A DNA stretch of 64,000 nt from Minisyncoccota bacterium. Its GTDB lineage: Bacteria; Patescibacteriota; Minisyncoccia; Phycocordibacterales; SBAW01. The translations under genes were made by a program, and so were the position numbers. Position 1 is the first letter of the stretch. Every line of letters begins with the position of its first letter. The DNA lies in assembly GCA_035546575.1 (NCBI GenBank), contig DASZWN010000001.1, positions 119,254-183,253 of the forward strand, in the 5' to 3' direction. The notes beneath the pieces were generated by a model. That model had not been told where the DNA came from and did not search any database. It worked only from the letters and a program-made list of their open reading frames with translations. This document shows positions 1 through 64,000 of this stretch, piece after piece.

Positions 1-1152
1 TGCTCCGCCGGTCGATTGAATGTCGATTCTCCAACCCGTGAGCTTTGCTGCAAGGCGCACGTTTTGGCCGCCGCGGCCGATAGCGAGGCTCTGCTGGTCC
101 TCGGCAACTTTGATAGTTGCTTTATGCTCACCCTCGTCCAAATCTACCGAGACAATGCGCGCAGGGGAGAGGGCCTCCTGGATAAATGCTTTAGTGTCTT
201 CGTTCCACTCGATAATGTCGATCTTTTCGCCACCGAGTTCCGAGGTAACGGTGCTTACGCGCACACCGCGCTGGCCAACCAGTGAGCCAACCGGGTCAAC
301 ATGCGGGTCGGTCGATGCAACAGCAACCTTTGAGCGGCTGCCAGCCTCGCGAGCGATAGCTTTAAACACCACGGTGCCGTGTGCGGCCTCGGGAGCTTCC
401 ATCTCAAACAATTTTGCGAGGAACTGCCCGTTGGCGCGCGAGAGGCGGAGGTAAATGCCGCGAGGAGATTCCTCTACTTGGTAAAGCAGTGCGCGGATGC
501 GCTCGCCTTGGCGATAGCGCTCGCCCGGGATCTGTTCCTCGTATGGCAAGATGCCCGTTGCACGGCCGAGGTCCACATAAATATTGCCGCGCTCCATACG
601 CTGCACGGTGCCCGAGACAATTTCGCCGGCGCGCTTGCCAAACTCTGCGACAACAGAAACTTTTTCCGCTTCGCGGATCTTCTGGATAATGACCTGCTTT
701 GCAGTTTGTGCGGCAATGCGGCCGTAGTCGTCCTTGGCCTCAAGCGGGAAGACAAGCTCGTCTCCAACCTGCGCGTCGCGCTTGATAAACTTGGCGTCTG
801 CAAGGAGGATGTGCTGCTCGGGGTTGAAGTAAGGCAACTCAACAGCGCCTTCAGTTACTTCGTCTACCGGCGCAGTATGGCGTGCAGGCTTGTGCAACTC
901 TTCCGGAATCTCTTCGCCCTCTTCGCCAAAACGAACGGTGTTCTCGTCGACGACTTCCTTCACCTGTACAAACTGCGTGGTGCCTGCGTCCATGTCGATA
1001 ACGGCGCGGATAACCTGGCCCTTTTTTGCGTACTCTTTTTTATATGCGGTTGCGAGTGCGGCCTCGATAGCCTCGATAACCTTTGCACGAGGGATACCGC
1101 GCTCCTCTTCGAGCTCGCCCAATACCGAATTCATTACTTTAAGGTCAAACAT
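1..1152 (-). CDS. nusA: Transcription termination/antitermination factor NusA (partial; C-terminal end lies beyond the window start)
   Basis: Minus-strand translation from the ATG at 1152 reads MFDLKVMNSVLGELEEERGIPRAKVIEAIEAALATAYKKEY..., then S1-like and KH-like regions (IGRGGQNVRLAAKLTGWRIDIQS). The reading frame is still open at position 1. The ORF track misses it because it is truncated. Confidence 0.85.
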   Translation of the reverse strand, partial: MFDLKVMNSVLGELEEERGIPRAKVIEAIEAALATAYKKEYAKKGQVIRAVIDMDAGTTQFVQVKEVVDENTVRFGEEGEEIPEELHKPARHTAPVDEVTEGAVELPYFNPEQHILLADAKFIKRDAQVGDELVFPLEAKDDYGRIAAQTAKQVIIQKIREAEKVSVVAEFGKRAGEIVSGTVQRMERGNIYVDLGRATGILPYEEQIPGERYRQGERIRALLYQVEESPRGIYLRLSRANGQFLAKLFEMEAPEAAHGTVVFKAIAREAGSRSKVAVASTDPHVDPVGSLVGQRGVRVSTVTSELGGEKIDIIEWNEDTKAFIQEALSPARIVSVDLDEGEHKATIKVAEDQQSLAIGRGGQNVRLAAKLTGWRIDIQSTGGA

Positions 1153-1251
1153 ATAGTTGTTGTGATGTGTAAGTTTGGTAACAAAAAAACCGACCCTATT
1201 CAGGACGGTTATCAGTCAATATGAGTATACGCTTGTATACGGGTTAGTCAA

Positions 1252-1275
1252 CCTACCTGCCGGTAGGCAGGTAGG
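1252..1275. repeat. Palindromic element copy 1 (cctacctgcc-ggta-ggcaggtagg), intergenic between nusA and the gspE-like gene
   Basis: 10-bp arms with a 4-nt centre. Same core as the copies at 2472, 14472 and 32532. Confidence 0.7.
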
Positions 1276-1293
1276 CATTGTATACTATGTGTA

Positions 1294-2973
1294 ATGCAGG
1301 TTGATGAAGGGCAGCTCAGGGACTTTCTTATTGACTCAGGTCTGATGACCCGGAGCCAAGTGGCCGATGCCACAAGGCACTCGCAAGAGGAAAGCCTGCC
1401 TCTTTATACAACGCTCTCGCAGGGCGGTTACCTTGCGGCCGACGAGCTGCGCCGCGCGCTTGCCCACGCCTCGGGGGTAGCGTTTGTGCAGCTTAAGCAT
1501 GACGACATCTCCGCCAATGCGCTTGTGCTTATACCCGAGCCGGTCGCCCGCACCTACAACATGGTTGCGTTTAAGCAAGACGGCAACATAGTTGAGGTTG
1601 CGATGCTCGACTTGGCCGACTTGTCGCGTATCGACTTTTTGCGCGAAAAGCACGGCCTTACCATTGTGCCGCGGCTCACGACTGCCGAGTCTATAAAGCG
1701 CGCGCTCCATATCTACCAGAAGCATCTTAAAGAAAAGTTTTCGGCGCTGTTGCAGCATGGCACTACTGCTGTCGATGCGCTCATCCACCACGCGATACTC
1801 TCGTATGCCTCGGGCGTGCATCTCGACTTACACGACACGAGCATGTTGGTGCGCTACCGCATACAAGGTGTGCTCCACGAGGCAATGCGCTTGCCTGCCG
1901 ATGCCGCCACGATGCTCGAGCGTCTTAAAGAGTTGGCAAAGTTATCGCTCACACTGCATGTACCGCAAGAAGGCAGCTTTAGAGTCGAGATGGAAGGTGG
2001 GGACCAGGTAGGCGTGCGCGTTGCAACAGCACCAACCGCAAACGGCGAGCGCATGGTGCTGCACTTGACCCCCGATCGTGTTAGCAGCACCGGCTTTACG
2101 CTCTCGTCGCTTGGGCTGCACGGGCAAGCGCTCGAGGAAGCGCATCACATGCTGCAAACACGCTCAGGCCTTATTGTTGTGGCAGGGCGCGCGGGTGCGG
2201 GTAAAACTACAACGCTCTACACACTGCTCGACAATCTCTCGCAGCGCGACGCTGCAATCGCCACTATCGAGAGCGAGATAGAGCATCGCTTCCCGCATAT
2301 TGCACAGACACAAGTACGCCCCGACATCGGCGTAACATACGCGTCTGGTTTGCGTGCGCTGCTTAAACAAGACCCGGACATGGTAATGGTGGGGGAACTG
2401 AATGACGAAAAGACCGCAGCGCTCGCCGCGGCCGCAGCTGCGCGCGGCGTGCTGGTGCTCGCAGGCGTTGACCTGCCTGCCGGTAGGCAGGGGCTCGCTG
2501 CTGCAGCAATAGAGGTGCTGCGCGGGTTTGGTATCTCCGACCATTTGCTCGCGTCAACCTTACGCGGGGTTATAGGCGTGGAAGTTGTACGCAAACTTTG
2601 TAAAGAAGAGCGCGAGGAATATAGGCTTTCGCGCGCCGAGGGCGAGCCCATGGAGGGGCGGGCCAACTTTGGCCACGTGCTAGCGCAGCTTAAAGAGGAG
2701 GGGATAGTCCACAAAGACCTACCCTGGAAGGAATTACTGTTTGCCCGGGCCGAGCCCTGCTCTAACTGCGAGGATGGTTATGTGGGCCAAGTTGGCCTGC
2801 AGGAGGTGCTCCCCATCACCGCTACTATTAAAGAGAAGCTTATGGCTGGGGCCTTGGCCGAGGATATCGAGGCCTTGGCTCGGGCAGACGGGATGACCAC
2901 TACTATAGAAGACGGGCTTTTTAAGGCTGCCCAAGGAATAACAAGCGTTGAGGAGGTAGTTCGGGTTGTCTAA
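1294..2973 (+). CDS. Type II secretion / type IV pilus assembly ATPase, GspE/PilB family
   Basis: N-terminal T2SSE_N/MshEN-like domain. Walker A GRAGAGKTTT. Walker B/Glu box DPDMVMVGELND. C-terminal Cys cluster CSNCEDGY. The His box and Asp box look degenerate. Palindrome copy 2 lies in-frame at 2472-2493 and encodes LPAGRQG. Confidence 0.8.
   Translation: MQVDEGQLRDFLIDSGLMTRSQVADATRHSQEESLPLYTTLSQGGYLAADELRRALAHASGVAFVQLKHDDISANALVLIPEPVARTYNMVAFKQDGNIVEVAMLDLADLSRIDFLREKHGLTIVPRLTTAESIKRALHIYQKHLKEKFSALLQHGTTAVDALIHHAILSYASGVHLDLHDTSMLVRYRIQGVLHEAMRLPADAATMLERLKELAKLSLTLHVPQEGSFRVEMEGGDQVGVRVATAPTANGERMVLHLTPDRVSSTGFTLSSLGLHGQALEEAHHMLQTRSGLIVVAGRAGAGKTTTLYTLLDNLSQRDAAIATIESEIEHRFPHIAQTQVRPDIGVTYASGLRALLKQDPDMVMVGELNDEKTAALAAAAAARGVLVLAGVDLPAGRQGLAAAAIEVLRGFGISDHLLASTLRGVIGVEVVRKLCKEEREEYRLSRAEGEPMEGRANFGHVLAQLKEEGIVHKDLPWKELLFARAEPCSNCEDGYVGQVGLQEVLPITATIKEKLMAGALAEDIEALARADGMTTTIEDGLFKAAQGITSVEEVVRVV
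2472..2493. repeat. Palindromic element copy 2 (cctgcctgcc-ggta-ggcagggg), inside the gspE-like CDS
   Basis: Same core as 1252, 14472 and 32532. In-frame, encoding DLPAGRQGL. Confidence 0.7.
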
Positions 2974-3054
2974 ACAGTAGATTTTAAAAAATCGCCCAAA
3001 TACCTATATTTTAGGCCACATTCTGGCTACTCGAGAAGTAACTTGACCACATAC

Positions 3055-3083
3055 TTGACAAATAGTCCAATAGGGTGTATACT
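3055..3083 (+). promoter_or_regulatory. Sigma70-like promoter, TTGACA-17-TATACT
   Basis: Near-consensus -35 TTGACA at 3055-3060, a 17-nt spacer, and -10 TATACT at 3078-3083. A second TTGACC lies at 3043. It sits in an AT-rich segment downstream of the gspE-like gene. Confidence 0.5.
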
Positions 3084-3111
3084 TATACCAGTTACGATCG
3101 ATTACATATTC

Positions 3112-3162
3112 TTGGGTAAGCAGCTTTTAGAGGAGGCGGCACACCATCATCACCATATATAG
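3112..3162 (+). CDS. Candidate leader peptide, 16 aa, M(TTG)GKQLLEEAAHHHHHI, with five consecutive His codons
   Basis: TTG start about 25 nt downstream of the predicted transcription start. The run CAC CAT CAT CAC CAT lies immediately before the stop. It is followed by a 9-bp perfect palindrome (3158-3176) and a terminator-like hairpin. Confidence 0.3.
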   Translation: MGKQLLEEAAHHHHHI

Positions 3163-3177
3163 ACTGTCTATATATAG

Positions 3178-3228
3178 AGGCGATTGGGGAGCATTTCTTC
3201 TAAAGGAATACTGCCCAATCGCCTTTTT
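3178..3228 (+). terminator. Terminator/attenuator-like hairpin: 11-bp stem (aggcgattggg/cccaatcgcct), 25-nt loop, then TTTTT
   Basis: Perfect 11-bp inverted repeat followed by a T-run on the plus strand. Lies downstream of the His-codon ORF. Confidence 0.45.
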
Positions 3229-3405
3229 CGTTAGGGCGGATCGTTAGCCTGGTCTCTGACAACAAAATAGCAATTAGGAATAAAGCAGAACAATAGTGGC
3301 AAAGCCACAACTGATGTTGTTCCTCGTTGCCGGACTGACTCACCTAGTCGGTACGGTACGAGGGATCGCTTCCGCGATACCCGATAGTTCAACAGGAGAG
3401 AAGTC

Positions 3406-3528
3406 ATGAAGATCATTCGTAAGGTCGGTAATTGGTGGATGAGCCTCAGTCTCGGCGAGGCTGCGATCATCTCGTTCGGTTCGGCTGTGGCGGCAATGGT
3501 TGCCATAGCAGCGATCGTCGCCAGCTAG
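3406..3528 (+). CDS. Small hydrophobic peptide, 40 aa: MKIIRKVGNWWMSLSLGEAAIISFGSAVAAMVAIAAIVAS
   Basis: Strong SD (caGGAGAgaagtcATG). Single predicted TM helix. The stop is followed at once by a 12-bp perfect hairpin at 3536-3565. Not in the ORF track because it is under 60 aa. The overlapping antisense ORF 3231..3506 has poor codon usage. Confidence 0.35.
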   Translation: MKIIRKVGNWWMSLSLGEAAIISFGSAVAAMVAIAAIVAS

Positions 3529-3647
3529 TTCGTTCGGTAACCTGCAATACGTTTTGCAGGTTACCGATCCATTCAAGTACTTGATTCGCTCGAGTATTTT
3601 AATGGGAGTAGATTATCGAAACCACCGAATGCGCGTCGGTATCGCGC

Positions 3648-3914
3648 ATGAGCCCGATGGAGGGCAAGATGTACAAAGTTCAAGTTGGGGTGTGCGGTTT
3701 GGTTCTTTTTGGTCTGCTCGGACTTGTGTTTGTGTACGGAGGGTTATTCGCATTCTTAATCGCGTTTATTGCGACGCTCGCATCTCATCGTATGGCCGTG
3801 GTTACGGCACATGAGGAGCTTGCAGAGCTGACCAAGACGCTGATTTCGCTAAGTGCGGAGAATTCCCGCTACTATCAGAAGTTCGGGGAACTGGAAGAAT
3901 CATCCGCCACCTAA
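3648..3914 (+). CDS. Hypothetical small membrane protein; likely start at the ATG at 3669 (MYKVQVGV...)
   Basis: ORF-track ORF. SD GGAGGG 4-5 nt before the ATG at 3669. One TM segment plus a charged C-terminus. An operator-like inverted repeat lies upstream. Confidence 0.4.
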   Translation: MSPMEGKMYKVQVGVCGLVLFGLLGLVFVYGGLFAFLIAFIATLASHRMAVVTAHEELAELTKTLISLSAENSRYYQKFGELEESSAT

Positions 3915-4049
3915 GCTCAGGGCGTCGTTGATGTAAACGTCTACGACGCCCATCCATTCAAGTACTCAAGATATTGAATATTTGAATGGGTCCATAGTGC
4001 GGCCCTGAACGCGAGCATTGTGCTCGCACAACGCTGAGGAGAAGTTAGA

Positions 4050-4352
4050 ATGGAAATGATGATCACGCGGGTGCACAATATGCCCGCTTTCCTGATCCCT
4101 GGGGCGTACGATCTTCTGCGGCCGGTTCCGGTCGAGGTCGTCCAGCAAGTGCGGCAGGAGCGTCAGCGTCCGGCCAAGCCGTTGGTGGTTCTGGCCAAGA
4201 AGCAGCCGCAGGTGCTGCTGCCTGCATCCATCACCACACCGACGCATTCGACGAAGTTCTACGAGCCCAAGAAGCTCGACTCCTGCATCGTCGTGGTCCG
4301 GCGCAAGGGTCGCGGGGTGCGTTCCCCGCGCGTGAAGTTCCGGGTCCACTAG
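4050..4352 (+). CDS. Hypothetical protein, 100 aa, basic C-terminus
   Basis: SD GAGGAG 8 nt upstream. Strong GC3 bias in this frame, about 62% GC, higher than the neighbouring genes. Operator-like inverted repeat upstream. Confidence 0.45.
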   Translation: MEMMITRVHNMPAFLIPGAYDLLRPVPVEVVQQVRQERQRPAKPLVVLAKKQPQVLLPASITTPTHSTKFYEPKKLDSCIVVVRRKGRGVRSPRVKFRVH

Positions 4353-4693
4353 TCCGAGTTCGGTGGCGATTGTAATGGCTCAAACCCATTACACTCGCCG
4401 CCCCTTTCAAGCATTTATCCGTCTCGATGCCGAGATGAGTGTTTGAAAGGGGAGGTTAGTATGTGCGTACTCCCCACAAGTTCTTCTCGCTGCGCTGGTT
4501 AACGCCCCGTGAGCCATGCGCGCGGTTGGCGCGGCGATCCCGACGAGTGTACTTCGTGCAGGGATCGCCGCCGCCTTCTTCTTTGTGGCAGTTTTTGGGC
4601 TATAAACGGATCCTCTACACTTCAGTCGACACAAATCCTGGGATTTGCATCGATTGGAGCGACCCGTTTGTAGCCCTAAGACTGTCATACCAA

Positions 4694-4718
4694 GCCCTGC
4701 CCAACGGCGGGGCTTTTT
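4694..4718 (+). terminator. Intrinsic terminator (gccctgcc-caac-ggcggggc + TTTTT)
   Basis: 8-bp GC-rich stem with one G-U pair, tetraloop, U5 tract. Ends the structured region 4353-4718 just upstream of tpiA. Confidence 0.7.
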
Positions 4719-4742
4719 CCTACCCAAAAATGGTATAGTTGC

Positions 4743-5504
4743 TTGGTGAAGAAACGCCTCGTTGTCGGTAACTGGAAGATGTATATCACCTCAGCCGACA
4801 CTGCGAGTGAGTTTGCACTAATGTTGCGTAAAAAAGCTCGAGGACTCTCGGGCGCTGAGGTACTTATTGCGCCGTCTTTTACGCTCATACCCGTAGTTGC
4901 TGATGTGCTTGCAAGCTCGAGCATTCGCGTAGGAGCACAAGCGCTCTCAAGCTATACCGACGAGAAACATACCGGCGATGTCTCGGGCGCGATGCTGCGC
5001 GCCGCTGGTGCTAGCTTTGTAATTGTCGGCCACTCTGAGCGCCGCGCTGCGGGCGACACCGATGCGCTTGTGCATGCGCAGCTTGAGAATGCGATATCCG
5101 CAAAGCTTATGCCGATTTTGTGCGTAGGCGAGCTTGAGCGCACGCATGAGGCCGACCATTTTTCTTTTGTTGAAGAGCAGCTCAATACGGCGCTTATGGG
5201 CATTCCCAAAAATTTACTGAAGAAACTGGTGGTCGCATATGAGCCCGTGTGGGCGATAGGAAAAAGTGCTGCAGATGCGATGAAGCCGAGCGATGTGCAG
5301 GAGATGACTATTTTTATACGCAAAATTCTAACAGAGATCCTCGATCGCAAGATGGCACAACGCACTCCAGTTTTGTACGGTGGTTCAGTCGAGCCGGACA
5401 ACGCACCGACGCTACTTAAAGAGGGAGATGTCTCCGGTTTTTTGGTCGGGCACGCTAGCACGAATGTCGACTCGTTTGTGTCTATACTAAAAGCCGTTCG
5501 TTAG
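4743..5504 (+). CDS. tpiA: Triosephosphate isomerase
   Basis: VGNWKM, GHSERR, AYEPVWAIG, YGGSV motifs. TTG start per the ORF track. Confidence 0.92.
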   Translation: MVKKRLVVGNWKMYITSADTASEFALMLRKKARGLSGAEVLIAPSFTLIPVVADVLASSSIRVGAQALSSYTDEKHTGDVSGAMLRAAGASFVIVGHSERRAAGDTDALVHAQLENAISAKLMPILCVGELERTHEADHFSFVEEQLNTALMGIPKNLLKKLVVAYEPVWAIGKSAADAMKPSDVQEMTIFIRKILTEILDRKMAQRTPVLYGGSVEPDNAPTLLKEGDVSGFLVGHASTNVDSFVSILKAVR

Positions 5505-5512
5505 AACCCGCA

Positions 5513-6481
5513 ATGATTAAACCAGTAGTAAGGTCAGTGAGAGATGCAGAGGTGAGCGGCAAGCGAGTGCTCGTGCGCGTCGACTTTAATGTGCCGATCA
5601 AGGACGGCAAGGTGGCGGAAGACATGCGCATTCGCGTGGCAATTCCAACGCTAGAACTCATTCACGAGCACGGAGCGTCGCAAATTGTATTGATCACACA
5701 TATTGGCCGGCCCGATGGAAAGGTTGTCGAAGAGTTACGCGTTGCTCCGGTTGCAGCACGTTTGCGTGAGCTAACCTCAATACCGTTTACCATGGAGGAA
5801 AATCTACGCTTTGACCCAGGCGACGAGGCCAACGACCCCGAGTTTGCAAAAAAGCTGGCAAGTCTCGGAGATATATTTGTAAACGACGCATTCTCGGTCT
5901 CGCATCGTGCGCATGCCTCCACGGTTGGCGTGGCGCAACTCCTGCCATCGTATGCGGGGCTTAATTTGGAAAAAGAGATCGAAAAACTCTCAGGCGCACT
6001 CACGCCGCCCCAAGGCGCGGTCGCGCTCATGGCCGTTACCAAAAAAGACAAGATCCCTCTTATCGACAAATTAGCGGGGCTCTACGCCAAGGTGCTTGTG
6101 GGCGGCCCTGTCCCGCCAGACTACGTGCCGAGCGCGCCAAACATCTTAATTCCAGCAGACGGCATCCCGGAGCTTACAGGCTTGCTTGATATTGGCCCTA
6201 ATACTCGCGAAGCATGGGTCGCATATGTGGCTCAGGCTCCGTTTGTGCTCTGGAACGGCCCTTTGGGTTGGTATGAAAAAGGGTACACGCAGAGTACCGA
6301 TGCTATTGCAAACCAGATCATCGCAAGCGGTACCGAGGCAGTGATAGGTGGAGGCGATACGGTTGCTGCACTTGAGAAGTTTCAATTCAACAGAGAAAAA
6401 GTTTTTATCTCCACGGGCGGAGGAGCAATGCTCGAGTTTTTGATAGCAGGCACCTTGCCCGGGATTGAGGTGCTAAAATAG
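5513..6481 (+). CDS. pgk: Phosphoglycerate kinase (compact, 322 aa)
   Basis: RVDFNVP, DAFSVSHRAH, WNGPLG, GGGDT, STGGGA motifs. Confidence 0.9.
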   Translation: MIKPVVRSVRDAEVSGKRVLVRVDFNVPIKDGKVAEDMRIRVAIPTLELIHEHGASQIVLITHIGRPDGKVVEELRVAPVAARLRELTSIPFTMEENLRFDPGDEANDPEFAKKLASLGDIFVNDAFSVSHRAHASTVGVAQLLPSYAGLNLEKEIEKLSGALTPPQGAVALMAVTKKDKIPLIDKLAGLYAKVLVGGPVPPDYVPSAPNILIPADGIPELTGLLDIGPNTREAWVAYVAQAPFVLWNGPLGWYEKGYTQSTDAIANQIIASGTEAVIGGGDTVAALEKFQFNREKVFISTGGGAMLEFLIAGTLPGIEVLK

Positions 6482-6487
6482 AAACAT

Positions 6488-6814
6488 ATGTACCCGAAGG
6501 GGACCGTAGTTGCGAGTGTTATTGCCGCATGTGTCTTGCTGCTTTTGCTCGCTGGAGCATTTTGGTATGGAATCCATGCGCCCCCAGCTCCAACCGCTAT
6601 TACAGAACCTGCTCAGGACATCATGCAAGCGGCAGAAAACAGAAAACAAGATTTGCTGCAACTTGCCGCTACGCTACAAACAGGTACCTCTTCCGAAACT
6701 GATGCAAAGCGCATGAGGGAGTTTGAGCATTTGCAGTCGCACGATACATCGGTCGCCAATACTGCCGCCGAAGAACAGCGCAGACAAGACCTCCTAAAAA
6801 TCGAAATTAAATAA
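6488..6814 (+). CDS. Hypothetical membrane-anchored protein
   Basis: N-terminal TM helix followed by a charged coil. Confidence 0.5.
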   Translation: MYPKGTVVASVIAACVLLLLLAGAFWYGIHAPPAPTAITEPAQDIMQAAENRKQDLLQLAATLQTGTSSETDAKRMREFEHLQSHDTSVANTAAEEQRRQDLLKIEIK

Positions 6815-6818
6815 AAGC

Positions 6819-7808
6819 ATGCATCGCTTATCACTCAAGCAAAAAACGATATTCTTGTGGGGCATTGAGTTGGCTATGGCTGTTGCTTTGGTGCTGGCAA
6901 TTACAGCTCCTCGTGCATACGTACCCAACGCTCATGCGCAGGCCGCAACTAACGCGGGTACTCTTACAGGATATGCATGGAGCGAGAACGTAGGCTGGCT
7001 CAGTTTCAGCGGCAGCAACTATGGCGTTACTGTTTCTCCGACCGATGGCAACACTCTCACAGGATATGCATGGAGCGAGAACGTAGGCTGGGTCAGTTTT
7101 ACGTCGAGCGATTTATCGGGTTGTCCCTCAGGCGCATGCTCCGCACGACTTACCGGCACAAAACCAAATGTCTCTTTGGCGGGTTGGGCGCGCGCATGCG
7201 CAAGTACCGACAGCGGCGCATGTAGTGGGGCACAACATGTCGGTGGGTGGGATGGATGGATAAGCCTAAGTGGCACCTCTCCCAACTATAGTCCGACGAT
7301 TTCAACATACGCACCTAAGCCGGGGGCTGGCGGGATATTGGAAGGCTATGCGTGGGGGAGTACCGTAATGGGATGGTTGCAATTTAACCCAGCCTTCGGG
7401 GGAGTAACCGTTGCACTCACCGCATGCAACGACGGACTCGACGAAGATGGTGACGGCAATCCTGACCTAACCGACCCAGATTGTGTCGATCTCACTACCG
7501 ACTCTGAGGGTTCTACAGCAGTTGGTGCAGTAGATATCAAAGTAAACGGGAGCGATAGCCTTTCGGTGCGCAGTGGTTCCAGTGTGTCTGTGACTTGGAC
7601 GAGCGCTCTAGTTGGAGGATGTACGCTGCAGTCGCCATCCGGCACAAACTCAGTTGCTGCCCAAAACACTACAGGTACTCCATTTACCATAGCTGCTATC
7701 ACCAAGTTTGCGCTCACATGTACTACGCTTGTCGGCGGTAATCCGACGGGCCCTGCAATAAGCGACTCGGTCACGGTGCGACTTATTCCGGTATACAAAG
7801 AAATTTAG
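6819..7808 (+). CDS. Secreted/surface repeat protein; two LTGYAWSENVGW(L/V)SF repeats, Cys-rich middle, shared C-terminal domain ending IPVYKEI
   Basis: Signal-anchor N-terminus. Tandem repeats. The C-terminal ~90 aa align with the C-terminus of 15723..19997 (..VTW..C.L....G....T.FT..CT......IPV[YF][KQ]EI). Confidence 0.7.
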   Translation: MHRLSLKQKTIFLWGIELAMAVALVLAITAPRAYVPNAHAQAATNAGTLTGYAWSENVGWLSFSGSNYGVTVSPTDGNTLTGYAWSENVGWVSFTSSDLSGCPSGACSARLTGTKPNVSLAGWARACASTDSGACSGAQHVGGWDGWISLSGTSPNYSPTISTYAPKPGAGGILEGYAWGSTVMGWLQFNPAFGGVTVALTACNDGLDEDGDGNPDLTDPDCVDLTTDSEGSTAVGAVDIKVNGSDSLSVRSGSSVSVTWTSALVGGCTLQSPSGTNSVAAQNTTGTPFTIAAITKFALTCTTLVGGNPTGPAISDSVTVRLIPVYKEI

Positions 7809-7826
7809 CCCTATAATTGTAAGCAT

Positions 7827-8888
7827 ATGCAAAGTGTCAAAACAAAAGTAGCTGAGCTGACCCGCTTCGCCAAGGCGTTCCTTTTAGCGGCACTGGTGCT
7901 GCTTGCCGCAGGTGCCTATGCCTGGACTGCGCCAACGCAAGCGCCACCTGCTGGCAACGTACAACCGCCTATCAACGCAGGCGGCTCATATCAAACAATC
8001 GGGATTCTTGCCAACGGCACGACTACCGCCATTACCGGCGGTCTCTTATCGAGCGATGTGTTTGTGGTGGGCTCACCTACACCAAGCTCTGCGCCGCATG
8101 GCTCTATTTGTCTTTCCGGGTCGTGCATTACGAGCTGGAATCAGGCGGCTGGAGGCACCGACTATCAAGTTTTTACGTCGAGCGGTACTTGGACAAAGCC
8201 TGCCGATACGAGCGCATCGTCGCGTACGCTTATCGAGTGCTGGGGCGCAGGCGGGGGAGGCAGCAATAACGGAGGCGGGGGAGGCGGTGCATACGATGCC
8301 GTATGGTCCCTTACCTCTTCACTTAGCTCGACCATTGCGGTAACCGTAGCTACAGCGCCGGCTACGTCGGTGGCGGGGGGCGACTCCTCTTTCGGTTCGC
8401 TCGTTATTGCCAAGGGGGGAGGCGCCGGCGGCGCTGGCGGAGGCGGAGGAGGCGGAGGATACAGCGCAACGGGGAGTAACGGCACTTCTGCTGGGGGAGA
8501 CGGCGGTAATCCGAAGGGTAGTTGGATCTACCCGGGGGTAATTCCTTACTGTCGAGGAGGTACAAGCAGCAAGGGGGCCACCGGCGGTTCCGCATGCGGC
8601 GGAGGTGGCGGCAACGCCAATACGGAAGGCTACGATAAGGGCGGTTATTCCGTCACCGGAGGGGGCGGCGGTGCCGGTAATCACAATGATTCCAACCCTG
8701 CTAACGGTGGCGACTCTGTGTATGGCGGCGGCGGCGGGTCGGCAGGATCTTCCGGGGGTACTGGCGGCCAAAGCATGTTCGGCGGCAATGGCGGGGCTAC
8801 GGGCAGTGCCGGAATTGCCCCCGGCGGCGGCGGCGGGCGCAACGCGCAAGGTGCTCGCGGTGAGTGCCGCGTGACTACGTTTAAATAA
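7827..8888 (+). CDS. Secreted glycine-rich protein carrying a TWTKP...LIECWGAGGGG module
   Basis: Signal anchor. The module FTSSGTWTKPAD...TLIECWGAGGGGSNNGGGGGGAY recurs at residues ~1000-1050 of 15723..19997. Long Gly/Ser/Thr/Asn-rich tail. Confidence 0.7.
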   Translation: MQSVKTKVAELTRFAKAFLLAALVLLAAGAYAWTAPTQAPPAGNVQPPINAGGSYQTIGILANGTTTAITGGLLSSDVFVVGSPTPSSAPHGSICLSGSCITSWNQAAGGTDYQVFTSSGTWTKPADTSASSRTLIECWGAGGGGSNNGGGGGGAYDAVWSLTSSLSSTIAVTVATAPATSVAGGDSSFGSLVIAKGGGAGGAGGGGGGGGYSATGSNGTSAGGDGGNPKGSWIYPGVIPYCRGGTSSKGATGGSACGGGGGNANTEGYDKGGYSVTGGGGGAGNHNDSNPANGGDSVYGGGGGSAGSSGGTGGQSMFGGNGGATGSAGIAPGGGGGRNAQGARGECRVTTFK

Positions 8889-8890
8889 TT

Positions 8891-9220
8891 TTAAAGCGCA
8901 GAGGCTTTCTCGCGCCCTATCTGGGGCAGCAAGTGTAAGTGCGTATGTGGTACGTCTTTTCCGACTATGCCCACCTGTACGTATCCTATATTCGGCCTCT
9001 TTTTCATCTCGCGCGCTAGCTTTTTTGCGATGCGGAATACATGGTCCGACACTTCGTCTGACATTTCCTCAAACCATGTAGAGTGCTCTTTCGGTATAAG
9101 GAGCGTATGACCGGGCACTTTTGGGTTTTTGTCTATAAACGCCAGCACTTTATCATCCTCATATATCTTTTCTGCCGGAATCTGACCCGCAATTATTTTG
9201 CAAAAAATACAGTCATCCAT
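8891..9220 (-). CDS. HIT-family (histidine triad) nucleotide hydrolase
   Basis: C-x-F-C at the N-terminus and the HTHLHLLP histidine triad. Confidence 0.85.
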   Translation of the reverse strand: MDDCIFCKIIAGQIPAEKIYEDDKVLAFIDKNPKVPGHTLLIPKEHSTWFEEMSDEVSDHVFRIAKKLAREMKKRPNIGYVQVGIVGKDVPHTHLHLLPQIGREKASAL

Positions 9221-9243
9221 CCCTTTAGTATATACTTGCTTGG

Positions 9244-10899
9244 ATGAAATCGTACAGAATCCGCGAACGCCAGGACGAAAATCTGCTTTCTGATTTGCTG
9301 TTGGCGCGTGGAGTAGAGGGCGAGGAGGCGCAGAAGCAGTTCTTGGTACCCGACTTTGAGCGCGACTCGGGCGACCCGATGCTATTGCCAGACATGGAAA
9401 AAGCAGTGGATCGTATTTTGTCTGCTGTAAAAAATAACGAGCCTGTGTGCGTGTGGAGCGACTACGACTGCGACGGTATCCCCGGTGGCGTGATGCTCAC
9501 TGAGTTTTTGCGAGGCATAGGGCTCACGGTGCGCCATTATATCCCGCATCGGCATACGGAAGGGTACGGATTGAACGAAGAGGGGATTGAAGAACTGTTT
9601 CAGCAGGGCATCAAGCTCATCATCACCATTGACCTGGGCACCACAGAGATAGAGCAGATCGCATATGCAAATACAAAAGGAGTTGATGTAATCGTGACCG
9701 ACCACCACGTAGTGCAGCACGACTTGCCGGATGCGTTTGCGCTTTTAAACCCTAAACGCCCCGACAGCAAATATGGGTTCGACGGCTTGTGTGGTGCAGG
9801 TGTCGCCTGGAAGTTGATACAAGGCATCCTTAGCAAAAACCGTTTTGGTTTGAAGGAAGGGCAGGAAAAGTGGCTGCTCGATTTTGTCGGTATTGCGACG
9901 CTCTCCGACATGGTGCCCTTGGTGGGAGAAAACCGGATGCTCGCGCACTTTGGCTTGCGCGTCATGCGCCGCGACCGCCGGCCGGGAATCTCCGCCCTCT
10001 TAAAAATGCTGCGCATTAAGCCCGCAAGCCTTACCGAAGACGATATCGGTTTTATGATCTCTCCGCGCATTAATGCCGCATCGCGCATGGACAAGCCCGA
10101 CACTGCTGCGCGGTTGCTTGCTACAAGCGACACAGTTGAGGCTGCTGAGATTGCGGAGGAGTTGAATCACATTAATGATGAGCGTAAAGGAGTTGTTGCT
10201 GCAATAGTAAAAGAGGCAAACAAACGCATGGCCGACACTCCTATTGATGGACCAGTTATTGTAATGGGCAACCCTAAGTGGCGCCCAGGCGTACTTGGGC
10301 TTGTTGCAAACAAGTTGATGGAGGATCACAACAAGCCGGTATTTTTGTGGGGACGCGAGGGCGGCGACGTTATAAAAGGCTCGTGTCGCAGTGACGGCAG
10401 CGTGAGCGTTGTCGACCTGATGGCTGCGACAGGAGATGTGTTTCTCGGGTTTGGCGGACATACCGCCTCAGGTGGATTTTCTGTAGACGCTGGAAACGTG
10501 CACGAGCTATTGCCGCGGCTTACTCAGGCATACGAGATCCTTAAAGCAAAGGCATCAGTGCAGCAAGATGTTGTAATCGATCGCCAGGCAGATGTTGCAG
10601 AAATCCCGCACGCGCACCGCGACCTTCTGAAGCTCGCTCCGTTTGGCATAGGCAATCCAAAGCCGTTATTTATGTTCCCGGGGGTGTCTATAGGCAACAC
10701 CAAAATGTTTGGCAAAACCGAGAACCATCTCGACATGAGCTTACAGAAAGATGGCGCTAGGATCTCGGGCATCGCGTTTTTCTCGACACGCGACTCGTTT
10801 ACTAAACCTGTCGCTACTGGCGAACGCGCCGACATCGTGGGTCATATAGAGAGCGACTGGCGCGGCAACTCCCGTATCCGAGTAGTTGATATACTGTAA
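9244..10899 (+). CDS. recJ: Single-stranded-DNA-specific exonuclease RecJ (DHH family)
   Basis: DYDCDG, VTDHHV (DHH) and GGHTASGG (GGGH-like) motifs; typical length. Confidence 0.85.
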   Translation: MKSYRIRERQDENLLSDLLLARGVEGEEAQKQFLVPDFERDSGDPMLLPDMEKAVDRILSAVKNNEPVCVWSDYDCDGIPGGVMLTEFLRGIGLTVRHYIPHRHTEGYGLNEEGIEELFQQGIKLIITIDLGTTEIEQIAYANTKGVDVIVTDHHVVQHDLPDAFALLNPKRPDSKYGFDGLCGAGVAWKLIQGILSKNRFGLKEGQEKWLLDFVGIATLSDMVPLVGENRMLAHFGLRVMRRDRRPGISALLKMLRIKPASLTEDDIGFMISPRINAASRMDKPDTAARLLATSDTVEAAEIAEELNHINDERKGVVAAIVKEANKRMADTPIDGPVIVMGNPKWRPGVLGLVANKLMEDHNKPVFLWGREGGDVIKGSCRSDGSVSVVDLMAATGDVFLGFGGHTASGGFSVDAGNVHELLPRLTQAYEILKAKASVQQDVVIDRQADVAEIPHAHRDLLKLAPFGIGNPKPLFMFPGVSIGNTKMFGKTENHLDMSLQKDGARISGIAFFSTRDSFTKPVATGERADIVGHIESDWRGNSRIRVVDIL

Positions 10900-10903
10900 T
10901 CTC

Positions 10904-11329
10904 ATGCAAAAGATCACGATTCATACCGATGGAGGAGCGAGGGGGAATCCGGGTCCGGCAGGCATTGGTGCTGTTGTCACAGACGAGAGGGGTACGGTGA
11001 TACGCGAGGTTTCCAAATACATCGGCGAGCAGACAAATAACTTTGCCGAGTACGAGGCACTTATTGTCGTCCTGAATGAGCTAAAGAAAATGTTTGGCGA
11101 AAAGCTGCGCGAGATGCAGTTGGAAGTAAAAATGGACTCCGAGCTCGTGGTGCGCCAGCTCTCCGGCATCTACAAAGTAAAAGAGCCAACGCTCAAAGAG
11201 CAATTTGCAAAGGTAGCCAAAATCCGCCTCGAAGACGCCCCCAACATGACCTTTACTCATGTCTTCCGCGAGGCAAACGCCCACGCCGACAAGCTGGTAA
11301 ACAAAGCCATAGACGCGAGCCTGAAATAA
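10904..11329 (+). CDS. rnhA: Ribonuclease HI
   Basis: TDGGARGNPGPAG, NNFAEYEAL, DSELVVRQ, REANAHADKL motifs. Start taken at the ATG of MQKITIH. Confidence 0.8.
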   Translation: MQKITIHTDGGARGNPGPAGIGAVVTDERGTVIREVSKYIGEQTNNFAEYEALIVVLNELKKMFGEKLREMQLEVKMDSELVVRQLSGIYKVKEPTLKEQFAKVAKIRLEDAPNMTFTHVFREANAHADKLVNKAIDASLK

Positions 11330-11344
11330 CGCTAAGGTACTGGC

Positions 11345-12676
11345 GTGAAATATTGGAGCATCTTTGGCCTCCTGGTGTTTGCATACGCGGCGCTTTTATT
11401 TGCTCGCGTTGTTTTTACGCTCAATGCCGAGGCTGCGGAGACTTTGCCTCTGTACGACGGACACACGGGTGCAGTGGTGGGGAGGGTAGTTAACGACCCT
11501 GACCGACGCGCTACTTCGCTCCATGTACATGTGAGGGTGGCGACAGTTGATGGCGAGCCCGCACGCGGTACGCTGCTTGCGCTTTTGCCGCCACAAGCAG
11601 AAGTTTCGTACGGCGACACCGTTGAGGTGTCGGGGACAATCAAAACACCAGAGCCGTTTGAGACCGACACGGGCCGCGAGTTTAACTACGCAGGCTATCT
11701 GCGCGTGCAAGGGGTCTCAATGATGATGCAAAAAGCTACGCTACAAAATGTAGAAGAGGGAGGACTATCTTTGCAAAAAACTCTTTTTAGCATCAAACAC
11801 ACGTTTGAACACTCGCTCGAGAAATTATTCCCCGAGCCGGACAACTCGCTGCTTGAGGGGATTCTGCTCGGCGAGCGCTCGGGGCTCCCGAAAGATGTAC
11901 AGAATGCGTTTATCGCATCGAGCTTGGTGCACGTGGTGGTGCTCTCCGGCTACAATATATCGATTGTTGCCAACGCGGTGCTCTACGCCACCTCGGGTTT
12001 GCCGCGCACATTCTCCTACGGCTTTGGCGGAATGCTCATGATCTTGTTTGCCATGATGACTGGTGCAGGTGCCACTACGGTGCGTGCATGCGCCATGGGA
12101 GTTATCTCTATTGTTGCGCAGTACATGCACCGGCCAACGGTCGCGATGCGCAGCCTTATCGCAGCGGCGGGTGCGATGATACTCTGGAACCCGCTTATTG
12201 TGCTCTACGACTCCTCTTTTATATTGAGTGTGCTCGCGACATTTGGACTCGTGACACTGTCACCGACGACCGAGCGGTGGGTAAGGTGGATCCCAGAGAA
12301 GTTTGGCCTACGGTCAATTGCCGCAGCAACAATCGCAGTGCAACTGTTTGTGCTGCCAGCACTTTTGTATTTTACCGGCGTACTTTCTGTTGTTGCACTG
12401 CCTGCAAATTTACTCGCGCTCCCTGTTGTGTCTTGGGCAATGTTGTTTGGTTTTATTGCGGGGCTTCTTGGATTTGTACATCCTGCACTCGCACTACCGT
12501 TCGCGATCCTCGGTGACGCGCTCCTTAGGTGGATGATGCTTGTAGCAAACACAGCAACCGCGTTCCCGTTCTCCTCGACAGTAGTGGCGGCTTTTCCTGC
12601 TTGGATACTTATAGCGATGTATATTCCGCTAACGACTATTGCCACTAAGATTTACCTTACACAAAGTAACTCATAA
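11345..12676 (+). CDS. comEC: ComEC/Rec2 DNA internalisation channel, N-terminal DUF4131-like plus competence domain only (no MBL domain)
   Basis: LLGERSGLPKDVQNAFIASSLVHVVVLSGYNISIV core and multiple TM segments. The protein ends before an MBL domain. Confidence 0.8.
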   Translation: MKYWSIFGLLVFAYAALLFARVVFTLNAEAAETLPLYDGHTGAVVGRVVNDPDRRATSLHVHVRVATVDGEPARGTLLALLPPQAEVSYGDTVEVSGTIKTPEPFETDTGREFNYAGYLRVQGVSMMMQKATLQNVEEGGLSLQKTLFSIKHTFEHSLEKLFPEPDNSLLEGILLGERSGLPKDVQNAFIASSLVHVVVLSGYNISIVANAVLYATSGLPRTFSYGFGGMLMILFAMMTGAGATTVRACAMGVISIVAQYMHRPTVAMRSLIAAAGAMILWNPLIVLYDSSFILSVLATFGLVTLSPTTERWVRWIPEKFGLRSIAAATIAVQLFVLPALLYFTGVLSVVALPANLLALPVVSWAMLFGFIAGLLGFVHPALALPFAILGDALLRWMMLVANTATAFPFSSTVVAAFPAWILIAMYIPLTTIATKIYLTQSNS

Positions 12677-12739
12677 AAAAGTCCTTAGCCCCATTTCGCT
12701 TCGCGAAACGGCACGCCCCCACCTAGACTTTTTTCTGAG

Positions 12740-13333
12740 CTACTTTGTCACGGCTTCAAACCGCTTCTCGATAACAGACCAATTAAGATTTTTGAAAAAC
12801 GCGTCTATATATTTGCCGCGGCCGGTGGCACCTTGGTCAAGTATGTATGCGTGCTCCCACACGTCGATGGCAAGCATAATAGGGAGCGTCACAAAGTGGC
12901 CCTGATGCTGCTCGCCCGAGAAGCCAGCAATAAATTGTTTTGTCTCAGGGTCCCAGTACAAAATCGCCCAACCCGGCCCGCGTGTTGACGCGATGCTCTT
13001 GAGATACGGCTCAATGTGCGCAGCCTTCATATAATCTTTTGTGAGCGCTGCCTCGAATGCACCGCCGCTTGTAATCGGCGTAGCGCCACCCTCGAGCTGC
13101 TCAAAGTAATACTCGTGCAAGCGCATACCGTCCCACTCAAACGCGCGGCGGCGGAATATCTCGGCGAGCGCGTGGGCGTTCTTCTCGGCCTCCTTGGCGT
13201 ACTCCGGCATCAAGGCCGACATCGCATTAAAGTTTTTTACATAGCCTGCATAGAGGGCGAGGTGCTGGTCTATAGATTCCTTAGAGATACCCTCTAGAGC
13301 GGGGATAGTAAACTGTTTTTCTTGGTATTGCAT
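12740..13333 (-). CDS. sodA: Fe/Mn superoxide dismutase
   Basis: DVWEHAYILD metal-binding motif and N-terminal FTIPALEG. The ORF-track GTG start at 13366 is also possible. Confidence 0.85.
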   Translation of the reverse strand: MQYQEKQFTIPALEGISKESIDQHLALYAGYVKNFNAMSALMPEYAKEAEKNAHALAEIFRRRAFEWDGMRLHEYYFEQLEGGATPITSGGAFEAALTKDYMKAAHIEPYLKSIASTRGPGWAILYWDPETKQFIAGFSGEQHQGHFVTLPIMLAIDVWEHAYILDQGATGRGKYIDAFFKNLNWSVIEKRFEAVTK

Positions 13334-13471
13334 GTGTTCAGTAAAACATCTTAATTCTAAAGACACCCTAAAGATATCCCCATAAGGGTTGCAAAAAGTA
13401 CTATTTGTGGCATAGTTCTGTGTAGTTAGTCCTTAGCCGCAATCTGCGGCGTTTCAAAACGGGGGAACCCA

Positions 13472-13780
13472 ATGAAATATGTTTTAGGTGTTGCTTTGGT
13501 CGGGATAGCGGCGGGAGCGTGTTTCGCACTCGCTAATCCCAGCCCAATCGATACGCTGTTCACAAAAGCGGGAATGATGATCCTGCCCCACAAAGGGCAA
13601 GACCGCATTTTTCCGGCCGGCAAGGGTTTTGGCACGGTAGTGGTGCCAGATCCTGAGAACCGTATCACCAGGGTCAGCAAGCCAATTACGGTCGAGATGG
13701 AGCCGAGCGCAGCCGATCTGGCAGCGTACGACTACATGCTCGCCATCGGCCTGGCCGACACTGGCAAGCCCGACCACTAA
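13472..13780 (+). CDS. Hypothetical secreted protein
   Basis: SD GGGGGA. Signal-peptide-like N-terminus (VALVGIAAGACFALA). Intrinsic terminator downstream at 13800-13836. Confidence 0.5.
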   Translation: MKYVLGVALVGIAAGACFALANPSPIDTLFTKAGMMILPHKGQDRIFPAGKGFGTVVVPDPENRITRVSKPITVEMEPSAADLAAYDYMLAIGLADTGKPDH

Positions 13781-13799
13781 CAATCCCAGATTTTCTGGG

Positions 13800-13836
13800 C
13801 AAGAAGGCGCGATGCGAATCGCGCCTTCTTTCTTTT
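13800..13836 (+). terminator. Intrinsic terminator (agaaggcgcga/tcgcgccttct 11-bp stem + T-run)
   Basis: Perfect 11-bp stem, 6-nt loop, TTTCTTTTT. Confidence 0.65.
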
Positions 13837-13837
13837 T

Positions 13838-14743
13838 ATGTATACTTTGCGCATGCAGTTTTTGCGCCGATACTTTTCTTACCTTATCCTTGCTGCTCTG
13901 GTTTTAATTTCAATCGGCATCTGGTCAGTTGTTTGGGCCGAGACTGCGCCCGGCAAACTCATTGTTGCGGTGCTCGACGTCGGCCAAGGCGACTCCATTT
14001 TTATAGAGTCTCCAACCGGAGTGCAGATTATTATCGATGGCGGCCCCGACAACTCTCTTTTGCACGACCTGCCGCATGTGATGCCGCTCTCTGACCGCTC
14101 TATCGACGCGGTGCTCGCAACGCACCTCGACGCTGACCACATCACCGGCTTTATTGACCTGCTCAAGCGCTACTCAGTTGGCGCGTTTATTGAATCAGGT
14201 TTAGTTAAGAGTACACTCACTGCGCGCACATTAGAAAAAGAAGTTGATGCGGAAAAAATCCCCCGCACGATCGCACGCCGGGGCATGTCGCTTGACCTCG
14301 GCGGGGGAGCGTATCTTGATGTCTTGTCTCCTGACTACGATGTCTCCATCTTGCCAGAGGACAAAGGCAACGAGGGGTGCATTGTCGCACATTTGGTCTA
14401 CGGCAAAACCTCGATGCTTTTAATGTGCGACGCATCTATGGATGTTGAGGATCATATTATGGCACTTGGGAGCCTGCCTACCGGACAGGCAGGCACAACG
14501 CAGATCAAAAGCGATATTTTAAAAGTCGGACACCATGGTTCGCACTCTTCGACGGGAGATGAATTTGTGAGCGAGGTTGACCCGTCGGTTGCCATTATCT
14601 CGGTTGGCGCACACAACACGTACGGTCACCCGGCTGAGCAGACACTCGACACCCTCGCAGCTCATAATGTAGAAACCCTCCGTACAGACGAGGAGGGGAC
14701 TATCAAGTTTATTTCGAACGGGGAGAAGTTTGTGAGGGATTAG
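13838..14743 (+). CDS. ComEC C-terminal metallo-beta-lactamase domain protein, encoded as a separate gene
   Basis: VLDVGQGDS, THLDADHITG, VGHHGSHSS, NTYGHP motifs and an N-terminal TM. Palindrome copy 3 lies in-frame at 14472-14494 and encodes LPTGQAGT. Confidence 0.8.
   Translation: MYTLRMQFLRRYFSYLILAALVLISIGIWSVVWAETAPGKLIVAVLDVGQGDSIFIESPTGVQIIIDGGPDNSLLHDLPHVMPLSDRSIDAVLATHLDADHITGFIDLLKRYSVGAFIESGLVKSTLTARTLEKEVDAEKIPRTIARRGMSLDLGGGAYLDVLSPDYDVSILPEDKGNEGCIVAHLVYGKTSMLLMCDASMDVEDHIMALGSLPTGQAGTTQIKSDILKVGHHGSHSSTGDEFVSEVDPSVAIISVGAHNTYGHPAEQTLDTLAAHNVETLRTDEEGTIKFISNGEKFVRD
14472..14494. repeat. Palindromic element copy 3 (gcctgcct-accggac-aggcaggc), inside the comEC-MBL CDS
   Basis: Same CCTGCC...GGCAGG core as 1252, 2472 and 32532. 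Confidence 0.6.
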
Positions 14744-14982
14744 ATAACCCCGGCTGCCTTGAGAGTCTTGTACGCGCCGTTTTTTGTAACGGTGCGCATA
14801 CCTTTTGTCGAGAGAGTAACGGTAACGGTGCGATTAAGTTCTGGTACAAAGATGCGCTTCTTCTGCATATTCGGTTGTTTCCGAACTATACCAGTGGGGT
14901 TGAACTTGGTTGCGCGGATGCGGTTAGAATAGCCGCCTGCGACCTTGGACCCCTTTTTTGTTACCGGGCAGATTTTAGCCAT
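14740..14982 (-). CDS. rpmB: 50S ribosomal protein L28
   Basis: MAKICPVTKKGSKV..NRIRATKFNPTG.. is typical of bL28. Confidence 0.85.
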   Translation of the reverse strand: MAKICPVTKKGSKVAGGYSNRIRATKFNPTGIVRKQPNMQKKRIFVPELNRTVTVTLSTKGMRTVTKNGAYKTLKAAGVI

Positions 14983-15022
14983 ACGTTTTAGTGCTCAAGC
15001 ATGATATCATCATTCTACAAAT

Positions 15023-15670
15023 ATGCCAACTGAGCTTGTTTTCGGCCTCCTGGTGCTCATTTTCTCGGTTATTTTGCACGAGGTGGCCCACGGCTATATG
15101 GCCAATTGGCTAGGCGATCCGACAGCGCGTCTTGCTGGTCGGCTAACGCTCAATCCAATCTCGCATATCGACCCGATAGGTTCGGTTATCTTGCCGGGTC
15201 TACTCCTCATCACGCAGCCGCTCACGGGCTTTCCGTTTTTGATCGGCTATGCCAAGCCGGTGCCCTATAATCCGTATAACCTGCATGGTAAGTACGACGA
15301 GGCGCTTGTTGCCGGCGCCGGCCCGGCAACCAATATCTTACTCGCTCTTATTTTTGGTCTGCTTATCCGCTTTGGAGGAGCGGGGATCGACATCTCAGTA
15401 CTGAGCGCGTTTGCTACGATCGCTTACATCAATATGCTGCTCGCACTCTTCAACCTCATTCCCATCCCGCCCCTGGACGGCTCCAAAGTGCTTTCGGGTA
15501 TTTTGCCTCGAGGTTTGGCGCACTCATATGACCTCTTCCGTTCCAACTTTGAGCGGCTCGGCGTGCTCCAGGGGACTCTCCTTATAATGATCGTTTTCTA
15601 CTTTTTATCGCCGTTTTTTACCGCACTTCTGAGATTTTGCTTTGGCGTGCTCACTGGCGTGACAATATAA
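15023..15670 (+). CDS. Site-2 protease family (M50) membrane metalloprotease
   Basis: HEVAHG (HExxH) zinc site, NLIPIPPLDGSKVL motif and multiple TM helices. Confidence 0.75.
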   Translation: MPTELVFGLLVLIFSVILHEVAHGYMANWLGDPTARLAGRLTLNPISHIDPIGSVILPGLLLITQPLTGFPFLIGYAKPVPYNPYNLHGKYDEALVAGAGPATNILLALIFGLLIRFGGAGIDISVLSAFATIAYINMLLALFNLIPIPPLDGSKVLSGILPRGLAHSYDLFRSNFERLGVLQGTLLIMIVFYFLSPFFTALLRFCFGVLTGVTI

Positions 15671-15722
15671 TGTGTGTTGATAACCCTTCGTTCTAAAAAG
15701 GCCGCAGCACCCTATACTTACG

Positions 15723-18700
15723 TTGATGTCTCACGAATTCCTGCCGAGGATTTCTTTCAACAGACTTACACTACTAGCTAAGCTCACCGGAGGTGTTGCG
15801 GCGCTGGTTATGTTTGCCGTTGTCTTTAGCGGACGCATACCGATTAGCGGAGGGCTTGGAGCGGCGACCGCTACGTTCGCCGACGGCTCTGTGCTTACTC
15901 TCACTGCGGCAGACTCCTCTGTTACATCGGGGAATTCGACTAAACTTTCTTGGAACGCAAATTTACTCCCATCCTGTTTCGGCAGCGATACGACCGGTTG
16001 CGGCAAAGCAAATGCATCTATTGCAAGCATACTTCCGGTACAAGTATTTACTATTGGAACAGACCCCACACCGTATCTTTTGGCGCAGAACGGGATATAT
16101 AAATGGATCACGTCCGGCCCCACCGGAGCGCCATGCTTTGGCAAGGATACCTCAAGCTCGTGCGGAACAGTATTCCAATCAATTCCTCCATTAACCAATG
16201 GCCAGCAGGGAATAATGGCATTTACAGCGAGCAACGGCACTACCTACCTTGCGACGGTGGAAGTATATGCTTCTCCTCGCCTCTACAAATGGCTTCCGAC
16301 GCAAAATAGCGGAAACGGATGCTTCGGCAATGGCACTACCTGCATGAGTTCTGCGGCCGCATCCATGTTTCAGAATAACTTTCCTACAGGACCGTATTCT
16401 GAAGGAGGATTTGATTGGGAATATGCATATATAGGAGGCAATGACTACGTAATGCTCACGGTAGGAAATGCGGTGTATGTATACAAATGGATAGCAGGTA
16501 CCAAGAACTGCTTCGGAGACGGAACAAACTGCGCGACACCGGCAGTCCAATTCCAAACTATTGCGCCGCCATCTCCTCAAAGTTTCTACATGAGAGCTTT
16601 CTCTATAGGAACTGGTGCGTATCTTATTGTCGCCGACAGTACTACCTCTACCGGAGGGAACTCCGTCGTCTACCGGTGGAACCCGACCGCCAACAGTAGC
16701 AAGGGCTGCTTCGGGAGTACCTCGAGTTCCAATTGTGGTACGGCCTTCCAAAGCGGATTGTCCCGCGGGGCGTCTGCCTCGACAGCGGTGTCGGTGACCA
16801 CGCTTGGAAGCGATCAAAATCCTTACCTATTTCTCGCCCCTGGCGTAGGAGGTGTAGGAGGTTCTGATAATGCGGGGCTCATATATAAATGGAATCCCTC
16901 TGGTAATAGTAGTAATGGCTGTTTCGGTACTGGCTCGGGAACTGCCTGCGGTACAAGCAGCGGTAATTTCTTCCAGAAACTGCCTCTAGCTAACTGGCAA
17001 ATGACGGCAACTACCACACCAATCGGCACATTTTTGGTAACTATGGTTAACAGCTATGACGCAACTCCGGGGAACGTATATAAGTGGAACCCGACCGGCA
17101 ATGGCGGCTTAGGTTGTTTCGGTAATGGAACTGCTTGCGAATCCGCAACGACCAAAACCAATGTATGGCAGACGCCGTTTGATTATATAGCTGCGCCAAC
17201 TACCTACGCCCTCCTTTCGGGGAATACTTATATCGTTACGCCGTATTCCGCAACTCAAGGCGGCACGTACGGAGCGGGCATCTTTAAACCTCGATATCCG
17301 ACCTGTTCGGTAACATGGAGTAATGCAGGAGGTTCAGGGACGATTGGATCTGGAGTCGTCGGTGTAAACGTAGATACCCCGCCTATAACCCAAAACACCA
17401 CCTACACGCTCAACTGTGTTGGCGTGGGCAGCGTACAAGTTCAGGTAACTATCGCGGCAGCTGCGGTTACTCCTATTGTCTCTGTCTCCACGATTGCATC
17501 TCCCGCAACCGAGTCCGGCACACCGGGAACATTGCGCATCACTCGGGCTGCCGGTACCACCGCATCCAAAACAGTATTTTTAGATTCTGCCTCTGGTTGG
17601 ACACAACGACCGTCAGCCGGCAACCGTAGCTGGTCGAGCATCACCTCTTCTTCCGACGGCACCAAGCTTGCGGCGGTGGTAGGGCTCGATTCAGCCGGCT
17701 ACATCTATACCTCGACCGACTCCGGCGCTACGTGGACGGAGCGTACCGGCGCGGGAAGTCATAAGTGGGGAAGCATCGCATCGTCCGCCGACGGCACTAA
17801 GCTCGTGGCGGTAGTAGGTGGACCGGGAGAAGGACAATCTGAATTAGGCTACATCTATACCTCGACCGACTCCGGCGCCACGTGGACCCAGCGCACTGGC
17901 TCCGGCAGCCGCGATTGGATCTCCGTTACCTCTTCTAGCAATGGAACTAAGCTTGCGGCTGCAGTATTCGGCGGCTACATCTATACCTCGACCGATTCCG
18001 GCGCTACGTGGACGCAACGTGCAAGCAGCCGTCTGTGGAGTTCAATCACTTCCTCTGCCGACGATGGCACCAAGCTCGCCGCAGCGGTACAAAGCGGCTA
18101 CATCTATACCTCGACCGATTCCGGCGCTACGTGGACGGAGCGCACGACTGCAGGCAATCGTTATTGGAATTCCATCACCTCTTCTTCCGACGGCACCAAG
18201 CTTGCGGCGGGAGTGTACCCTCAAAGCCCAGACGAATCCATCTACCGCTCTTCGGATAGCGGTGCCACCTGGGCTCCTGATCCTAGCGTCGGTTCGCATG
18301 ATTGGCAGTCAGTCACCTCCTCTTCCGACGGTACTAAACTTGCTGCAGTTACTGAATCAGATACGGAAGGAGGCGGTTATTCTTACACAGGTAGTTTTCC
18401 TGTGAATCAGTGGACGGTACCTTCCGATTGGAACAGCAGTAATAATAAAATTGAGGTTATTGGTGGCGGAGGAGGCGCTGCTTCGACTGGCGGTGGCGGT
18501 GCAGGAGGCGGATACTCAAAATCATTAAATGTCTCTCTTACACCCGGCGCCTCTCTTGCTTATAGCGTTGGTTCGGGCGGTGCGGGAGGAGGTCCAGGGG
18601 GCACTTACCCATCCTGTGTCCTCGGTGCAGTCGGGGGCAATACATACATATGTAATTCGACCGGCAGTTGCACTTCCTTGTCGGATAGCGGAGTTTTGGT

Positions 18701-19997
18701 AGGTGCCCAAGGCGGCGGCGGCGGATCGTTCGGTGCCCCGAGCACTAACGCTGTAGGCGGCGATGCGGCTAATGGGAAGGGCAATTCCAGCAAATATTCG
18801 GGAGGGAACGGCGGATACGGATATGGAGGGACTTCGGGCGGCGGTGGCGGCGCTGCCGGTCCTGCCGGTAAAGGGGGCGCAGGCGGTCCTGCTTTTGGAG
18901 GGACTGCAGTATCAGGTGCTGGCGGTGGTGGCAATGGCGGCGGCACAGACGGTACAAAGGGCGCGGGAGTAACTACCGGCGGGGCGGGTGGAAATAATGC
19001 GAATGGTACCGGCGGAGGGACAGCGGGCAATCCCGGTAATCCTGGTTCCAGCGGCGGCGGAGGCGGTGGTGCCGGAGGAGGAAACAGTAATCCCAATGTT
19101 GCCGGCGGAGCAGGAGGCGGAGGGATTGAATGGGATTCTTCTCACGGTTCGGGCGGCGGCGGCGGCGCTGGCGCACGGAAGAATAGCTCTATGTCCAATG
19201 GAGGAAACGGCGGACTGTATGGCGGCGGCGGCGGTGCCGGAGGAGCGGATGCCGGCACCGGTGCCTGCGGCACAGGCGGCAATGGAGCTCCAGGCATTAT
19301 CGTCATTACCTATACGCCTGCCGGCGGCACGCTTGATACCTCTGCAGCTCTTCCTGTTACGTTTTCGCTCGCGACGGGTGGTAATAACGCGATTCGCAAC
19401 AGCGACTACACGCTGTCGGGCGCAAGTATTGCAAATCCTTCCGGAAATACACTCACTATTCCGGCAGGACAAGCGTCTGTCGACGTGACAATAACTCCCG
19501 TCCAGGATCTTCTTTATGAAGGCAATGAGCCGGTCACTATGACTATCCAACCGCCTGGCGACTCCAGCTATACCGTCGGTTCTCCGAACAGCGATACTGT
19601 CACCATCGTGGATCAGCAGGGTCCGACATCGTTACCAAATTCTTCAGGAGGGCTCACCTCATGTGTAGGCGTCGCAAGCGCGTCATGCAATCTCGGAGTT
19701 ACGCCGCAGCGTGTCCGCAGCGGAAGCTCCGTAACGGTTACGTGGTACGTGTCTGGTCTCATTACCGGAGCCAACGGGAACGGAAGCGACTCGTGCGTTA
19801 TTACTAAAACTCCTGATGACTCAGTCTTTCCTCAGAGTTGGAATCAATCCGGCAGTACCTGGATAAACGGCGGGGGTGTTTCGTCAGTCATCACTCAAAA
19901 CAGCGTATTCACGCTTACCTGTACCGCCCCTGACGGGATTACTAAAACCAGCACTTCGCAGTTGATCAGCATCATACCGGTTTTCCAAGAGATATAA
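15723..19997 (+). CDS. Giant secreted/surface protein, 1424 aa. Order: seven Cys-containing YKW-P..GCFG..C..FQ repeats, six BNR/Asp-box repeats (TDSGATWT), a Gly-rich TWTVP...VIGGGGG module, a Calx-beta-like domain, then the shared C-terminal domain ending IPVFQEI
   Basis: Signal anchor. Repeats visible in the translation: SxDxGxTW six times, consistent with a beta-propeller. Gly-rich region of about 300 aa. C-terminal ~90 aa homologous to the C-terminus of 6819..7808. Confidence 0.8.
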   Translation: MMSHEFLPRISFNRLTLLAKLTGGVAALVMFAVVFSGRIPISGGLGAATATFADGSVLTLTAADSSVTSGNSTKLSWNANLLPSCFGSDTTGCGKANASIASILPVQVFTIGTDPTPYLLAQNGIYKWITSGPTGAPCFGKDTSSSCGTVFQSIPPLTNGQQGIMAFTASNGTTYLATVEVYASPRLYKWLPTQNSGNGCFGNGTTCMSSAAASMFQNNFPTGPYSEGGFDWEYAYIGGNDYVMLTVGNAVYVYKWIAGTKNCFGDGTNCATPAVQFQTIAPPSPQSFYMRAFSIGTGAYLIVADSTTSTGGNSVVYRWNPTANSSKGCFGSTSSSNCGTAFQSGLSRGASASTAVSVTTLGSDQNPYLFLAPGVGGVGGSDNAGLIYKWNPSGNSSNGCFGTGSGTACGTSSGNFFQKLPLANWQMTATTTPIGTFLVTMVNSYDATPGNVYKWNPTGNGGLGCFGNGTACESATTKTNVWQTPFDYIAAPTTYALLSGNTYIVTPYSATQGGTYGAGIFKPRYPTCSVTWSNAGGSGTIGSGVVGVNVDTPPITQNTTYTLNCVGVGSVQVQVTIAAAAVTPIVSVSTIASPATESGTPGTLRITRAAGTTASKTVFLDSASGWTQRPSAGNRSWSSITSSSDGTKLAAVVGLDSAGYIYTSTDSGATWTERTGAGSHKWGSIASSADGTKLVAVVGGPGEGQSELGYIYTSTDSGATWTQRTGSGSRDWISVTSSSNGTKLAAAVFGGYIYTSTDSGATWTQRASSRLWSSITSSADDGTKLAAAVQSGYIYTSTDSGATWTERTTAGNRYWNSITSSSDGTKLAAGVYPQSPDESIYRSSDSGATWAPDPSVGSHDWQSVTSSSDGTKLAAVTESDTEGGGYSYTGSFPVNQWTVPSDWNSSNNKIEVIGGGGGAASTGGGGAGGGYSKSLNVSLTPGASLAYSVGSGGAGGGPGGTYPSCVLGAVGGNTYICNSTGSCTSLSDSGVLVGAQGGGGGSFGAPSTNAVGGDAANGKGNSSKYSGGNGGYGYGGTSGGGGGAAGPAGKGGAGGPAFGGTAVSGAGGGGNGGGTDGTKGAGVTTGGAGGNNANGTGGGTAGNPGNPGSSGGGGGGAGGGNSNPNVAGGAGGGGIEWDSSHGSGGGGGAGARKNSSMSNGGNGGLYGGGGGAGGADAGTGACGTGGNGAPGIIVITYTPAGGTLDTSAALPVTFSLATGGNNAIRNSDYTLSGASIANPSGNTLTIPAGQASVDVTITPVQDLLYEGNEPVTMTIQPPGDSSYTVGSPNSDTVTIVDQQGPTSLPNSSGGLTSCVGVASASCNLGVTPQRVRSGSSVTVTWYVSGLITGANGNGSDSCVITKTPDDSVFPQSWNQSGSTWINGGGVSSVITQNSVFTLTCTAPDGITKTSTSQLISIIPVFQEI

Positions 19998-20088
19998 TCC
20001 TATAGTCCGGATATATCGTAGATTTGCAGATATTGGCTCTGTATAGTAGAGTATCGGCACACGCCTTTGGGGCGTTTTTACTTGAACG

Positions 20089-20499
20089 ATGGCACGCATC
20101 TCACAACTCGTCCGTAAAGGGCGTACACAGATGAAGAGCAAGACAAAGTCGCCCGCACTCGCGCGCGGCTTTAACGTGCTTAAAAACCGCCCGGTTTACT
20201 ATCCATCGCCTTTTAAGCGTGGCGTATGCACCAAGGTTACGACCACTACTCCTCGCAAGCCTAACTCAGCTATCCGCAAGATCGCCCGCGTTCGCCTCAC
20301 CAACGGTATGGAGATCACCGCCTACATTCCGGGCGAGGGTCACAACCTCCAGGAGCACTCGGTGGTTATCGTGCGCGCCGGCCGCGTGAAGGACATCAAC
20401 GTTCGTTACACGGTTGTGCGCGGCAAGCTCGACGCTGCTGGTGTAGAAAAGCGCAATGTGTCCCGCTCACGCTACGGTGTAAAGCGTCCGAAGAAATAA
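20089..20499 (+). CDS. rpsL: 30S ribosomal protein S12
   Basis: QLVRKGR...[55 protein letters not shown]. Confidence 0.95.
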
Positions 20500-20535
20500 A
20501 CTTTTTAACTGAAATAAAATAAATTTTATTTATAT

Positions 20536-21006
20536 ATGCGACGCCCAGTAAAAAACAGAAATATCGTCGGCCCTGATATGAAGTATCAGTCTTTGCGCGT
20601 GGAGAAGTTTATCAACTCGGTCATGCGCGACGGCAAAAAGTCGACTGCCCGCAAGGTGGTCTACGACGCACTCGATATCATAAAAGAAAAGACAAAGGAC
20701 GAGCAGCCGGTCGAGATTTTTGAGACTGCAATCCGCAATGTTGGCCCTGCGATGGAAATCCGCTCCCGCCGCGTGGGTGGCGCCAACTATCAGGTGCCGC
20801 GCGAGGTTCGCCCAGAGCGCAAGCAGGCGCTCGCCTTCCGCTGGATACTCCTTGCTGCCCGCACAAAAAAGGGCAAACCAATGGCAGAGAAACTTGCCGA
20901 GGAAATCATCTTAGCTTCCAACAACGAGGGCTCAGCTATCAAGAAGAAGGACGACACGCTGCGCATGGCAGAATCGAACAAGGCGTTTGCTCACTTTGCT
21001 TGGTAA
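20536..21006 (+). CDS. rpsG: 30S ribosomal protein S7
   Basis: S7 family sequence throughout. Confidence 0.95.
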
Positions 21007-21029
21007 TTCAGATACATCATGTTTCAAAA

Positions 21030-21057
21030 ACAGCGCCATCGGGCGCTGTTTTTGTAT
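21030..21057 (+). terminator. Intrinsic terminator after rpsG (aacagcgcc-atcg-ggcgctgtt + TTTTT)
   Basis: 9-bp stem, tetraloop, T-run. The following TTGACA-17-TAGTCT promoter-like sequence lies upstream of glmM. Confidence 0.65.
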
Positions 21058-21127
21058 ACGTTGACAAGCACTCTCGCGGCAACTAGTCTTGCCGCAGACT
21101 TGTATTCAGATAAAGGGAGTACGTTCA

Positions 21128-22510
21128 ATGCAGAAACAGAAACCGAAGAAAAACGTCTTCCGTCGGCAGTTCGGCCGCTTTGGTACCGATGGTATCCGCG
21201 GAGTCGCTAATACCGAGGTTACTGCTGAACTTGCAATGCAGGTTGGCAAGGCAGCCGGCGCAGTGTTCATGAAGAATAATGGCGCCCATCGGCACCGTGT
21301 CATTATCGGCAAGGACACGCGCGAGTCGGGCTACATGATCGAGAACGCGATCACGTCCGGCTTTCTGGCCGTGGGAGTCGACGTTCTTCTGACCGGCCCG
21401 CTGCCGACCCCCGCTATTGCAATGCTGACAGTCTCCATGGGTTGTGATATCGGCGTCATGATATCGGCGTCGCATAATCCATATGCTGACAACGGCATCA
21501 AGATATTCGGCTCGGACGGCCACAAGCTGCCCGATTCGGTCGAGGCGGAGATCGAGCAGTTGGTAAACTCTGATCTCTCTGAGTACGCAGCTCAGGCCGG
21601 GAAACTTGGCCGAGCGGAACGTATTCATGAGGTCCAGGGTCGCTACGTCGAGTTTGCGAAGAGGACCCTTCCTCGCAACACCAACTTCGAGAACCTCAAG
21701 GTTGTCATCGACTGCGCCAATGGTGCGGCCCACAAGGTTGCTCCGTGGGTACTGCGCGAGTTGCGTGCTGACGCGATCCCGATCGGGATCGAACCTAACG
21801 GCGTCAATATCAACCAAAAGGTCGGCTCTACGTACCCGTCTACAGTTGCGGCCCGTGTGCTGACCGAGGCGGCTGATGTCGGTATCGCGCTCGATGGCGA
21901 TGCCGACCGTGTCATCATCGTCGACGAGAAAGGGCAAGTCGTCGATGGCGACCAGATCATTGCGGCTATCGCAACCGCGATGCACGAAGGCAAACGTCTG
22001 CGCGGCGGAGTAGCGGTGACCGTGATGTCCAACCTCGGGCTTGAGCACTATCTCCGCGATCGGGATATCAAGGTCACGTACACCAAGGTTGGCGATCGAC
22101 ACGTGAACGAGGCTATGCAGTCGCTGGGGTATAACCTCGGCGGCGAGCAGTCCGGGCATATCATCTGCTCGGATTACTCCACCACCGGAGATGGTCTCAT
22201 TGCTGGCCTTCAGGCGCTCTCGATCCTCAAGAAGTCCGGGCGTCCGGCGAGCGAGGTGTTTCATTGCTTCGATCCGATTCCGCAGGACTTGCGTAACGTT
22301 CTCTACCGAGAGGGCACCAAGCCTTTGGAGCATCTCGCCGTCAAGCGGGTGATTGCCAAGAGCGAGAGGCTTCTTTTGGGGAGGGGTCGCCTCGTAGTTC
22401 GAGAGTCGGGCACTGAATCTGTAATTCGCATCATGGCGCAGGGCGAAAATCGTGCGGAAATCGAGGAAGTCGTACGTAGCATTGCCCACGCTATCGAAAT
22501 GACTTCCTAA
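21128..22510 (+). CDS. glmM: Phosphoglucosamine mutase
   Basis: FGTDGIRG and SASHNPYADNGIK (phospho-Ser loop). RBS GGGAG before the ATG at 21128. The fully overlapping antisense ORF 21125..22489 is rejected. Confidence 0.9.
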   Translation: MQKQKPKKNVFRRQFGRFGTDGIRGVANTEVTAELAMQVGKAAGAVFMKNNGAHRHRVIIGKDTRESGYMIENAITSGFLAVGVDVLLTGPLPTPAIAMLTVSMGCDIGVMISASHNPYADNGIKIFGSDGHKLPDSVEAEIEQLVNSDLSEYAAQAGKLGRAERIHEVQGRYVEFAKRTLPRNTNFENLKVVIDCANGAAHKVAPWVLRELRADAIPIGIEPNGVNINQKVGSTYPSTVAARVLTEAADVGIALDGDADRVIIVDEKGQVVDGDQIIAAIATAMHEGKRLRGGVAVTVMSNLGLEHYLRDRDIKVTYTKVGDRHVNEAMQSLGYNLGGEQSGHIICSDYSTTGDGLIAGLQALSILKKSGRPASEVFHCFDPIPQDLRNVLYREGTKPLEHLAVKRVIAKSERLLLGRGRLVVRESGTESVIRIMAQGENRAEIEEVVRSIAHAIEMTS

Positions 22511-22592
22511 ACAAGCATCGGGGCCGCGGGATTCATACTCCTGCGGCCTCTTTTATTTGCTTTTTGGGTTTCAAATATGCTACTAAAAACCA

Positions 22593-22632
22593 CTGTTCCT
22601 TAAATCTAACGACCGCGTATAATAAGGAACAT
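22593..22632 (+). repeat. 40-bp direct repeat copy 1 (ctgttccttaaatctaacgaccgcgtataataaggaacat). Contains a 9-bp inverted repeat TGTTCCTTA/TAAGGAACA and a TATAAT box, and ends at the ATG of the paaX-like gene
   Basis: Near-identical copy at 23226-23265 (one A/G difference). Confidence 0.75.
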
Positions 22633-23221
22633 GGATATTGAGAAAAGGGTTAAAACTCGAGCACGGCGGCAAAGAATACAGCATATCGTCCTTGGCTCTG
22701 TCTATGCGGCAACTGCTATTGGTATGGCAATGGTCGCACCAAACTCTGTGCAACTATTGCGGCATGTTCAAAAACATTTTGGCCCAAAAGAAAAACTCGG
22801 CCGGCGTATATCTCAAGCTATTACACGCCTACATAGCAAAGGCCTTGTTGTCCGTGTAAAAACTGAAAAAGGTTTCTCGCTCAAACTTACAGAGAAGGGG
22901 AATCGGCTCGCGGAGTCACTGGAGGCAAGAGAGTCTACTCATGCACATACGCCAAAGCGGTGGGACGGAAAGTGGCGGATTGTGATATTTGATGTGTGGG
23001 AGCGCAGGCGGGGAGTGCGCGACCAGTTGCGCCATATGCTCCAAAAAGCAGGTTTCGTAAAAATCCAAAACAGTGTATGGGTGTACCCGTATGACTGCGA
23101 GGAATTGTTTACCTTTCTACGTATCGACCTACATCTGGGGAAGGGGATTCTCTACATCGTTGCAGAAGAAATCGAGCATGACGAAAAGTTGCGCCAGCAC
23201 TTTCACCTCCCACGTCCATAA
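22631..23221 (+). CDS. PaaX-family transcriptional regulator (wHTH plus PaaX_C-like WDGKW domain), short form
   Basis: PKRWDGKWRIVIFDVWERRRGVRDQL matches the PaaX WDGKW signature. The N-terminal region is wHTH-like. Confidence 0.65.
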   Translation: MDIEKRVKTRARRQRIQHIVLGSVYAATAIGMAMVAPNSVQLLRHVQKHFGPKEKLGRRISQAITRLHSKGLVVRVKTEKGFSLKLTEKGNRLAESLEARESTHAHTPKRWDGKWRIVIFDVWERRRGVRDQLRHMLQKAGFVKIQNSVWVYPYDCEELFTFLRIDLHLGKGILYIVAEEIEHDEKLRQHFHLPRP

Positions 23222-23225
23222 GCCT

Positions 23226-23265
23226 CTGTTCCTTAAATCTAGCGACCGCGTATAATAAGGAACAT
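23226..23265 (+). repeat. 40-bp direct repeat copy 2 (downstream of the paaX-like gene, upstream of 23354)
   Basis: Matches 22593-22632. Confidence 0.75.
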
Positions 23266-23353
23266 AGAGAATAAGATTGTACTAGGAACTGACCTGTGCA
23301 CAGCAGCAAAAGCCAACACAGCCTTCGCCCGCCTTGCATGATAAAATAGAATC

Positions 23354-23656
23354 GTGAAAAAGTGGCTATATATCGGTGGTGTTCTCGCCGTTGTTGAGTA
23401 TTTTTTGTGGATTTTCTATGTTTGTGCTTCAGACACAAGTGGCGGATGCGGTGTCGGGTTATTAATTATCCACCCATGGCTTGGTCTTGCTTATATAATC
23501 CAAATTCCCGTTGATGGATCAATTGGCTATATATTAGAGCCTTATTTTTCAGATATTCTTTTCGTAGCTATTCAATTTATAGTAGGAATGTTTTTTGGAT
23601 GGTTAGCATACCGAATATTTAATTGGTTCAAGAAGTTACCGCCCAGCAGTTTCTAG
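23354..23656 (+). CDS. Hypothetical small membrane protein (AT-rich gene)
   Basis: Three predicted TM helices. Lower GC than the flanking genes. Confidence 0.45.
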   Translation: MKKWLYIGGVLAVVEYFLWIFYVCASDTSGGCGVGLLIIHPWLGLAYIIQIPVDGSIGYILEPYFSDILFVAIQFIVGMFFGWLAYRIFNWFKKLPPSSF

Positions 23657-23717
23657 AAGGTTGCATTTTTGCGGTTTTTTAGTATCTTAGTGGTAACGCC
23701 TTTGGCGATTTTTATTT

Positions 23718-25868
23718 ATGGCAGGACGCGACTATCCACTGGAGAAAGTTAGAAACTTCGGCATCATCGCACACATCGATGCGGGCAAGACCACCACGTC
23801 TGAGCGCGTGTTGTATTACACCGGCTCGCAGCACAAGATAGGCGAGGTACACGAGGGCGAGACAACCACCGACTGGATGGAGCAGGAGCGCGAGCGCGGC
23901 ATCACTATTACCGCCGCCGCTATTACCTGCTTCTGGTCCAAGACAAACGAGCCGGACAAGAAGGACGCTTCTAAAAAATTCCGTTTCAATATTATCGACA
24001 CTCCCGGACACATCGACTTTACCGTAGAGGTTAAGCGCTCGATGCGCGTGCTCGACGGCGCAGTGGTGGTGTTCGACGGCGTAGCCGGCGTAGAACCGCA
24101 GTCGGAGACAAACTGGCGCTATGCCGACGAGGCTAATGTGCCGCGCGTCTGTTTTATCAACAAGATGGACCGCATGGGCGCCTCGTTTGAAAAATCGTAC
24201 GCATCGATCCTCGACCGCCTCACCAAGCACGCGGTGCGCATGCAGATCCCGATAGGCGCAGAAGGGGATTTTGACGGCGTTGTCGACCTGCTGAGTATGA
24301 AGGCCTACAAATTTGAGGGCAACATGGGCGAAGATGTTGTTGAGACTGAGGTTCCAGAGAACCTTAAAGAGGAGGCTCTCAAATATCGCGGCATGCTGAT
24401 TGAGAAGATCGTCGAGCAGGACGATGCGCTCATGACCGCCTACCTCGACGGCAAAGAGCCAAGCATAGAGGAGCTTAAAGCCACTCTTCGCAAGGCAGTT
24501 ATCGCAAACAAGATCTTTCCGGTCTACACGGGCTCTGCTCTTAAAAACAAAGGCGTGCAGCTCGTGCTTGATGCGGTGGTGGACTATCTCCCGTCTCCAG
24601 TCGACATGCCGCCGGTTACCGGCACCGATCCTAAGACAGGTAATCCTATCGAGCGCCACGCATCAGACGATGAGCCGTTTACCGCACTCGCATTCAAACT
24701 CCAGGCCGACCCATTTGTGGGCCAGCTCACCTTCTTCCGCGTATACTCGGGCACCATCGAGGCAGGTTCATATATCTACAATTCAACTACCGGTACTAAG
24801 GAGCGCCTTGGCCGTATCGTGCGCCTCCAAGCAAACGAGCGCGAAGAGGTAAAGAAGGTCTACGCCGGCGAGATCGCTGCAGCCGTAGGTCTTAAGGACA
24901 CCAAGACATCGCACACGCTGTGCGACGAGGCACACCCGATCCAGCTCGAGCAGATCAAATTCCCTGAGCCGGTTATTTCTCTGCGCATTGAGCCAAAGAC
25001 AAAGGCCGACCAAGAGAAGATGGGCATGGCAATGAAGAAGCTCGCTGACGAGGACCCAACCTTTAAGGTGTCGACCGACTCCGAGACGATGGAGACCCTC
25101 ATTTCAGGCATGGGTGAGCTCCACCTCGAAATCCTCGTCGACCGCATGAAGCGCGAGTTCGGCGTAGAGGCAAACGTGGGCAAGCCGCAGGTGGCATACC
25201 GCGAGACTATCCAGAAGGAGGCCGAGGCAGAAGGCAAATACATCAAGCAAACCGGCGGTAAGGGCCAGTACGGTCATGTGCGCTTGCGTCTCAAGCCGCT
25301 CGAGCCGCTTGCTGAGGGTGCCAAAATTTCTAAAACAACTACGCGCGAAGATCACTTTGAGTTTATCAACTCGATTAAGGGAGGCGTTGTCCCGAACGAG
25401 TTTATCGGTCCTGTTGAAGACGGCGTGCGCGAGGCTATGGAGCGCGGTATTGTTGCCGGCTTTAAGATGGTGGACATCTCATGCGAGCTCTACGACGGCT
25501 CCTATCACGATGTCGACTCGTCAGAAATCGCCTTTAAGATTGCTGCGTCGATGGGCTTCCAGGAGGCTGCAAAGGCTGCAAAGCCTGTTCTGCTTGAGCC
25601 TATTATGAAAGTGGAGGTTGTAGTGCCAGAGAAGTTCATGGGTGATATTACCGGCTCGCTTAACTCCAAGCGCGGGCAGATCGAGGGTATGGAGGAGCGC
25701 GGTATGGCTCGCGCTGTTAAGGCAAAGGTGCCGCTGAGCGAGATGTTTGGCTACACCACCGCGCTTCGCTCGATGACCGAAGGCCGCGCCTCGTTTACCA
25801 TGGAGTTTGACCACTACGAGGTGGTGCCGCCAAACGTAGCTGCGACCATTGTTGCAGCTCGCAAATAG
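23718..25868 (+). CDS. fusA: Elongation factor G
   Basis: [12 protein letters not shown] and DTPGHIDF G-domain motifs; full-length EF-G. Confidence 0.95.
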
Positions 25869-25930
25869 AGCCTACTACTTATCCCCACCCGCCTCTTGCG
25901 GGGAATAGGGAAGATACTAGAATGAAGACA

Positions 25931-25975
25931 ACAGGGTGCGAGCGAAAGCTCGTGCCCTCTCTTCGTTTTAATTAT
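25931..25975 (+). terminator. Intrinsic terminator after fusA (10-bp stem with GAAA tetraloop + T-run)
   Basis: gggtgcgagc-gaaa-gctcgtgccc followed by tctcttcgtttt. Confidence 0.6.
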
Positions 25976-25982
25976 TAGTTTT

Positions 25983-26771
25983 TTGAAAATCATGACAAAA
26001 GCGCAGACGTTATCAGCAACTTTTATAAAAACACTCTACGTGTTTACGGTGATTTTTGCCGTTTTGTTGGCATATGCTTTCTGGGCGCCAAAGGCTCACG
26101 CCGCAGCACTCACCGAGACGCAAATCCAAGCCGTGAGCAGTTTGCTTGCCTCGTTTGGTGCGGAGCAATCAGTGCTGAGTAACGTGCAGTTGGCCCTTAA
26201 GGGTGCATCGCGGGAGGATATTTTAAAAGCGATGGGAGCGAACATGGGCTCAACCTCTCCAAGGGGGGATATGCGCCCAACCCTTTCTAATGTCATGGGC
26301 ACCTCAAGCCCTATTATGTGCCCGATGCTCGTCCGCACGGTGGGTAAGGGCGCAAACGGGGATGATGTCTCTAATCTCCAAGCCTTTTTGCAGAGAAGCG
26401 GCGATTTGAAAGAAGCTTCAACAACTGGTTACTTTGGCCAGAGCACTGAAGATGCGCTCAAGGCATGGCAGGCTCGCCAAGGTATAGCAACGAGCGGCGA
26501 TCGCTCCACGACAGGTTTTGGCGCTGCTGGTCCTAAGACTCGCGATGCGCTGGTAATAAACTGTATGAAGATGCAGGTAGAACAGCAGCAAAAAATGCGC
26601 ATGATGGAGCCGAAGCGCGTCTCGAGCACCACTCCGCTGGTGCCGCCTCCTCCAAAACAAAAAGATTCCGACGTTGTATCGCTCATTAACTCAATCAAGC
26701 AAGTATCCGGGCTTATCTCATTGGGGGCAGCCTCGGTATTTGAGGGCTACACCTCGTTGTTTGAGCAATAA
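25983..26771 (+). CDS. Secreted protein with a peptidoglycan-binding (PG_binding_1-like) domain
   Basis: Signal peptide. GANGDDVSNLQAFLQRSGDL...GYFGQSTEDALKAWQARQGIATSGD...GPKTRDAL fits the PGBD repeat pattern. Confidence 0.65.
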   Translation: MKIMTKAQTLSATFIKTLYVFTVIFAVLLAYAFWAPKAHAAALTETQIQAVSSLLASFGAEQSVLSNVQLALKGASREDILKAMGANMGSTSPRGDMRPTLSNVMGTSSPIMCPMLVRTVGKGANGDDVSNLQAFLQRSGDLKEASTTGYFGQSTEDALKAWQARQGIATSGDRSTTGFGAAGPKTRDALVINCMKMQVEQQQKMRMMEPKRVSSTTPLVPPPPKQKDSDVVSLINSIKQVSGLISLGAASVFEGYTSLFEQ

Positions 26772-26847
26772 CAACTTGCGTATCCTCTTAGGAGTGATTG
26801 AATAGGGGAAGAAGATAACTTGTGTGTAACATGCAGGAGAATGATCA

Positions 26848-27285
26848 ATGTCTATCTCCGAGCTTGAGTTCGAGTTGAAGAGTCGTCGAGCTCCTTACGA
26901 AAAGAACGAAGACGGAAGTCTTGTGCTAAGGGCGGAGAGCAAATCGTGTATATATCCGGTTCTCTTTACCCCTAGCGGTGATCATATCCAGGCCCTCGTG
27001 TGGTTTCCCGCCACCCAGCGTCTTGTCAGTGATGCCAAGGGTCTCTGCAGGAGTATCCTGGCACACTGGGTTTCCGGCATGGACATCGGCTTCGAGTTCA
27101 GTAATGGTAAGTTTTACGCCGGCGCTTTTCTCACCCCACAAAATGTATGGGCCCAGATGGATAAATTCGTCATGGCCTGCGACATACTGACGATCCTTTT
27201 CAAACGTGCGGGAGAGCTGGGTACATGGGATGGGCATCTTATAGACCTCGCATTTACTCCGGTCGAAAGATTGCCTCCCCAATAA
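26848..27285 (+). CDS. Hypothetical cytoplasmic protein (possibly YbjN-like)
   Basis: About 145 aa with no TM segment; weak resemblance only. Confidence 0.45.
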   Translation: MSISELEFELKSRRAPYEKNEDGSLVLRAESKSCIYPVLFTPSGDHIQALVWFPATQRLVSDAKGLCRSILAHWVSGMDIGFEFSNGKFYAGAFLTPQNVWAQMDKFVMACDILTILFKRAGELGTWDGHLIDLAFTPVERLPPQ

Positions 27286-27290
27286 ACTTT

Positions 27291-27316
27291 AACCGCCGGC
27301 CCACAAAGCCGGCGGT
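27291..27316 (+). terminator. Intrinsic terminator (aaccgccggc-cacaaa-gccggcggtt)
   Basis: 10-bp perfect stem. Confidence 0.6.
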
Positions 27317-27342
27317 TGACTCTTTTTCGTGCTCTGCTACTA
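27315..27342 (+). promoter_or_regulatory. Promoter TTGACT-16-TACTAT upstream of tuf
   Basis: -35 TTGACTCTTTT and -10 TACTAT. The same TTGACTCTTTT -35 element also occurs at 33570 and 34674. Confidence 0.55.
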
Positions 27343-27412
27343 TGGCCCTAACGCAATAGGGCGGGCTTTCCTTTGCTTGTAATTAAAAGTTATTAATTAG
27401 GGTTTCTTATAT

Positions 27413-28606
27413 ATGGCAACATTCGATAGACAGAAGCCGCACGTAAACGTCGGCACAATCGGTCACGTCGACCACGGCAAGACGACGCTCACTGCGTCGA
27501 TCCTCCACACACTCGACTTGGCAAAGGGTCAGGGCTACAGCGCACGCGTAGAAGGTGTCGATGGCATCGACAACGCTCCCGAGGAAAAGGCCCGCGGTAT
27601 TACCATTGCTCTCCACCACTCTGAGTACGAGACGCCGAAGCGCCACTACGCGCACATCGACGCTCCAGGCCACGCCGACTACATCAAGAACATGATTACC
27701 GGTGCCGCTCAAATGGACGGCGCAGTACTCGTGGTTGCGGCAACTGACGGCGTGATGCCTCAGACCCGCGAGCACATTCTCCTTGCAAAGCAGGTTGGTG
27801 TGCCGAAGCTTATCGTCTTCCTCAACAAGGTAGACATGGTAGACGACAAAGACCTCGTTGATCTCGTTGAAGAGGAGGTTAAAGACGCTCTCAAGAAGCA
27901 GGGCTACACTGACTCTCCGGTTATCAAGGGCTCAGGCCTCAAGGCGCTGGAAAGTACAGACATCAACAACGAATGGTCGCAGAAGGTCCTCGAGCTCGTT
28001 AACACGATGGATAGCTACTTCCCGGACCCTGTCCGCGAGACTGACAAGCCATTCCTCATGCCGATCGAAGACATCTTCTCGATCGAAGGTCGCGGTACCG
28101 TAGTTACCGGCCGCATCGAGCGCGGTATCGTTAAAGTAGGCGAGGAAGTCGAGATCGTTGGTCTTGAGCCAACCTCGAAGACCACCATCACTGGTATCGA
28201 GATGTTCAACAAGCAGCTCGACCAGGGTATGGCAGGCGACAACGCAGGCATTTTGCTCCGCGGTACTAAAAAAGAGGACATTCATCGCGGCCAGGTGCTC
28301 GCAAAGGCTGGCTCGGTTACGCCGCATACTGAGTTTGAGGGCGAGGTATACGTCCTCACCAAGGAGGAGGGTGGCCGCCACACGCCATTCTTTACTGGCT
28401 ACAAGCCTCAGTTCTACATCCGCACCACAGACGTTACCGGCGAGGTAACACTCCCAGCTGGTGTTGAGATGGTTATGCCAGGCGACACGATCACATTCAA
28501 GGTTAAACTCACCGCTCCGGTTGCGCTCGAAGACAAGCAGCGCTTCGCAGTTCGCGAAGGCGGCAAGACCGTCGGTGCCGGTGTCGTAACAAAGATTGTT
28601 GCGTAA
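27413..28606 (+). CDS. tuf: Elongation factor Tu
   Basis: [20 protein letters not shown] and NKVDMVDD motifs. Confidence 0.95.
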
Positions 28607-28629
28607 TCCAAATAAGATTTGAAAAGAAA

Positions 28630-28653
28630 AACCCGGTTTACGCCGGGTTTTTC
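28630..28653 (+). terminator. Intrinsic terminator after tuf (aacccgg-tttacg-ccgggtt + TTTTT)
   Basis: 7-bp stem plus U-tract. Confidence 0.7.
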
Positions 28654-28746
28654 TTATGCTATTGTCTACCTGTTCTCATTATCACTGTAAGCGTTAGCTA
28701 ATAGGGTATAGGTTACGGCATCGCCGAGAACTACGCCCAAACAATT

Positions 28747-29124
28747 ATGGCAACCGAACCAGCAGCAGAAAAGAAGGCAGCTCCTAAGCGCACTCGCAAA
28801 ACAGCCGCTCCGGCTGCAGTGCAGCGCCTTCGCATTAAGGTCCGTGCATACGAGCACAAAGTGCTCGACGCATCGGTAAAGCAGATCATGGAGACAGCGT
28901 TGCGTTACGACGCAAAGATCGCTGGCCCTATCCCGCTTCCGACCGAGATCAAAAAGTATACGGTCAACCGCTCAACCTTCGTCTACAAAGACGCTCGCGA
29001 GCAGTTTGAGATGCGCGTGCACAAGCGCCTCATCGACATCCTCGACCCGTCCCCGAAGGTGATTGAGGCTCTCACGAACCTCTCCCTCCCGTCTGGAGTC
29101 ACTATTGATGTAAAAATGGCGTAG
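28747..29124 (+). CDS. rpsJ: 30S ribosomal protein S10 (with N-terminal extension)
   Basis: [13 protein letters not shown]...GPIPLPT...[18 protein letters not shown]. Confidence 0.9.
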
Positions 29125-29232
29125 CGTAGCTACTGACATTTTTACAAATCAAAAAGAATGGCATTACAGAAAATCCCCGAAAGGGGATTTTCTGTGCTAC
29201 GTTGTAGGCAGGATAGGCAAAGGAGAAGTTCG

Positions 29233-29436
29233 ATGACATCAAAAAAGAGGGGAACGAAATTCGAAGATCAGCGCACGCGGCCTTCGGTACTCGACAAAAA
29301 GATAAGGCAGCCGGCAATTGTCGGCTCCAAACTCCCGAGACCTTCGGTGCGCGGGCGAAAGACTGCCAACAGCACTCTTTCTCCGGGAGGGCAGTTCGAA
29401 CGTCATATCAACTGGGTAAATTCCCACTTCAGGTAA
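29233..29436 (+). CDS. Candidate small basic protein, 67 aa, with an internal RPSV repeat. May instead be part of a structured RNA
   Basis: SD AAAGGAG 7 nt before the ATG. Heavy AGG/AGA codon use, atypical for this genome. Lies inside a highly structured spacer. Confidence 0.25.
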   Translation: MTSKKRGTKFEDQRTRPSVLDKKIRQPAIVGSKLPRPSVRGRKTANSTLSPGGQFERHINWVNSHFR

Positions 29437-29448
29437 TCCCTGAACTTC

Positions 29449-29480
29449 CTAAGCCTCGGCATTTGTCCCGAGGCTAATTT
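29449..29480 (+). terminator. Intrinsic terminator (gcctcgg-catttgtc-ccgaggc + TAATTTTTT)
   Basis: 7-bp stem plus T-run. Confidence 0.6.
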
Positions 29481-29772
29481 TTTGTAACCTTTTTGTTTCT
29501 ACTCAGTTTTTATAAGTGGATAGAGTAGTCTGACAGTGGAGGCCTGTGAGGGGAAACCCTCGGACGCTCACATACGAGCTCACACATTCCTTTTGAGCCT
29601 CTGTATTTTTTACACGCTCTCCCACTCCATCTTCGTTCTTTCTTCCCCCACCCGCCTCATCATTTTTGATGAGGCATATTTCTTGCTACACTCAGGTTGT
29701 CCGGTGCCAGAAGGTATTGAGGAGGGGCGCAAGCTCTGAATCAGAGCTCTGGCAAACGACGGCCGTAACTAT

Positions 29773-29820
29773 AACGGCCCTAGGGGGTGGAGGCGTCAAA
29801 ACCTCCACCCCTGCCTTTTT
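29773..29820 (+). terminator. Terminator-like hairpin (ggggtggagg/cctccacccc 10-bp stem, then TGCCTTTTTC)
   Basis: Perfect 10-bp stem followed by a T-run, inside the rpsJ-rplC spacer. Confidence 0.5.
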
Positions 29821-29927
29821 CTTGCATAATTTTAAACCTTAGGTTATAGTCTTCTGGACTCTCGACCCGCGCCCTTGGCGGGGTAAACATAGGGTTGTCC
29901 ACGTCCCCTCGGGGACCAATAGAAACC

Positions 29928-30551
29928 ATGAAATTCATCCTTGGAACAAAGGGCAAAATGACGACTGTATACACCGAAGAGGGTCAGGCCTTTGCCGCGA
30001 CCGTTATTACTGCTACTCCGGGTGTAGTTACACAGATCAAAACAGCCGAGAAGGAGGGTTACAACGCCGTCCAGATCGGTGGTATCGACGGCAACGTAAA
30101 GCACACCAACAAAGCGCAGCGGGGCCACGCAAAGGGCAAATTCTTTAAGCATTTCCGTGAGCTTCGCGCACGCGACGGCAAACTGCCGGAGGGTGTCGAG
30201 GTAGGTGCCACAATCGACCTTTCTGCGTTTGCAGTTGGCGACAAGGTGCAAGTGTCTGCAATCTCAAAGGGCAAAGGCTTTGCCGGCGTTGTTAAGCGCT
30301 ACAACTTTAAGGGCGGTCCACGTTCCCATGGCCAGAAGCACAGCGAGCGTGCACCGGGTTCTATCGGCGGCTCTGGCGGTCGCGCAGGCGGTCGCGTTGC
30401 TAAGGGTATGCGCATGGCAGGCCGCATGGGCCAAGACCGCGTAACCGTGCGCAACCTCGCAATACTCCAGGTGCTTCCAGAGACAAACGAGCTCGTTATT
30501 GCAGGTGCAATCCCGGGCCGCGCAGGTACGCTTGTTGAGATACGCGGCTAG
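29928..30551 (+). CDS. rplC: 50S ribosomal protein L3
   Basis: MKFILGTKGKMTTVYTEEG...; start chosen at the conserved N-terminus rather than the longer ORF-track start at 29895. Confidence 0.9.
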   Translation: MKFILGTKGKMTTVYTEEGQAFAATVITATPGVVTQIKTAEKEGYNAVQIGGIDGNVKHTNKAQRGHAKGKFFKHFRELRARDGKLPEGVEVGATIDLSAFAVGDKVQVSAISKGKGFAGVVKRYNFKGGPRSHGQKHSERAPGSIGGSGGRAGGRVAKGMRMAGRMGQDRVTVRNLAILQVLPETNELVIAGAIPGRAGTLVEIRG

Positions 30552-30556
30552 ATAAT

Positions 30557-31354
30557 TTGAATACCACTATGGAAACTACTATCTACAACAAACAAGGCAA
30601 AGAATCAGGAAAGATCACGCTTCCTGAAAACATTTTTGGCCTGCCGTGGAATGCAGACCTGGTACACCTGGTTGTAACTGCAATGCGCGCAAATGCTCGC
30701 GGCAATGTCGCACACACCAAAGACCGCGGCGAGGTTCGCGGAGGCGGGCGCAAGCCATGGGCCCAAAAAGGGACTGGCCGCGCTCGCCATGGCTCAAGCC
30801 GCTCACCAATCTGGAAGGGCGGCGGTGTGACCCACGGTCCTCGCAACGAGAAGATCTTTGGCCTCAAGGCAAACCGTCAGGCTCGCCAGAAGGCGCTTTT
30901 GGTTGCGCTCTCTCGCAAATTTAAAGACGGCGAGGTGCTCTTTATCGACTCGCTCGAGATGGAGACACCTAAGACAGCAGCAGCAAAGGTGATGCTCTCA
31001 GCGCTCGGTAAAAACTTCTCCGGTCTCAGCAAAACCAAGAATGCAGCACTCATTGCTATCCCTGCTGCTCACGCTGCAACACAAAAGAGCTTCCAGAACT
31101 TTGGCAATATCGAGGTGGCCGAGGTGCGTAATCTCAACCCGCTGTCGGTGCTCTCGAGCAAATACGTTATCTTTGCAAACCCAGAGGCTGCATTTGAGAC
31201 GCTTAGTGCCAAGAAGGTTGTAAAAAGCACTACGGGCGAAAAGAAGGTTAAGAAGGCAAAGGTGGTGGCCGAGGAAGCAGCGCCTGCACCAAAGGCAGTT
31301 AAAAAGGCACCGGCCAAAAAGGCAATAAAAAAGGTAGCTGCACCGGCAAAATAA
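30557..31354 (+). CDS. rplD: 50S ribosomal protein L4 (with Lys/Ala-rich C-terminal extension)
   Basis: L4 family core. C-terminal KKAKVVAEEAAPAPKAVKK tail. Confidence 0.9.
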   Translation: MNTTMETTIYNKQGKESGKITLPENIFGLPWNADLVHLVVTAMRANARGNVAHTKDRGEVRGGGRKPWAQKGTGRARHGSSRSPIWKGGGVTHGPRNEKIFGLKANRQARQKALLVALSRKFKDGEVLFIDSLEMETPKTAAAKVMLSALGKNFSGLSKTKNAALIAIPAAHAATQKSFQNFGNIEVAEVRNLNPLSVLSSKYVIFANPEAAFETLSAKKVVKSTTGEKKVKKAKVVAEEAAPAPKAVKKAPAKKAIKKVAAPAK

Positions 31355-31355
31355 T

Positions 31356-31643
31356 ATGAACAAGCCTCACTCAAAAATTCTCCTTTCTCCTCGCATTACC
31401 GAAAAGGGCGCGTACCTCGCCGAGGGCAGCGTATATGTCTTTAACGTCGCGATGGATGCAAACAAAAAGCAGATTGCCGATGCGGTACGCGATACCTTTA
31501 AGGTGACGCCTCGCTATGTGCGCATTGCGGCAGTGCCACGCAAGGTGGTGATGACTCGCGGCACTAACCGCAAGGGCAAGACTACTGCGGGCAAGAAGGC
31601 ATACGTATTCCTCAAGAAAGGAGAGACCATTGAGCTGGTCTAA
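31356..31643 (+). CDS. rplW: 50S ribosomal protein L23
   Basis: L23 family sequence. Confidence 0.9.
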   Translation: MNKPHSKILLSPRITEKGAYLAEGSVYVFNVAMDANKKQIADAVRDTFKVTPRYVRIAAVPRKVVMTRGTNRKGKTTAGKKAYVFLKKGETIELV

Positions 31644-31674
31644 ATTTATTTAGACCCAATCAAAAAGAAATCTT

Positions 31675-32523
31675 ATGAAACACTATCGACCATACACAAA
31701 ATCACGCCGTGGTATGACCACCATTACCTTCAAGGGTAAGCTCACGACCAATGAGCCGCACAAAGCTCTTGTACACGGCGGCAAACGCGATATGGGCCGC
31801 AATAATGCGGGCCGCATTTCGGTGCGCCACAAGGGCGGTGGACACAAGCGCATGTTCCGCGATGTGGACTTTTTCTACAACAAGCAGGTTCCGGCTCGCG
31901 TAGAGACTGTCGAGTACGATCCGAACCGCTCCGGCTTTATCGGCGTGCTTGCATATCGCGACGGCGAGCGCCGCTACGCACTCCTTCCGCAGTCGGTTAA
32001 AGTTGGCGACACTGTCGAGACTTCTGCTACCGCGCCTGCAACTCCAGGTAACCGCATGCCACTCAAGAATGTTCCGATCGGCGCGTTTGTCTACAACGTT
32101 GAGATTAAGCCGGGCAACGGTGCCAAGCTTGGCCGCGCTGCAGGTACGCACATCGAGGTTATCGCACGCGACGGCGGCTATGTAGACCTTAAGATGCCAT
32201 CGAGCGAGGTCCGTAAAGTCCTCGAGACCTGCTGGGCAACGCTCGGCGAGGTTTCAAACCCAGAGAACAAACTCATGAACATTGGTAAGGCAGGTCGCAG
32301 CCGCTGGCTCGGTATCCGCCCAACCGTGCGCGGTACTGCAATGAACCCGGTTGATCACCCATACGGCGGAGGCGAAGGCCGCCAAGGCCGCGGTACTCGC
32401 CGCGCCAAGTCTATGTGGGGCAAGCCGACAGGCAAGGGCCAGAAGTCTCGCCGCCCAAAGAAGTACTCCAACTACTTGATAGTTAGTCGAAGAAAGGTTG
32501 GTAAAAGAGGCGCGCAGCAATAA
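31675..32523 (+). CDS. rplB: 50S ribosomal protein L2
   Basis: GGGHKR..., GTAMNPVDHPYGGGEG motifs. Confidence 0.95.
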   Translation: MKHYRPYTKSRRGMTTITFKGKLTTNEPHKALVHGGKRDMGRNNAGRISVRHKGGGHKRMFRDVDFFYNKQVPARVETVEYDPNRSGFIGVLAYRDGERRYALLPQSVKVGDTVETSATAPATPGNRMPLKNVPIGAFVYNVEIKPGNGAKLGRAAGTHIEVIARDGGYVDLKMPSSEVRKVLETCWATLGEVSNPENKLMNIGKAGRSRWLGIRPTVRGTAMNPVDHPYGGGEGRQGRGTRRAKSMWGKPTGKGQKSRRPKKYSNYLIVSRRKVGKRGAQQ

Positions 32524-32531
32524 GTAGGCAA

Positions 32532-32551
32532 CCTGCCTGCCGGCAGGCAGG
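32532..32551. repeat. Palindromic element copy 4, a perfect 20-bp palindrome cctgcctgccggcaggcagg, intergenic just after rplB
   Basis: Perfect palindrome sharing its core with 1252, 2472 and 14472. Confidence 0.75.
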
Positions 32552-32582
32552 GCGCGGAGCCCAGCAGTAACTATAAAAAAGA

Positions 32583-32609
32583 GAAAAGGCGCCGAAGGGG
32601 CGCCTTTTG
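32583..32609. terminator. Bidirectional terminator (AAAAGGCGCC-gaagg-GGCGCCTTTT)
   Basis: A-run, 7-bp GC stem, T-run. Member of a three-copy terminator family with 38583 and 39133. Confidence 0.7.
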
Positions 32610-32634
32610 CAATAGCGGGGAAGCAGGCCTTAGC

Positions 32635-32829
32635 TTACTTCATCTGGATCTGCGGAACGGATACAAGCCTCGCGCGTGGCGAAGATTGCTGCTGTTGCGG
32701 AGTGACGTCGCGCCGAATTTGGTCGTCGGCGCAACCCGGGACACAATACAGGAAAGGTCCTCGTCTGGTGGGTTTGCCAAGAATTTGGCGAGTGCAGGTT
32801 GAGTTGTGACAAAACAACCTATGCGTCAT
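32635..32829 (-). CDS. Hypothetical small Cys-containing protein, 64 aa
   Basis: ORF track. CHNSTC and CVPGC motifs. Terminator on its 3' side. Weak call. Confidence 0.25.
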   Translation of the reverse strand: MTHRLFCHNSTCTRQILGKPTRRGPFLYCVPGCADDQIRRDVTPQQQQSSPRARLVSVPQIQMK

Positions 32830-33016
32830 TTCAGAATTCCTTCTGCTGCATCTGAAAACAAGATGAACTCTCAGCCTTTTCCCACCATACTCTCATATAT
32901 TTTATTTGGCAAGAATTTTCCGGTGCATAACGTAGAAATATTTTATTGGATCGCGCGTTGAAACTTGAAGGAAAATTAGTTACTCTTTGCAACAGATACG
33001 ATAGGAGAAACAATCC

Positions 33017-33238
33017 ATGTTCTACTTTTTTGCATTAGCGCTGGCTGCAGCCGCACTTCTTGTAATAGGCTATCTGTCGCGGGTTGCGACCGTGTTCGAG
33101 AAGATGGTTCAATATGAACGCAGTTGCGGCCGGAAGACTCACTGGGCACTCATTCTCCTTTATAGTCTTGTCCTAGTTGGGCTCATGTATGAAGGAGCTG
33201 ATATACGCATACCGCAGGTTAATCCTGCGAAGAAGTAA
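33017..33238 (+). CDS. Hypothetical small membrane protein, 73 aa
   Basis: Two TM helices. AT-rich upstream region. Terminator hairpin at 33245-33275. Confidence 0.35.
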   Translation: MFYFFALALAAAALLVIGYLSRVATVFEKMVQYERSCGRKTHWALILLYSLVLVGLMYEGADIRIPQVNPAKK

Positions 33239-33284
33239 AACGACGCCCCGGCAAAGTGCCGGGGTGATTTTCGCTCAGCCCTCA

Positions 33285-33524
33285 TTAATTGCGAGGGAGT
33301 TTTTTCTTCGGGACAATCTTGACCGCCTCCTCAAGCACTCCTCTGAATTGCTTCCTCGTGATACCTGGGCCGCCAGATTGCATTCGCCGCTGTAGAGGTG
33401 TCATATCCTTTTCGTCCACCACCTCCGGGTGTTTCTTCTTGTGGGCGAAGAACTCATCTGCGATCTTCTTTGCCACAGGCGATAGGGCGCCCTTAACCAC
33501 TCGCCGATCCCTTGCTTTCTTCAT
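33285..33524 (-). CDS. Hypothetical small basic protein, 79 aa
   Basis: Perfect SD GGAGGtacccc before the ATG at 33524. Confidence 0.5.
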   Translation of the reverse strand: MKKARDRRVVKGALSPVAKKIADEFFAHKKKHPEVVDEKDMTPLQRRMQSGGPGITRKQFRGVLEEAVKIVPKKKLPRN

Positions 33525-33641
33525 GGGGTACCTCCGTTTTGTTCAACTAAAGCCGAATATAGCACAATATTGACTCTTTTAATTTTTTCCAGCACCATTG
33601 CGCCAGCTTAGTTCGCCAAAACGTTCAACCAGGAGGACTCA

Positions 33642-34616
33642 ATGTCGAAGACAGACCAAATACGGCCGATGGTTATCGACTTGCCGCTCAAGTATCGCGG
33701 CAAAACGCGCGACACATATGAGGCCAAGTGGCCTGACCCAAACGACAAGCGCCGGCCGCCGCTCTTGATCGTGGCAAGCGACCGTATCTCGACGCATGAC
33801 GTCGTGCACAAGAGCATGATCCCAAAGAAGGGCGAGGTGCTCAATGCGCTAACGATCTTCTGGATCGTCGACGTGCTCGAGAAGCTCGGTATTGCTCACC
33901 ATCTCATTGCCTACGGCAAGAAGATCTATGATTACGTGCCGAAGCCGGACAGCGACCCCAAGGACGTACCGCTCCACCACCGAGCAATCGTAGTGAAGCA
34001 ACTCGATATAATTCTGGTCGAGTTTATCCTCCGGCAATTTCTGTGTGGGGGCTTGTGGAGCAAGCATTACAGTAAGGGTCTGGACCCTTACGGGCTCAGT
34101 ATCCCCGCAGGTCTTCCGCTCATGACGAACTTTGGCACGTTGGCAAAGTTTGCTGCACCCGTCTTCACTCCGACCAAGAAATCGGATGAAGAACATGATC
34201 CGCCGCTACTGAGCGAGGCGACTGCTCGGGAACATCCGGAGGCTCTTATGCTCAGCCGAAAAGTGTTCGATCGCGGCAGGCAACGTCTCCGTACGAGGGG
34301 AATCGAGCTCATCGACTCCAAGTTCGAGTTTGGGATCGACGAAGATGGTCAGGTGGTGCTCGCCGATGAGGTTCTCACGCCTGACTCAAGCCGCTTCGCA
34401 CTGCTCAGCGACATCAAGGAGGGGGAGAACCCGCCTTGGCTCGATAAGCAGATCGCTCGCGATTGGGCGGAAAAGCATTGGGGGCTTAACCCCAAAGAGC
34501 CTCTGGTATTTCCACCTCTTACGATCAGCGGCATCCGCAATACCTACGTCGATCTATTCGAGCAGATCGTCGGCATGAAGCTCAGTCAGTTCCAGCACGA
34601 ACGGCTCGACAACTAG
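33642..34616 (+). CDS. purC: Phosphoribosylaminoimidazole-succinocarboxamide (SAICAR) synthase
   Basis: YRGKTRDTYE, LLIVASDRISTHDVV, DSKFEFG, DEVLTPDSSRF motifs. SD GGAGG. Confidence 0.85.
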   Translation: MSKTDQIRPMVIDLPLKYRGKTRDTYEAKWPDPNDKRRPPLLIVASDRISTHDVVHKSMIPKKGEVLNALTIFWIVDVLEKLGIAHHLIAYGKKIYDYVPKPDSDPKDVPLHHRAIVVKQLDIILVEFILRQFLCGGLWSKHYSKGLDPYGLSIPAGLPLMTNFGTLAKFAAPVFTPTKKSDEEHDPPLLSEATAREHPEALMLSRKVFDRGRQRLRTRGIELIDSKFEFGIDEDGQVVLADEVLTPDSSRFALLSDIKEGENPPWLDKQIARDWAEKHWGLNPKEPLVFPPLTISGIRNTYVDLFEQIVGMKLSQFQHERLDN

Positions 34617-34632
34617 AGTTCCCAAGCAAACG

Positions 34633-34664
34633 CCCCGGCCGTTTACGGCCGGGGTTCTCTTTTT
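34633..34664 (+). terminator. Intrinsic terminator after purC (ccccggccg-ttta-cggccgggg + T-run)
   Basis: 9-bp stem. Confidence 0.7.
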
Positions 34665-34673
34665 GCCCTAAAT

Positions 34674-34702
34674 TTGACTCTTTTGGGCTTATCCTGTAGT
34701 AT
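34674..34702 (+). promoter_or_regulatory. Promoter TTGACT-17-TAGTAT upstream of rpsS
   Basis: Near-consensus -35 and -10 with a 17-nt spacer. Shares TTGACTCTTTT with the tuf and purC upstream regions. Confidence 0.6.
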
Positions 34703-34772
34703 CTCCTTACTTCCGTGCCGCAAGGTTTGAGCGCTCTCTGCTTAAACGGGCAGGGAATTTAATTTTGGAAAT

Positions 34773-35129
34773 ATGGCACGCAGCCTCAAAAAAGGACCAT
34801 ACGTAGACGCAAAGCTCCTCAAGAAGATTGAGGGCAAGAAAGCTCAGGGCTCTGAGCTTATTAAGACGTGGGCACGCCGCAGCCAGATCTCTCCGGAGAT
34901 GGTTGGCTTTAAGTTTGGCGTACACAACGGCAAGACGCACATTGAGGTACTTGTAAGCGAGGACATGGTCGGGCACCGCCTGGGCGAGTTCTCTCCTACA
35001 AAGAAGTTCCAGCGCCACGGAGGCAAGATGCAGAAGGAGATGGAGACCAAGGCTAAGGAGGCCGAGATCGCAGCAGCATCTGCAGCAAAGGCAGCTACCG
35101 ACACCAAGGGCGCCGCAGCAAAGAAATAA
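34773..35129 (+). CDS. rpsS: 30S ribosomal protein S19 (with C-terminal extension)
   Basis: SLKKGPYVD...HNGK..I.V...MVGH.LGEF. Confidence 0.95.
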
Positions 35130-35132
35130 TAT

Positions 35133-35507
35133 ATGGCTGACTCAACCGCATCACTTAAGAATTACCGCCAGTCGCCTCGCAAGGTGCGTCTTGTGGCTGA
35201 TCTTATCCGCGGCAAGTCGGCAGACCGCGCGCTCGCGCTTTTGAACACGCTCCCAAAGCGCGCGTCTGATCCGGTTGCCAAACTCCTCCTCTCGGCTATC
35301 GCAAATGCAAAGCAGGCGGCCCCGCAGTCGGAGCTCTATGTTTCGAGCATTCAGGTCAACGGCGGGATTGTCTTTAAGCGCTCGATGCCTCGCGCACGCG
35401 GTCGCGCATCGGCTATCCGCAAGCGCACCAGCCACATCACCTTGGCCCTCAGCCGCAAGGCTGAAAGTCAAAAAGCAAGAAGCGCTTCTTCGAAGGCCCA
35501 AAAATAA
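35133..35507 (+). CDS. rplV: 50S ribosomal protein L22
   Basis: L22 family sequence. Confidence 0.9.
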   Translation: MADSTASLKNYRQSPRKVRLVADLIRGKSADRALALLNTLPKRASDPVAKLLLSAIANAKQAAPQSELYVSSIQVNGGIVFKRSMPRARGRASAIRKRTSHITLALSRKAESQKARSASSKAQK

Positions 35508-35508
35508 T

Positions 35509-36183
35509 ATGTCTAAAGTTGTACACCCATTTGCACATCGGCTCGGTATCCTGCGTGACTGGCGTCATCGCTGGTTTGTGACGGGCCCTAAGTACCAGCA
35601 GTACCTCAAGGCCGACATTCTTTTGCGTGAGTACCTCCAAAAGGAGCTCCGCGGCATGTATATCGGCGGTATGGAGATTGAGCGCAACGAGAAGCAGCTC
35701 CGCGTTATCATCAAAACATCGCGCCCGGGCGTTATCATCGGTCGCAGCGGCGAGGGCTCTGCTAAAATGCGCGACAAGATCACCGCATTCCTCCGCAAGC
35801 ACAAACTCCCGGTTCCGGAGATCAAGCTCGATATCGAGGAGATCCGCTCACCAGAATCGAGCGCTGCTATTGTTGGCTACATGGTAGCCGAGGGTCTCGA
35901 AAAGCGCATGCCATTCCGCCGCGTACTCAAGCAGACTATCGAAAAGGTTATGGCAAACCGCGATGTTAAGGGTGTCCGTATCGGCCTCTCGGGCATGCTC
36001 GGCGGTGGCTCTATGTCCCGCACCGAGGAGCTCAAGAAGGGCCGTATTCCGCTGCAGACTTTCCGCTCTGATATCGACTTTGCTAAGGAGCGCGCAAACC
36101 TCCCGCTCGGCGTGATCGGTATTAAAGTGTGGATCTACCGCGGCGAGGTCTTTGCGGACGCGCCTAAAGAGAAGACCAAATAA
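35509..36183 (+). CDS. rpsC: 30S ribosomal protein S3
   Basis: MSKVVHPFAHRLGI... The ORF-track ORF 35275..36183 begins 78 codons upstream of the conserved S3 N-terminus; start set at the ATG at 35509. Confidence 0.9.
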   Translation: MSKVVHPFAHRLGILRDWRHRWFVTGPKYQQYLKADILLREYLQKELRGMYIGGMEIERNEKQLRVIIKTSRPGVIIGRSGEGSAKMRDKITAFLRKHKLPVPEIKLDIEEIRSPESSAAIVGYMVAEGLEKRMPFRRVLKQTIEKVMANRDVKGVRIGLSGMLGGGSMSRTEELKKGRIPLQTFRSDIDFAKERANLPLGVIGIKVWIYRGEVFADAPKEKTK

Positions 36184-36188
36184 ACTGT

Positions 36189-36611
36189 ATGTTGACTCCT
36201 AAGAAAGTAAAATTTAGAAAGTGGCACACCATGCGCCACAATGCCAAGAAGGGGAAGGTGGCTTCTCGCGGCATTACGGTTGCGTTTGGCTCGCACGGCC
36301 TCAAGGCAACGAGCCAGGCCCGCCTTCGCTCCAACCAGCTCGAAAGTGCTCGCAAGGTTATCGTCCGCTCGCTCGGCAAGACCGGCAAGATGTGGTTGCG
36401 CGTTTTCCCAGACAAGCCATTTACCCAGAAGCCGCCGGAAGTGAAGCTCGGCAAGGGTAAGGGCGACCCGGTTGGCTACGAAGTGGAGGTATGGCCAGGC
36501 CGCGTGCTCTTTGAGGTAGACGGCGTATCTGCCGCTATCGCATCCGAGACGCTCATCAAGGCAGGCAAGAAGCTCCCGCTCAAGACAAAGGTTGTCACCC
36601 GCGCGCATTAA
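36189..36611 (+). CDS. rplP: 50S ribosomal protein L16
   Basis: L16 family sequence. Confidence 0.95.
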   Translation: MLTPKKVKFRKWHTMRHNAKKGKVASRGITVAFGSHGLKATSQARLRSNQLESARKVIVRSLGKTGKMWLRVFPDKPFTQKPPEVKLGKGKGDPVGYEVEVWPGRVLFEVDGVSAAIASETLIKAGKKLPLKTKVVTRAH

Positions 36612-36618
36612 AATCCGT

Positions 36619-36816
36619 ATGGCTACTAAAAAAACAACACTAAAAAACCACACTCCAGAGGAACTCAACAAGCTCGCTCTCGATAAGCAGGAAGAGCTCC
36701 GGGTCTTGCGCTTTTCTGCTTCTGGTGGTAAAAACCACAATGTAAAGCAGACTAAAATGCTCCGCAAGCAGATTGCGCGTGCACTCACAGAGCTTAACGC
36801 CCGCCGCACCAAGTAA
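36619..36816 (+). CDS. rpmC: 50S ribosomal protein L29
   Basis: MATKK...EELNKLALDKQEELRVLRF...; start set at the internal ATG of the ORF-track ORF. Confidence 0.85.
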   Translation: MATKKTTLKNHTPEELNKLALDKQEELRVLRFSASGGKNHNVKQTKMLRKQIARALTELNARRTK

Positions 36817-36820
36817 ACCT

Positions 36821-37066
36821 ATGGAACCAAAAGTAATACATAAAAAGACGCTTCGCGGCACCGTAGTCTCCGACAAAATGCAGGAGACTGCGGTAGTTGC
36901 CGTGTCTCGCTACGTTAAGCACCCAAAGTACAAAAAGTATATGAAGAGCACCAAAAAGTACCATGCTCACAACCCAGGCAACCGCGCTAAGGAGGGGGAG
37001 ATGGTAACAATCCGCTCCTGCCGACCAATGTCTAAGACAAAGTCGTTCGAGATCGTGTTTGCATAA
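36821..37066 (+). CDS. rpsQ: 30S ribosomal protein S17
   Basis: TLRGTVVSDKMQETAVVAV.RYVKHPKY.K; start set at MEPKV. Confidence 0.85.
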   Translation: MEPKVIHKKTLRGTVVSDKMQETAVVAVSRYVKHPKYKKYMKSTKKYHAHNPGNRAKEGEMVTIRSCRPMSKTKSFEIVFA

Positions 37067-37071
37067 TTTTT

Positions 37072-37452
37072 ATGATCCAGCCACAAACATTAGTAGTGAT
37101 TGCAGATAACTCCGGCGGCAAGATCGGGCGCATTTTCAAAGTGCTCGGCTCATCGCACAAGCGCTATGCGGAGATCGGCGAGCTCGTAGTGCTCTCGGTA
37201 CAGGTTGCCGAGCCGCGCAAGGGTGTAAAGAAAAAGGATATTCTCCGCGGTGTGGTAGTGCGCCAGAAAAAGGCAATGCGCCGCAAAGACGGCTCGTACA
37301 TCCGCTTTGACGAGAACGCAGTCGTGATCCTTGAGACTGCAGGCAAAGACAAGAAGGAGCCTAAGGCGGGCCGCATCTTTGGTCCAATTCCGCGCGAGCT
37401 CCAGGAGCTTGGCTACCAGACAATCATCTCCCGTGCTCCGGAGGTTGTATAA
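37072..37452 (+). CDS. rplN: 50S ribosomal protein L14
   Basis: [17 protein letters not shown]... Confidence 0.95.
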
Positions 37453-37457
37453 ACACT

Positions 37458-37682
37458 ATGAACACTCTCCACATTAAAAAAGGCGATAGCGTTGTAGTGC
37501 TCTCTGGCAACGACAAAGGCAAGAGCGGCAAAGTGACCGCAGTGCTCCCAAAGCTCAACCAGGTGGTTGTTGAGGGTGTTGGTATGCGCAAAAAGCACGC
37601 AAAGCCTCGCCGCGAAGGCCAAAAGGGCCAGATCATCGATAAGCAGTTTCCAATCCACGCCAGCAATGTAGCGAAGAAGTAA
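37458..37682 (+). CDS. rplX: 50S ribosomal protein L24
   Basis: [20 protein letters not shown]. Confidence 0.9.
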
Positions 37683-37689
37683 ATCGTAT

Positions 37690-38241
37690 ATGTCTAAACT
37701 ACTTCAAGAACAACAGAAAACAGTATTTGCTGATCTCAAGGGCAACTTTGGATGGGTAAATGTCATGCAGACACCAAAGATCGAGAAGGTGGTTGTCTCG
37801 GTTGGTGTAGGCTCTACTAAAGACAAAAAGAAAGTGGAACTGATCGAGAACCGCCTTGCTACTATCACGGGCCAGAAGCCGGCTCCTCGCGCAGCTAAAA
37901 AGGCTATCGCCACGTTTAAGACTAGGCTGGGCGACAAGGTTGGCTACCAGGTTACGCTCCGCGGCAAGCGTGCAGAGGACTTTGTTAACCGCCTTATCCA
38001 CATTGCACTTCCTCGCACCAAGGACTTTAAGGGCATTCCGGTTACTGCTATCGACGAGATGGGCAACTACACGCTCGGCATCAAGGAGCACTCGGTGTTT
38101 GCAGAAACTGCAGACGAGGAGCTCAAAGACATCTTCGGCATGGCTATCACGGTTGTTACGACCGCAAAAAACAAGGACGAGGCAAAAGCATATCTCACAC
38201 ACCTCGGATTCCCCTTCAAAAAGGACCCGACGCAAAAATAA
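37690..38241 (+). CDS. rplE: 50S ribosomal protein L5
   Basis: L5 family sequence. Confidence 0.95.
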   Translation: MSKLLQEQQKTVFADLKGNFGWVNVMQTPKIEKVVVSVGVGSTKDKKKVELIENRLATITGQKPAPRAAKKAIATFKTRLGDKVGYQVTLRGKRAEDFVNRLIHIALPRTKDFKGIPVTAIDEMGNYTLGIKEHSVFAETADEELKDIFGMAITVVTTAKNKDEAKAYLTHLGFPFKKDPTQK

Positions 38242-38261
38242 TTTTTAGAAAATAGTTTGAC

Positions 38262-38293
38262 AAAGAGTGCTTAAAGGAGCACTCTTTTGTTTG
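38262..38293 (+). terminator. Intrinsic terminator after rplE (aaagagtgct-taaagg-agcactcttt + T-run)
   Basis: 10-bp perfect stem. Its position is unusual, in the middle of the normally contiguous spc operon. Confidence 0.7.
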
Positions 38294-38321
38294 GTGGTTC
38301 AACTAGGCGGAGGAATGAAGC

Positions 38322-38522
38322 ATGAAAGACGGGGAACATACTCAGGGTCAGCGGGGCAAACGCCCCATGTCCAAGCATGAGCGTGCGGTTGCATATGCGC
38401 TGAGCCAGGAGGGCCAGCGTGAAGCCCGGGGGTTTCAGAAAGATGTTGCTCGCCACCGGCACGACGAAGTAGTAACTGCTCTGGTGGGAGACTTCCGTCT
38501 CCGCCTCTTTTACAGGCATTAG
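38322..38522 (+). CDS. Hypothetical small protein, 66 aa
   Basis: SD GGCGGAGGA 7 nt upstream. Followed by the terminator cccgcg-tatcgctg-cgcggg + T-run at 38531-38567. Confidence 0.4.
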   Translation: MKDGEHTQGQRGKRPMSKHERAVAYALSQEGQREARGFQKDVARHRHDEVVTALVGDFRLRLFYRH

Positions 38523-38582
38523 GCCTCCTGGGTCCCGCGTATCGCTGCGCGGGGCCTTTCTTTTTATAAAATTGAGAAAAGT

Positions 38583-38611
38583 AAAAGGCGCTCCTTACGG
38601 GGCGCCTTTTT
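38583..38611. terminator. Bidirectional terminator (AAAAGGCGCtcc-ttac-ggGGCGCCTTTTT), family member 2
   Basis: On the 3' side of the minus gene 38610..39077. Near-identical core to 32583 and 39133, including a shared upstream AGTAAAAGGCGC. Confidence 0.7.
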
Positions 38612-39077
38612 AGAAAAATTCTCCTGCCTTGTACTCCTTCATCAGCTTCTGTGCTGTTTCTCTTTCTTCTTCGTCGTTGATTCGCTCTGCCCACTGTTCA
38701 GCCTCAGGAAGGTTGTCGTATACAAGAAGGGTCAGGAGTGTCGTAATCTGGTTCGGGTGGTCGTCGCCTTGGTATATCAAGGCCGCAACTGCGTTGAGAC
38801 GAGCTGCCTCCTTGTCTTTGTGCATCCAGATTGCACTGCTGATTGCATGATGATGCCAGAACCACAGTATCTCGAGACACCATTCGCGCTCCTCTTTTGG
38901 AAGTGCGCGCAGATTTGTACGACTGAGGATTTTTCGGACCTTATTGGTGAGTAGGAAAGGGTTTTCGTAATCCCACTCTCCAGCCTTAAATAGCCGCTGG
39001 TCTTCATCGATGTACGCACGATACAGGTCGCGGATAGTAGTGACTCCCGCCACCGCGTACGCCTCAAGAAGTGACAT
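38610..39077 (-). CDS. Hypothetical protein, 155 aa, inserted inside the spc operon
   Basis: ORF-track ORF. Sits between a promoter-like AT-rich region and a terminator. No recognisable family. Confidence 0.5.
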   Translation of the reverse strand: MSLLEAYAVAGVTTIRDLYRAYIDEDQRLFKAGEWDYENPFLLTNKVRKILSRTNLRALPKEEREWCLEILWFWHHHAISSAIWMHKDKEAARLNAVAALIYQGDDHPNQITTLLTLLVYDNLPEAEQWAERINDEEERETAQKLMKEYKAGEFF

Positions 39078-39132
39078 GTTGTCCTCCGTATTTCAAACCA
39101 ACCATCACTGTGTCATATCTGCGGAAAAAGTA

Positions 39133-39160
39133 AAAGGCGCCGGTGGAAGGGCGCCTTTCT
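39133..39160. terminator. Bidirectional terminator (AAAAGGCGCC-ggtggaag-GGCGCCTTTCT), family member 3
   Basis: On the 3' side of the minus gene 39175..39480. Confidence 0.65.
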
Positions 39161-39174
39161 GCATTCTTGGGCAG

Positions 39175-39480
39175 TCAGTCCAACTGCTCGACGAGCTTCT
39201 CAGCTGTCGCTTTATCAACACCGTGGATGACGAAGCACCCAACCAATGTCGAGCGTCCCGACTGAGCCTGCTTCTCCTGGATAAGTCGGAGGGCCTCCTC
39301 CGGGAGTCCCTTTGGGAGGGACCGTCCGGCGAAACGCACCTTCATGTCCTTCGCTCCTGCGAAGGCGAGGGCAAGGCTCCTTTCGGCAGCTGCCTTGACC
39401 TCGGGTGAAGCCGGATCTGCCCGGCCAGCCGCTAGGCGGACTGCAACTTGCCCAAGCGCCTCTGTACGAGGGTCGCTCAT
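39175..39480 (-). CDS. Hypothetical protein, 101 aa
   Basis: ORF-track ORF with its own terminator. No recognisable family. Confidence 0.45.
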   Translation of the reverse strand: MSDPRTEALGQVAVRLAAGRADPASPEVKAAAERSLALAFAGAKDMKVRFAGRSLPKGLPEEALRLIQEKQAQSGRSTLVGCFVIHGVDKATAEKLVEQLD

Positions 39481-39612
39481 CTCGATTTCTCCTTGTTTCG
39501 AAGAACGCTTAACCAGACTATATTATACCATAGGATATAGATAAAAGTCAAGTGATAGAAATGGCCCTCAAAATAGGGTTGGTACATAAGGGTGGGGCAG
39601 GAGGGCGGGTAT

Positions 39613-39641
39613 TTGCATTTCTGCCTGGGCTACGGTATAGT
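39613..39641 (+). promoter_or_regulatory. Promoter TTGCAT-17-TATAGT that restarts transcription of rpsZ-rpsH-rplF-... after the insertion
   Basis: Good -35 and -10 with a 17-nt spacer. Followed by a gcccatatgggc palindrome plus T6 (possible attenuator) and a leader of about 120 nt. Confidence 0.55.
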
Positions 39642-39775
39642 CTCTCCACGCCCATATGGGCTCCTTTTTTCTGTCAGGTGCCGCTTAGTCTTAATTGGCG
39701 AGGCAAACCCACAGAATCACCCTTCGACAGGTTTGAGCATGGGGCTTAGCCGAGGGATCGAAGGAACAAAAGTAT

Positions 39776-39961
39776 ATGGCAAAAAAGTCTACAGTAGCGC
39801 GCTCAAACCGTGCCCCGAAATTCAAGTCGAGGGTTGTTAATCGTTGCTTCCGCTGCGGCCGCAAGCGCTCATTTATGCGCGACTTCGGCATGTGCCGCGC
39901 CTGCTTCCGCGAGGCAGCGCTTGAGGGCCTTATACCTGGCGTTCGCAAATCATCTTGGTAA
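39776..39961 (+). CDS. rpsZ: 30S ribosomal protein S14, type Z (zinc-binding, 61 aa)
   Basis: [23 protein letters not shown] with CxxC...CxxC. Confidence 0.9.
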
Positions 39962-39970
39962 TCATCTTTT

Positions 39971-40357
39971 ATGGTAACTGACCCTATCGCAGATTTTTTG
40001 ATCCGACTTCGCAACGCGCTTATGGCGAATAAGGAGTCTGTCGTCGTACCGTCCTCTAAGATGACCCTCGCTCTTTCCGAGGTGCTCTCTCGCGAGGGAT
40101 ACATCGGCGCTGTCGACAAAAAGGTCAAAAACAACTCACTCACGATTGCGCTCACCTACAAAAACGGCCGTCCATCTATATTGGGCAGCAAGCGCATCAG
40201 CAAGCCGTCGCGCCGCATGTACATCGGAGTACACGATGTAAAGCCGGTTAAACGCGGCCACGGCCTCCTTGTACTCTCAACCCCGGCAGGCATTCTCACA
40301 GGCAAAGAAGCGAAGGAGAAGCATGTCGGCGGGGAAGCGCTGTTCGAAATCTGGTAG
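39971..40357 (+). CDS. rpsH: 30S ribosomal protein S8
   Basis: MVTDPIADFLIRLRNA... Confidence 0.95.
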   Translation: MVTDPIADFLIRLRNALMANKESVVVPSSKMTLALSEVLSREGYIGAVDKKVKNNSLTIALTYKNGRPSILGSKRISKPSRRMYIGVHDVKPVKRGHGLLVLSTPAGILTGKEAKEKHVGGEALFEIW

Positions 40358-40389
40358 TTCGATATGACTCACCACAAGTAATCATTCGT

Positions 40390-40923
40390 ATGTCACGCCT
40401 TGCTAAAAGACCAATAACGCTCCCCGCTAAAACCGAGATAACATTCTCCGGCGATTTGCTGACGGTTAAGGGGCCTAAAGGCACGCTCACGCGCCAAGGT
40501 CATCGCCTTATCACTATCGAGAAAGGGGAGGAAGGCGTGCAGGTGTCGATGAAGAAGGACACGCTTGAGGCCCGCGCGCTTGTCGGCAGTTTTGCTTCGC
40601 ATGTGCGCAACATGATCGAGGGCGTCAACGCCGGCTTCAGCAAAAAGCTGATCATCGAGGGCGTCGGCTACAAGTGGGACGTTGCGGGTAAGACACTCAA
40701 TTTGGCACTCGGCTTTTCGCACCCTGTCAAAATGTCGATCCCCGAAGGCCTCACCGTAACGATCGAGAAGGGAGTACTCTCAGTTGCGGGATTTGATAAA
40801 GAACTCGTGGGCCAGTTTGCCGCAAACGTCCGCGCGCTCAAGGTGCCGGAGCCGTACAAGGGCAAGGGTATCCGCTACAGCGACGAAGTGATCCGCCGCA
40901 AGCAGGGCAAGAAGGCGGCGTAA
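40390..40923 (+). CDS. rplF: 50S ribosomal protein L6
   Basis: L6 family sequence. Confidence 0.95.
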   Translation: MSRLAKRPITLPAKTEITFSGDLLTVKGPKGTLTRQGHRLITIEKGEEGVQVSMKKDTLEARALVGSFASHVRNMIEGVNAGFSKKLIIEGVGYKWDVAGKTLNLALGFSHPVKMSIPEGLTVTIEKGVLSVAGFDKELVGQFAANVRALKVPEPYKGKGIRYSDEVIRRKQGKKAA

Positions 40924-40956
40924 TCCCGAGCTTGCGAGGAACAATACAAAGAACGT

Positions 40957-41301
40957 ATGAAAAACAACATTAAAACTCAAGGCCGTGAACGCCGCCACAA
41001 CCGCATTCGCTCTCGCGTCGTGGGTTCAGCTGCGCGCCCACGCCTCACCGTATACAAATCAAACCGCTACCTCCATGCCCAGATTATCGACGATGCTGAG
41101 GGTAAAACCCTTGTCTCTGGTACGACACAGGGAGTGAAGGCCACGAAGATGGACGCTGCAAAGAAACTCGGCGCTGATATGGCAAAGCGCGCACAGGAGG
41201 CGGGGATCAAGGCGGTTGTATTTGATCGCGGCGGCTTCCGCTACACTGGTCGCGTAGCCATGCTCGCAACGGCAGCGCGCGAAGCAGGACTCAACTTTTA
41301 A
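40957..41301 (+). CDS. rplR: 50S ribosomal protein L18
   Basis: L18 family sequence. Confidence 0.9.
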   Translation: MKNNIKTQGRERRHNRIRSRVVGSAARPRLTVYKSNRYLHAQIIDDAEGKTLVSGTTQGVKATKMDAAKKLGADMAKRAQEAGIKAVVFDRGGFRYTGRVAMLATAAREAGLNF

Positions 41302-41307
41302 TTACGT

Positions 41308-41916
41308 ATGGACGATATGACTGAACAAAAGAATGATATGGAAGTGGTAGCACAAGAGGCTGCGGTTGAGACTGCTACCGAAAACGCTGCACCGGCAGCA
41401 GACACCCGCGCTCCTCGCGAGCGTCGTGGTCGTACGGGCGGTCGTGGCGGACGCCCAGGCAGCAATCGTGCGCGTCCGGAGCGCAAGAGCGAGTACGACC
41501 AGCGCATCATCAATATCCGCCGAGTGTCTCGTGTGACTACTGGCGGTCGCCGCTTCACCTTTAGCGTTTCGGTTATTATCGGCAATAAAAAAGGCAAGGT
41601 GGGTGTGGGTGTCGGCAAAGCGGGGGACACTACGCTCGCTATCGACAAGGCGGTGCGCGATGCAAAAAAGCACATGATCACCGTGGCGCTGCGCAAAGAC
41701 TCTTCTATTGCGCACGACGTGCTCGCAAAGTTTAACGCGTCTCGCGTTTCGCTCACTCCGGCGCACGGCCGCGGTCTTGTTGCAGGCTCATCGGTACGCC
41801 CGGTACTCGAACTCGCAGGTATCACCAACATCGTTGCCAAGGTGCATTCGGGCAGCAAGAACGGCCTCAACAATGCGCGCGCAGCAATCGAGGCACTCAA
41901 ATCTCTTAAGGCATAA
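41308..41916 (+). CDS. rpsE: 30S ribosomal protein S5 (with Arg/Gly-rich N-terminal extension)
   Basis: S5 core sequence IINIRRVSRVTTGGRRFTFS... Confidence 0.9.
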   Translation: MDDMTEQKNDMEVVAQEAAVETATENAAPAADTRAPRERRGRTGGRGGRPGSNRARPERKSEYDQRIINIRRVSRVTTGGRRFTFSVSVIIGNKKGKVGVGVGKAGDTTLAIDKAVRDAKKHMITVALRKDSSIAHDVLAKFNASRVSLTPAHGRGLVAGSSVRPVLELAGITNIVAKVHSGSKNGLNNARAAIEALKSLKA

Positions 41917-41926
41917 AACACCCACC

Positions 41927-42346
41927 ATGCAACTCAACGAACTTAAACGGGCAACCCCGAACAAAAAAGAAAAGCGCGTAGGCCGCGGAGGCGGTCGCGG
42001 CAAAACCTCTGGTCGCGGTACCAAGGGCCAGAAGGCGCGCGCGGGCCACAGCATCATGCCGGCAATCCGCGAGCAGCTGAAGAAACTTCCGAAGCGCCGC
42101 GGCTACAGCTTTAAGAGCATCCAGGCAAAGTCGTCGGTAGTTAACCTCTCCTTGCTCGAAAAGGTGTTTCAGGCAGGTGATACCATTAACCCAAAGATCC
42201 TCATGGATCGCGGCGTCGTGCGTGACACGGGCGCGGTCAAGATCTTGGGCGATGGCGAACTCACTAAAAAATTTACGATCTCCGGGTGCGCGATCTCTGC
42301 AAGCGCTCGGGCAAAAGTAGAGAAGGCAGGCGGCTCGGTTTCCTAA
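41927..42346 (+). CDS. rplO: 50S ribosomal protein L15
   Basis: MQLNELKRATPNKKEKRVGRGGGRGKTSGRG...; start set at the internal ATG at 41927. It directly follows rpsE; no L30 gene lies between them. Confidence 0.9.
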   Translation: MQLNELKRATPNKKEKRVGRGGGRGKTSGRGTKGQKARAGHSIMPAIREQLKKLPKRRGYSFKSIQAKSSVVNLSLLEKVFQAGDTINPKILMDRGVVRDTGAVKILGDGELTKKFTISGCAISASARAKVEKAGGSVS

Positions 42347-42358
42347 CACCACTCGGAT

Positions 42359-43633
42359 ATGAATACCTTTATACAACGACTCACGCTTCTCATCGCAGAC
42401 AAGTCGCTGCGCAATCGGCTATTGTTCGTAGTCGGCGCGCTCGCTGTATTCCGCGTACTCGCGGCTATTCCGATTCCGGGCGTTAACGCGGCCCAGCTGC
42501 AAAACTTTTTTGCTAACAATCAGTTTTTCGGTCTCCTCAACCTCTTCTCGGGCGGCGGCCTTTCGAGCCTCTCCATTGTGATGCTCGGCGTAGCGCCGTA
42601 CATCACGGCCTCTATCATCATGCAGCTCCTTACGATGATGATTCCGGCGCTCAAACAGCTCTACCAGGAAGAGGGGGAAGCGGGTCGCCAGCGCTTTAGC
42701 CAATACACCCGCATGCTCGCGCTTCCGATAGCGGTGCTCCAGGGTGTTAGCTTTTTGCTTATCCTCGAGCGCCAGGGCGTACTCACGGTACTTTCGCCAT
42801 TTAACTTTGCGGCAAACTTGCTTGTGATAACGGCAGGCTCACTCCTCCTTATGTGGATCGGCGAGCTTATCTCGGAGTTCGGTCTCGGCAACGGCGTATC
42901 GCTCATCATTTTTGCCGGCATTGTGTCCCGCCTTCCAGAAACTATCAGCCAGAGCATCTTCGCATTCGACTCAACGCAGGTTCCGGTATATCTCGGCTTC
43001 CTTGCGGGGGCTATCGCAGTTATCGCGGCAGTCGTCGTTATCAGCGAGGCTGAGCGTCCGGTGCCGGTAACCTACGCCAAGCGCGTTCGCGGTATGAAGT
43101 TTATCTCCGGCGGCGGTTCAACCTACCTTCCGCTTCGCCTTAACCAGGCAGGCGTTATCCCGATTATCTTTGCGCTCTCACTCCTCCTTATCCCGCAGAT
43201 GTTCGCGAGTTTCTTCTCAACCTCAAGCAACGCAATCCTTTCCGGCATCTCGGCTTCAATACTCAGCACCTTCCAAAACCTGACCATCTACGGCAGCCTC
43301 TACTTTGTCTTCGTGTTCCTCTTTACCTACTTCTACACTGCAGTTACGTTCGACCCGAACCAGATCTCGGAAAATCTGCAGAAGAACGGCGCGTTTATCC
43401 CGGGTGTGCGCCCAGGCATTTCCACCTCTGAGCATCTCGCACGCATCATTACGCGCATCACGTTTGTGGGCGCGCTCTTCCTCGCGATCATCGCGGTGCT
43501 CCCGATTATCATGCAGTCGATAACGGGTATCACCACGCTCGCGCTGGGCGGTACTGCGCTCCTCATCGTGGTTCAGGTGATCCTCGACCTCGCGCGTCGC
43601 ATTGACGCGCAGATCTCAATCCGCGAGTATTAA
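42359..43633 (+). CDS. secY: Protein translocase subunit SecY
   Basis: 10-TM SecY family with conserved segments. Confidence 0.95.
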   Translation: MNTFIQRLTLLIADKSLRNRLLFVVGALAVFRVLAAIPIPGVNAAQLQNFFANNQFFGLLNLFSGGGLSSLSIVMLGVAPYITASIIMQLLTMMIPALKQLYQEEGEAGRQRFSQYTRMLALPIAVLQGVSFLLILERQGVLTVLSPFNFAANLLVITAGSLLLMWIGELISEFGLGNGVSLIIFAGIVSRLPETISQSIFAFDSTQVPVYLGFLAGAIAVIAAVVVISEAERPVPVTYAKRVRGMKFISGGGSTYLPLRLNQAGVIPIIFALSLLLIPQMFASFFSTSSNAILSGISASILSTFQNLTIYGSLYFVFVFLFTYFYTAVTFDPNQISENLQKNGAFIPGVRPGISTSEHLARIITRITFVGALFLAIIAVLPIIMQSITGITTLALGGTALLIVVQVILDLARRIDAQISIREY

Positions 43634-43636
43634 TAG

Positions 43637-44218
43637 ATGGAGAAGCAGGGCAAACTCGTTCTCGTTATTGGCCCAACTGGCAGCGGAAAGAGTGCGCTCA
43701 TGGCACATGCGCGGCAAGCCGTGCCTGGCCTCGTGTTTCCGATATCGTGCACTACTCGCGCGATGCGACCCGGCGAAGTCGAAGGAGAAAATTATTTTTT
43801 TGTAACTCCAGAGGAGTTTGAACGCCGCGTTAAAGCGGGCGATTTTCTAGAGTGGAAGCATACCGACGAAAAGCGCTACGGCACCCTTAAATCACAGATT
43901 CTTACGCCGCTCGCAGAAGGTAAGACCGTCATTCGAGAGGTTGAGATACGCGGCGCGCGCGATATTTTGGGCGGCCTCGTCCCGCGCGATCTCGTACACA
44001 CTATATATATCGACGGCGGTTCGTGGGAGCAGCTTGAGGCGCGCATTTTAAGACGTGCTTCCATGGGAGAGGTCGAGCTTGCATCACGCCGCACCCGCTA
44101 TGCGGAGGAGTCGGTTTTTAAGAACGAAGCGGATGTGGTGATAGAAAATACGGAGGGCAAGCTGGAAGAGGCAAAACAAGAGTTCGAGAAAGCTATCCGG
44201 GCTATCATGGAAGCGTAA
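43637..44218 (+). CDS. gmk: Guanylate kinase
   Basis: GPTGSGKSAL P-loop; RPGEVEGENYFFV. Confidence 0.85.
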   Translation: MEKQGKLVLVIGPTGSGKSALMAHARQAVPGLVFPISCTTRAMRPGEVEGENYFFVTPEEFERRVKAGDFLEWKHTDEKRYGTLKSQILTPLAEGKTVIREVEIRGARDILGGLVPRDLVHTIYIDGGSWEQLEARILRRASMGEVELASRRTRYAEESVFKNEADVVIENTEGKLEEAKQEFEKAIRAIMEA

Positions 44219-44238
44219 TATAGTTTAAAATACCTAGC

Positions 44239-44832
44239 GTGAATCAACTTACCGTAATCTTTTTAGGGCCGCAAGGGAGTGGAAAGGGCACACACGCAAA
44301 TATGTTTCAGGAGGACCTCAAGCGGCTCGACGCCGGTCGTCCCATCGTTCACTTTGAGATGGGCAAAAATCTGCGCGACTTGGCTTCCGGCAACTCGTAC
44401 ACGGGGAGACTGCTCCAAGAAGTAATCAGCCGCGGAGAGCTGGTACCGTTTAACATCAGCAGCAGCGTGCTCTCGCAATATCTCATCAGCGCCATGCAAG
44501 GCAACGAACATCTTATCATCGACGGCTTTCCCCGCAGCGAAACACAGATGGACGTTGTAGACACCACCATGCAATTTTATAAGCGCGAGTCTCCAACCGT
44601 CGTGCACATCAATATTTCCGATGAAGAAGGGCTTAAGCGCCTCCTCAAGCGCGGCCGCTCCGACGATACCGAGGACAATATTCGCAGACGTCTTGCCTGG
44701 ACTCGTGCTGAGTGGGATAAAATCCGCAAACGACTAGACGCAAATCCAATGTACAAAGTACTCGAGATAGATGGCGACCACAGTATCGAGGACGTACATG
44801 CCGATATTCTCGCCAAATTAGGTTTAGCATGA
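44239..44832 (+). CDS. adk: Adenylate kinase
   Basis: GPQGSGKGT P-loop; IDGFPR. Confidence 0.9.
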   Translation: MNQLTVIFLGPQGSGKGTHANMFQEDLKRLDAGRPIVHFEMGKNLRDLASGNSYTGRLLQEVISRGELVPFNISSSVLSQYLISAMQGNEHLIIDGFPRSETQMDVVDTTMQFYKRESPTVVHINISDEEGLKRLLKRGRSDDTEDNIRRRLAWTRAEWDKIRKRLDANPMYKVLEIDGDHSIEDVHADILAKLGLA

Positions 44833-45590
44833 TAGCAAAAACACAAAGCGAAATAAAAAATCTGCGCGAAGCAGGGAAGCGCATGGCTGAGGTGGTGCGC
44901 GAGGTGCTTGCTGCGGTCAAGCCGGGAGTTTCTTCTATGGAGCTTGAGCGTATCGCACGCGAGGCAACCAAACGGGTTGATGCTGTGCCATCGTACTTAG
45001 GCTATGGCGTAAAAGGGGAAAACATATATCCGGCAGCACTCTGTGTTTCTATCAACGACGATATTGCGCATAGTCCGCCCACTCCAGATAAAATTTTAAA
45101 AAAGGGAGATGTGGTCTCGATCGACTTCGGTCTCAACTATAAGGGCGCGTTTATGGATACTGCCTACACGATTGCCGTGGGCGAGGTAGACAGCAAAGCA
45201 AAAAATCTTATTGCTGGCACTGAAGCCGCGCTTGCGGTTGGTATAGATGCTGCGCGTGTCGGAGGCAAAACTGGCGACATTGGTGCGGCAGTTGAGGCAG
45301 TAGCAAAGCAATACAAACTCGACGTCGTGCGCGACTTACGCGGTCACGGCGTTGGCAAGGCAGTGCACGAGGCACCAAATATTCCAAACTTTGGCACTAA
45401 AGGCAAAGGAGTAGAGATGGTAGAGGGCTTGGTGATTGCGATCGAACCGATTTTCGCAGAAGGCTCCGGTGAGATGGTAGACAAGGGCGACGGATTTACC
45501 TACACGACCAAAGACGGCTCGCGCGCCGCGCATTTTGAGCACACGGTGCTTATCACCAAAGACGGTCCGGAGATTTTAACGCTCTTGTAA
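44829..45590 (+). CDS. map: Methionine aminopeptidase, type I
   Basis: Pita-bread fold sequence with metal-ligand residues (D..D..H..E..E). Confidence 0.9.
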   Translation: MIAKTQSEIKNLREAGKRMAEVVREVLAAVKPGVSSMELERIAREATKRVDAVPSYLGYGVKGENIYPAALCVSINDDIAHSPPTPDKILKKGDVVSIDFGLNYKGAFMDTAYTIAVGEVDSKAKNLIAGTEAALAVGIDAARVGGKTGDIGAAVEAVAKQYKLDVVRDLRGHGVGKAVHEAPNIPNFGTKGKGVEMVEGLVIAIEPIFAEGSGEMVDKGDGFTYTTKDGSRAAHFEHTVLITKDGPEILTLL

Positions 45591-45619
45591 AAACTCCCGC
45601 ACTATTGTAGAGTGCTGCC

Positions 45620-46204
45620 ATGCAGCATCCTAAAGAGGAGAAGACATTCGTGCTTATAAAACCCGATGGGGTCCGTAAGGGCCTGGTGGGTGAGATTATC
45701 AAGCGCTTTGAGCAGCGCGACCTTAAGGTCGTGGCGCTCGAAATGTTTGAGCCATCGCGCGCCGAGATGGATCAACATTATCCAAAAGACGAAAAGTGGC
45801 TGACCCGCATCGGCGACAAGACCGCCGCAACCTACGAGAAGTACGGTTACGATATCAAAAAAGATTTTGGCACGACCAACCGTCTTTCGATCGGCAAAGA
45901 AGTACGCAAATGGCTCATCACGTTCATGACCTCGGCGCCGATGGTTAAGATGGTGGTACAGGGCGTGCATTCGGTAGATATGGTCCGCAAAATCGTGGGG
46001 CCTACGATGCCATACCTAGCTGAGATGGGCACCATCCGTGGCGATTACTCCGCAGATTCGGCCATAAGCGCAAATATGGAGAAACGCGCGGTGTTTAACC
46101 TGGTCCATGCAAGCGAGACTCCCGAGGAGGCGCGTCACGAGATCAATCATTGGTTTGGTAAAAAGAACATCTTTCACTACAAGCGTTTTGGTATTGATGA
46201 ATAA
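45620..46204 (+). CDS. ndk: Nucleoside diphosphate kinase (with insertion)
   Basis: EKTFVLIKPDGVRKGLVGEIIKRFE...GPTMPY...GTIRGDY. Confidence 0.85.
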   Translation: MQHPKEEKTFVLIKPDGVRKGLVGEIIKRFEQRDLKVVALEMFEPSRAEMDQHYPKDEKWLTRIGDKTAATYEKYGYDIKKDFGTTNRLSIGKEVRKWLITFMTSAPMVKMVVQGVHSVDMVRKIVGPTMPYLAEMGTIRGDYSADSAISANMEKRAVFNLVHASETPEEARHEINHWFGKKNIFHYKRFGIDE

Positions 46205-46255
46205 AGCTTTTTAGCCTCTTCATTGCATCTTTTTAGAGTTTGCTATAATAGGTCT

Positions 46256-46420
46256 AGGACTGCGAAGGCAAATGTCCTTAAGTGATCTATCGGGAGTTCG
46301 CTGTGGCGGGGCACCGTGGTGTACCGCTTAGAACACCCACTTTGCACAAAGGTAGACGCTTGCTTTCGGAGTCCCACAAAGAACAACAAACTCTGCGTAT
46401 GCAGGGGTTTTTTGTTCCCA
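46256..46420 (+). ncRNA. Candidate small RNA of about 165 nt with its own promoter (TTGCAT-15-TATAAT at 46223-46249) and a weak terminator (ctgc-gtat-gcag + GGGGTTTTTT)
   Basis: No convincing ORF. Several internal hairpins. Promoter-like and terminator-like signals bracket it. Family not recognised. Confidence 0.25.
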
Positions 46421-46466
46421 AAAAATAGACCGCGTTTTCTCTGGGATTTTTTGTTACAATTACACG

Positions 46467-47828
46467 ATGCAATCGACCATATATTTTTACGGAGGCGCGG
46501 GAGCCGTGACAGGCTCTAATTTTTTGCTCGACACGGGCGGCGCAAAATTTTTGATAGACTGCGGTCTCTCGCAGGGGAGGCATGATGCAGAAGAGGACAA
46601 TTGGAAAGCGTTTCCCTATGACCCTGCCTCAATCCCGTTTCTCGTTGTGACGCATGCTCACATCGATCACGTCGGGCGCATTCCTAAGCTGGTGCGTGAT
46701 GGCTTTAAGGGCAAGATTATTTCGACCGAGGCAACCAAGGCATTATCCGAGCCGTTACTCATGGACAGCATGGAACTGCTCGCGCACGACGCGCGCAAGC
46801 ACGGCCGCGAAGAGCTCTACAACGAGCATGACATCGCAAAAGCCTTCACCATGTGGGAAGGCGTCGGCTATCATCAAAGGCAAGAACTCGCAGACGGAGT
46901 TATGCTAGAATTTTTTGATTCCGGACACATCCTCGGTTCCGCAATGGCGCAGTTTGAGAGGGGAGGAGTAAAAGTAGTGTTTACCGGCGACTTGGGCGGC
47001 GGCAACTCCCCGCTCTTGGTTGGTGCGGACGAAATCCCTGGTACGAACTATCTCACTATGGAGAGCGTCTATGGGGACCGCATCCGCGGCAAAGAGGAGA
47101 ATCATAAAGATCAGCTCGAGGATGTTATTGAAGACACTGCAGCGCGCGGTGGCACGCTGCTTATACCTGCGTTCTCAACCGAGCGCACCCAAGACCTCTT
47201 GTTTGAGGTCAGGAGCCTCATGATGGATAAAAAAGTCCCTTCTATGCCGGTGTATGTCGACTCGCCGTTAGCGCAAAAGATAACGGCCGCGTATTTGGCA
47301 CACCCCGAATACTTTCCTCCTACTATACGTGAGCGAATACAAAACGGAGAGAATATTTTTACGTTTCCGGAGCTCAAGTTTGTTGAGAGTGTCGAGGAGT
47401 CCAAACATACAGCCGGGCTCCCCGGGCCAAAAATAGTTATTGCCGGCTCTGGCATGAGCAACGGCGGGCGCGTGCAAGGCCACCAAAAGTACGTGCTCCC
47501 GGACGCAAAGTCAACCCTCCTGATTGTTGGATACCAAGCAGCAGGCAGCCTCGGCCGCCGCCTGCTCGAGGGCGAAAAGCATGTCCGTGTGGCGGGCGAG
47601 GAGGTAGTAGTGCGCTCAAAAGTTGAGGCTATCTACGGCTACTCGGCCCACATGGACGGCGAGCAGCTGCTTGAGTTTGCTAACAAAGCGGCACCGTCGC
47701 TTAAGCAGGTGTTTGTGGTGATGGGGGAGCCTGCATCATCGGGTTTTTTGGTGCAGCGTATTCGCGATTACCTTGGTATTAAGGCGAATGCTCCCAACGT
47801 GGGTGATAAAGCGCAAATAGATTTTTAA
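46467..47828 (+). CDS. Beta-CASP family metallo-beta-lactamase ribonuclease (RNA-metabolising MBL hydrolase)
   Basis: HAHIDHVG (HxHxDH). Beta-CASP region. C-terminal RMMBL-like segment. Confidence 0.8.
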   Translation: MQSTIYFYGGAGAVTGSNFLLDTGGAKFLIDCGLSQGRHDAEEDNWKAFPYDPASIPFLVVTHAHIDHVGRIPKLVRDGFKGKIISTEATKALSEPLLMDSMELLAHDARKHGREELYNEHDIAKAFTMWEGVGYHQRQELADGVMLEFFDSGHILGSAMAQFERGGVKVVFTGDLGGGNSPLLVGADEIPGTNYLTMESVYGDRIRGKEENHKDQLEDVIEDTAARGGTLLIPAFSTERTQDLLFEVRSLMMDKKVPSMPVYVDSPLAQKITAAYLAHPEYFPPTIRERIQNGENIFTFPELKFVESVEESKHTAGLPGPKIVIAGSGMSNGGRVQGHQKYVLPDAKSTLLIVGYQAAGSLGRRLLEGEKHVRVAGEEVVVRSKVEAIYGYSAHMDGEQLLEFANKAAPSLKQVFVVMGEPASSGFLVQRIRDYLGIKANAPNVGDKAQIDF

Positions 47829-47887
47829 GTCCCGACGTAAATTCGGGGTCCCGACCAAGGCGTCGGGAGTAAGATATAATACATAGA

Positions 47888-48490
47888 ATGGATCCTAAAC
47901 AGACGCATCTGCAGCTGAAGCTTTGCGTGTCCGGTGCTGCCGAGACTGGACACTGCGGTATCGATGCATACGACAAAGGTGTTGAGCTTGGCCGCCAGAT
48001 AGCAAAACATGGCGCGATTGTTGTAACTGGTGCGACTACTGGCTTTCCACTTTGGTCGGCGATGGGCGCAAAACAGGCGGGCGGTTTTTCAATAGGGTTT
48101 TCTCCTGCAAACACCGAGAAGGAACATGTCGAGAGCTACAACCTGCCGATCGAGTACATGGACATGATTGTGTACACCGGCTTTGGCTATCCGGGCCGCG
48201 ACTTGATACTCACGCGCGCGTCGGACGCCGTATTTTTTGGCTGTGGGCGCATTGGTACCATCCACGAGTTTACTATCGCGTTTGAGGACAAAAAGCCGAT
48301 AGGCATTCTTGAGGCAGACTGGGAGACCGACGAGGTACTCAAAAATATTATCGAGAACGGCCATCGCGACAACGACCGCATCGTATTTGATACTGACCCA
48401 AAGGCGCTCGTGGAGCGTATTATCGAGCTTGTTAACAAAGACAAGATAAACAGAGCATCTTTCCACTTTGATGCAACGCAGAAAGCATAG
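47888..48490 (+). CDS. LOG/TIGR00725-like Rossmann-fold nucleotide-binding protein
   Basis: CVSGAAETG...IVVTGATTG...GGFSIGFSP fits the LOG/SLOG-type glycine-rich motifs. Confidence 0.5.
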   Translation: MDPKQTHLQLKLCVSGAAETGHCGIDAYDKGVELGRQIAKHGAIVVTGATTGFPLWSAMGAKQAGGFSIGFSPANTEKEHVESYNLPIEYMDMIVYTGFGYPGRDLILTRASDAVFFGCGRIGTIHEFTIAFEDKKPIGILEADWETDEVLKNIIENGHRDNDRIVFDTDPKALVERIIELVNKDKINRASFHFDATQKA

Positions 48491-48547
48491 TAACCTTTGC
48501 CTTTGCGGCGCAGTTGCAGTAAGAAGTTGCACAAAACGAGGAGGATT

Positions 48548-48727
48548 ATGGTGAGAGACCTCAAGTTGAGAGCGGCGGTGGAACGTGATTTTCCGCAGTT
48601 TGTTGCGGGGATTCATGCCAAGCATGGTCTGCAGCCTCCGGAGCACATACAGTTTGCAAGCGATCTTCCGGCCGGGCAGGGGAGACTTACCGAAAAGCCC
48701 GATACTACAAAGGGTGAGAAACCCTAA
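48548..48727 (+). CDS. Hypothetical small protein, 59 aa
   Basis: Strong SD GAGGAGG 6 nt before the ATG at 48548. Confidence 0.3.
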   Translation: MVRDLKLRAAVERDFPQFVAGIHAKHGLQPPEHIQFASDLPAGQGRLTEKPDTTKGEKP

Positions 48728-48774
48728 TTCCCCTGGCAGCAAAAACGAAAAGAGCCCTTGCGGGCTCTTTTACT

Positions 48775-49125
48775 TTATCCGATTTTCTTAACGAATCGAG
48801 CAAACGACTCAGGAGACTTTTGCGCGAGCTCGGCGAGCATCTTGCGGTTAACCAGTACTCCCTTTTTGCGCATCGCGCCCATAAACTTGCTGTACGAGAA
48901 CTTGGGGTCAATCGCACGGAGCCCTGCGTTTGCCTGGACATTCCAGAGACGCTTAAAGTCGTTCTTTTTATCGCGGCGGTGCGCAAATGCATACTTACCG
49001 GCGTGGAAGATCGCCTCGCGTGCCTGGCGCTTTTTGGTCGAGCGGCCAAAGCGATAGCCCTTGGTCATCGCAAGGATATTCTTGCGACGCTTATTACTTG
49101 TTTTACCTCCTTTTACGCGTGCCAT
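48775..49125 (-). CDS. rplT: 50S ribosomal protein L20
   Basis: MARVKGG...RRKN..K.AKGYRG. Confidence 0.95.
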   Translation of the reverse strand: MARVKGGKTSNKRRKNILAMTKGYRFGRSTKKRQAREAIFHAGKYAFAHRRDKKNDFKRLWNVQANAGLRAIDPKFSYSKFMGAMRKKGVLVNRKMLAELAQKSPESFARFVKKIG

Positions 49126-49131
49126 ATATGT

Positions 49132-49332
49132 TTAATTCTTTGATTTAGAAGCAGTACCAATATAGCGCTGGCTCACCTTTGGGGTGAGGGAGAGCGACTG
49201 CGAGCGACGACCGTCCATCTGAGAAGCGCGGTTCTCCTTGGCATTAAAGTGATTCTGCCCAGGCTTGCGCGCAATAATCTTCCCCGTACGGGTAATTTTG
49301 AGGCGCTTTGTAAATGACTTATTAGTTTTCAT
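49132..49332 (-). CDS. rpmI: 50S ribosomal protein L35
   Basis: MKTNKSFTKRLKITRTGKIIARKPGQNH...; start set at the internal ATG at 49332. Confidence 0.85.
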   Translation of the reverse strand: MKTNKSFTKRLKITRTGKIIARKPGQNHFNAKENRASQMDGRRSQSLSLTPKVSQRYIGTASKSKN

Positions 49333-49336
49333 ACGA

Positions 49337-49855
49337 TTATTTGTTTTTTGACGCACGCTCTAGCACAGTACTGAGGCCTTTCGGGCTTTTGCCTATCGGC
49401 TCAGCTATCTTATACTCCTCGGGAATCAGCTTCAAAAATTGCTCCAAGCGGTCCTTTAGGAAGTTAAATTCCATGTACTTGTACCGCCCCCACAAAAAGA
49501 GGTCTACCTTGACCCGGTGCCCCTCCCCAAGCCACTCGGCCGCCTTGCGGGCCTTGAGGTTGAGGTCGTGGTCTCCCGTGCCTATTTTGACCTGGACGCC
49601 CTTCGTCTCAGTAACGTGGGATTTGGCCTTCATTTCCCGGCGTTTCTTCTGCTGTTCGTATTGGAATTTACCATATTCCATGATTTTTGCAACCGGAGGG
49701 ACGGCGTTGGGGGAGATCTCGATAAGGTCGAGTCCGGCGTCCTGGGCGCGCTGTATAGCCTCGGAAAGGGGGATAACCCCGATATTTTCGCCCTCGGGGC
49801 CGATAACGCGGACCTCAGCCGCACGGATTTGGTGGTTAATGCGAGTGGTATCCAA
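49337..49855 (-). CDS. infC: Translation initiation factor IF-3 (non-AUG start likely)
   Basis: IF3 N- and C-terminal domain sequence. The ORF track gives a TTG start. Confidence 0.9.
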   Translation of the reverse strand: MDTTRINHQIRAAEVRVIGPEGENIGVIPLSEAIQRAQDAGLDLIEISPNAVPPVAKIMEYGKFQYEQQKKRREMKAKSHVTETKGVQVKIGTGDHDLNLKARKAAEWLGEGHRVKVDLFLWGRYKYMEFNFLKDRLEQFLKLIPEEYKIAEPIGKSPKGLSTVLERASKNK

Positions 49856-50077
49856 AGTTGTCGTAACACTATACCAGAAAATGTCATCCCCGACAACGTG
49901 GTTGACAGAGGTATGCCGTGCCGATACAGTCGATATATGGAGTCATATGCAGCCAATCCTCACTTCGATTTCGCGACAACATGTGTCGCGCTCTTCTGCC
50001 GTATGTGGAAGCGCACGATGCCGGAGATTAGGCTGCAGTATGTGAGGATCTAAAACCACCAAACTATTTGCATCTCG

Positions 50078-50108
50078 AAATCTCCGGCAACCGCCGGAGA
50101 TTTTTTGT
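50078..50108 (+). terminator. Hairpin atctccggc-aacc-gccggagat + TTTTT upstream of infC, oriented as a plus-strand terminator
   Basis: 9-bp perfect stem with a T-run on the plus strand. A related hairpin (aatctccggcgcggg...) lies at 50745-50790. Confidence 0.5.
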
Positions 50109-50213
50109 TCGGACCCTGATGCAAGGAAAAAGAAAAAAGTTTTTGCACCAGCGCCTGAGCAGGGTAGAGCTGGGTTGATCTTTAACTTATTACAATAGAG
50201 GAGGAATTCGGTA

Positions 50214-50741
50214 ATGCCGGAAGCTAGCACTCAGTCCGGATTACGTCCCATAGTGTTCTACACCATCATGGAAGGAGGCCAGAATCTGCATAGCGTACGT
50301 GTAATCGATGCGATGGAATGGATTATTTCCACCCAGCTTGAAGAAAAGCCCTATCTCAGAGGCATACTTTGCTCCAAGCTGCATTCCGAGTCGCAGATGC
50401 ATAGTATTCCTTTGAATTCGGTCGCCATCTTCGATGGTTACGTGAACAGGCGCTTTAGCTTTCTTGCTCCGTCGCACAATAAGGGCGCACCCGCATGGTC
50501 CAAGAGTTCTTCATGGGCCATAGTGGTTGGGCCACAAGCGGGGGAGAAGGGGGATTACATACGCTCCTGCGCTTTCAATGCCGTTGCAAACTTTGCACGG
50601 CACTTCGAGGATAGGCTCGCAGCCGGACACTATCCGTGGGGTGAGCGTCGCACAGGGCCGAGGCATCGAGGTGGCAAGCAGCAGCGACTGAAGAAGCAGA
50701 TGAAGGAAGCCGGAGGCCCCGGCGGCTGGCCCTCGCTCTAA
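50214..50741 (+). CDS. Hypothetical protein, 175 aa
   Basis: Strong SD GAGGAGG 8 nt upstream. No recognisable family. Confidence 0.5.
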   Translation: MPEASTQSGLRPIVFYTIMEGGQNLHSVRVIDAMEWIISTQLEEKPYLRGILCSKLHSESQMHSIPLNSVAIFDGYVNRRFSFLAPSHNKGAPAWSKSSSWAIVVGPQAGEKGDYIRSCAFNAVANFARHFEDRLAAGHYPWGERRTGPRHRGGKQQRLKKQMKEAGGPGGWPSL

Positions 50742-50746
50742 CAATC

Positions 50747-50786
50747 TCCGGCGCGGGTTTAAAACCCGCGCCGGATTTCTATGTAT
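50747..50786. terminator. Bidirectional terminator (ccggcgcgggttt-a-aaacccgcgccgg)
   Basis: Perfect inverted repeat of 13 nt between convergent genes. Confidence 0.65.
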
Positions 50787-50837
50787 AAAAAGAGAAAGCA
50801 CGCGCGTACGCGTGCCTCTTAAGAATGTGAGTGGAGT

Positions 50838-51095
50838 TTAGTTTCTCCGCCGCAGCACTTTCTCGAAGTCGGAGGAAAAACTGACCACCATTTCACCTCG
50901 GCTAGAGGTAAGGTTGATGGTGCGGCTTTCCCCGGCTGGGGACTCAAGGATCACCTCCAGAGTATGCAGCTCCGCCGGAATATCCGGCGAGGCGTATTCT
51001 TCTGCGGCCTTTTTGAGGCCCTCCGGCGAGTTATCGAACTTCTGGTCCGGATGCGGCAGCACCCGGTACGCTCTAACAGAGTATCTGCGTGCCAT
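50838..51095 (-). CDS. Hypothetical protein, 85 aa
   Basis: SD AGGAG before the ATG. Confidence 0.45.
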   Translation of the reverse strand: MARRYSVRAYRVLPHPDQKFDNSPEGLKKAAEEYASPDIPAELHTLEVILESPAGESRTINLTSSRGEMVVSFSSDFEKVLRRRN

Positions 51096-51165
51096 CTAGC
51101 GCTCCTGTAAAACAGGGGTGGGGTGCATCTATTTGCACCTTACCGTATATCCCTGGATTCCTCAA

Positions 51166-51552
51166 CTATCTCCCAACCCAACTGTTCTTAAAAAACCTTT
51201 GTCTCCACAGTTTTAAACAAAAACCAATAAGATTTCCTAAAATAGTCACACCAATAAATCCTAAATATATCTTTAGGCTAAGGTTATACAAAAGAAAGAA
51301 GCCCAGAAAAGCATATAGTGTAATAATAATATAGTCGGCTTTTTTCCCTAGGGCGCCAAAAATAACACTAACCCATAGAGCGTAAGAAAATACTAAGGCT
51401 AAAAAATCTGTAGCGAACCCCTGGAATGCCCCAAAAAAAGTGGAAGATTCACTATAACCAAGGTATTGAGTTACAAATGGAATAAAGCCATCTACTAGTA
51501 TAAATCCAATTACCAATACAAAAATTAACCAAAACATTCTCATGAGCACCAT
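51166..51552 (-). CDS. Hypothetical membrane protein (AT-rich gene)
   Basis: Four predicted TM helices. About 35% GC segment. Start trimmed to the internal ATG to avoid overlap with the upstream gene. Confidence 0.45.
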   Translation of the reverse strand: MVLMRMFWLIFVLVIGFILVDGFIPFVTQYLGYSESSTFFGAFQGFATDFLALVFSYALWVSVIFGALGKKADYIIITLYAFLGFFLLYNLSLKIYLGFIGVTILGNLIGFCLKLWRQRFFKNSWVGR

Positions 51553-51560
51553 TTTAGTAA

Positions 51561-53807
51561 TTACTGCGTCTGATGATCTCTGAACCATGTTGTGTATTTG
51601 TGTATTAAGTCTACACCATCTTTCATATTACCCTTGTCCTTTGCCAACAGATCCATGTCAGCTAAAGTCAACTTAATAGCTGCGGTCGTTATAGTAAGAA
51701 GTAATGCGTTTGCCTTAGTGCGTTTCGCAGGGATAACCTTCTCGATAGTTTCTTTAGTCTTAAGGAGCTCCTTTAATGCTTTGCAGTCAAAGACTAAATT
51801 GTCAGCAACAGCTTTTTTACCAATCCACTTGTTTTTGTAAGCCAGAGTCATGTCCGTAACACAAGTGTCTGGAGTGAGTGTGGTTAGTGGAGGCGGCGGG
51901 GAAGCGTCGGCAGTAATTGTAACCGCTGTGGTCGTAGAGGATAAGTAAAGCGAATTGTTTATTACTTGGTTGAGGGTAGTGGTGCCGCTCACGTAAGCCT
52001 CGTTTGTGGTTGTGCTCTGTATATAGCTTGTAGCGATGGTGTAAGTGCCATTGCCAGTACCCTTGGTTTGCACTTTATATGTGCCAGGCAAGGGGTCAAA
52101 AATAATTGCGTACTCATGTTCGGCATCCGGGCCTGAGTACAAAGCGTTAGGAATTTCGTTAACTACTGACCCGGTCGTAATATCTTTACCTATATGCGCG
52201 CCATTAGGAGCAGTAATCTCCATATTGATAGGAGAGAAAAGAAGAAAGAATAATATTGTATGATTTTCGGCAAAACTACCTATGGTTTGCATCAAATCCT
52301 TAAATTCCGAAGGCGTTGGTGATAGTTTATTTATCAAAACAGAGTAATCAGCATCTTTAAGAGGTACGAACACATTTCCCACGATTATCTGTGGATCCTT
52401 GTTATTTAATTGTCTAAATATATAAGCTGCACTTGTAGAAGCTACTTCTGTATGGTTCACCCCGTGAAACTCCTTATCAGCCGCACCAACAAGATTTTCT
52501 ATACTTACTCTTGGAACCGTCACGTCTCCTGTGTCAAAATAAGTCGCCGTAATTTCTCCATCTTGCCACTTTGGCAACACCGTGGAAGGTTTGGTAATAA
52601 AAAAACTGATGGTATTGCTAAGATCTGTATCAGCCAGAATAGTGTCAGTCCGTGCCGCCTTTGTAATCTTTGCGAAGTTAGACGCAATATTCTCTAGAAA
52701 TATATTTTTAGGTGGAGTGATGGTGTTGAAGTCGGAATCAAACAAATAATCATACGTAGGCAAAAGTTGTTGTATCGAAAGAACAGGCTTGTTTCTTAGG
52801 TAACTAAATGTATCGTTATAACCTGCTTGCTTTGCTTCTTTAGTAAAAACTCTTTCCAGCAGCATGTTTTGGAGTTTTGAGAAAATATCGTTTGAATCAG
52901 GGTCAATCTGACCACCTTCCCACATCTTATAAGCTTTAGGGGAACCTGATAGGGGGGTTGCGAGGAAGAAGACCTGGTCGACATCGTTTTTGTACCCAGG
53001 GCTCTCGATGTATTGGGCCGCAACCAGTCCTCCCATCGAGTGTCCTATCAAGTTTACATGGCTACAGTTGCAGATAGTTTTTATATCCTGGATCTTTTTT
53101 GCCAACACCGATGCGGTAACTTCGTTCGGCTCCTCCCAATCGTAGGGGAATTTAAAAAGAGTTTTACCGTCTACATAGCCGTTGGCTAGGAAAGTGTCGA
53201 CCAAGTTGTCGTAAATATGAGTAATTGGATCGAGTACCCACTCGCCGTTCTTTTGCCATGATCCGAGGATCCCAGGAATGATCACCACCGGCTCATACTC
53301 GCTCGCGGGTACGCCGCCCCACTTCCACTGTATGATCGCGTAGTTATTGCTTGGCAGTAGCGTGCCGGTAGTCGAGCCTGTTTTAAATGCGGCATCAAAC
53401 CTAGCAGCTTCGGTGCTTGAGCTGTATCCGTATACTACGGAAAAATAATTCTGATCCTGCGCTGGGCTGCCAAAGTTATTGGTATCTTCCTGTACAAGGG
53501 TAGGAGAGTCGCCCTGTATTTTATCACCAGCCACAAATATCGAGTTGCCAGGTACTCCTTTGTAGGTGGCGATCGTTTTGGTGCCGGGGATCTTCGAGGG
53601 AATGCTATACACGCACGGCCCCCCATTTTGAGCTACATAATGCTTTCCTGACTCAAAAGAAAATTTGTATGGACTACAGGAGAAGCTGAATGGTTGGGCT
53701 CCATATACAGGATCAAAGGAGAGGTTGGTAGTGTTGGCAAGGGCTACCGATGTTCCCAGAGATAGGAATATGCCTGCAACCAGAGAGATAATGCCAACTA
53801 CACGCAT
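51561..53807 (-). CDS. Secreted alpha/beta-hydrolase (lipase/esterase-like, GHSMGG nucleophile elbow) with C-terminal beta-rich domains
   Basis: Signal peptide. GxSxG motif as GHSMGG. The N-terminal ~430 aa are paralogous to 53985..57239. The 3' half is markedly AT-rich. Confidence 0.8.
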   Translation of the reverse strand: MRVVGIISLVAGIFLSLGTSVALANTTNLSFDPVYGAQPFSFSCSPYKFSFESGKHYVAQNGGPCVYSIPSKIPGTKTIATYKGVPGNSIFVAGDKIQGDSPTLVQEDTNNFGSPAQDQNYFSVVYGYSSSTEAARFDAAFKTGSTTGTLLPSNNYAIIQWKWGGVPASEYEPVVIIPGILGSWQKNGEWVLDPITHIYDNLVDTFLANGYVDGKTLFKFPYDWEEPNEVTASVLAKKIQDIKTICNCSHVNLIGHSMGGLVAAQYIESPGYKNDVDQVFFLATPLSGSPKAYKMWEGGQIDPDSNDIFSKLQNMLLERVFTKEAKQAGYNDTFSYLRNKPVLSIQQLLPTYDYLFDSDFNTITPPKNIFLENIASNFAKITKAARTDTILADTDLSNTISFFITKPSTVLPKWQDGEITATYFDTGDVTVPRVSIENLVGAADKEFHGVNHTEVASTSAAYIFRQLNNKDPQIIVGNVFVPLKDADYSVLINKLSPTPSEFKDLMQTIGSFAENHTILFFLLFSPINMEITAPNGAHIGKDITTGSVVNEIPNALYSGPDAEHEYAIIFDPLPGTYKVQTKGTGNGTYTIATSYIQSTTTNEAYVSGTTTLNQVINNSLYLSSTTTAVTITADASPPPPLTTLTPDTCVTDMTLAYKNKWIGKKAVADNLVFDCKALKELLKTKETIEKVIPAKRTKANALLLTITTAAIKLTLADMDLLAKDKGNMKDGVDLIHKYTTWFRDHQTQ

Positions 53808-53876
53808 GGCGGCACATTACACGTCTGCACGGCCCAATGCAACTACACTGGCTTTATCAAAGCCGGATTGACCTTA

Positions 53877-53902
53877 TTCGCACATTCGCGCGAATGTACG
53901 AA
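53877..53902. promoter_or_regulatory. 26-bp near-perfect palindrome (16-bp perfect core acattcgcgcgaatgt) about 70 bp upstream of lipase gene 51561..53807
   Basis: ttcgCacattcgcgcgaatgtAcgaa; operator-like. Confidence 0.4.
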
Positions 53903-53926
53903 TATCTGAGGAGGTGGAGGTAGATA

Positions 53927-53956
53927 TCTAAAAAGAGGCGTGGGAGCGCCTCTTTT
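53927..53956. terminator. Bidirectional terminator (aaaaagaggcg-tggga-gcgcctcttttta)
   Basis: 8-bp stem flanked by A-run and T-run, between the two lipase paralogues. Confidence 0.65.
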
Positions 53957-53984
53957 TATTTCTCTATGCTACTGCGGGTTAGAC

Positions 53985-56900
53985 TTACAAACCTGCAGGG
54001 ACGGGAATTGTGCTGTTGCCGCTCGGGAGCGTGAAGGTCATCGTTGGCGAGCCCGAGATGTTTATCGTGTCGGCTACGACTGCAAAGAAGTTCGAAGGGG
54101 TGTTCTTGGCACTGCCTGCGACATTGAGCTGCTGGCGAGGGAGGTAGACTACGCCGTCGAGCGTCAGAGTACCCGATCCTGCGAGCGTGGTTGCCGCAAG
54201 CGGCGTGCCGTTTGTATTTGAAGGATCAAGGAAGATAGCAAAACCTGCCATCGTGCCCGAGGTTGGCGCCGAGATGTCGAGCTTGCCGGAGCCGGCCAGA
54301 GTGAGGCCCGCACCGCTGCCTGTCATAAAGAACGAGACGCCGTCGCCCGTGACCGACGCACTACCCGCGATGCTCAAGTCGCCGCCCTTAAGGATATAGA
54401 TGCCCGGGTTAAGCGTGAGTTTTGCCGAGCCGTCTACCGTGATGCCGCCGCAGTATACGCCGGGGCTGATTGTTGCTTTGTTATTTTGTGCCAGCGTGTA
54501 GTTGGTCTGCGTGCATGCGCCGACTGCTGGTTTTGCGTGGCTGGCAAACGGATCGGCGATGGCGGTGCACGAAACCGCGTTAGGCGAGATTGACGCGCTT
54601 CCGGATTTAGAAACCGTGCCGACGATGCAGTTCTTAGTCGAAGTAATCTTGGTGCTGCCGCTAATGTTGACTGCGCCGCTTGAGTTTGAGTTTACCTGCA
54701 CGCCGCAGTTGGTGCCCTTGATCTGCGTGCTGCCCGCAAGCGTAATCGCGCCCGCACCGCTTGTCTTGAGTGCTACTGCACATGCGCCTGTGCCGGTTGA
54801 AACTTGCGGCGCGCTTATCTTGAACGAGCTCGTCGCATAGCCAGTGTTGCCTGCAGCGTCGGTCGCAGAGATCACGAACGTGCTGGTACCTACCGGTGCA
54901 GACGAGAATGGCAGGGCTTGTGCTGGGTTTACTGAGGCGCCATTAAACTTGTACGTCTTGGTAGGTATAGCCGATCCCTCCGGGTCGGTGATCGTGAAGG
55001 CGGGCACGACGGAATCGGTCGTGAGATACGAACCGTTGTTTTGCGGCGCGGTTATGGTTATCACCGGAGCACCTGTGTCTGCCGGCGGAGGCGCTACAAC
55101 AACCGAGAACGATGACGTTGCGTAGCCAGTGTTGGTAAACACATCGGTTGCAGACACAACTAGTGTTGATGTGCCGAGCGGGAGATTTGCGAAGTTGATC
55201 GGCTGCGCTGGGTTGATCAGTACACCGTTAAGACGATAGGTGCTTGTTGCGATAGGGGAGTTTTCCGGATCGGTAAATGTTGCAGACACCGAGGTTGTCG
55301 CGTTGTTGAAGTATGCGTGGTTTTGCTGTGGGCTGTTGATAACGACTGCAGGCGGATTGATGTCGAGCGACTCGATAGTGATTGAGTCTGATGTGGTTGC
55401 AAGCGTGAACTGGAGACCTATGAGTTGACCGGGTGTTGTTTGGGTCGGGGCAGTACTTGTTGCAACAACGCCCTGGCCGCAGACATCGGATGCGTTAACG
55501 CTAAAGTTGCCGGTACCGGAGCCCTGCGTGCGGATCTGGTAGATGCCGTTGATCGGGTTTACGACAATACCGTACTCAGGAGCTGCAGCAAAACCGGAAT
55601 AGATAGAGTTGCCGATCTCGTGGAAGGTGCCGCTACCGCCCAGGTCCTTGCCAAGGCGATTGCCGTTAGGGTCCGTAATCTGCATGTCGGCCGGCGAAGT
55701 GGTGGTGAGGAAGAGCACGCAACTCACCGGATATGAGGTTGTTACGGTCGGAAGCGGCGCTTTGCTGTTGAGGAGCGTAAAGACATAGCTCTGCGATGCG
55801 GTAGGGAGTGCGCGGTGCGCCACGGGGAACTCATGGTCGGGTTGGACATAATTCTCGATACTTGCACGTGGCACCATGCCGTCGCCTGTATCGGTAAAGG
55901 TGTTGGTTGGCTGACCCTCGGGCCACAGCGGCGGCTGCGAGGACGGCGCTACGGTATAAAGCGTAGTTGTCTGCCCCGTGTTGTCATCTGCAAGGATCGT
56001 GTTTACGCGCACGCGGTTAAACACATTGAGCCCGTAGTTCGAGATCAAGTTCTCGATAAAGGTGTTGCGCGGGTAACCGGTTGGGTACGTGTAGGTGTTA
56101 AAGTCGTTGTCAAAGAGATAATCATAGGTCGGGAGCATTTCTTGGAACGAGAGCACCGGCTTGTTATGAATATAGTCGAACACACTCAGGAATCCGAGCT
56201 CTTTTGCTGATGCGCCCAGGAATACCTGCGCAAGGCCGTCTGAAAGCGGACTGCCAAAAGAGATCTGGCCGCCCTCCCATGCGAGGTACGCCGCCGGCAC
56301 GCCGCCGAGTGGTGTTGCCATCAGCACAAGCTGGTCGACGTCGTTTTGGTAGTCGGTTCCGCCGATGTACTGCTCGGCAATGAGGCCGCCGGTGCCGTGC
56401 GCGACAACATCAACATGCGAGCAGCCGCAGGCAGCTTTTACGTCCTGGATTTTATTCTTGAGTGCCTGCGCCGTCAGGATATTTGAATCCTGCCAGTTGT
56501 ACGGCATCGGAAAGAATGTCTGGTTGAGCACGTAGCCGTTTGCCAAGAATGTGTCAGTAAGGTTTTGGTAGATATGGAATATCGGGTCGATTACGAGCCC
56601 CGTGTCGGTCTGCCATGAGTTAAGAATGTCGGGTACCAATAGCACAGGCTCGTACTCGCTTGCGGGCTTGCCGCCCCATTTCCACTGAATGAGCGCGTAA
56701 TTATTGCCGGGAGGGAGCACGTTGGTCGAGGAGCCGTTTTTAAATGATGCGTCGTAGAGCGCAGCATCGGCCGGAGTTGTGTAGCCGTATACAACCGAGA
56801 AATAGTTCTGATCCTGGAGCGGCGAGCCAAAGTTGTTGGTGTCCTCCTGCACCAAAGTAGGAGAGCCCTGTATCTGGTCGCCAGCTACGAAGGTCGAGTT

Positions 56901-57239
56901 GCCAGGTACTCCTTTATAGGTAGCGATAGTCTTGGTACCAAGGACTGTCGAAGGGATAGTGTACACGCACGGACCGCCGTTTTGCGCGACGTAATGGTTA
57001 CCGGCCTGGAAGCCGATTTTGTACGGACTGCAGTAAAAGGTGAGCGGCTGTGAGCCGTAGCTCGGATCAGATGAGAGATTAGTAGTGTTTGCAAAAACGG
57101 GTGTAATAAATAAAAAGAATCCTGCCAGCACCCCAACCGCGCCCGTGATAAGTCGTGTATGCATATGCCTATACGATACTATATATAGGAGCTGCGTATA
57201 AGAAGCCTTCAGGATACCTGTGTAAAAGCTCCTAGACAC
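53985..57239 (-). CDS. Large secreted lipase-like paralogue, 1084 aa. The nucleophile Ser is replaced (AHGTGG), so it is probably non-catalytic. Ig-like and beta-helix-like C-terminal region
   Basis: N-terminal 430 aa align with 51561..53807, but GHSMGG becomes AHGTGG. Long Thr/Ser/Gly-rich C-terminus with repeated ..SGSG..LTLAGS.. segments. Confidence 0.8.
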   Translation of the reverse strand: MSRSFYTGILKASYTQLLYIVSYRHMHTRLITGAVGVLAGFFLFITPVFANTTNLSSDPSYGSQPLTFYCSPYKIGFQAGNHYVAQNGGPCVYTIPSTVLGTKTIATYKGVPGNSTFVAGDQIQGSPTLVQEDTNNFGSPLQDQNYFSVVYGYTTPADAALYDASFKNGSSTNVLPPGNNYALIQWKWGGKPASEYEPVLLVPDILNSWQTDTGLVIDPIFHIYQNLTDTFLANGYVLNQTFFPMPYNWQDSNILTAQALKNKIQDVKAACGCSHVDVVAHGTGGLIAEQYIGGTDYQNDVDQLVLMATPLGGVPAAYLAWEGGQISFGSPLSDGLAQVFLGASAKELGFLSVFDYIHNKPVLSFQEMLPTYDYLFDNDFNTYTYPTGYPRNTFIENLISNYGLNVFNRVRVNTILADDNTGQTTTLYTVAPSSQPPLWPEGQPTNTFTDTGDGMVPRASIENYVQPDHEFPVAHRALPTASQSYVFTLLNSKAPLPTVTTSYPVSCVLFLTTTSPADMQITDPNGNRLGKDLGGSGTFHEIGNSIYSGFAAAPEYGIVVNPINGIYQIRTQGSGTGNFSVNASDVCGQGVVATSTAPTQTTPGQLIGLQFTLATTSDSITIESLDINPPAVVINSPQQNHAYFNNATTSVSATFTDPENSPIATSTYRLNGVLINPAQPINFANLPLGTSTLVVSATDVFTNTGYATSSFSVVVAPPPADTGAPVITITAPQNNGSYLTTDSVVPAFTITDPEGSAIPTKTYKFNGASVNPAQALPFSSAPVGTSTFVISATDAAGNTGYATSSFKISAPQVSTGTGACAVALKTSGAGAITLAGSTQIKGTNCGVQVNSNSSGAVNISGSTKITSTKNCIVGTVSKSGSASISPNAVSCTAIADPFASHAKPAVGACTQTNYTLAQNNKATISPGVYCGGITVDGSAKLTLNPGIYILKGGDLSIAGSASVTGDGVSFFMTGSGAGLTLAGSGKLDISAPTSGTMAGFAIFLDPSNTNGTPLAATTLAGSGTLTLDGVVYLPRQQLNVAGSAKNTPSNFFAVVADTINISGSPTMTFTLPSGNSTIPVPAGL

Positions 57240-57262
57240 TTGTTTTTATAGGATACAATGGT

Positions 57263-57721
57263 GTGCATATAAGTAATGGTGCGTATTTGATGTTCTTTAT
57301 GAAAAATAGCTCTTTACACGAGATAGCAAAGTTTGCTGCGGGGCTTGTGGCGGCGGATTTTCTCTGGTTGCTCTGGTTCTCCCAGCAGCACCTGAGGTCA
57401 ATAAGCTTCTTCGGAATGAACGTAACGTCCGAAATGCTCCTGCCAAACCTTATTTTTGACCTCGCACTCTTTATTGTGCTTGTCCACTACGCATGGCATG
57501 TGGGCAAGATCCCGGCTATGCGCGAGCGCTCGTATGTATTTATCGCAGGAATTATCTTTGCCTTTGTGGCGGTGCTCCATATCTGGCGCATCTTCACCGG
57601 CGCGGACCTGCAGCTGGGCGACTGGGACGCTCCGGTCTGGCTCTCGTGGTTTGGCGTCGCAGTGACGACCTATCTCGCCTACATGAGCTTCCACCTCGCG
57701 GCTCGCATCAAGGGTAAATAA
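57263..57721 (+). CDS. Hypothetical membrane protein
   Basis: Four TM helices. The start could instead be the internal ATG at 57290. Confidence 0.5.
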   Translation: MHISNGAYLMFFMKNSSLHEIAKFAAGLVAADFLWLLWFSQQHLRSISFFGMNVTSEMLLPNLIFDLALFIVLVHYAWHVGKIPAMRERSYVFIAGIIFAFVAVLHIWRIFTGADLQLGDWDAPVWLSWFGVAVTTYLAYMSFHLAARIKGK

Positions 57722-57840
57722 AGTTCACCCGTATTTCACGGCAAGTGTGGCCTCCTAATTTTAGGAGGCCTTCTTGTTTTTAGGCGAGCGTCACACTTTT
57801 TTGAAATTTTTACATACCCATTTTGGTATAATAAGTACTT

Positions 57841-58269
57841 ATGCTCAAAAAATTGAAGACGCACGTGCACAACCGCGTCCTGGTGCAGCTCGTGCTATTT
57901 GCGATTGTGTCACTCGGGCTGCTTGGAGCTGTCTTATACGATGTTATAGAAGGGGAGATTGGGCTCATGCTTCTGGTAGTGGCACTTTTAGTCGGCTTCG
58001 TTGTCGGATATGTTGTGGGCAAAATATTCAAGCTCAGCTGGCACGAAGACACGCGCAAGGTGATCATGAGCCTCGATAAAATGAGCTTTGTCTTAATCGG
58101 TATCTACGTAGTATTCCGCATTTTTGGCGAGCAACTTCTTGGTCAGTATATCCATGGCGACGAGTTGAGTGCGTTCACTTTTACATTCCTCGACGGACTC
58201 CTTATCGGCCGCTTAGTGAGCGTCTGGCGCGGTGTCACTCGAATACTGCGCGAGCAGGGGATTATGTAA
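57841..58269 (+). CDS. Hypothetical membrane protein, 142 aa
   Basis: Three or four TM helices. Extended -10 TGgTATAAT upstream. GAAA-capped terminator at 58276-58300. Confidence 0.55.
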   Translation: MLKKLKTHVHNRVLVQLVLFAIVSLGLLGAVLYDVIEGEIGLMLLVVALLVGFVVGYVVGKIFKLSWHEDTRKVIMSLDKMSFVLIGIYVVFRIFGEQLLGQYIHGDELSAFTFTFLDGLLIGRLVSVWRGVTRILREQGIM

Positions 58270-58308
58270 AGAAAGAAAACGCCCGAAAGGGCGTTTTCTT
58301 TATATCTG

Positions 58309-58678
58309 TGGAAGTGGAGAGATTTGAACTCTCGTGCAATATAAGATAGAACGCAGGTCTACAAGAGATAGACTATCTTATTTTCTTAGACTCAGTTGTA
58401 AGAGATAGACAGAATAAAACTGAGCTGCAGATCCTTTTTCTTGATTAGCAGCGAATCACTTTGCCAACCACAGCCCGATATATAACACCCTATCTCCCTA
58501 CTCAGACACTCGGGAGGGGATGGACCTTAGGCTCGCGCAGTGGCGAGAGAAAGATCATTCACCGAGAAATACGGTGAGCTAACTGATTTTGCAGTTATGG
58601 TTTGGAGCTTTTAAAGCAGATCTCCACTGCTCCCTTGCGTGTGAACTATTGATTACATTGTCTAAGCCTGTCACTCCC
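58309..58678 (-). ncRNA. ssrA: tmRNA (SsrA), about 370 nt, encoded without a CCA end
   Basis: Minus-strand RNA begins GGGAGUGACAGGCUUAGACAAUG... (compare the GGNUUCGACA consensus). It ends ...GAGAGUUCAAAUCUCUC-CACUUCC-A, with a T-arm and a 7-bp acceptor stem containing the G3-U70 wobble typical of Ala identity. Resume codon GCA near nt 87. Adjacent to smpB. Confidence 0.7.
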
Positions 58679-58722
58679 CATCAAAGCGCGAGTAGTCGCG
58701 CACTGGTGGGGACGGCCTAGGT

Positions 58723-59205
58723 TTATTGATTTTTCAACGTTCTGCGAATATCTCGCTCGGTATCGCGCTCTTTTAAGACGGCGCGCTTGTCGTACTTCTT
58801 ACGGCCTCGCGCTAGAGCGATACGGAGCTTGAGATTCTTACCCTTATTATACACCGAAATAGGTACGATTGTCAACCCCTTCTGTCCCTCAAACCCGGCA
58901 AGCGCCGCAAGTTCTTTTTTAGTGAGCAGGAGCCGGCGGCTGCGCTCAGGGTCGTACTCTTTTGGAGTGTTAGCCGGTTGGTAGGGGGGGATACTCATGC
59001 CCACTACCCACGCTTCGCCACCGCGCACTAGTATATGTGCGCCCTCGAGCTTGCCGTGGCGAGCGCGCAAAGATTTAACCTCATGGCCAAGCAATTCCAA
59101 GCCGGCCTCGTATTCCTCGAGGATTTCGTACTCAAGCCGGGCCTTTTTGTGCTCGATCAAGTTCATACGGGTGAATATAGCATGCGATATGCTACTATGG
59201 GTCAA
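58723..59205 (-). CDS. smpB: SsrA-binding protein SmpB
   Basis: SmpB family sequence (..GHEVKSLR..G..L.GA...). Confidence 0.9.
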   Translation of the reverse strand: MTHSSISHAIFTRMNLIEHKKARLEYEILEEYEAGLELLGHEVKSLRARHGKLEGAHILVRGGEAWVVGMSIPPYQPANTPKEYDPERSRRLLLTKKELAALAGFEGQKGLTIVPISVYNKGKNLKLRIALARGRKKYDKRAVLKERDTERDIRRTLKNQ

Positions 59206-59210
59206 TCATC

Positions 59211-61184
59211 ATGGCAGAGGGTGAAAAAAATAGGCCGCAGGGGCAAGGCGGAGGTAAGCGCCCAAAAGGCATGCCGCCCGTACCACCCCTGCCTAAACTC
59301 CCGCGCAGCGACTCGTTTTGGTTTAATTTGGCAACGAGCGTAATGATCCTGCTCCTCCTCGCAGGCGGGTACGCGTACTTTACGCAAAGCGGCAGCACCG
59401 AAAAGGAGTCGATTCCGATCTCGCAACTCGCCCAAGACATTGGCGCGGGCAAGGTTGCTACCATTGTCGTAAGCGGCGAGACGCTCAACATAACGTACTC
59501 CGACGAGACAGAAAAAACCTCTAAAAAAGAGCCTGATGCATCGCTCACCACAACGCTTGCTAACTACGGCGTTGCAAAAGAGGCGCTCGACAAGGTTTCT
59601 ATCGAGATCAAGCGCGAGAGCTCATTCCAATTTTGGCTTGGCGCGCTCGCGCCCTTTTTGGCACCGCTTCTCCTGATTGCATTTTTTGTGTGGTACCTCA
59701 GCCGCCAAGTGCGCGGTGCGGGTATGCAGGCATTCTCGTTTGGGCAGAGCAAGCCGCGCGTGATCGACCCGAACGACCAGAACTCGCGCGTGACCTTTAA
59801 AGACGTTGCCGGCGCAAAAGAGGCAAAAGAGGAGCTCCTGGAGGTCGTAGACTTTCTTAAAAATCCTAAAAAATTCCTCGACATCGGCGCGCGCATACCA
59901 AAAGGCATTCTGATGATGGGCGCTCCGGGTACCGGCAAAACCTTGCTCGCACGCGCGGTAGCGGGGGAGGCAGGCGTGCCGTTTTTCTCGATCTCGGGCT
60001 CGGAGTTTGTTGAGATGTTTGTAGGCGTGGGCGCAAGCCGCGTACGCGATCTCTTTTTGACCGCTAAGAAAGCAGCTCCTGCAATTATCTTTGTTGACGA
60101 GATCGATGCGGTGGGCCGCGTACGCGGTACGGGTGTCGGTGGCGGCAACGACGAGCGCGAGCAGACTCTCAACCAGATACTCGTGGAGATGGACGGATTT
60201 GAACCGAACGAAAAGGTGATTGTGATGGCCGCAACCAACCGCCCCGATGTGCTCGACCCGGCGCTCCTCAGGCCCGGCCGCTTTGACCGCCGCGTTACGA
60301 TCGACCTACCGGATCGCTCCGACCGCCTCGAAATTTTGAAAGTACACTCGCGTAAAAAGCCTTTTGCCGAGGACGTAAACCTGGAGGTTATCGCCGAGCG
60401 CACACCAGGCTTCTCGGGTGCAGACCTCTTCTCGCTTATGAACGAGGGTGCAATCTTAGCCGCACGCGAGAACCGCAAGACTGTCGGACAGTTCGATCTC
60501 ATTCGCTCAATCGAGAAGGTGATGCTCGGCCCGGAGCGTAAATCGCACGTGCTCAATAAAAAAGAAAAGGAGATCACTGCATATCACGAGGCCGGCCATG
60601 CGCTTGTGGCCTCGGTCTTACCGTATGCTGACCCGGTCCACAAAATCTCGATCATTTCTCGCGGCCGCGCTGCAGGCTACACGCTCAAGCTGCCACTCGA
60701 CGACCGCAAAATGCAGAGCAAAAAAGAGTTCCTCGACGACATCGCAATGAGCCTCGGCGGCTACATTGCCGAGAAGGAGATCTTTGGTGATGTGACGACC
60801 GGACCAAGCAACGATCTCCAAGTGCTCACGGGCTTGGCGCGCGACATGGTGACCCGCTTTGGTATGTCTGACAAGATGGGCACCATAGCGCTTGAAGGGG
60901 AAGGAGGCCGAGCGCTCTTTGGCCGTGGAGTAGAGGATAAATCATACTCAGAGAAAGTTTCTGGTGAGATCGATACTGAAGTCAAGAAAATAATCGACGA
61001 GGCATATGCTAAAGCCACCAATATTATTACCGAGCATCGCAAGCTGCTCGATGCTATTGCAGCCCGCCTGATCGAAAAGGAGACTATTGAGCGCGATGAG
61101 TTTGAGGGCATGCTGGTAGCGCACGGTATCCAACCTAAAAAGAAAGAGGAGATAACGATAGACCCGATTAAGGTAGATTTTTAA
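59211..61184 (+). CDS. ftsH: ATP-dependent zinc metalloprotease FtsH
   Basis: [22 protein letters not shown] Walker A, SRF, HEAGHAL zinc site. Confidence 0.95.
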
Positions 61185-61190
61185 TAGTGT

Positions 61191-61592
61191 ATGACCAGAG
61201 AGCGGGGCATTATAAAATTCTTCGACAAGCTTGAGGATAAAGTGAGAATCAGCCTGAGTCATCGGCCGATACTCTACGCGCTTATTGGTGGTATCGGCGT
61301 CGTGCTGTTTTGGAAAGGGGTGTGGGAAACAGCAGAGGCATTTCCAGTTTTGTTCGGGCTGCCTTCGGCCATACTCGGGACCGTTATCATGCTCATGACG
61401 GGGCTTTTCGTCTCGTTTTTTATCGGCGACAGCATTCTGCTCTCGGGCTTTAAGCACCAGAAAAAGATCGCCGACAAAACCGAGGAGGAGGTGGTTAAAG
61501 ACGTCGACATTACGCAAACAATAAAAGCCCAACTCGATGTGCTTGCTAAAGAAATAGCCGAGATAAAAGCAAAACTCTCGCAGACACAATAA
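61191..61592 (+). CDS. Hypothetical membrane protein, 133 aa
   Basis: Two TM helices plus a C-terminal coiled-coil-like segment. Terminator at 61601-61628. Confidence 0.5.
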   Translation: MTRERGIIKFFDKLEDKVRISLSHRPILYALIGGIGVVLFWKGVWETAEAFPVLFGLPSAILGTVIMLMTGLFVSFFIGDSILLSGFKHQKKIADKTEEEVVKDVDITQTIKAQLDVLAKEIAEIKAKLSQTQ

Positions 61593-61600
61593 AAAAGAAG

Positions 61601-61628
61601 ATCCCCGGCCAAGGTGGCCGGGGATAGT
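61601..61628. terminator. Bidirectional terminator (atccccggcca-agg-tggccggggat)
   Basis: 11-bp perfect stem. Confidence 0.7.
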
Positions 61629-61630
61629 TC

Positions 61631-62356
61631 TTATTGGGCTACTGCGAGCGCTTCTTTCAGGTCGAGCGTACCTGCGTACAGAGCCTTGCCGACAATGACG
61701 CCTTCGACGCCAGTCTGCTTCAGCTGTCGAATGTGTTCGATCGATTTCACGCCTCCGGCGGCTAGTACATGCATCGGTGCCATTAGTCCTTCCGCATATT
61801 TAACCACCCGCTCGGTAGCATGCAGGTTTGGCCCCGCAAGAGTCCCATCGCGCGAGATATCCGTGTACACGATCCTCGTTATGCCAACGTCCGATAAGAG
61901 GAGAATCAGATCATGCACCGACATGGTGCTGTGCTTCGACCAACCTTCGATAGCGATCGCGCCGTCCTTGGTGTCTATGCTGACGACCATATAGGGTGCA
62001 TGTTGTTTTGCCATCCGCTTGAACGTGTCGCGCGCGGTTACCGCAGCGGTCGAGATTACCACTCGGTCGGCTCCAAACGTGCGGTAGTGTCCAATTGCAG
62101 GACTACTGCGAAGGCCTCCGCCCACTTGCACGTGCACAGAGGTTTGCTGCATGAGCGCGTGTATGATTTTGAAGTTTTCCGCTTTCCCCGAACGCGCGGC
62201 GTCTAAGTCGATAACATGCAGACGTTTTGCGCCCGCATCAGTCCACCTTTTGGCTGCTGCCGTGGGTGTGCCGTAGTACTCCGGCTTGTCAGCGATACCC
62301 TGGGTGAGCCGCACACAGCGACCCCCCTGTATGTCGATTGCAGGAATGATTTCCAT
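61631..62356 (-). CDS. hisA: HisA/PriA-family (beta/alpha)8 ProFAR isomerase
   Basis: MEIIPAIDIQGGRCVRLTQG..., GGGLRS. SD AGGAGG before the ATG at 62356. The longer ORF-track start at 62401 is rejected. Confidence 0.75.
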   Translation of the reverse strand: MEIIPAIDIQGGRCVRLTQGIADKPEYYGTPTAAAKRWTDAGAKRLHVIDLDAARSGKAENFKIIHALMQQTSVHVQVGGGLRSSPAIGHYRTFGADRVVISTAAVTARDTFKRMAKQHAPYMVVSIDTKDGAIAIEGWSKHSTMSVHDLILLLSDVGITRIVYTDISRDGTLAGPNLHATERVVKYAEGLMAPMHVLAAGGVKSIEHIRQLKQTGVEGVIVGKALYAGTLDLKEALAVAQ

Positions 62357-62517
62357 TTCAAGCCTCCTTTTGAATCGTCTGATCTGGAGGCACCATAACA
62401 TAAGTCATACATTTTTTAAATTAAAGGACTTTTGTGATATAGTGGTACTTTAGAGTCTCAGGGTTCATCCCAACAGCTCTTTTCTCAAATTCTAGAGAGG
62501 CAAAAGGAGGAATAATC

Positions 62518-63945
62518 ATGGCCGATGGCCAAGATCTCGAGTTACTCGCTTTCCGGTTGAAGCTTGGAGGTTCGCGCATCAAAAAGCGCGCGTTTCTGAG
62601 CACCGGTAACCCCGACAATAAACAGCGCATGCTTTCTGGAGCCAAATCTCTCGCCGAGCTTGGCGTGGAGATATATGCAACCAGCGGCACAAGCGCTTTT
62701 CTCGACGAGCACGGGGTCTCCAATACCCGCGTCAACAAGATTGCGGAAGGGGGAGGCTCCAGTATCCAGCCCCTGCTCGAAAGCGGCCGGTTTGACCTGG
62801 TCGTCAACGTGCTCACCGGTGACAGCGACTACGACGAAAATTCCGATGCAAAGGTGATCCGGCGGCTTGCCATCGAGCACGGCGTTCCGCTTATCACCGA
62901 CGTTGTGGTCGCCGTCGACACTATCGAGCGCATGGTCGCTCAGATCAAGAGCGAACGTGGGCGAAAGACTTATGTGAGCATGCAGGAGTACTTTGCATCG
63001 CTTGTTCACGATCGTGGTGGTTATGCTGACAATCACGGCCACTACGACAAGGCGTACCTTATCACGCCTGACACGCTGCAAGTTGGGCAGATTGACATGA
63101 CGGAAAAGTGGCGGCTCTACCGCCAGCTCAAGGAAGGCTATACGCATGAAGATCTGATCACGCGCATTTCCCGATGCGTCGACTTTCGCTCGTCGCATGG
63201 TGTGCCCTTCATGCGTACCATGGTAGATGCGGATACTCTCGTCGAACTCAAGTGCATCGAAGCAGCGCTTGAGGTGAAGCGGCGGTATGCCGGCAAGGCT
63301 ACCATCGAGATCGGCATCCAACCACTCGAAGGTGTTCTTGAACCCGGTCCACGCAAGTGGGTGGAGAAGGCCTGTGGCATGGCCGACTTTATCGGAGGCT
63401 TGCCGTCTCGCGACGGTCCGCGCCCCGAAGCCCATCTGGACTTCATCATGGGCATGGCTCGCGAAATGGGAAAGCGGATCGACGTGCATGTCGATCAAAA
63501 AGGTGTGCCGTGGGAGAACGAAACCAAATTACTCGCCCTCAAGACGATCGAGTACGGACTTGAAGGTCGAGTTGCTGCGGTCCACTCGATTATCTCCCGC
63601 AAGCCACTCTACGAGCAAAAAGAGATCGCCAAGATGACCACGGACGCGGGTATCACCGTTGTGGTGTGTCCCGGCGCCGAGATCAGCATGAAGCAGGAGG
63701 ACATGCAGGGGCAGCTTTCAAACTGCATCCCTCCCGTTTCTATCTATCGAGAAGCGGGCACGAAGGTGGTCTACGGTTCCGACAACACCGAAGATCCTTT
63801 CATGCCGTTCTCCGATGGTGATCCATGGTACGAAGCTCGCTTCCTTATGGATGCGGTGCGGACGTATGCGGCTAATGAGGTGGCCGACATAATGTGCGAT
63901 AAGTCCTTGTTCGGACAGAATGCCGCTGTCTCGCAAGCGGCATAA
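62518..63945 (+). CDS. Two-domain protein: N-terminal MGS-like domain (as in PurH IMP-cyclohydrolase or CarB C-terminus) fused to a C-terminal metal-dependent amidohydrolase domain
   Basis: KRAFLSTGNPDNKQ...EIYATSGTSAFL...RFDLVVNVL is MGS-like. Downstream HGH (HxH), HVDQ, HSI and YGSDN fit amidohydrolase-superfamily ligands. Confidence 0.65.
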   Translation: MADGQDLELLAFRLKLGGSRIKKRAFLSTGNPDNKQRMLSGAKSLAELGVEIYATSGTSAFLDEHGVSNTRVNKIAEGGGSSIQPLLESGRFDLVVNVLTGDSDYDENSDAKVIRRLAIEHGVPLITDVVVAVDTIERMVAQIKSERGRKTYVSMQEYFASLVHDRGGYADNHGHYDKAYLITPDTLQVGQIDMTEKWRLYRQLKEGYTHEDLITRISRCVDFRSSHGVPFMRTMVDADTLVELKCIEAALEVKRRYAGKATIEIGIQPLEGVLEPGPRKWVEKACGMADFIGGLPSRDGPRPEAHLDFIMGMAREMGKRIDVHVDQKGVPWENETKLLALKTIEYGLEGRVAAVHSIISRKPLYEQKEIAKMTTDAGITVVVCPGAEISMKQEDMQGQLSNCIPPVSIYREAGTKVVYGSDNTEDPFMPFSDGDPWYEARFLMDAVRTYAANEVADIMCDKSLFGQNAAVSQAA

Positions 63946-64000
63946 CAACTGGGGCGCTGATATCCGCAAGGATCCAGCGCCCTCACTTTTTATAAAAAGA

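Follow-up and report, generated by a model that had tools for sequence, protein, structure and literature searches.

A 20-nt palindromic hairpin inserted in and between genes of a Paceibacterota genome is probably a non-autonomous element of GIY-YIG cassettes

The 64-kb stretch of DNA under study (the window) contains genes for a PilB/GspE-like ATPase, a metallo-beta-lactamase (MBL) domain protein and ribosomal protein L2 and, in or beside these, copies of a short palindrome (Table 1). This element, P (CCTRCCTGCCGGYAGGCAGG), is composed of CCTG, a 6-bp stem (CCTGCC/GGCAGG) and the loop GGYA, 20 nt in all; its C form is a perfect palindrome and its T form a near-perfect one. A sequence-only reading had located four copies in the window, all of which are present. 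With a fifth copy past the right edge, the source genome carries five in approximately 71 kb, three of them intragenic (pilB, the MBL gene and recG) and four of the T form, and CCGG is present in every copy. On the minus strand copy 1 reads CCTG-CCTACC-GGCA-GGTAGG, a stem-compensated variant. It can also be described as a 24-nt palindrome (1252-1275, cctacctgccggtaggcaggtagg) ending about 19 nt 5′ of the pilB ATG, the TAGG at 1272-1275 that widens it being already present in relatives. Copy 3 is P with one additional base.

Table 1. Copies of P in the source genome and the window genes that contain or adjoin them
Feature	Position	Strand	Sequence, context or basis of assignment
P copy 1	1252..1271	-	CCTACCTGCCGGTAGGCAGG; 22 nt 5′ of pilB ATG (1294)
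P copy 2	2472..2491	+	CCTGCCTGCCGGTAGGCAGG; within pilB, read LPAGRQ(G)
P copy 3	14473..14493	-	21 nt, CCTGCCTG[T]CCGGTAGGCAGG; within MBL-domain gene, read LPTGQAG
P copy 4	32532..32551	.	CCTGCCTGCCGGCAGGCAGG, perfect 20-mer; 9 nt 3′ of rplB stop (32523)
Fifth P copy	L259 6260-6279		in recG, ~2.4 kb past right window edge
PilB/GspE-like ATPase, host of copy 2, 3′ neighbour of copy 1	1294..2973	+	Pfam T2SSE 1.3e-70, MshEN 5.3e-12
Metallo-beta-lactamase domain protein (ComEC C-terminal type), host of copy 3	13838..14743	+	Pfam Lactamase_B 5.9e-13
rplB, just 5′ of copy 4	31675..32523	+	translation; homologues named 50S ribosomal protein L2

The excess over chance that had been claimed for the palindrome is real. 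A search of both strands with the 16-mer core (up to three mismatches) returned 13 matches, comprising the four loci and one weak match at 4696, against 0.91 ± 1.11 in 100 dinucleotide shuffles, none of which reached 13. The word CCTGCCTGCC occurs twice, where Markov models predict 0.05-0.09 occurrences. The pilB copy is also found in an independently built Logan contig that is identical over 3,500/3,500 nt.

All four window copies are absent from the orthologous sites in related Paceibacteria contigs. Copy 1 is an exact 20-nt insertion with respect to L126 and L127 (GTTCGTCAA|TAGGCGTTG), in comparison with which no target-site duplication was found, and copy 3 is a clean insertion of 21 nt, or seven amino acids, relative to L122 and L123 (GGAAG|CACTACT), the MBL protein having 301 residues here and 294 in the L122 orthologue. 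The nearest PilB orthologues (81% and 78% identity) are five residues shorter exactly at copy 2, where VD-LPAGRQGL-AAAA aligns with IE-AS-TAAG. The corresponding DNA alignment shows a net gain of 15 nt; by eye, this would represent entry of P into the codon GA|G together with the loss of 5 nt four bases downstream. Other PilB orthologues also bear insertions in this segment. In L175 and L176 no P is found between the rplB stop and a conserved terminator-like hairpin (AAAAGGCGCC..GGCGCCTTTT); the rplB 3′ spacer has diverged, so that the exact boundaries of copy 4 are not resolvable. The relatives L122 to L127 contain no P-like sequence in 20-kb syntenic stretches representing two related lineages, and, where coding sequence can be aligned within the first 24 kb, P alone accounts for clean indels of 15 nt or more.

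Judged from these alignments, the window copies are evidently insertions rather than ancestral sequence, and P arrived in the line leading to this Paceibacterota genome once it had split from relatives approximately 80% identical in protein. The sequence-only reading had proposed a small mobile, REP- or MITE-like palindromic repeat which may sit in genes, and had suggested orthologue alignment of the PAGRQG and PTGQAG segments; orthologue and synteny comparison supports mobility, and both segments are inserted, not ancestral residues. Its suggestion that the element inserts intrinsically in frame does not hold: the unit is 20 nt, and frame is restored by the extra base in the MBL gene and, apparently, by the 5-nt loss in pilB.

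P enters as a block and leaves no target-site duplication, direct repeats of at least 2 nt flanking 7.8% of 179 copies and 10.1% of control positions. The base at -1 is a purine (A or G) for 76% of these 179 copies. Flanking stems of at least 6 bp are found at 8.9% of P copies and 2.0% of control positions, a modest preference for hairpin loops. When P is removed from the copy 4 site, the predicted single-stranded DNA fold places the insertion point at the 3′ edge of a hairpin loop, before the GCGCG stem strand; convincing folds of this kind are lacking from the predictions for the other three of the four window sites.

The identical 20-mer was found at no fewer than 120 loci in genomes of over 10 phyla, with unrelated flanks, both the locus count and the taxonomic breadth being those of a sample. 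The phyla among the matches listed include Bacteroidota, Patescibacteria, Omnitrophota, Planctomycetota, Bdellovibrionota, Nitrospirota, Desulfobacterota, Chloroflexota, Ignavibacteria and others, and the carriers include isolate genomes (Winogradskyella, Olivibacter, Flagellimonas, Longitalea and Flavivirga). Most carrier genomes have one or two exact copies among the matches listed. P also occurs in 47 viral stretches of a collection where two palindromic controls of the same composition gave 0 and 0. Elsewhere it lies within genes for FtsK, TrpRS, ribosomal protein S6, RfbB, glycosyltransferases and a histidine kinase, and of 13 copies in coding sequence 12 are read in the LPAGRQ frame. From this frame and the compensating indels, the coding copies are best read as survivors of selection.

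Compensatory change preserves the stem: among 128 copies the double variant CCTACC..GGTAGG was seen four times and the single A variant not at all. Nested copies of the type CCTGCCTGCCG[P]GYAGGCAGG also occur, inner and outer units sharing the C or the T form; we count these, and the T form shared by four of the five source-genome copies, in favour of self-propagation of P. Other short GC-rich hairpin words recur beside P in unrelated phyla.

Clustering of about 4,000 ORFs lying within 2 kb of P (some 165 loci) revealed no Y1/RAYT-like family, nor any recurrent nuclease or transposase family besides one, a group of stand-alone GIY-YIG genes (SLX1/UPF0213-like; Pfam GIY-YIG, PF01541, 1e-15). 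The products amount to a minimal catalytic domain of approximately 80 amino acids without a DNA-binding extension, with invariant Y, Y-x-G, R, H and E residues; the nearest solved structures are those of UPF0213 proteins and the structure-specific endonuclease SLX1. The subfamily comprises more than 7,200 clusters, and its named sources match the P-carrying taxa, Paceibacterota (P0346) included.

P and these genes are tightly associated physically. In the loci chosen by the P pattern there are nine GIY-YIG ORFs, seven of them no more than 150 nt from an exact P and one more accompanied by a degenerate copy. Conversely, among 80 metagenome loci chosen solely by similarity to the GIY-YIG protein, with P scored at up to two substitutions, 58 possess P, in 43 cases within 120 nt 5′ of the ATG and in 18 within 150 nt 3′ of the stop; the cassette P is situated 11-65 nt (median 25 nt) ahead of the ATG. 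A tRNA-Leu gene adjoins 54 of the 80, with a truncated duplicate of the tRNA beside it, and P is placed in the D-loop of this truncated copy, following GGTAGA, GGCGAA, GGCGGAA or GGTATA. Tandem arrays of the cassette occur and its occupancy is patchy. Hairpin and protein covary by clade, the variant CCTGTC-GGCA-GACAGG (stem C:G to T:A) being confined, among cassettes, to two GIY-YIG protein clades; this variant is also dispersed, in 23 viral stretches. We found no description in the searchable literature of P paired with GIY-YIG genes at tRNA-Leu.

P is best read as the cis element of widespread cassettes that consist of a GIY-YIG gene, usually at tRNA-Leu beside a truncated tRNA copy. As in homing-type cassettes, an endonuclease ORF lies within or beside a conserved gene that is its target, and its presence is patchy; as in non-autonomous derivatives, the dispersed copies have the cis sequence of the cassette, encode nothing, and are present or absent at orthologous sites from one genome to another. 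Compared with the cassette hairpin, the window copies agree at 20/20, 19/20, 18/20 (the double variant with a compensated stem) and, with one inserted base besides, 19/20 positions. No GIY-YIG gene of the family is found in the window or in the 7 kb beyond it, and the cassette is absent from the relatives of the window. We consider it probable (roughly 0.6) that the window copies are solitary, non-autonomous 20-nt hairpin elements of this selfish cassette family.

P has no coding capacity, and mobilisation in trans is therefore presumed, as it is for REP/REPIN. In the DNA P would fold as a hairpin or cruciform, be recognised by the structure-specific GIY-YIG nuclease and be transferred in trans, by copying or by relocation, to nicked or broken DNA elsewhere; moved in this way, it would be non-autonomous, as REPs are with respect to RAYT. 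Insertion may often be imprecise by a few bases, and within genes the survivors would be those in which the net change in length is a multiple of three and the peptide (LPAGRQ, in a surface loop) is tolerated. Approximately 97% of copies are solitary (207 of 214 in the pattern-chosen loci have no GIY-YIG gene within 150 nt), so that we infer movement in trans rather than see it. GIY-YIG enzymes are hydrolytic nucleases for which we know of no strand-transfer activity, which leaves the pasting step without a known enzyme.

We advance only tentatively the broader view that P and its variants constitute a new class of DNA transposon, a bare 20-nt hairpin with no transposase of a known superfamily and no target duplication. 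By means of the SLX1-like GIY-YIG nuclease and host ligation or repair, the hairpin would be cut out and pasted, or else copied, into nicks or hairpin loops; the tRNA-Leu cassette would be the autonomous form; and horizontal spread of the cassette would account for the identical sequence in more than 10 phyla and in viruses.

REPs are imperfect palindromes of 20-40 nt with GTAG at the 5′ foot, extragenic, species-specific and present in hundreds per genome; RAYT, an IS200/IS605-like Y1 HUH transposase found in Proteobacteria, is flanked by them. P resembles this system in being a short GC-rich DNA-hairpin palindrome with many solitary copies per nuclease gene, in flanking the GIY-YIG gene, and in the covariation of palindrome variant and protein clade. 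It does not belong to it: the recurrent neighbour is an SLX1/UPF0213-like GIY-YIG nuclease, not a Y1 transposase; GTAG, confined to the T form, is part of the loop and does not mark the 5′ foot; three of five copies are intragenic; the 20-mer is common to many phyla; and copy number is low among the matches listed. P is also shorter, and tRNA-Leu genes are the usual seat of its cassette.

Rickettsia palindromic elements are reportedly about 100-150 bp long, limited to Rickettsia and inserted in frame in protein genes, and we know of no cognate gene for them. Like P they are palindromic selfish DNA read in frame as surface-exposed segments of a host protein that apparently still functions, whereas P is only 20 nt long, crosses phyla, has a cognate GIY-YIG gene and reaches frame via compensating indels. 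Fungal mitochondrial mobile GC clusters, double-hairpin and ultra-short elements share their genomes with GIY-YIG and LAGLIDADG endonuclease genes. They are likewise very short GC-rich hairpins, presence/absence polymorphic, intergenic and occasionally in frame in genes. The fungal sequences and hosts differ, however, and several yeast clusters have short target duplications where P has none; to our knowledge no specific nuclease gene is tied to the fungal elements, in contrast to the single GIY-YIG family tied to P.

Free-standing GIY-YIG homing endonuclease genes of phages (I-TevI, Seg-type) are, like the cassette, small selfish genes in or by a conserved target (here tRNA-Leu) with patchy occurrence and tandem re-invasion. 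The cassette differs in its minimal domain of about 80 residues, its duplication of part of the tRNA and its conserved hairpin, which also spreads on its own, as the hairpins of classical homing systems are not known to do. MITEs such as the Correia elements of Neisseria consist of an internal segment bounded by terminal inverted repeats, generate target duplications and derive from insertion sequences by deletion. P is similarly non-autonomous, small and dispersed, and MITEs are sometimes co-transcribed or located in genes, but a single bare hairpin of 20/21 nt inserted with no target duplication is not a MITE. Uptake sequences (DUS/USS) occur about once per kb in Neisseria and Haemophilus, are species-specific and are conserved at orthologous sites among close relatives; a motif of many phyla with five copies in approximately 71 kb and none in the relatives' 20-kb syntenic stretches does not fit that category.

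Another explanation, which we regard as unlikely, is that P never moves alone: a P-GIY-YIG-P unit would insert, and recombination or slippage between the 20-mers would leave a single P, as in solo LTRs. Some cassettes do have P both 5′ of the ATG and 3′ of the stop (L183, L186, L192, L216 and L222), a lone P with neither scar nor target duplication is the expected product of such a deletion, and P plus GIY-YIG is able to enter a protein gene, as in L093, where P precedes a GIY-YIG module within hsdS. However, where two P are present, the second is mostly part of the following unit in a tandem array or of a tRNA fragment, and beside the five source-genome copies there are neither cassette remnants nor tRNA fragments. 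Two rare events would be required for each copy and, in genes, three, and direct insertion explains the nested or abutting copies more simply.

Less likely again is an independent parasite, served by some other enzyme, that gathers by GIY-YIG genes because the dead tRNA fragment offers a neutral, structured landing site. The varying placement in the D-arm, the 22 of 80 protein-chosen cassettes that lack P, the different hairpin that occupies its D-loop place in L057, and the other hairpin words recurring near it would agree with this. Against it, the hairpin variant follows the protein clades, P stays within a narrow range of distances from the ATG and in L093 precedes the GIY-YIG module in a non-tRNA context, and the ORF clustering gave GIY-YIG as the sole recurrent nuclease or transposase family.

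It is very improbable that P is a host-functional site linked to genes for competence and pili, be it an operator, a sequence for DNA uptake, a target of restriction-modification or a hotspot of recombination. The sequence-only reading had raised the last three and found the link to DNA uptake or pili suggestive; copy 1 does lie just 5′ of pilB, the three coding copies are in DNA-handling genes, and CCGG is shared by all. The relatives nevertheless keep the genes with these sites empty, the density of P is far below that of uptake sequences, and the identical sequence lies in unrelated genes of more than 10 phyla and in viral contigs, which speaks against each of these proposals. In pilB, the ComEC-type MBL gene and recG the copies ride along as passengers and do not serve as functional motifs. 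We can practically discount chance, convergence among GC-rich hairpins of terminators, and errors of sequencing or assembly, common as palindromes are as terminators and although most carriers are metagenome-assembled genomes, given the shuffle statistics, the control palindromes with 0 matches in the collection that gave 47 loci for P, the reading frames kept through compensating indels, the Logan contig and the isolate genomes that carry P.

If the favoured reading of P as the mobile hairpin of GIY-YIG cassettes is true, it would be a second relationship of the REP-RAYT type, mechanistically unrelated to the first, in which a GIY-YIG nuclease replaces the Y1 transposase and the host range spans Bacteroidota, Patescibacteria, Omnitrophota, Planctomycetota and others. 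It would also offer the first functional lead for thousands of stand-alone bacterial SLX1/UPF0213-like GIY-YIG proteins. P accounts for the LPAGRQ-type peptides and small insertions that recur among conserved proteins of uncultured bacteria, and it is a cheap marker of recent insertions for strain-level population genetics from metagenomes. Even streamlined CPR genomes tolerate active selfish DNA within conserved, likely essential genes, such as those for TrpRS, ribosomal protein S6 and FtsK.

The palindrome P, a hairpin-forming sequence of 20 nt, is present in the window at all four positions listed by an earlier sequence-only reading. Copy 3, read on the minus strand, is CCTGCCTG[T]CCGGTAGGCAGG, that is, P with one additional base. 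Thirteen matches to the 16-mer core were found in the window at up to three mismatches, where shuffles predict 0.91, and CCTGCCTGCC occurs twice against an expected 0.05-0.09. An Rfam scan of the window gave no match at the P copies. A fifth copy is located within recG, approximately 2.4 kb beyond the right edge on a contig of the same organism; it also encodes LPAGRQ and falls between helicase motifs I and Ia, in a segment that exceeds its Thermotoga RecG counterpart by 15 residues.

Copies of P and other features of the window
Feature	Position	Strand	Remarks
P copy 1	1252-1271		extendable to 1275; 22 nt before ATG of PilB/GspE-type ATPase gene
PilB/GspE-type ATPase gene	1294..2973		Pfam T2SSE + MshEN
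P copy 2	2472-2491		within PilB/GspE-type ATPase gene; encodes LPAGRQG
Three genes	6488-8888		between pgk and HIT-family gene
ComEC region	11345-14743		split
DUF4131+Competence gene	11345..12676		ComEC part
Fe/Mn superoxide dismutase gene	12740..13366	-	between the two ComEC parts
Metallo-beta-lactamase (MBL) gene	13838..14743		separate ComEC part; hosts P copy 3
P copy 3	14473-14493		within MBL gene; encodes LPTGQAG
rpsJ	28747..29124
LSU rRNA-like stretch	29694-29804	+	111 nt
rplC	29895..30551
S10 interruption block	32524-34772		between rplB and rpsS
P copy 4	32532-32551		perfect 20-mer, 9 nt 3′ of rplB stop
Terminator-like hairpin	about 32588-32610		S10 interruption block
Small ORF	33017..33238	+	S10 interruption block
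Small ORF	33285..33524	-	S10 interruption block
purC	33642..34616		S10 interruption block
tmRNA gene	58306-58678	-

The window belongs to a Paceibacterota (CPR) metagenome-assembled genome. Syntenic contigs of two related lineages, whose PilB proteins are 81% and 78% identical to that of the window, were used for comparison; the nearest named RplB to the window's is from Adlerbacteria. Upstream of pilB two of these contigs (L126 and L127) read GTTCGTCAA|TAGGCGTTG, and at the bar the window gains precisely CCTACCTGCCGGTAGGCAGG, without any target duplication. The MBL gene of L122 and L123, also from relatives, reads GGAAG|CAC, and here the window carries a clean insert of 21 nt (7 aa). Close PilB orthologues are 5 aa shorter exactly at copy 2, the DNA showing a net gain of 15 nt in the window. 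Removal of the 20-mer from pilB leaves GTTGA|GGCTC-GCTGCT, which can be aligned to GTGGAAGCTGCTTCCGCTGCA of L126 by assuming a loss of 5 nt four bases downstream, and from which we surmise that the event would have been 20 nt in and 5 nt out. In the spacer 3′ of rplB two relatives keep the terminator-like hairpin and lack P, the spacer being too short and diverged for the boundaries of the insert to be fixed. No P-like sequence is found across the 20-kb syntenic stretches of the relatives, and P is responsible for every clean indel of at least 15 nt in those coding parts of the first 24 kb that could be aligned. As judged from these alignments, all four window copies are insertions.

The empty orthologous sites bear out the earlier proposal of a mobile palindrome, and the orthologue alignment suggested with it reveals that the PilB and MBL peptide segments are insertions, the relatives having shorter orthologues. 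That the element inserts in frame did not hold, the unit being 20 nt; the coding copies are in frame because one extra base (MBL) or a nearby deletion (pilB) restores the frame.

Several neighboring features of the window merit description. PilB-like ATPases of its clade carry GVEAP/GIEAS (2430-2520 in the window) in place of the His-box STLHTN of canonical PilB/GspE (P0042, P0054), and several PilB orthologues possess unrelated insertions of their own at the spot of copy 2. The three genes following pgk (108, 329 and 353 aa) are absent from L122 and L127, where pgk, HIT and recJ are directly consecutive. Neither part of the split ComEC is at the corresponding place in L126 and L127, which have a peptidase S41 gene instead. 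The S10 operon is broken by approximately 2.2 kb, with copy 4 at the left edge of the block; in L175, a further relative, only about 860 nt with one small minus-strand ORF separate rplB from rpsS. The unusually long spacer (~770 nt) between rpsJ and rplC, also within the S10 operon, contains a match to bacterial LSU rRNA positions 1856-2001 (Rfam RF02541, 58.8 bits, E 7e-15), which could mimic rRNA or be a stray piece of it; the relatives L175 and L176 have none at the gathering threshold.

An exact scan for CCTRCCTGCCGGYAGGCAGG, using one genome per species, returned at least 120 loci, where by calculation a random 20-mer of the same degeneracy would occur about four times. Carriers among the matches listed include Bacteroidota, many Patescibacteria, Omnitrophota, Planctomycetota, Bdellovibrionota, Nitrospirota, Desulfobacterota, Chloroflexota, Ignavibacteria and others, the Bacteroidota including isolates of Winogradskyella, Olivibacter, Flagellimonas, Longitalea and Flavivirga. 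The DNA flanking P is unrelated between loci. P was also found in 47 stretches of IMG/VR viral contigs, in which two palindromic 20-mers of the same base composition had no matches; P is therefore not a product of convergence among GC-rich terminator stems. One 29.5-kb viral contig (L154, L163, L165) holds six copies, several of them forming the middle of longer imperfect palindromes that are themselves repeated, CCCACCCTCG[P]CAGAAAACGCGAGGATGGGG and the inverse of this, which suggests composite repeats built around P. In unrelated phyla and in viral contigs P repeatedly has further short GC-rich hairpin words as neighbors, namely CCCTCTCC-N4-GGAGAGGG followed by GGGGTGAGG (L019, L079, L101, L152, L153), TCCGCCAGCTGGCGGA (L016, L025) and CCCGCGAAAGCGGG (L019, L036); at L101 a histidine kinase gene harbors the first of these, then P. 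Mini-hairpins shared across phyla may form a larger set to which P belongs.

Among 179 copies there was no target-site duplication, and the base at position -1 was A or G in 76%. Flanks forming a stem of at least 6 bp around P were found for 8.9% of these copies versus 2.0% of control positions; the enrichment is modest and three of the four window sites are unconvincing, so that insertion into hairpin loops was rejected as a general rule. At several loci one copy has been inserted into the center of another, CCTGCCTGCCG[P]GYAGGCAGG, the outer and inner copies being of the same form, either C (perfect palindrome) or T (near-perfect). Host genes elsewhere encode FtsK, TrpRS, ribosomal protein S6, RfbB, glycosyltransferases and a histidine kinase. 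The LPAGRQ frame is read in nine of ten coding copies elsewhere, or 12/13 with the three of the window's genome.

Interruption by P extends to tRNA genes or tRNA fragments, in Patescibacteria and viral contigs (L024, L130, L158, L169). L024 (4000-4225) has the 5′ part of a tRNA with P, separated by a complete tRNA-Met from the remaining 3′ part of the interrupted tRNA; at L158 P sits cleanly within the variable loop of a tRNA-Met-like sequence. Deleting P failed to regain an intact tRNA at L024 and L055 because both are truncated tRNA copies.

At loci with several P copies, small GIY-YIG ORFs were found directly 3′ of P. Exact P lies within 150 nt of 7/9 GIY-YIG ORFs at pattern-selected loci, and an eighth has a degenerate copy. 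For the converse test, a profile of five P-adjacent proteins (Pfam GIY-YIG) was used to obtain 80 metagenome loci chosen by protein only. P with up to two substitutions is present at 58 of these, within 120 nt before the ATG in 43 (median gap 25 nt, range 11-65) and within 150 nt 3′ of the stop in 18. A same-strand tRNA gene lies within 150 nt at 59 of the 80, and in 54 of the 59 it is tRNA-Leu. The usual order of this cassette is a truncated 5′ tRNA copy, the ~80-aa gene and an intact tRNA, the D-arm of the truncated copy being interrupted by P (..GGTAGA[P]CGCGC.. or ..GGCGGAA[P]TTGGTAGA..). A second layout comprises the tRNA, the gene and a truncated 3′ tRNA copy with a hairpin in its T-arm, and the unit also occurs in tandem arrays. 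At L093 (2751-4895) the module of P and GIY-YIG separates the two halves of a type I restriction-modification specificity (hsdS) gene and keeps the frame, the resulting ORF being 714 aa long. At L057 (860-1300), next to a GIY-YIG gene in decay, the D-loop of the truncated tRNA copy contains a different hairpin of 34 nt, CCCGCCCGTACCGAACGGGTACGTTCGGGCGGGG, at the position otherwise taken by P, and a truncated 3′ tRNA copy has P inside extra DNA of its T-arm. At L169 the tRNA 3′ of the cassette runs on into an apparent intron.

The solved structures nearest to the cassette protein are those of SLX1, which is a structure-specific endonuclease, and of two UPF0213 proteins whose function is unknown. 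In the protein collection the subfamily numbers over 7,200 clusters, with named sources that match the carriers of P and include Paceibacterota; it is not represented by an NCBIfam model. A RAYT/Y1 transposase or other recurrent gene near P was sought by all-against-all clustering of ORFs within 2 kb, which gave only GIY-YIG, ParB-like proteins (not P-adjacent) and proteins of related phage contigs. No gene of the subfamily is present in 71 kb of the source genome (the 64-kb window and 7 kb beyond). No tRNA genes were found in the window, which has a tmRNA gene (Rfam 81.4 bits; ARAGORN tag peptide AKSVSSPYFSVNDLSLATARA).

The common architecture of P is CCTG, stem CCTRYC, loop GGYA and stem GRYAGG. 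The 6-bp stem CCTGCC/GGCAGG has a T:A pair in place of C:G in one variant, CCTGCCTGTCGGCAGACAGG or its reverse complement, and is compensated in another way, CCTACC/GGTAGG, in window copy 1. The A change was never seen by itself among 128 genome copies in the matches listed, and it accompanies the T change four times (calculated Fisher p ~0.018). The T:A variant is confined to two clades of the GIY-YIG protein tree, and is dispersed in 23 viral stretches, often in several copies per contig. This co-variation in sequence indicates that the hairpin is under selection and tracks the GIY-YIG protein.

P is a block insertion and a conserved structured cis element of the GIY-YIG cassette family. Copies without an adjacent gene make up ~97% of those at pattern-selected loci (207/214), and these solitary copies would be non-autonomous. 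The structure-specific GIY-YIG nuclease may recognize the extruded hairpin, with P being copied or moved to a nick or break, where the addition or loss of a few bases would be frequent; in genes, selection would retain only frame-preserving, loop-compatible copies. GIY-YIG enzymes hydrolyze DNA and are not known to catalyze strand transfer, so that the pasting step lacks a known enzyme. That the solitary copies are remnants left after P-by-P deletion of whole cassettes is unlikely, and we give still less credence to P as an independent parasite merely accumulating in the dead tRNA fragment. Absence from relatives and spread across phyla contradict an operator and also the DNA-uptake and restriction-target roles that the sequence-only reading had entertained. 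The same empty sites and spread, together with the controls, contradict chance or an artefact.

The known system that P works most like is REP/REPIN with RAYT, yet its defining features are wanting: the cognate gene is GIY-YIG rather than a Y1 transposase, the 5′ GTAG foot is absent, and P is not extragenic, high-copy or species-specific. Unlike a MITE, it has neither terminal repeats around a body nor a target duplication. Rickettsia palindromic elements share the in-frame position inside genes, and fungal mitochondrial GC clusters are similar in size and behavior. The cassette resembles free-standing GIY-YIG homing endonuclease genes, from which it differs in its minimal SLX1-like protein and in a hairpin that spreads alone. 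Full-text literature searches, by sequence too and covering few subscription journals, yielded no description of P or of its pairing with the nuclease gene, and the 2006 survey of the GIY-YIG superfamily (PMC1564403) mentions neither palindrome nor tRNA-Leu context. P is a palindromic repeat tied to a nuclease gene, and there is a real chance that the mechanism of its mobilization is new.

Follow-up and report, generated by a model that had tools for sequence, protein, structure and literature searches.

A conserved non-coding leader RNA of Patescibacteria, probably a transcription attenuator, with an apparently accidental run of histidine codons

Positions 3055-3232 of the DNA analysed here (a stretch of 64,000 nucleotides, referred to below as the window) are, in our view and with moderate confidence, a promoter and the opening module of a leader RNA, non-coding and conserved in Patescibacteria (Parcubacteria-like), which acts as a transcription attenuator. 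The leader appears to be of the factor-dependent terminator/antiterminator kind and, as a family, appears to be uncatalogued. A sequence-only reading of the same region had recognized in it the layout of an attenuator, and had suggested a ribosome-mediated histidine attenuator or the relic of one. The layout stands, with a promoter, a leader, an intrinsic terminator and a possible alternative pairing, whereas the ribosome-mediated histidine mechanism is not supported. The elements discussed in this work are the following (all on the + strand):

3055..3083, +, sigma-70-type promoter TTGACA-17-TATACT (11/12 consensus match)
3112..3162, +, 16-codon open reading frame (ORF) with a TTG start and a TAG stop at 3160-3162, judged to be no gene
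3115..3145, +, hairpin H1 (core 3120-3140), proposed anti-antiterminator (RNAfold, RNAalifold)
3124..3206, +, proposed antiterminator (nascent and constrained folds, homologs, complementarity)
3142..3156, +, linker (CAY)x5, the "His codons" (nascent and constrained folds)
3155..3175, +, AU-rich hairpin H2, a palindrome with arms 3156-3164 and 3166-3174, lying over the stop codon (folds)
3176..3228, +, predicted intrinsic terminator, hairpin 3176-3226 (core 3179-3223) and U-tract 3224-3228 (fold, relatives)
3250..3385, +, "module 2", a conserved structured RNA (covariation, 5 genome and 54 metagenome loci)
3393..3528, +, Shine-Dalgarno (SD) sequence AGGAGAG at 3393-3399 and first small ORF 3406-3528 (40 aa, hydrophobic; ORF list, no Pfam family)

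The promoter and the structure of module 1

The near-consensus promoter of the sequence-only reading is found again, with the -35 hexamer TTGACA at 3055-3060, a spacer of 17 nt and the -10 hexamer TATACT at 3078-3083. In a promoter-like scan of 2000-6000 it was the sole site of 11/12 quality, and a weak site at 2983 was the only other one. This promoter belongs to a conserved motif (TTGACAAA..GGGTGTATAMT) that occurs once in the 64-kb window and is equally placed in six genome loci (L001, L002, L006, L012, L013, L017) and in about 25 metagenome loci. Transcription would then start near A3090, a position that we infer from the promoter sequence.

The RNA from 3090 to 3232 (143 nt) folds with -48.3 kcal/mol (z = -5.7 against shuffles). 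Its first hairpin, H1, consists of a covarying outer stem, an inner stem with tandem G.U pairs and an AGA loop, and carries the invariant SD-like sequence UUUAGAGGAG(G) at 3126-3136, with no start codon after it. In an alignment of 13 distinct sequences from at least seven lineages, 88.9% of the cells are paired in H1 (52-74% in slid controls) and five pairs change on both sides (21 cells); the covariation score was reached by none of 500 shuffles. Taken together, the alignment pairing, the double-sided changes and both kinds of control show that H1 is a real structure, the apical motif of which is invariant. The motif itself (UUUAGAGG.G) is invariant in at least seven lineages despite the covariation of the outer stem, and the three G.U pairs of H1 indicate that the + strand is the transcribed one. 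For the close family, RNAalifold recovered H1 as well as the terminator and showed compensatory changes.

The palindrome that had been reported over the stop codon (3156-3164/3166-3174) is present as well and corresponds to H2, which, in the predicted folds, forms in both conformations of the leader and caps the antiterminator helix. An AU-rich hairpin is kept at this position in close relatives, with different apical sequences, and is absent or replaced in distant lineages.

The hairpin followed by TTTTT after this palindrome was also correctly described, and extends over 3176-3226, with the U-tract at 3224-3228. With -30.4 kcal/mol, a core of GGCGATTGGGG and CCCAATCGCC with an apical extension, and the U-tract immediately after it, it has the sequence and the fold of an intrinsic terminator, and it stands at a conserved position: a hairpin with a U-run recurs there in at least nine lineages, with unrelated stem sequences. 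To judge from these comparisons, the predicted terminator is conserved as a function and not as a sequence in at least nine lineages. The L001-type relatives have a weaker U-tract (UUUGUCUGU).

The 16-codon reading frame and its histidine run

The sequence-only reading had pointed out a 16-codon ORF with a TTG start and five consecutive histidine codons, and such an ORF does exist at 3112-3162, encoding MGKQLLEEAAHHHHHI, with the codons CAC CAT CAT CAC CAT at 3142-3156. A run of at least five histidines is rare by chance (a first-order Markov model predicts 0.003 per 64 kb, against one in the window), but this rarity is weaker evidence than the raw number, since the six frames of the window contain 46 homopolymeric amino-acid runs of at least five and this one was chosen after the fact. 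The coding reading is weakened by the surroundings of the start codon: GGAG, GAGG and AGGA are all absent from the 17 nt before TTG 3112, leaving the ORF with no SD, and the sole SD-like sequence, GAGGAGG (3131-3137), is internal to the ORF and is not followed by a start codon.

A histidine-codon run is absent from all 12 homologous leaders, none of which has two or more consecutive histidines in any frame. At the position of the run, the relatives read AHQSNHI, AHQGNHI, AANQSNI or AHQQHI, or are frame-shifted with stops (in L001, the codons are GCG CAC CAA AGC AAC CAT, that is, AHQSNH). A 1-nt deletion in the nearest relatives (L001 among them) abolishes the TTG start; L001, L028, L035 and L019 have lost the start and have no canonical start codon, and in L029, L030 and L056 the ORF is frame-shifted, with stops. 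The window differs from its relatives by five adjacent substitutions in the variable linker (AAGCA in the relatives, TCATC in the window), where the relatives have CACCAA(N)GCA or CACCAAAGCAACC. By sequence comparison, the five histidine codons are such a lineage-specific 5-nt substitution cluster in the linker, apparently with no coding role, and the run is, as far as the relatives tell, a one-genome accident inside a conserved non-coding leader.

We also considered whether the conserved SD-like motif itself could serve the start of a leader peptide. AUG, GUG and UUG are absent 5-15 nt past GAGGAGG in the window and in L001, L019, L029, L030, L040, L045, L065 and L026. In L020/L051, a GUG 5 nt past GAGGAG opens a frame of 29 codons, but neither this start nor this frame has a counterpart in the lineages just named, and this candidate was rejected.

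A ribosome-mediated histidine (or metal) attenuator, in which stalling at the five histidine codons controls the terminator, is therefore a reading that we find hardly credible, even if the ORF, the run and the terminator all exist in the window. Concerning the alternation between terminator and antiterminator folds, an alternative pairing is indeed predicted (see below), but not one that ribosomes at the histidine codons would control in the expected way: when a ribosome footprint is masked at the histidine codons or at the stop (3135-3165 or 3148-3176 in the constrained folds), the terminator is kept and the sole alternative pairing is gone. Additionally, the histidine codons lie in the antiterminator strand, so that a stalled ribosome would favour termination, which is opposite to the biosynthetic logic. 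The leader has in common with the histidine operon leader (RF00514, hisL-type) a promoter-proximal short ORF, consecutive histidine codons and a hairpin with a U-tract; it differs from it in having neither an SD nor a conserved start, in the absence of the run from every homolog, in the place of the codons (in the antiterminator strand and not in "region 1"), and in giving no match to the RF00514 covariance model at E <= 10. What is conserved is the RNA structure (covarying stems and G.U pairs) and not the codons. There are no his genes downstream, as the sequence-only reading had itself recognized; what follows are three small ORFs of 40, 88 and 100 aa, none with a Pfam family, and then the genes for triosephosphate isomerase and phosphoglycerate kinase. 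The metabolism of Parcubacteria is, moreover, severely reduced (PMC4508563). The histidine attenuator, whether working or relic, rests on a single-genome coincidence and is for this reason to be dropped.

Distribution of the leader

The gene upstream of the leader (1294-2973) encodes a T2SSE/MshEN pilus-type ATPase (PilB), whose relatives all come from Patescibacteria/CPR metagenome-assembled genomes (labelled Parcubacteria, Paceibacterota, Adlerbacteria and the like). In L001, the closest of the genome loci, the intergenic region is 87% identical over 367 nt, and the PilB protein only 81% identical, to that of the window. With a pattern built on the conserved core downstream, 54 loci were retrieved from metagenomes, and 12 leaders carry a homologous module 1. 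Divergent lineages keep the order of the elements, namely the promoter, 25-40 nt, a hairpin with the invariant UUUAGAGG(A/G)G inside it, one or more variable hairpins, and a strong hairpin with a U-run. In seven lineages (L002, L013, L024, L031, L046, L050, L062), module 2 follows the same promoter directly, with neither H1 nor terminator, which indicates that module 1 is a regulatory unit inserted between a strong promoter and the cargo behind it. In the window and in the loci, the only copies of module 1 that were found stand in cis, upstream of module 2.

With Rfam 15, no match on either module was obtained in the region 2000-6000 at E <= 10, nor in the homologous loci (20 searched at E <= 1 and 15 more at the gathering threshold); in the whole window, at the gathering threshold, the only matches were a tmRNA and an LSU fragment, both elsewhere. 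At the Rfam thresholds used, His_leader, PyrR, ribosomal-protein leaders, SRP, RNase P, 6S and ribozymes are excluded. Some likenesses noted by eye were also pursued and abandoned: RNase P CR-I/CR-IV (module 1 is missing in some lineages and no model matches), a small SRP RNA (the GGAA/AGCA motif is absent), domain V of group II introns (considered and dropped), and a Cas9 repeat/tracrRNA (CUUUUAGAG, AAUAGCAAUUA..AAUAA), which is most likely a coincidence, there being neither cas genes nor an array. Triplet repeats of the TRAP or HutP type are too few, and for CsrA there is only a loose ANGGA match. A search of the literature on structured RNAs of the CPR found no description of the element, and searching with sequence strings gave primers only.

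An alternative pairing between H1, the linker and the terminator

In the predicted antiterminator fold, C3124-G3136 (CUUUUAGAGGAGG), in H1, pairs with U3194-G3206 (UUUCUUCUAAAGG), the apex of the terminator, and G3139/C3140 pair with G3191/C3192. In the same fold, the terminator's 5' arm takes up the linker (C3144-A3146 paired with U3185-G3187, A3149-C3151 with G3182-U3184, and C3153-C3154 with G3179-G3180), which would make the histidine-codon stretch one strand of the antiterminator. For a nascent RNA ending at 3210, this fold has the lowest free energy (-30.7 kcal/mol), as it does for the full leader when the 3' arm is blocked (-27.2 kcal/mol). According to the folding models, neither H1 nor the terminator can coexist with the antiterminator (-27 to -31 kcal/mol), and the three elements would therefore form a textbook anti-antiterminator/antiterminator/terminator arrangement. 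On the other hand, the terminator state is far more stable (-48.3 against -27 kcal/mol), and a switch must for this reason be kinetic or driven by a factor.

The same antiterminator architecture is predicted for six close homologs, in which CCAA of the linker pairs with UUGG of the terminator 5' arm, and exchanging the linker of the window for that of its relatives changes the energy of the antiterminator state from -27.8 to -29.3 kcal/mol. For 16 of 19 homologs, the nascent folds show GAGGAG paired with the 5' arm of the terminator. Terminators of unrelated sequence, in at least nine lineages, share a CU-rich apex complementary to the H1 motif. The duplexes between this motif and the terminator hairpin have energies from -8.8 to -15.4 kcal/mol, compared with a mean of -6.6 (sd 2.3) for 126 control sites of the window with a hairpin and T4 (Mann-Whitney p = 2.5e-8, for system hairpins that are not fully independent, coming from about nine lineages); the window's own terminator is in the top 0.8% of the controls. 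This comparison with control terminators replaced a duplex shuffle test against the 5' arm only, whose z-scores were weak because shuffling keeps the CU-rich composition. The antiterminator helix itself is 95.7% paired in the alignment, with one double-sided change, and a slide of +2 gives 93%; given that the purine-rich and pyrimidine-rich strands pair in several registers, covariation does not amount to proof of the antiterminator.

Module 2 and the genes beyond the terminator

Module 2 begins about 22 nt past the U-tract. Its parts are a boxA-like sequence, GGUCUCUGACAAC (3251-3263), a helix (C3286-G3288/C3311-G3313) enclosing a hairpin at 3296-3308, a long hairpin (3315-3341/3345-3370) and an alternative hairpin at 3362-3382. 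For its 30 pairs, 96.8% of the alignment cells are paired (35-48% in slid controls) and 13 pairs change on both sides, with none of 500 shuffles reaching the covariation score. Module 2 is more widely conserved than module 1 (among the genome loci, it is present in L002, L013 and L017) and lies usually between pilB and tpiA-pgk, although other contexts also occur. No match to module 2 was found in a viral contig collection.

The 5' end of module 2 has the consensus GNUCUYUGACAAC, whose distance from the module-2 core is fixed (about 65-70 nt). Against the published boxA consensus, GYTCTTTAANA (PMC5725501), the window matches at 8 of 11 positions, which is not significant for the window sequence alone, and L018, L021 and L071 match at 10 of 11. 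BoxA-mediated antitermination is established for long untranslated transcripts such as rrn operons and CRISPR arrays (PMC7665894), and the motif of module 2 resembles the boxA/Nus leaders (rrn, suhB, CRISPR arrays; PMC5725501, PMC7665894) in standing near the 5' end of what would be a long, poorly translated transcript with a very strong promoter. In contrast to these, the motif of the window has C at position 6, and in E. coli a C4T/T6C double mutant loses boxA function. The boxA likeness is a lead only, and it could not account for read-through of the attenuator terminator, which lies upstream of the motif.

The first small ORF has its start codon 178 nt downstream of the terminator, and no promoter-like site was found between the terminator (3228) and 3406. 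The terminator is thus placed in a 5' leader, and the promoter-like scan of 2000-6000 gives the genes downstream no promoter of their own, as in an attenuator; as far as the sequence can tell, ORF 3406-3528 is the first gene to depend on terminator read-through. This first ORF is unrelated from locus to locus, being different in almost every homologous locus.

Discussion

The mechanism that we propose may be described as follows. Transcription would start from about 3090, and the nascent RNA would then take one of two folds. In the first, H1, H2 and the terminator form, and the polymerase would stop at 3224-3228, releasing an RNA of about 140 nt. In the second, the 3' half of H1 (containing the invariant SD-like UUUAGAGGAGG) and the linker would pair with the 5' half and the apex of the terminator, blocking its nucleation and allowing read-through into the boxA-like module 2 and the variable small ORFs. 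By default, the antiterminator can form first, which would allow read-through, and a trans-acting factor that recognizes the invariant H1 loop and motif probably decides between the two folds. This factor would either stabilize H1 as anti-antiterminator or mask the SD-like strand, in both cases leading to termination, in the style of PyrR, L10 or L20. Candidates for it are a conserved RNA-binding protein or, speculatively, the anti-SD tail of the 30S subunit; in the latter case, the pairing would involve AGAGGAGG, which we take to be complementary to the 16S 3' tail CCUCCUUU.

Protein-dependent attenuators with an anti-antiterminator are well established in B. subtilis, for rplJL with L10(L12)4 (PMC4538822) and for infC with L20 (PMC1865079). 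With these and with the pyr/PyrR system, the leader would share three mutually exclusive elements, a conserved purine-rich motif in the anti-antiterminator hairpin, the lack of a leader peptide and, by analogy, binding of a factor that favours termination. It differs from them in that the factor is a candidate only, that no Rfam model of a PyrR or ribosomal-protein leader matches, that the conserved motif is an SD mimic, and that the cargo consists of variable small ORFs and not of a defined pathway. In particular, the PyrR leader model (RF00515) had no match in the window at E <= 10 or in 20 homologous loci at E <= 1, and no pyr genes lie downstream; the PyrR likeness is confined to the regulatory logic.

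Other explanations of the same elements have to be weighed against the attenuator. The product of about 140 nt might be functional in itself, as a stand-alone small RNA (for example a sponge or decoy that offers an RNA-binding protein or the 30S subunit the SD-like GGAG/GGA of H1 and of the terminator apex), and read-through would then be incidental. A small RNA had also been among the options of the sequence-only reading, and we regard it as possible but unlikely. The near-consensus promoter, unique in the window and paired with a strong terminator, the two SD-like motifs in hairpins, with a 10-nt motif that is invariant, and the discreteness of the module, which is present or absent between promoter and module 2, would all fit such an RNA; yet module 2 lies only about 22 nt from the U-tract, with no promoter beyond it, so that downstream expression needs read-through, module 1 occurs only in cis upstream of module 2, and the specific complementarity of the terminator apex to the H1 motif would be unneeded in the terminator of a plain small RNA. 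That same complementarity, in terminators of otherwise unrelated sequence, is left unexplained, together with the complementarity between linker and terminator 5' arm in every close homolog, if the leader is merely a constitutive structured 5' region, in which H1, H2 and the hairpin with U-tract are elements of stability or processing and a leaky terminator sets the level with no switch. For such a leader, which we hold to be decidedly unlikely, speak the far greater stability of the terminator state, the fact that the antiterminator is not proved by covariation, and the precedent of the STAB-SD, an orphan SD near the 5' end that stabilizes the cryIIIA mRNA of B. thuringiensis, a Bacillus. The window shares with the STAB-SD a conserved SD-like sequence in the 5' leader, with no start codon and potentially bound by the 16S 3' end, but here the SD mimic belongs to a hairpin that covaries, and the apex of a terminator farther downstream is complementary to this mimic.

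The nature of the first ORF, which encodes a hydrophobic peptide of 40 aa and is preceded by a long structured leader, might suggest a locus of the type I toxin-antitoxin kind, in which the peptide 3406-3528 is the toxin and its translation is controlled by the structured 5' UTR and an upstream small RNA, and small hydrophobic ORFs also come first in several homologous loci. Nevertheless, in L002, L017, L020, L034 and L064 the same RNA precedes a first ORF that is unrelated and often non-hydrophobic, no antisense RNA or complementary pair of small RNA and target was found, and synteny indicates a chromosomal leader between pilB and tpiA, all of which makes such a locus very improbable.

Returning to the attenuator, a more specific version can be formulated: a Patescibacteria-wide, uncatalogued attenuator whose sensor strand is the invariant orphan SD mimic UUUAGAGGAGG, to which either free 30S subunits (by their 16S anti-SD tail) or a dedicated protein would bind, preventing the antiterminator and leading to termination. 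We consider this version quite unlikely as it stands. If true, it would mean that a set of hypervariable small (often membrane) proteins, led by a boxA-like element and encoded beside the gene of a pilus ATPase, is coupled to the translational capacity of the cell.

To our knowledge, the regulatory RNAs of the reduced and host-dependent Patescibacteria are almost unknown. The leader described in this work constitutes a two-module RNA family, driven by what is the strongest promoter of the window, found in dozens of uncultured Patescibacteria and absent from Rfam, which heads hypervariable small ORFs between pilB and tpiA. An attenuator based on an orphan SD mimic, in conjunction with a boxA-like element, would give a tractable handle on how these organisms control their repertoire of surface and small proteins.

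A second conserved RNA and additional leader domains

Immediately 3' of the terminator of module 1, the proposed attenuator, lies another conserved structured RNA (module 2), which shows strong covariation and matches nothing in Rfam; it turned up at 54 loci in metagenomes and at five in genomes. Within it, GGGAUCGC (3362-3369) is predicted to have two alternative pairings, either in a long hairpin or in a hairpin at 3362-3382. The start of module 2 carries a candidate boxA (the NusB/NusE binding site), proposed on sequence likeness:

3250-3385, module 2, conserved structured RNA
3251-3263, boxA-like motif GGUCUCUGACAAC
3096-3110, weaker boxA look-alike

In relatives, similar sequences (..UUACAUA.. 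or ..UUGACAUAGG..) are found at the 5' end of module 1 and, because they resemble the boxA-like motif of module 2, the two modules start alike.

Several homologous loci contain a further conserved element between the terminator and module 2 (module 1b, which the window does not have), and in these lineages the leader is 450-600 nt long. Module 1b (L017, L023, L027, L029, L040, L047, L053-L055 and L057) consists, in order, of GUUAGGACA, a long hairpin with a AAACYAAACCAG loop, and AUGUCCUCGCUACGACAGNAUGUGCAGUCGGUGAGCGG; additional upstream domains are present in L018, L023, L027 and L057. Two other RNA matches were seen at homologous loci: a LOOT RNA (RF03000; 57.2 bits, above gathering) in L058 at 7823-7952 (+), 1.8 kb from the leader and on the opposite strand to it, and a sub-threshold type I hammerhead match (27.2 bits vs 34) in L060 at 1290-1352 (+), downstream of module 2.

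The small-ORF island and its end

Three copies of an inverted-repeat element (CCNTTCAAG...TTTGAANGGG, about 35-50 nt) occur in the window, all of them confined to the small-ORF island, and the element is also present in L001, L010, L012 and L025. The island ends just 5' of tpiA with a hairpin and a terminator (4584-4716):

3537-3566, 3916-3951 and 4363-4400, hairpins without a U-tract
3569-3607, 3953-3990 and 4403-4452, inverted-repeat copies
4584-4689, long imperfect hairpin
4694-4716, clean intrinsic terminator GCCCTGCCCAACGGCGGGGCTTTTT

The repeated order, in which a small ORF is followed by a hairpin without a U-tract, an inverted-repeat element and the next ORF, looks like a cassette array. 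The weak, sub-threshold Phe_leader match at 4584-4716 (25.9 bits vs a gathering score of 55) is probably owed only to the hairpin-terminator shape.

Other features of the window

The tmRNA gene lies at 58306-58678 (-), with the tag peptide AKSVSSPYFSVNDLSLATARA, and the low-GC stretch at 51001-53000 (0.41 vs about 0.53 elsewhere) is possibly foreign DNA. An intergenic segment of 111 nt matches bacterial LSU rRNA (model positions 1856-2001):

29694-29804 (+), LSU rRNA match, 58.8 bits, above gathering

The ribosomal protein L3 gene (29895-30551) is directly downstream, and the rRNA-like segment may be an autoregulatory leader that mimics rRNA.

Follow-up and report, generated by a model that had tools for sequence, protein, structure and literature searches.

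Does a 40-codon open reading frame (ORF) in the genome of a Minisyncoccota bacterium encode the toxin of a type I toxin-antitoxin (TA) system, or is it part of something else? The ORF lies at 3406-3528 on the + strand (ATG at 3406, TAG at 3526-3528) of a 64,000-nucleotide stretch of DNA, which is referred to as a whole as the window, and its product is MKIIRKVGNWWMSLSLGEAAIISFGSAVAAMVAIAAIVAS. An initial annotation had likened this peptide to the Hok/Fst/TisB-type toxins, and had pointed to a strong Shine-Dalgarno (SD) sequence, a stem in the 5' UTR and a hairpin directly behind the stop codon. The ORF and all three of these elements were found at the positions given for them. The candidate toxin nevertheless proved to be a weak finding, and its surroundings are worth more. 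We propose, with a probability of roughly 60%, that the ORF belongs to a variable array of gene cassettes, in which it is the unit nearest the promoter, that conserved RNA structures frame this array, and that the underlying mechanism operates at the RNA level.

The 40-codon ORF and its chromosomal site

Judged from the sequence, the SD of the ORF is AGGAGAG at 3394-3400 (+ strand), with the ATG 5 nt further on. The peptide has a basic N-terminus (K2, R5 and K6) and one C-terminal transmembrane segment, with a hydropathy maximum of 2.3 in a 17-residue window. NCBI lists it under VHD31_00700, a hypothetical protein from a Candidatus Paceibacterota MAG, and the gene was also called in two Logan assemblies. 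We calculated codon-usage log-likelihoods using 16 long genes of the window as the training set. The ORF scored +0.315 bits/codon, compared with 0.37 +/- 0.18 bits/codon for random in-frame 40-codon chunks of real genes and -0.67 +/- 0.27 bits/codon for off-frame chunks. The three ORFs that overlap it scored -0.25 (antisense, 3231-3506), -0.08 (3340-3576, - strand) and -0.37 bits/codon (3432-3584, + strand). Given that all three are negative and that the 40-codon ORF falls within the range of genes, this is the sole coding-like frame here, but with just 40 codons the statistic is suggestive rather than decisive. The antisense ORF had led the initial annotation to consider an antisense RNA conceivable. 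It does exist, but its codon usage is non-coding and it overlies a conserved RNA element (see below), so that we regard it as a shadow ORF. A simple consensus scan of 2800-4800, which an atypical promoter could escape, also showed no promoter-like site on the minus strand.

The peptide itself is an orphan. Apart from one low-complexity match in a 992-aa protein, a word-indexed search of 5.8 billion proteins and a HMMER scan of 1.84 billion cluster representatives returned the self-match alone. Neither Pfam nor NCBIfam contained a significant family. The best Pfam match was to BTP, which was below threshold (E 0.036; 14.5 bits against a cut-off of 25.6). The family search with HMMs that the initial annotation had recommended thus found no homologue, and the peptide is not conserved, which is one half of what had been named there as speaking against a toxin. 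Moreover, tblastn and blastn searches with the three small genes between pilB and tpiA against approximately 125 related loci found nothing. We also considered a Flp-like or type IV pilin-like prepilin, and rejected it, as the peptide has neither a G/XXXXEY nor a GFTLIE motif and no Pfam match.

On this evidence, the ORF is most likely a genuine, lineage-specific gene for a small membrane peptide. Its gene-like codons, and the presence of unrelated small membrane-protein genes in the same slot elsewhere, plausibly indicate that such a gene is real. The peptide is possibly membrane-active and perhaps toxic, a role for which we found no specific support. In other words, the initial annotation is plausible where it describes a gene with a good SD for a small, single-pass membrane peptide, and unsupported where it identifies this peptide as a toxin.

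The ORF is not isolated. It is the first unit of an array of three cassettes (approximately 3370-4455) at a fixed chromosomal site with the order nusA(-), pilB, array, tpiA and pgk. The nusA gene, on the - strand, runs off the left end of the window. The pilB gene (1294-2973, + strand), which encodes a PilB-type T2SSE ATPase, is directly upstream of the array, and tpiA (4743-5504), followed by pgk, is downstream of it. Both recJ and comEC are found further downstream in the window, the rest of which is core chromosome encoding EF-G, EF-Tu, ribosomal proteins, SecY, FtsH and tmRNA. An RNase J-like gene is located at 46467-47828. The second cassette contains an ORF at 3669-3914 (+ strand; 81 aa, or 88 aa from the ATG at 3648) with a codon log-likelihood ratio (LLR) of +0.18, whose product is a membrane protein with a coiled C-terminus and without homologues. 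An exact-sequence look-up of the 88-aa reading was empty because gene callers use the 81-aa start. The third cassette contains an ORF at 4050-4352 (+ strand; 100 aa) whose coding status is weak, given a codon LLR of +0.06, and its product showed no Pfam family and no homologue in other arrays. Neither the genes next to the array nor any of the 20 larger window ORFs included in our scan encodes a recombinase.

Behind the third cassette is a structured region at 4456-4722 (+ strand; MFE -142 kcal/mol, z -9.7), which closes with an intrinsic terminator at approximately 4690-4722 (+ strand), just ahead of the tpiA promoter. We compared this region with loci obtained via PilB relatives, which are designated here by numbers such as L003. 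It showed 77% identity to L003/L045, and it was partially conserved, with compensatory changes, in L046/L096.

A structured leader RNA ahead of the array

A strong sigma70-type promoter, TTGACA-17-TATACT, is located at 3055-3083 (+ strand) and agrees with 11 of the 12 consensus positions. The corresponding block, CTTGACAA...GGGTGTATACT/AAT, precedes the leader in many loci. Only two promoter-like sites were found in 2800-4800, and both are upstream of the leader. The promoter is followed by a module that we call module A (3090-3232, + strand), in which a conserved block, CUUUUAGAGGAGG, is found together with a hairpin at 3178-3224 that resembles a terminator and has UUUUUC behind it. Module A is 87-88% identical to its counterparts in L003/L045/L057 and L022, and 77-83% identical to those in L046/L096, L047, L117 and L066. 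It is absent from L004 and L015, in which the promoter abuts the core of the leader, and other loci contain a further leader module that is missing from the window. As the terminator-like hairpin and its U-run (3178-3230) lie upstream of the core, transcription would stop there unless it is read through. We examined whether this region is a His leader, because an ORF at 3043-3162 ends in HHHHHI and is combined with the terminator-like hairpin. This reading was rejected, as conservation of the His run does not extend to L003 or L022.

The core of the leader (3246-3369, + strand) consists of a 5' sub-domain and a long 3' helix, and its structure is supported by covariation. In the 5' sub-domain, GCAG at 3285-3288 pairs with CUG at 3311-3313 on the + strand and encloses AACAA and a hairpin at 3296-3308. 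The 3' helix is formed by 3315-3339 with 3347-3369, also on the + strand, and was predicted by RNAalifold on 37 distinct sequences as UGUUGUUCCUCGUUGCCGGACUGAC - loop - GUCGGUACGGUACGAGGGAUCGCA. In this helix, 97.7% of the cells are paired and seven of the 23 pairs show changes on both sides. Its covariation score was reached by none of 500 shuffles, and slid controls fell to 33-46% paired. The 4-bp helix of the 5' sub-domain occurs in five Watson-Crick versions (GCAG/CUGC, GUGA/UCAC, GGAG/CUCC, GGCG/CGCC and GCGG/CCGC), and six members of the leader family lack the sub-domain. Given that several positions are invariantly U.G or G.U, the complementary strand would not fold alike. The entire leader of the window had a folding z-score of -5.2.

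To describe how widely the leader occurs, we searched with nhmmer and found the core in 69 of 129 sequences, which represent approximately 50 distinct Paceibacterota loci; a degenerate 21-mer from the core was found in at least 109 metagenome stretches. These metagenome and contig counts, like those given below for the hairpin, are lower bounds. The leader did not match Rfam 15, either as a 391-nt slice (E <= 10) or in a scan of the whole window and ten other loci at the gathering threshold. Resemblances to SRP RNA, RNase P RNA, 6S RNA, the T-box and group I/II introns were likewise rejected, as there was no Rfam match. A phage origin was also discarded, since the leader pattern has no match in IMG/VR.

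The stem in the 5' UTR to which the initial annotation had drawn attention (gggatcgc at 3362-3369 and gcgatacc at 3374-3381) is present as GGGAUCGC-UUCC-GCGAUACC at 3362-3381 (+ strand). It is not specific to toxin genes, for it forms the 3' end of a leader RNA found ahead of unrelated genes in dozens of genomes. Taken alone, the stem is no more stable than expected by chance (z -0.36), but it is conserved in the family, most members of which have a counterpart hairpin (GGGAUCGCA..UGCGAUUCC) behind the leader. Its 5' arm is at the same time the 3' strand of the helix that closes the leader. Because the stem and the closing helix share GGGAUCGC, they are mutually exclusive structures: GGGAUCGC(A) can pair either with the upstream strand UGUUGUUCC or with a downstream mimic of that strand, which is UGCGAUUCC, or GCGAUACC in the window. 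In most members, the downstream 3' arm (UGCGAUUCC, or duplicated CUGUUGUUCCUUGU) mimics UGUUGUUCC in this way. Such mutually exclusive pairing has the logic of a regulatory switch, and we infer a switch function from it. In the region after the alternative pairing at the 3' end of the leader, we found no terminator and no clear sequestration of the SD.

The genes behind the leader are diverse. They include orphan small membrane proteins, HicB-HicA (L070/L075), an AAA ATPase, a helicase operon and a recurrent 137-aa family with a zinc-ribbon partner. Outside pilB contexts, the leader adjoins a large serine recombinase or an ISL3 transposase. Functional heterogeneity of this kind argues against a classical metabolite riboswitch, and there is no guessable ligand, since the downstream genes are functionally unrelated. 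As in riboswitches and in the leaders of processive antitermination (put of HK022, EAR and the LoaP leader), the leader is a promoter-proximal multi-helix RNA supported by covariation, has predicted, mutually exclusive pairings at its 3' end and heads a long operon that contains hairpins. It differs from them in that it belongs to no Rfam family and that we identified no dedicated NusG paralogue or other partner. Compared with known cis-regulatory leaders, then, the covariation-supported structure in the 5' UTR is present, but coherent downstream genes and membership of a described family are not.

Two-hairpin modules and variable cassettes

Each cassette is followed by two hairpins. The first of these behind the 40-codon ORF begins 5 nt past the stop codon, and had been reported as a perfect 12-bp hairpin, ggtaacctgcaa-tacgtt-ttgcaggttacc, at 3536-3565. 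We confirmed it and found that it is in fact a perfect 14-bp stem at 3534-3567 (+ strand), with a folding energy of -24.7 kcal/mol compared with -6.8 +/- 2.5 kcal/mol in shuffles (z -7.3; none of 200 shuffles was as good). As had been stated, no T-run follows: GAUCCAUUCAAG comes next, so that the hairpin does not qualify as an intrinsic terminator, and a terminator scan raised no flag there. The corresponding unique hairpins of the second and third cassettes are found at 3920-3951 (-22.6 kcal/mol) and 4362-4402 (-24.8 kcal/mol), both on the + strand.

The second hairpin of each module is conserved in sequence. Its first copy, at 3568-3606 (+ strand), is an imperfect palindrome, CCAUUCAAGUACUUGA...UCGAGUAUUUUAAUGG, directly after the unique hairpin, and folds better on the + strand (-16.6 kcal/mol, z -3.7) than on the - strand (-9.9 kcal/mol, z -1.7). 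The other two copies are at 3953-3990 and 4402-4451 (both + strand); the last, which ends the array, has a longer apical insert. We collected 41 unique copies from the loci compared, with one to five copies detected per array, and every copy was on the strand of the leader and downstream of it. The consensus is CCnUUUCAAGCnCUUGA...UCGAGnRUUUGAAAGG, with a length of 38-50 nt. For covariation analysis, 38 of the 41 copies were aligned. In the conserved 18-bp helix, 90.6% of the cells are paired and 12 of the 18 pairs are changed on both sides; the covariation score was reached by none of 500 shuffles, and slid controls were at most 56% paired. Two wobble pairs are nearly invariant (G.U in 35/38 copies and U.G in 33/38), as a result of which the hairpin folds well on the + strand only.

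The unique hairpin also turned out to follow a rule. A hairpin of -12 kcal/mol or stronger was present within 44 nt upstream of 38/41 conserved-hairpin copies, compared with 12% in shuffles, and these unique hairpins end 0-3 nt ahead of the conserved one. As a unique strong hairpin precedes 38 of the 41 conserved hairpins, the hairpin at 3534-3567 is one instance of this rule. The earlier view that it looks like a stability or processing element rather than a classical terminator is supported.

Within the window, the conserved hairpin is confined to this locus, with three copies in 64 kb, all between pilB and tpiA, and we therefore rejected a repeat resembling DNA-uptake sequences. A look-alike at 45699-45750 falls within the ndk coding sequence. 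The conserved hairpin also contains a possible sigma70 promoter (TTCAAG-17-TATTTT), which was rejected because its -10-like hexamer varies among copies (TGTTTG, TGTTTC and others); the covariation and the two invariant wobble pairs indicate a folded strand instead. A palindromic operator is disfavoured, since both asymmetric positions allow a wobble pair on one and the same strand and the hairpin folds in a strand-specific way. In IMG/VR, 32 sequences matched a loose pattern of the hairpin, and all failed the full motif profile. Like the leader, the 18-bp hairpin has no match in Rfam 15.

Next to this conserved frame, the cassettes are variable. The closest relative is L003, the PilB of which is 81% identical. 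Its non-coding stretch after pilB shows 88% identity to 3042-3369 of the window, and the alignment stops just short of the ORF, where the next gene in L003 encodes an unrelated 68-aa membrane protein. The core (3246-3369) is also found after pilB in L004, L019 and L015, in which the PilB identity is 56-40%. In approximately 20 loci, pilB and the leader are followed by 760-4750 bp of variable sequence and then by tpiA and pgk. The leader, hairpins and post-array region are 77-93% identical to L003/L045, while the cassettes differ completely, and units 1-3 of the window resemble none of the other arrays compared, at either the nucleotide or the amino-acid level. For ten cassette proteins taken from other arrays, annotation with Pfam was uninformative.

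A few cassette families occur in several arrays, at different positions. The 137-aa family occupies the first position in L004, L023, L116 and L118, and the second in L019. It forms a pair with an 83-aa protein that stands directly behind the leader in L004 and behind a hairpin copy in L019, and the similarity between these two loci begins exactly at the junction of ...GGG with (A)TCGCAATCA(T/G)GCGATTCC, where the leader or the hairpin ends. A start of the leader type, (A)TCGxA, is found at approximately nine of the 41 internal junctions. In 10 of 25 arrays, the product of the first unit is a small, hydrophobic membrane protein. Genes for membrane peptides of 43-47 aa, comparable to the one studied here, stand directly behind the leader in other arrays, and a membrane peptide of 46/47 aa is common to L106 and L126. 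In L037/L062, the first unit is empty, with a hairpin copy starting 15 nt past the leader.

Explanations for the array and its significance

The descriptive part of our proposal, namely that the ORF is a promoter-proximal cassette of a variable array within a conserved RNA frame, is well supported. The mechanistic part, which comprises a single transcript, switching of the leader and processing of the RNA, is inferred from sequence analysis, as are all functional statements made here. The array would be transcribed as one mRNA of approximately 1.6 kb, from the promoter at 3055-3083 to the terminator near 4722. The leader would set the expression of the array, depending on whether GGGAUCGC pairs with the upstream UGUUGUUCC or the downstream GCGAUACC. 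The two-hairpin modules would exert their effect as RNA. The unique hairpin would stabilise the 3' end of the cistron upstream of it or be a weak stop behind that cistron, and the conserved hairpin would be a recognition site for a protein or an endoribonuclease, comparable to the RNase III sites between phage T7 genes. Conserved irregular hairpins between cistrons and putatively protective 3' hairpins are features shared with the intercistronic hairpins of phage T7 and with REP-type stabilisers, the processing being predicted here. The hairpin described here differs from these in that it is restricted to a single locus on the chromosome of a CPR lineage and is unrelated to them in sequence. 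The conserved leader, hairpins and flanks may double as homology for the replacement of cassettes, probably after DNA uptake.

How does the original reading compare with this proposal? It holds that the ORF belongs to a type I TA module, in which a 40-aa membrane-depolarising toxin is held in check by the structured 5' UTR and an antisense RNA, and the 3' hairpin stabilises the mRNA. The resemblance to Hok/Sok, Fst/RNAII, TisB/IstR-1, Ldr/Rdl, Ibs/Sib and TxpA/RatA is real as far as it goes: the peptide is shorter than 60 aa, its N-terminus is basic and its only transmembrane helix is C-terminal, and the mRNA combines structure in the 5' UTR with a stable hairpin on its 3' side. TA genes are also found behind the same leader elsewhere, in the form of HicAB. 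However, those systems have an antisense RNA gene and a known toxin family, neither of which is detectable here. An orphan peptide that matches no toxin family in Pfam or NCBIfam, has no second copy and lacks an antisense promoter leaves the toxin reading unsupported, and the only antisense ORF is non-coding. Unlike type I loci, this one is neither conserved nor multi-copy, and its RNA structures are general components of the array: unrelated, mostly non-toxin-like genes share both the 5' UTR and the element behind the hairpin. The closest relative carries a different gene in the same slot. We therefore consider a type I TA module very improbable. It is also quite improbable that the ORF is untranslated and that 3370-3563 is a non-coding spacer or a decayed cassette, with a chance frame in hydrophobic-looking, GC3-rich sequence. 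The complete lack of conservation, the length of only 40 codons and the empty or ORF-less units elsewhere would be in line with this, but the canonical SD at an ideal distance from an ATG, the codon score in the range of real genes with three negative overlapping ORFs, the comparable membrane-peptide genes behind other leaders and the conservation of one of these between two contigs (L106 and L126) argue for a gene.

The remaining alternative concerns the array rather than the ORF. It may be an integron-like recombination platform, in which the conserved hairpin, folded in single-stranded DNA, corresponds to attC, and the leader ends in an attI-like point of insertion (...ACGAGGG followed by AUCGCA). 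A recombinase encoded elsewhere would place units of a gene and its hairpins beside the promoter and remove them again, and effects on RNA would be secondary. An integron consists of the IntI tyrosine recombinase with an adjacent attI and Pc, and attC is an imperfect palindrome of 57-141 nt with R'' (RYYYAAC) and R' (GTTRRRY) boxes that recombines as the bottom strand. Integron arrays and CALINs resemble the present array in being fixed platforms with one promoter, in which co-oriented, unrelated and mostly unknown small genes, here largely promoterless, are each followed by a strand-specific imperfect palindrome, and in which the content and the position of cassettes vary. The varying number of repeats, the replacement of content between relatives with conserved flanks, the same cassette behind the leader in L004 and behind a hairpin copy in L019 with its junction of GGG and (A)TCGCA, the leader-type starts at some internal junctions and the empty first units all accord with such a platform, as do the neighbouring competence genes pilB, recJ and comEC. 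Strand-specific pairing is a property of attC too, and since pairing on the sense strand suits single-stranded DNA of the top strand as well as RNA, the hairpins may have a role in recombination. On the other side, there is neither IntI nor attI, no integrase or other recombinase is encoded beside the array or among the window ORFs scanned, and the upstream gene is a co-directional pilB. The repeat is shorter than attC, has no R''/R' boxes and retains its sequence even in distant genomes. Its G.U wobbles, which are typical of RNA, make the coding strand the one that pairs best, whereas attC uses the bottom strand. Most internal cassettes begin without the leader-type sequence, and the leader also heads ordinary operons that have no hairpin repeats. 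In addition, integron arrays have no extra unique hairpin before each repeat and do not open with a large structured leader RNA. Taken together, an integron-like platform of this kind seems unlikely to us. We are similarly doubtful about a broader version, in which Paceibacterota would possess an integrase-less, integron-like gene-capture platform beside DNA-uptake genes (pilB, recJ and comEC), with the structured leader as both switch and insertion point and the sense-strand hairpins as cassette-end sites. Under that scheme, the hairpins would be used by a recombinase on incoming single-stranded DNA, or exchange would be driven by homology after transformation, and small orphan membrane peptides such as the 40-aa one would be typical cargo.

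Returning to the cassette array framed by RNA structures, we found no description of the array or its RNAs in the literature searched, which was an incomplete collection, and the conserved leader RNA is apparently undescribed so far. The leader (125 nt to more than 300 nt) and the 18-bp hairpin are conserved across Paceibacterota whose PilB proteins are only approximately 36-56% identical. Together, they define a fixed chromosomal slot that exchanges small, mostly orphan genes between lineages. CPR bacteria have tiny genomes and depend on hosts, and Saccharibacteria have reportedly been found to be naturally transformable. If accessory membrane peptides have a regulated slot of their own, this would give a concrete handle on how such bacteria acquire and express strain-specific functions, and the array offers a compact natural system in which a new regulatory RNA and intercistronic RNA signals can be studied together.

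Conserved blocks and promoter of the leader

We compared the sequences upstream of the core (3246-3369, + strand) of the leader, the conserved structured RNA preceding the small-gene array, among the window and the related loci L019, L046, L047, L066, L078, L106, L125 and L070. In this comparison, the leader is modular. In the window, module A (3090-3232, + strand) is present and consists of an CUUUUAGAGGAGG block and a terminator-like hairpin. A further conserved module, AGGACA-hairpin-UGUCCUCGCUACGACAGGAUGUGCAGUCGGUGAGCGGG, is inserted in many other loci and is absent from the window. We also found that the palindrome CTTGACAAAAGTCAAG covers the -35 region of the leader promoter (3040-3083 in the window, and equivalent positions in other loci), where it is accompanied by GGGTGTATACT. 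Both elements are kept across distant genomes, and this conserved promoter sequence could be an operator.

Leader and conserved hairpin in other loci

The first cassette, which holds a 40-aa membrane-peptide ORF in the window, is empty in two of the compared loci: a copy of the conserved hairpin (the 18-bp intercistronic hairpin that ends each cassette) begins 15 nt past the leader, with no intervening ORF, in L037 (1280-1363, - strand) and likewise in L062 (4378-4441). Away from the pilB-tpiA site (L101, oriented, 811-2109; L083, 1049-1774; and L070/L075), the leader has as its neighbour either a large serine recombinase gene or one for an ISL3 transposase, and there it stands at the head of operons for HicB-HicA, for an AAA ATPase or for a helicase. 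The L101 contig, which carries both the leader and a serine recombinase, also has a match to LOOT RNA (RF03000) at 7823-7952 (+ strand; 57.2 bits, above the gathering score).

Surroundings of the array

The last cassette is followed by a conserved, extremely stable structured region (4456-4722, + strand; MFE -142 kcal/mol, z -9.7), which includes an intrinsic terminator (~4690-4722, + strand) and a long hairpin for which compensatory changes were seen in L096. An Rfam search of this region returned only sub-threshold noise. The array is surrounded by genes linked to DNA uptake and processing, namely pilB (1294-2973), recJ (9244-10899), comEC (11345-12676; Competence and DUF4131 domains) and a separate metallo-beta-lactamase ORF (13838-14743). 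The products of two adjacent genes (6819-7808 and 7827-8888) each carry a signal or anchor at the N-terminus. One has repeated YAWSENVGW motifs, the other is extremely Gly-rich, and neither matched a Pfam family.

Other RNA candidates and gene order in the window

The intergenic stretch at ~46200-46440 (+ strand), flanked by ndk and the gene for an RNase J-like beta-CASP protein, contains a promoter of the TTGCTATAAT type and a terminator made up of a hairpin and a T-run, and is possibly the gene of a small RNA. In the ribosomal-protein cluster, a SAICAR synthetase gene (33642-34616) lies between those for L2 (31675-32523) and S3 (35275-36183). Immediately upstream of rplC (29895-30551), 111 nt at 29694-29804 (+ strand) match the bacterial LSU rRNA model (model positions 1856-2001) with 58.8 bits, above its gathering score of 50. 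This match could be either a stray rRNA fragment or a regulatory leader that mimics rRNA and belongs to the ribosomal-protein operon.
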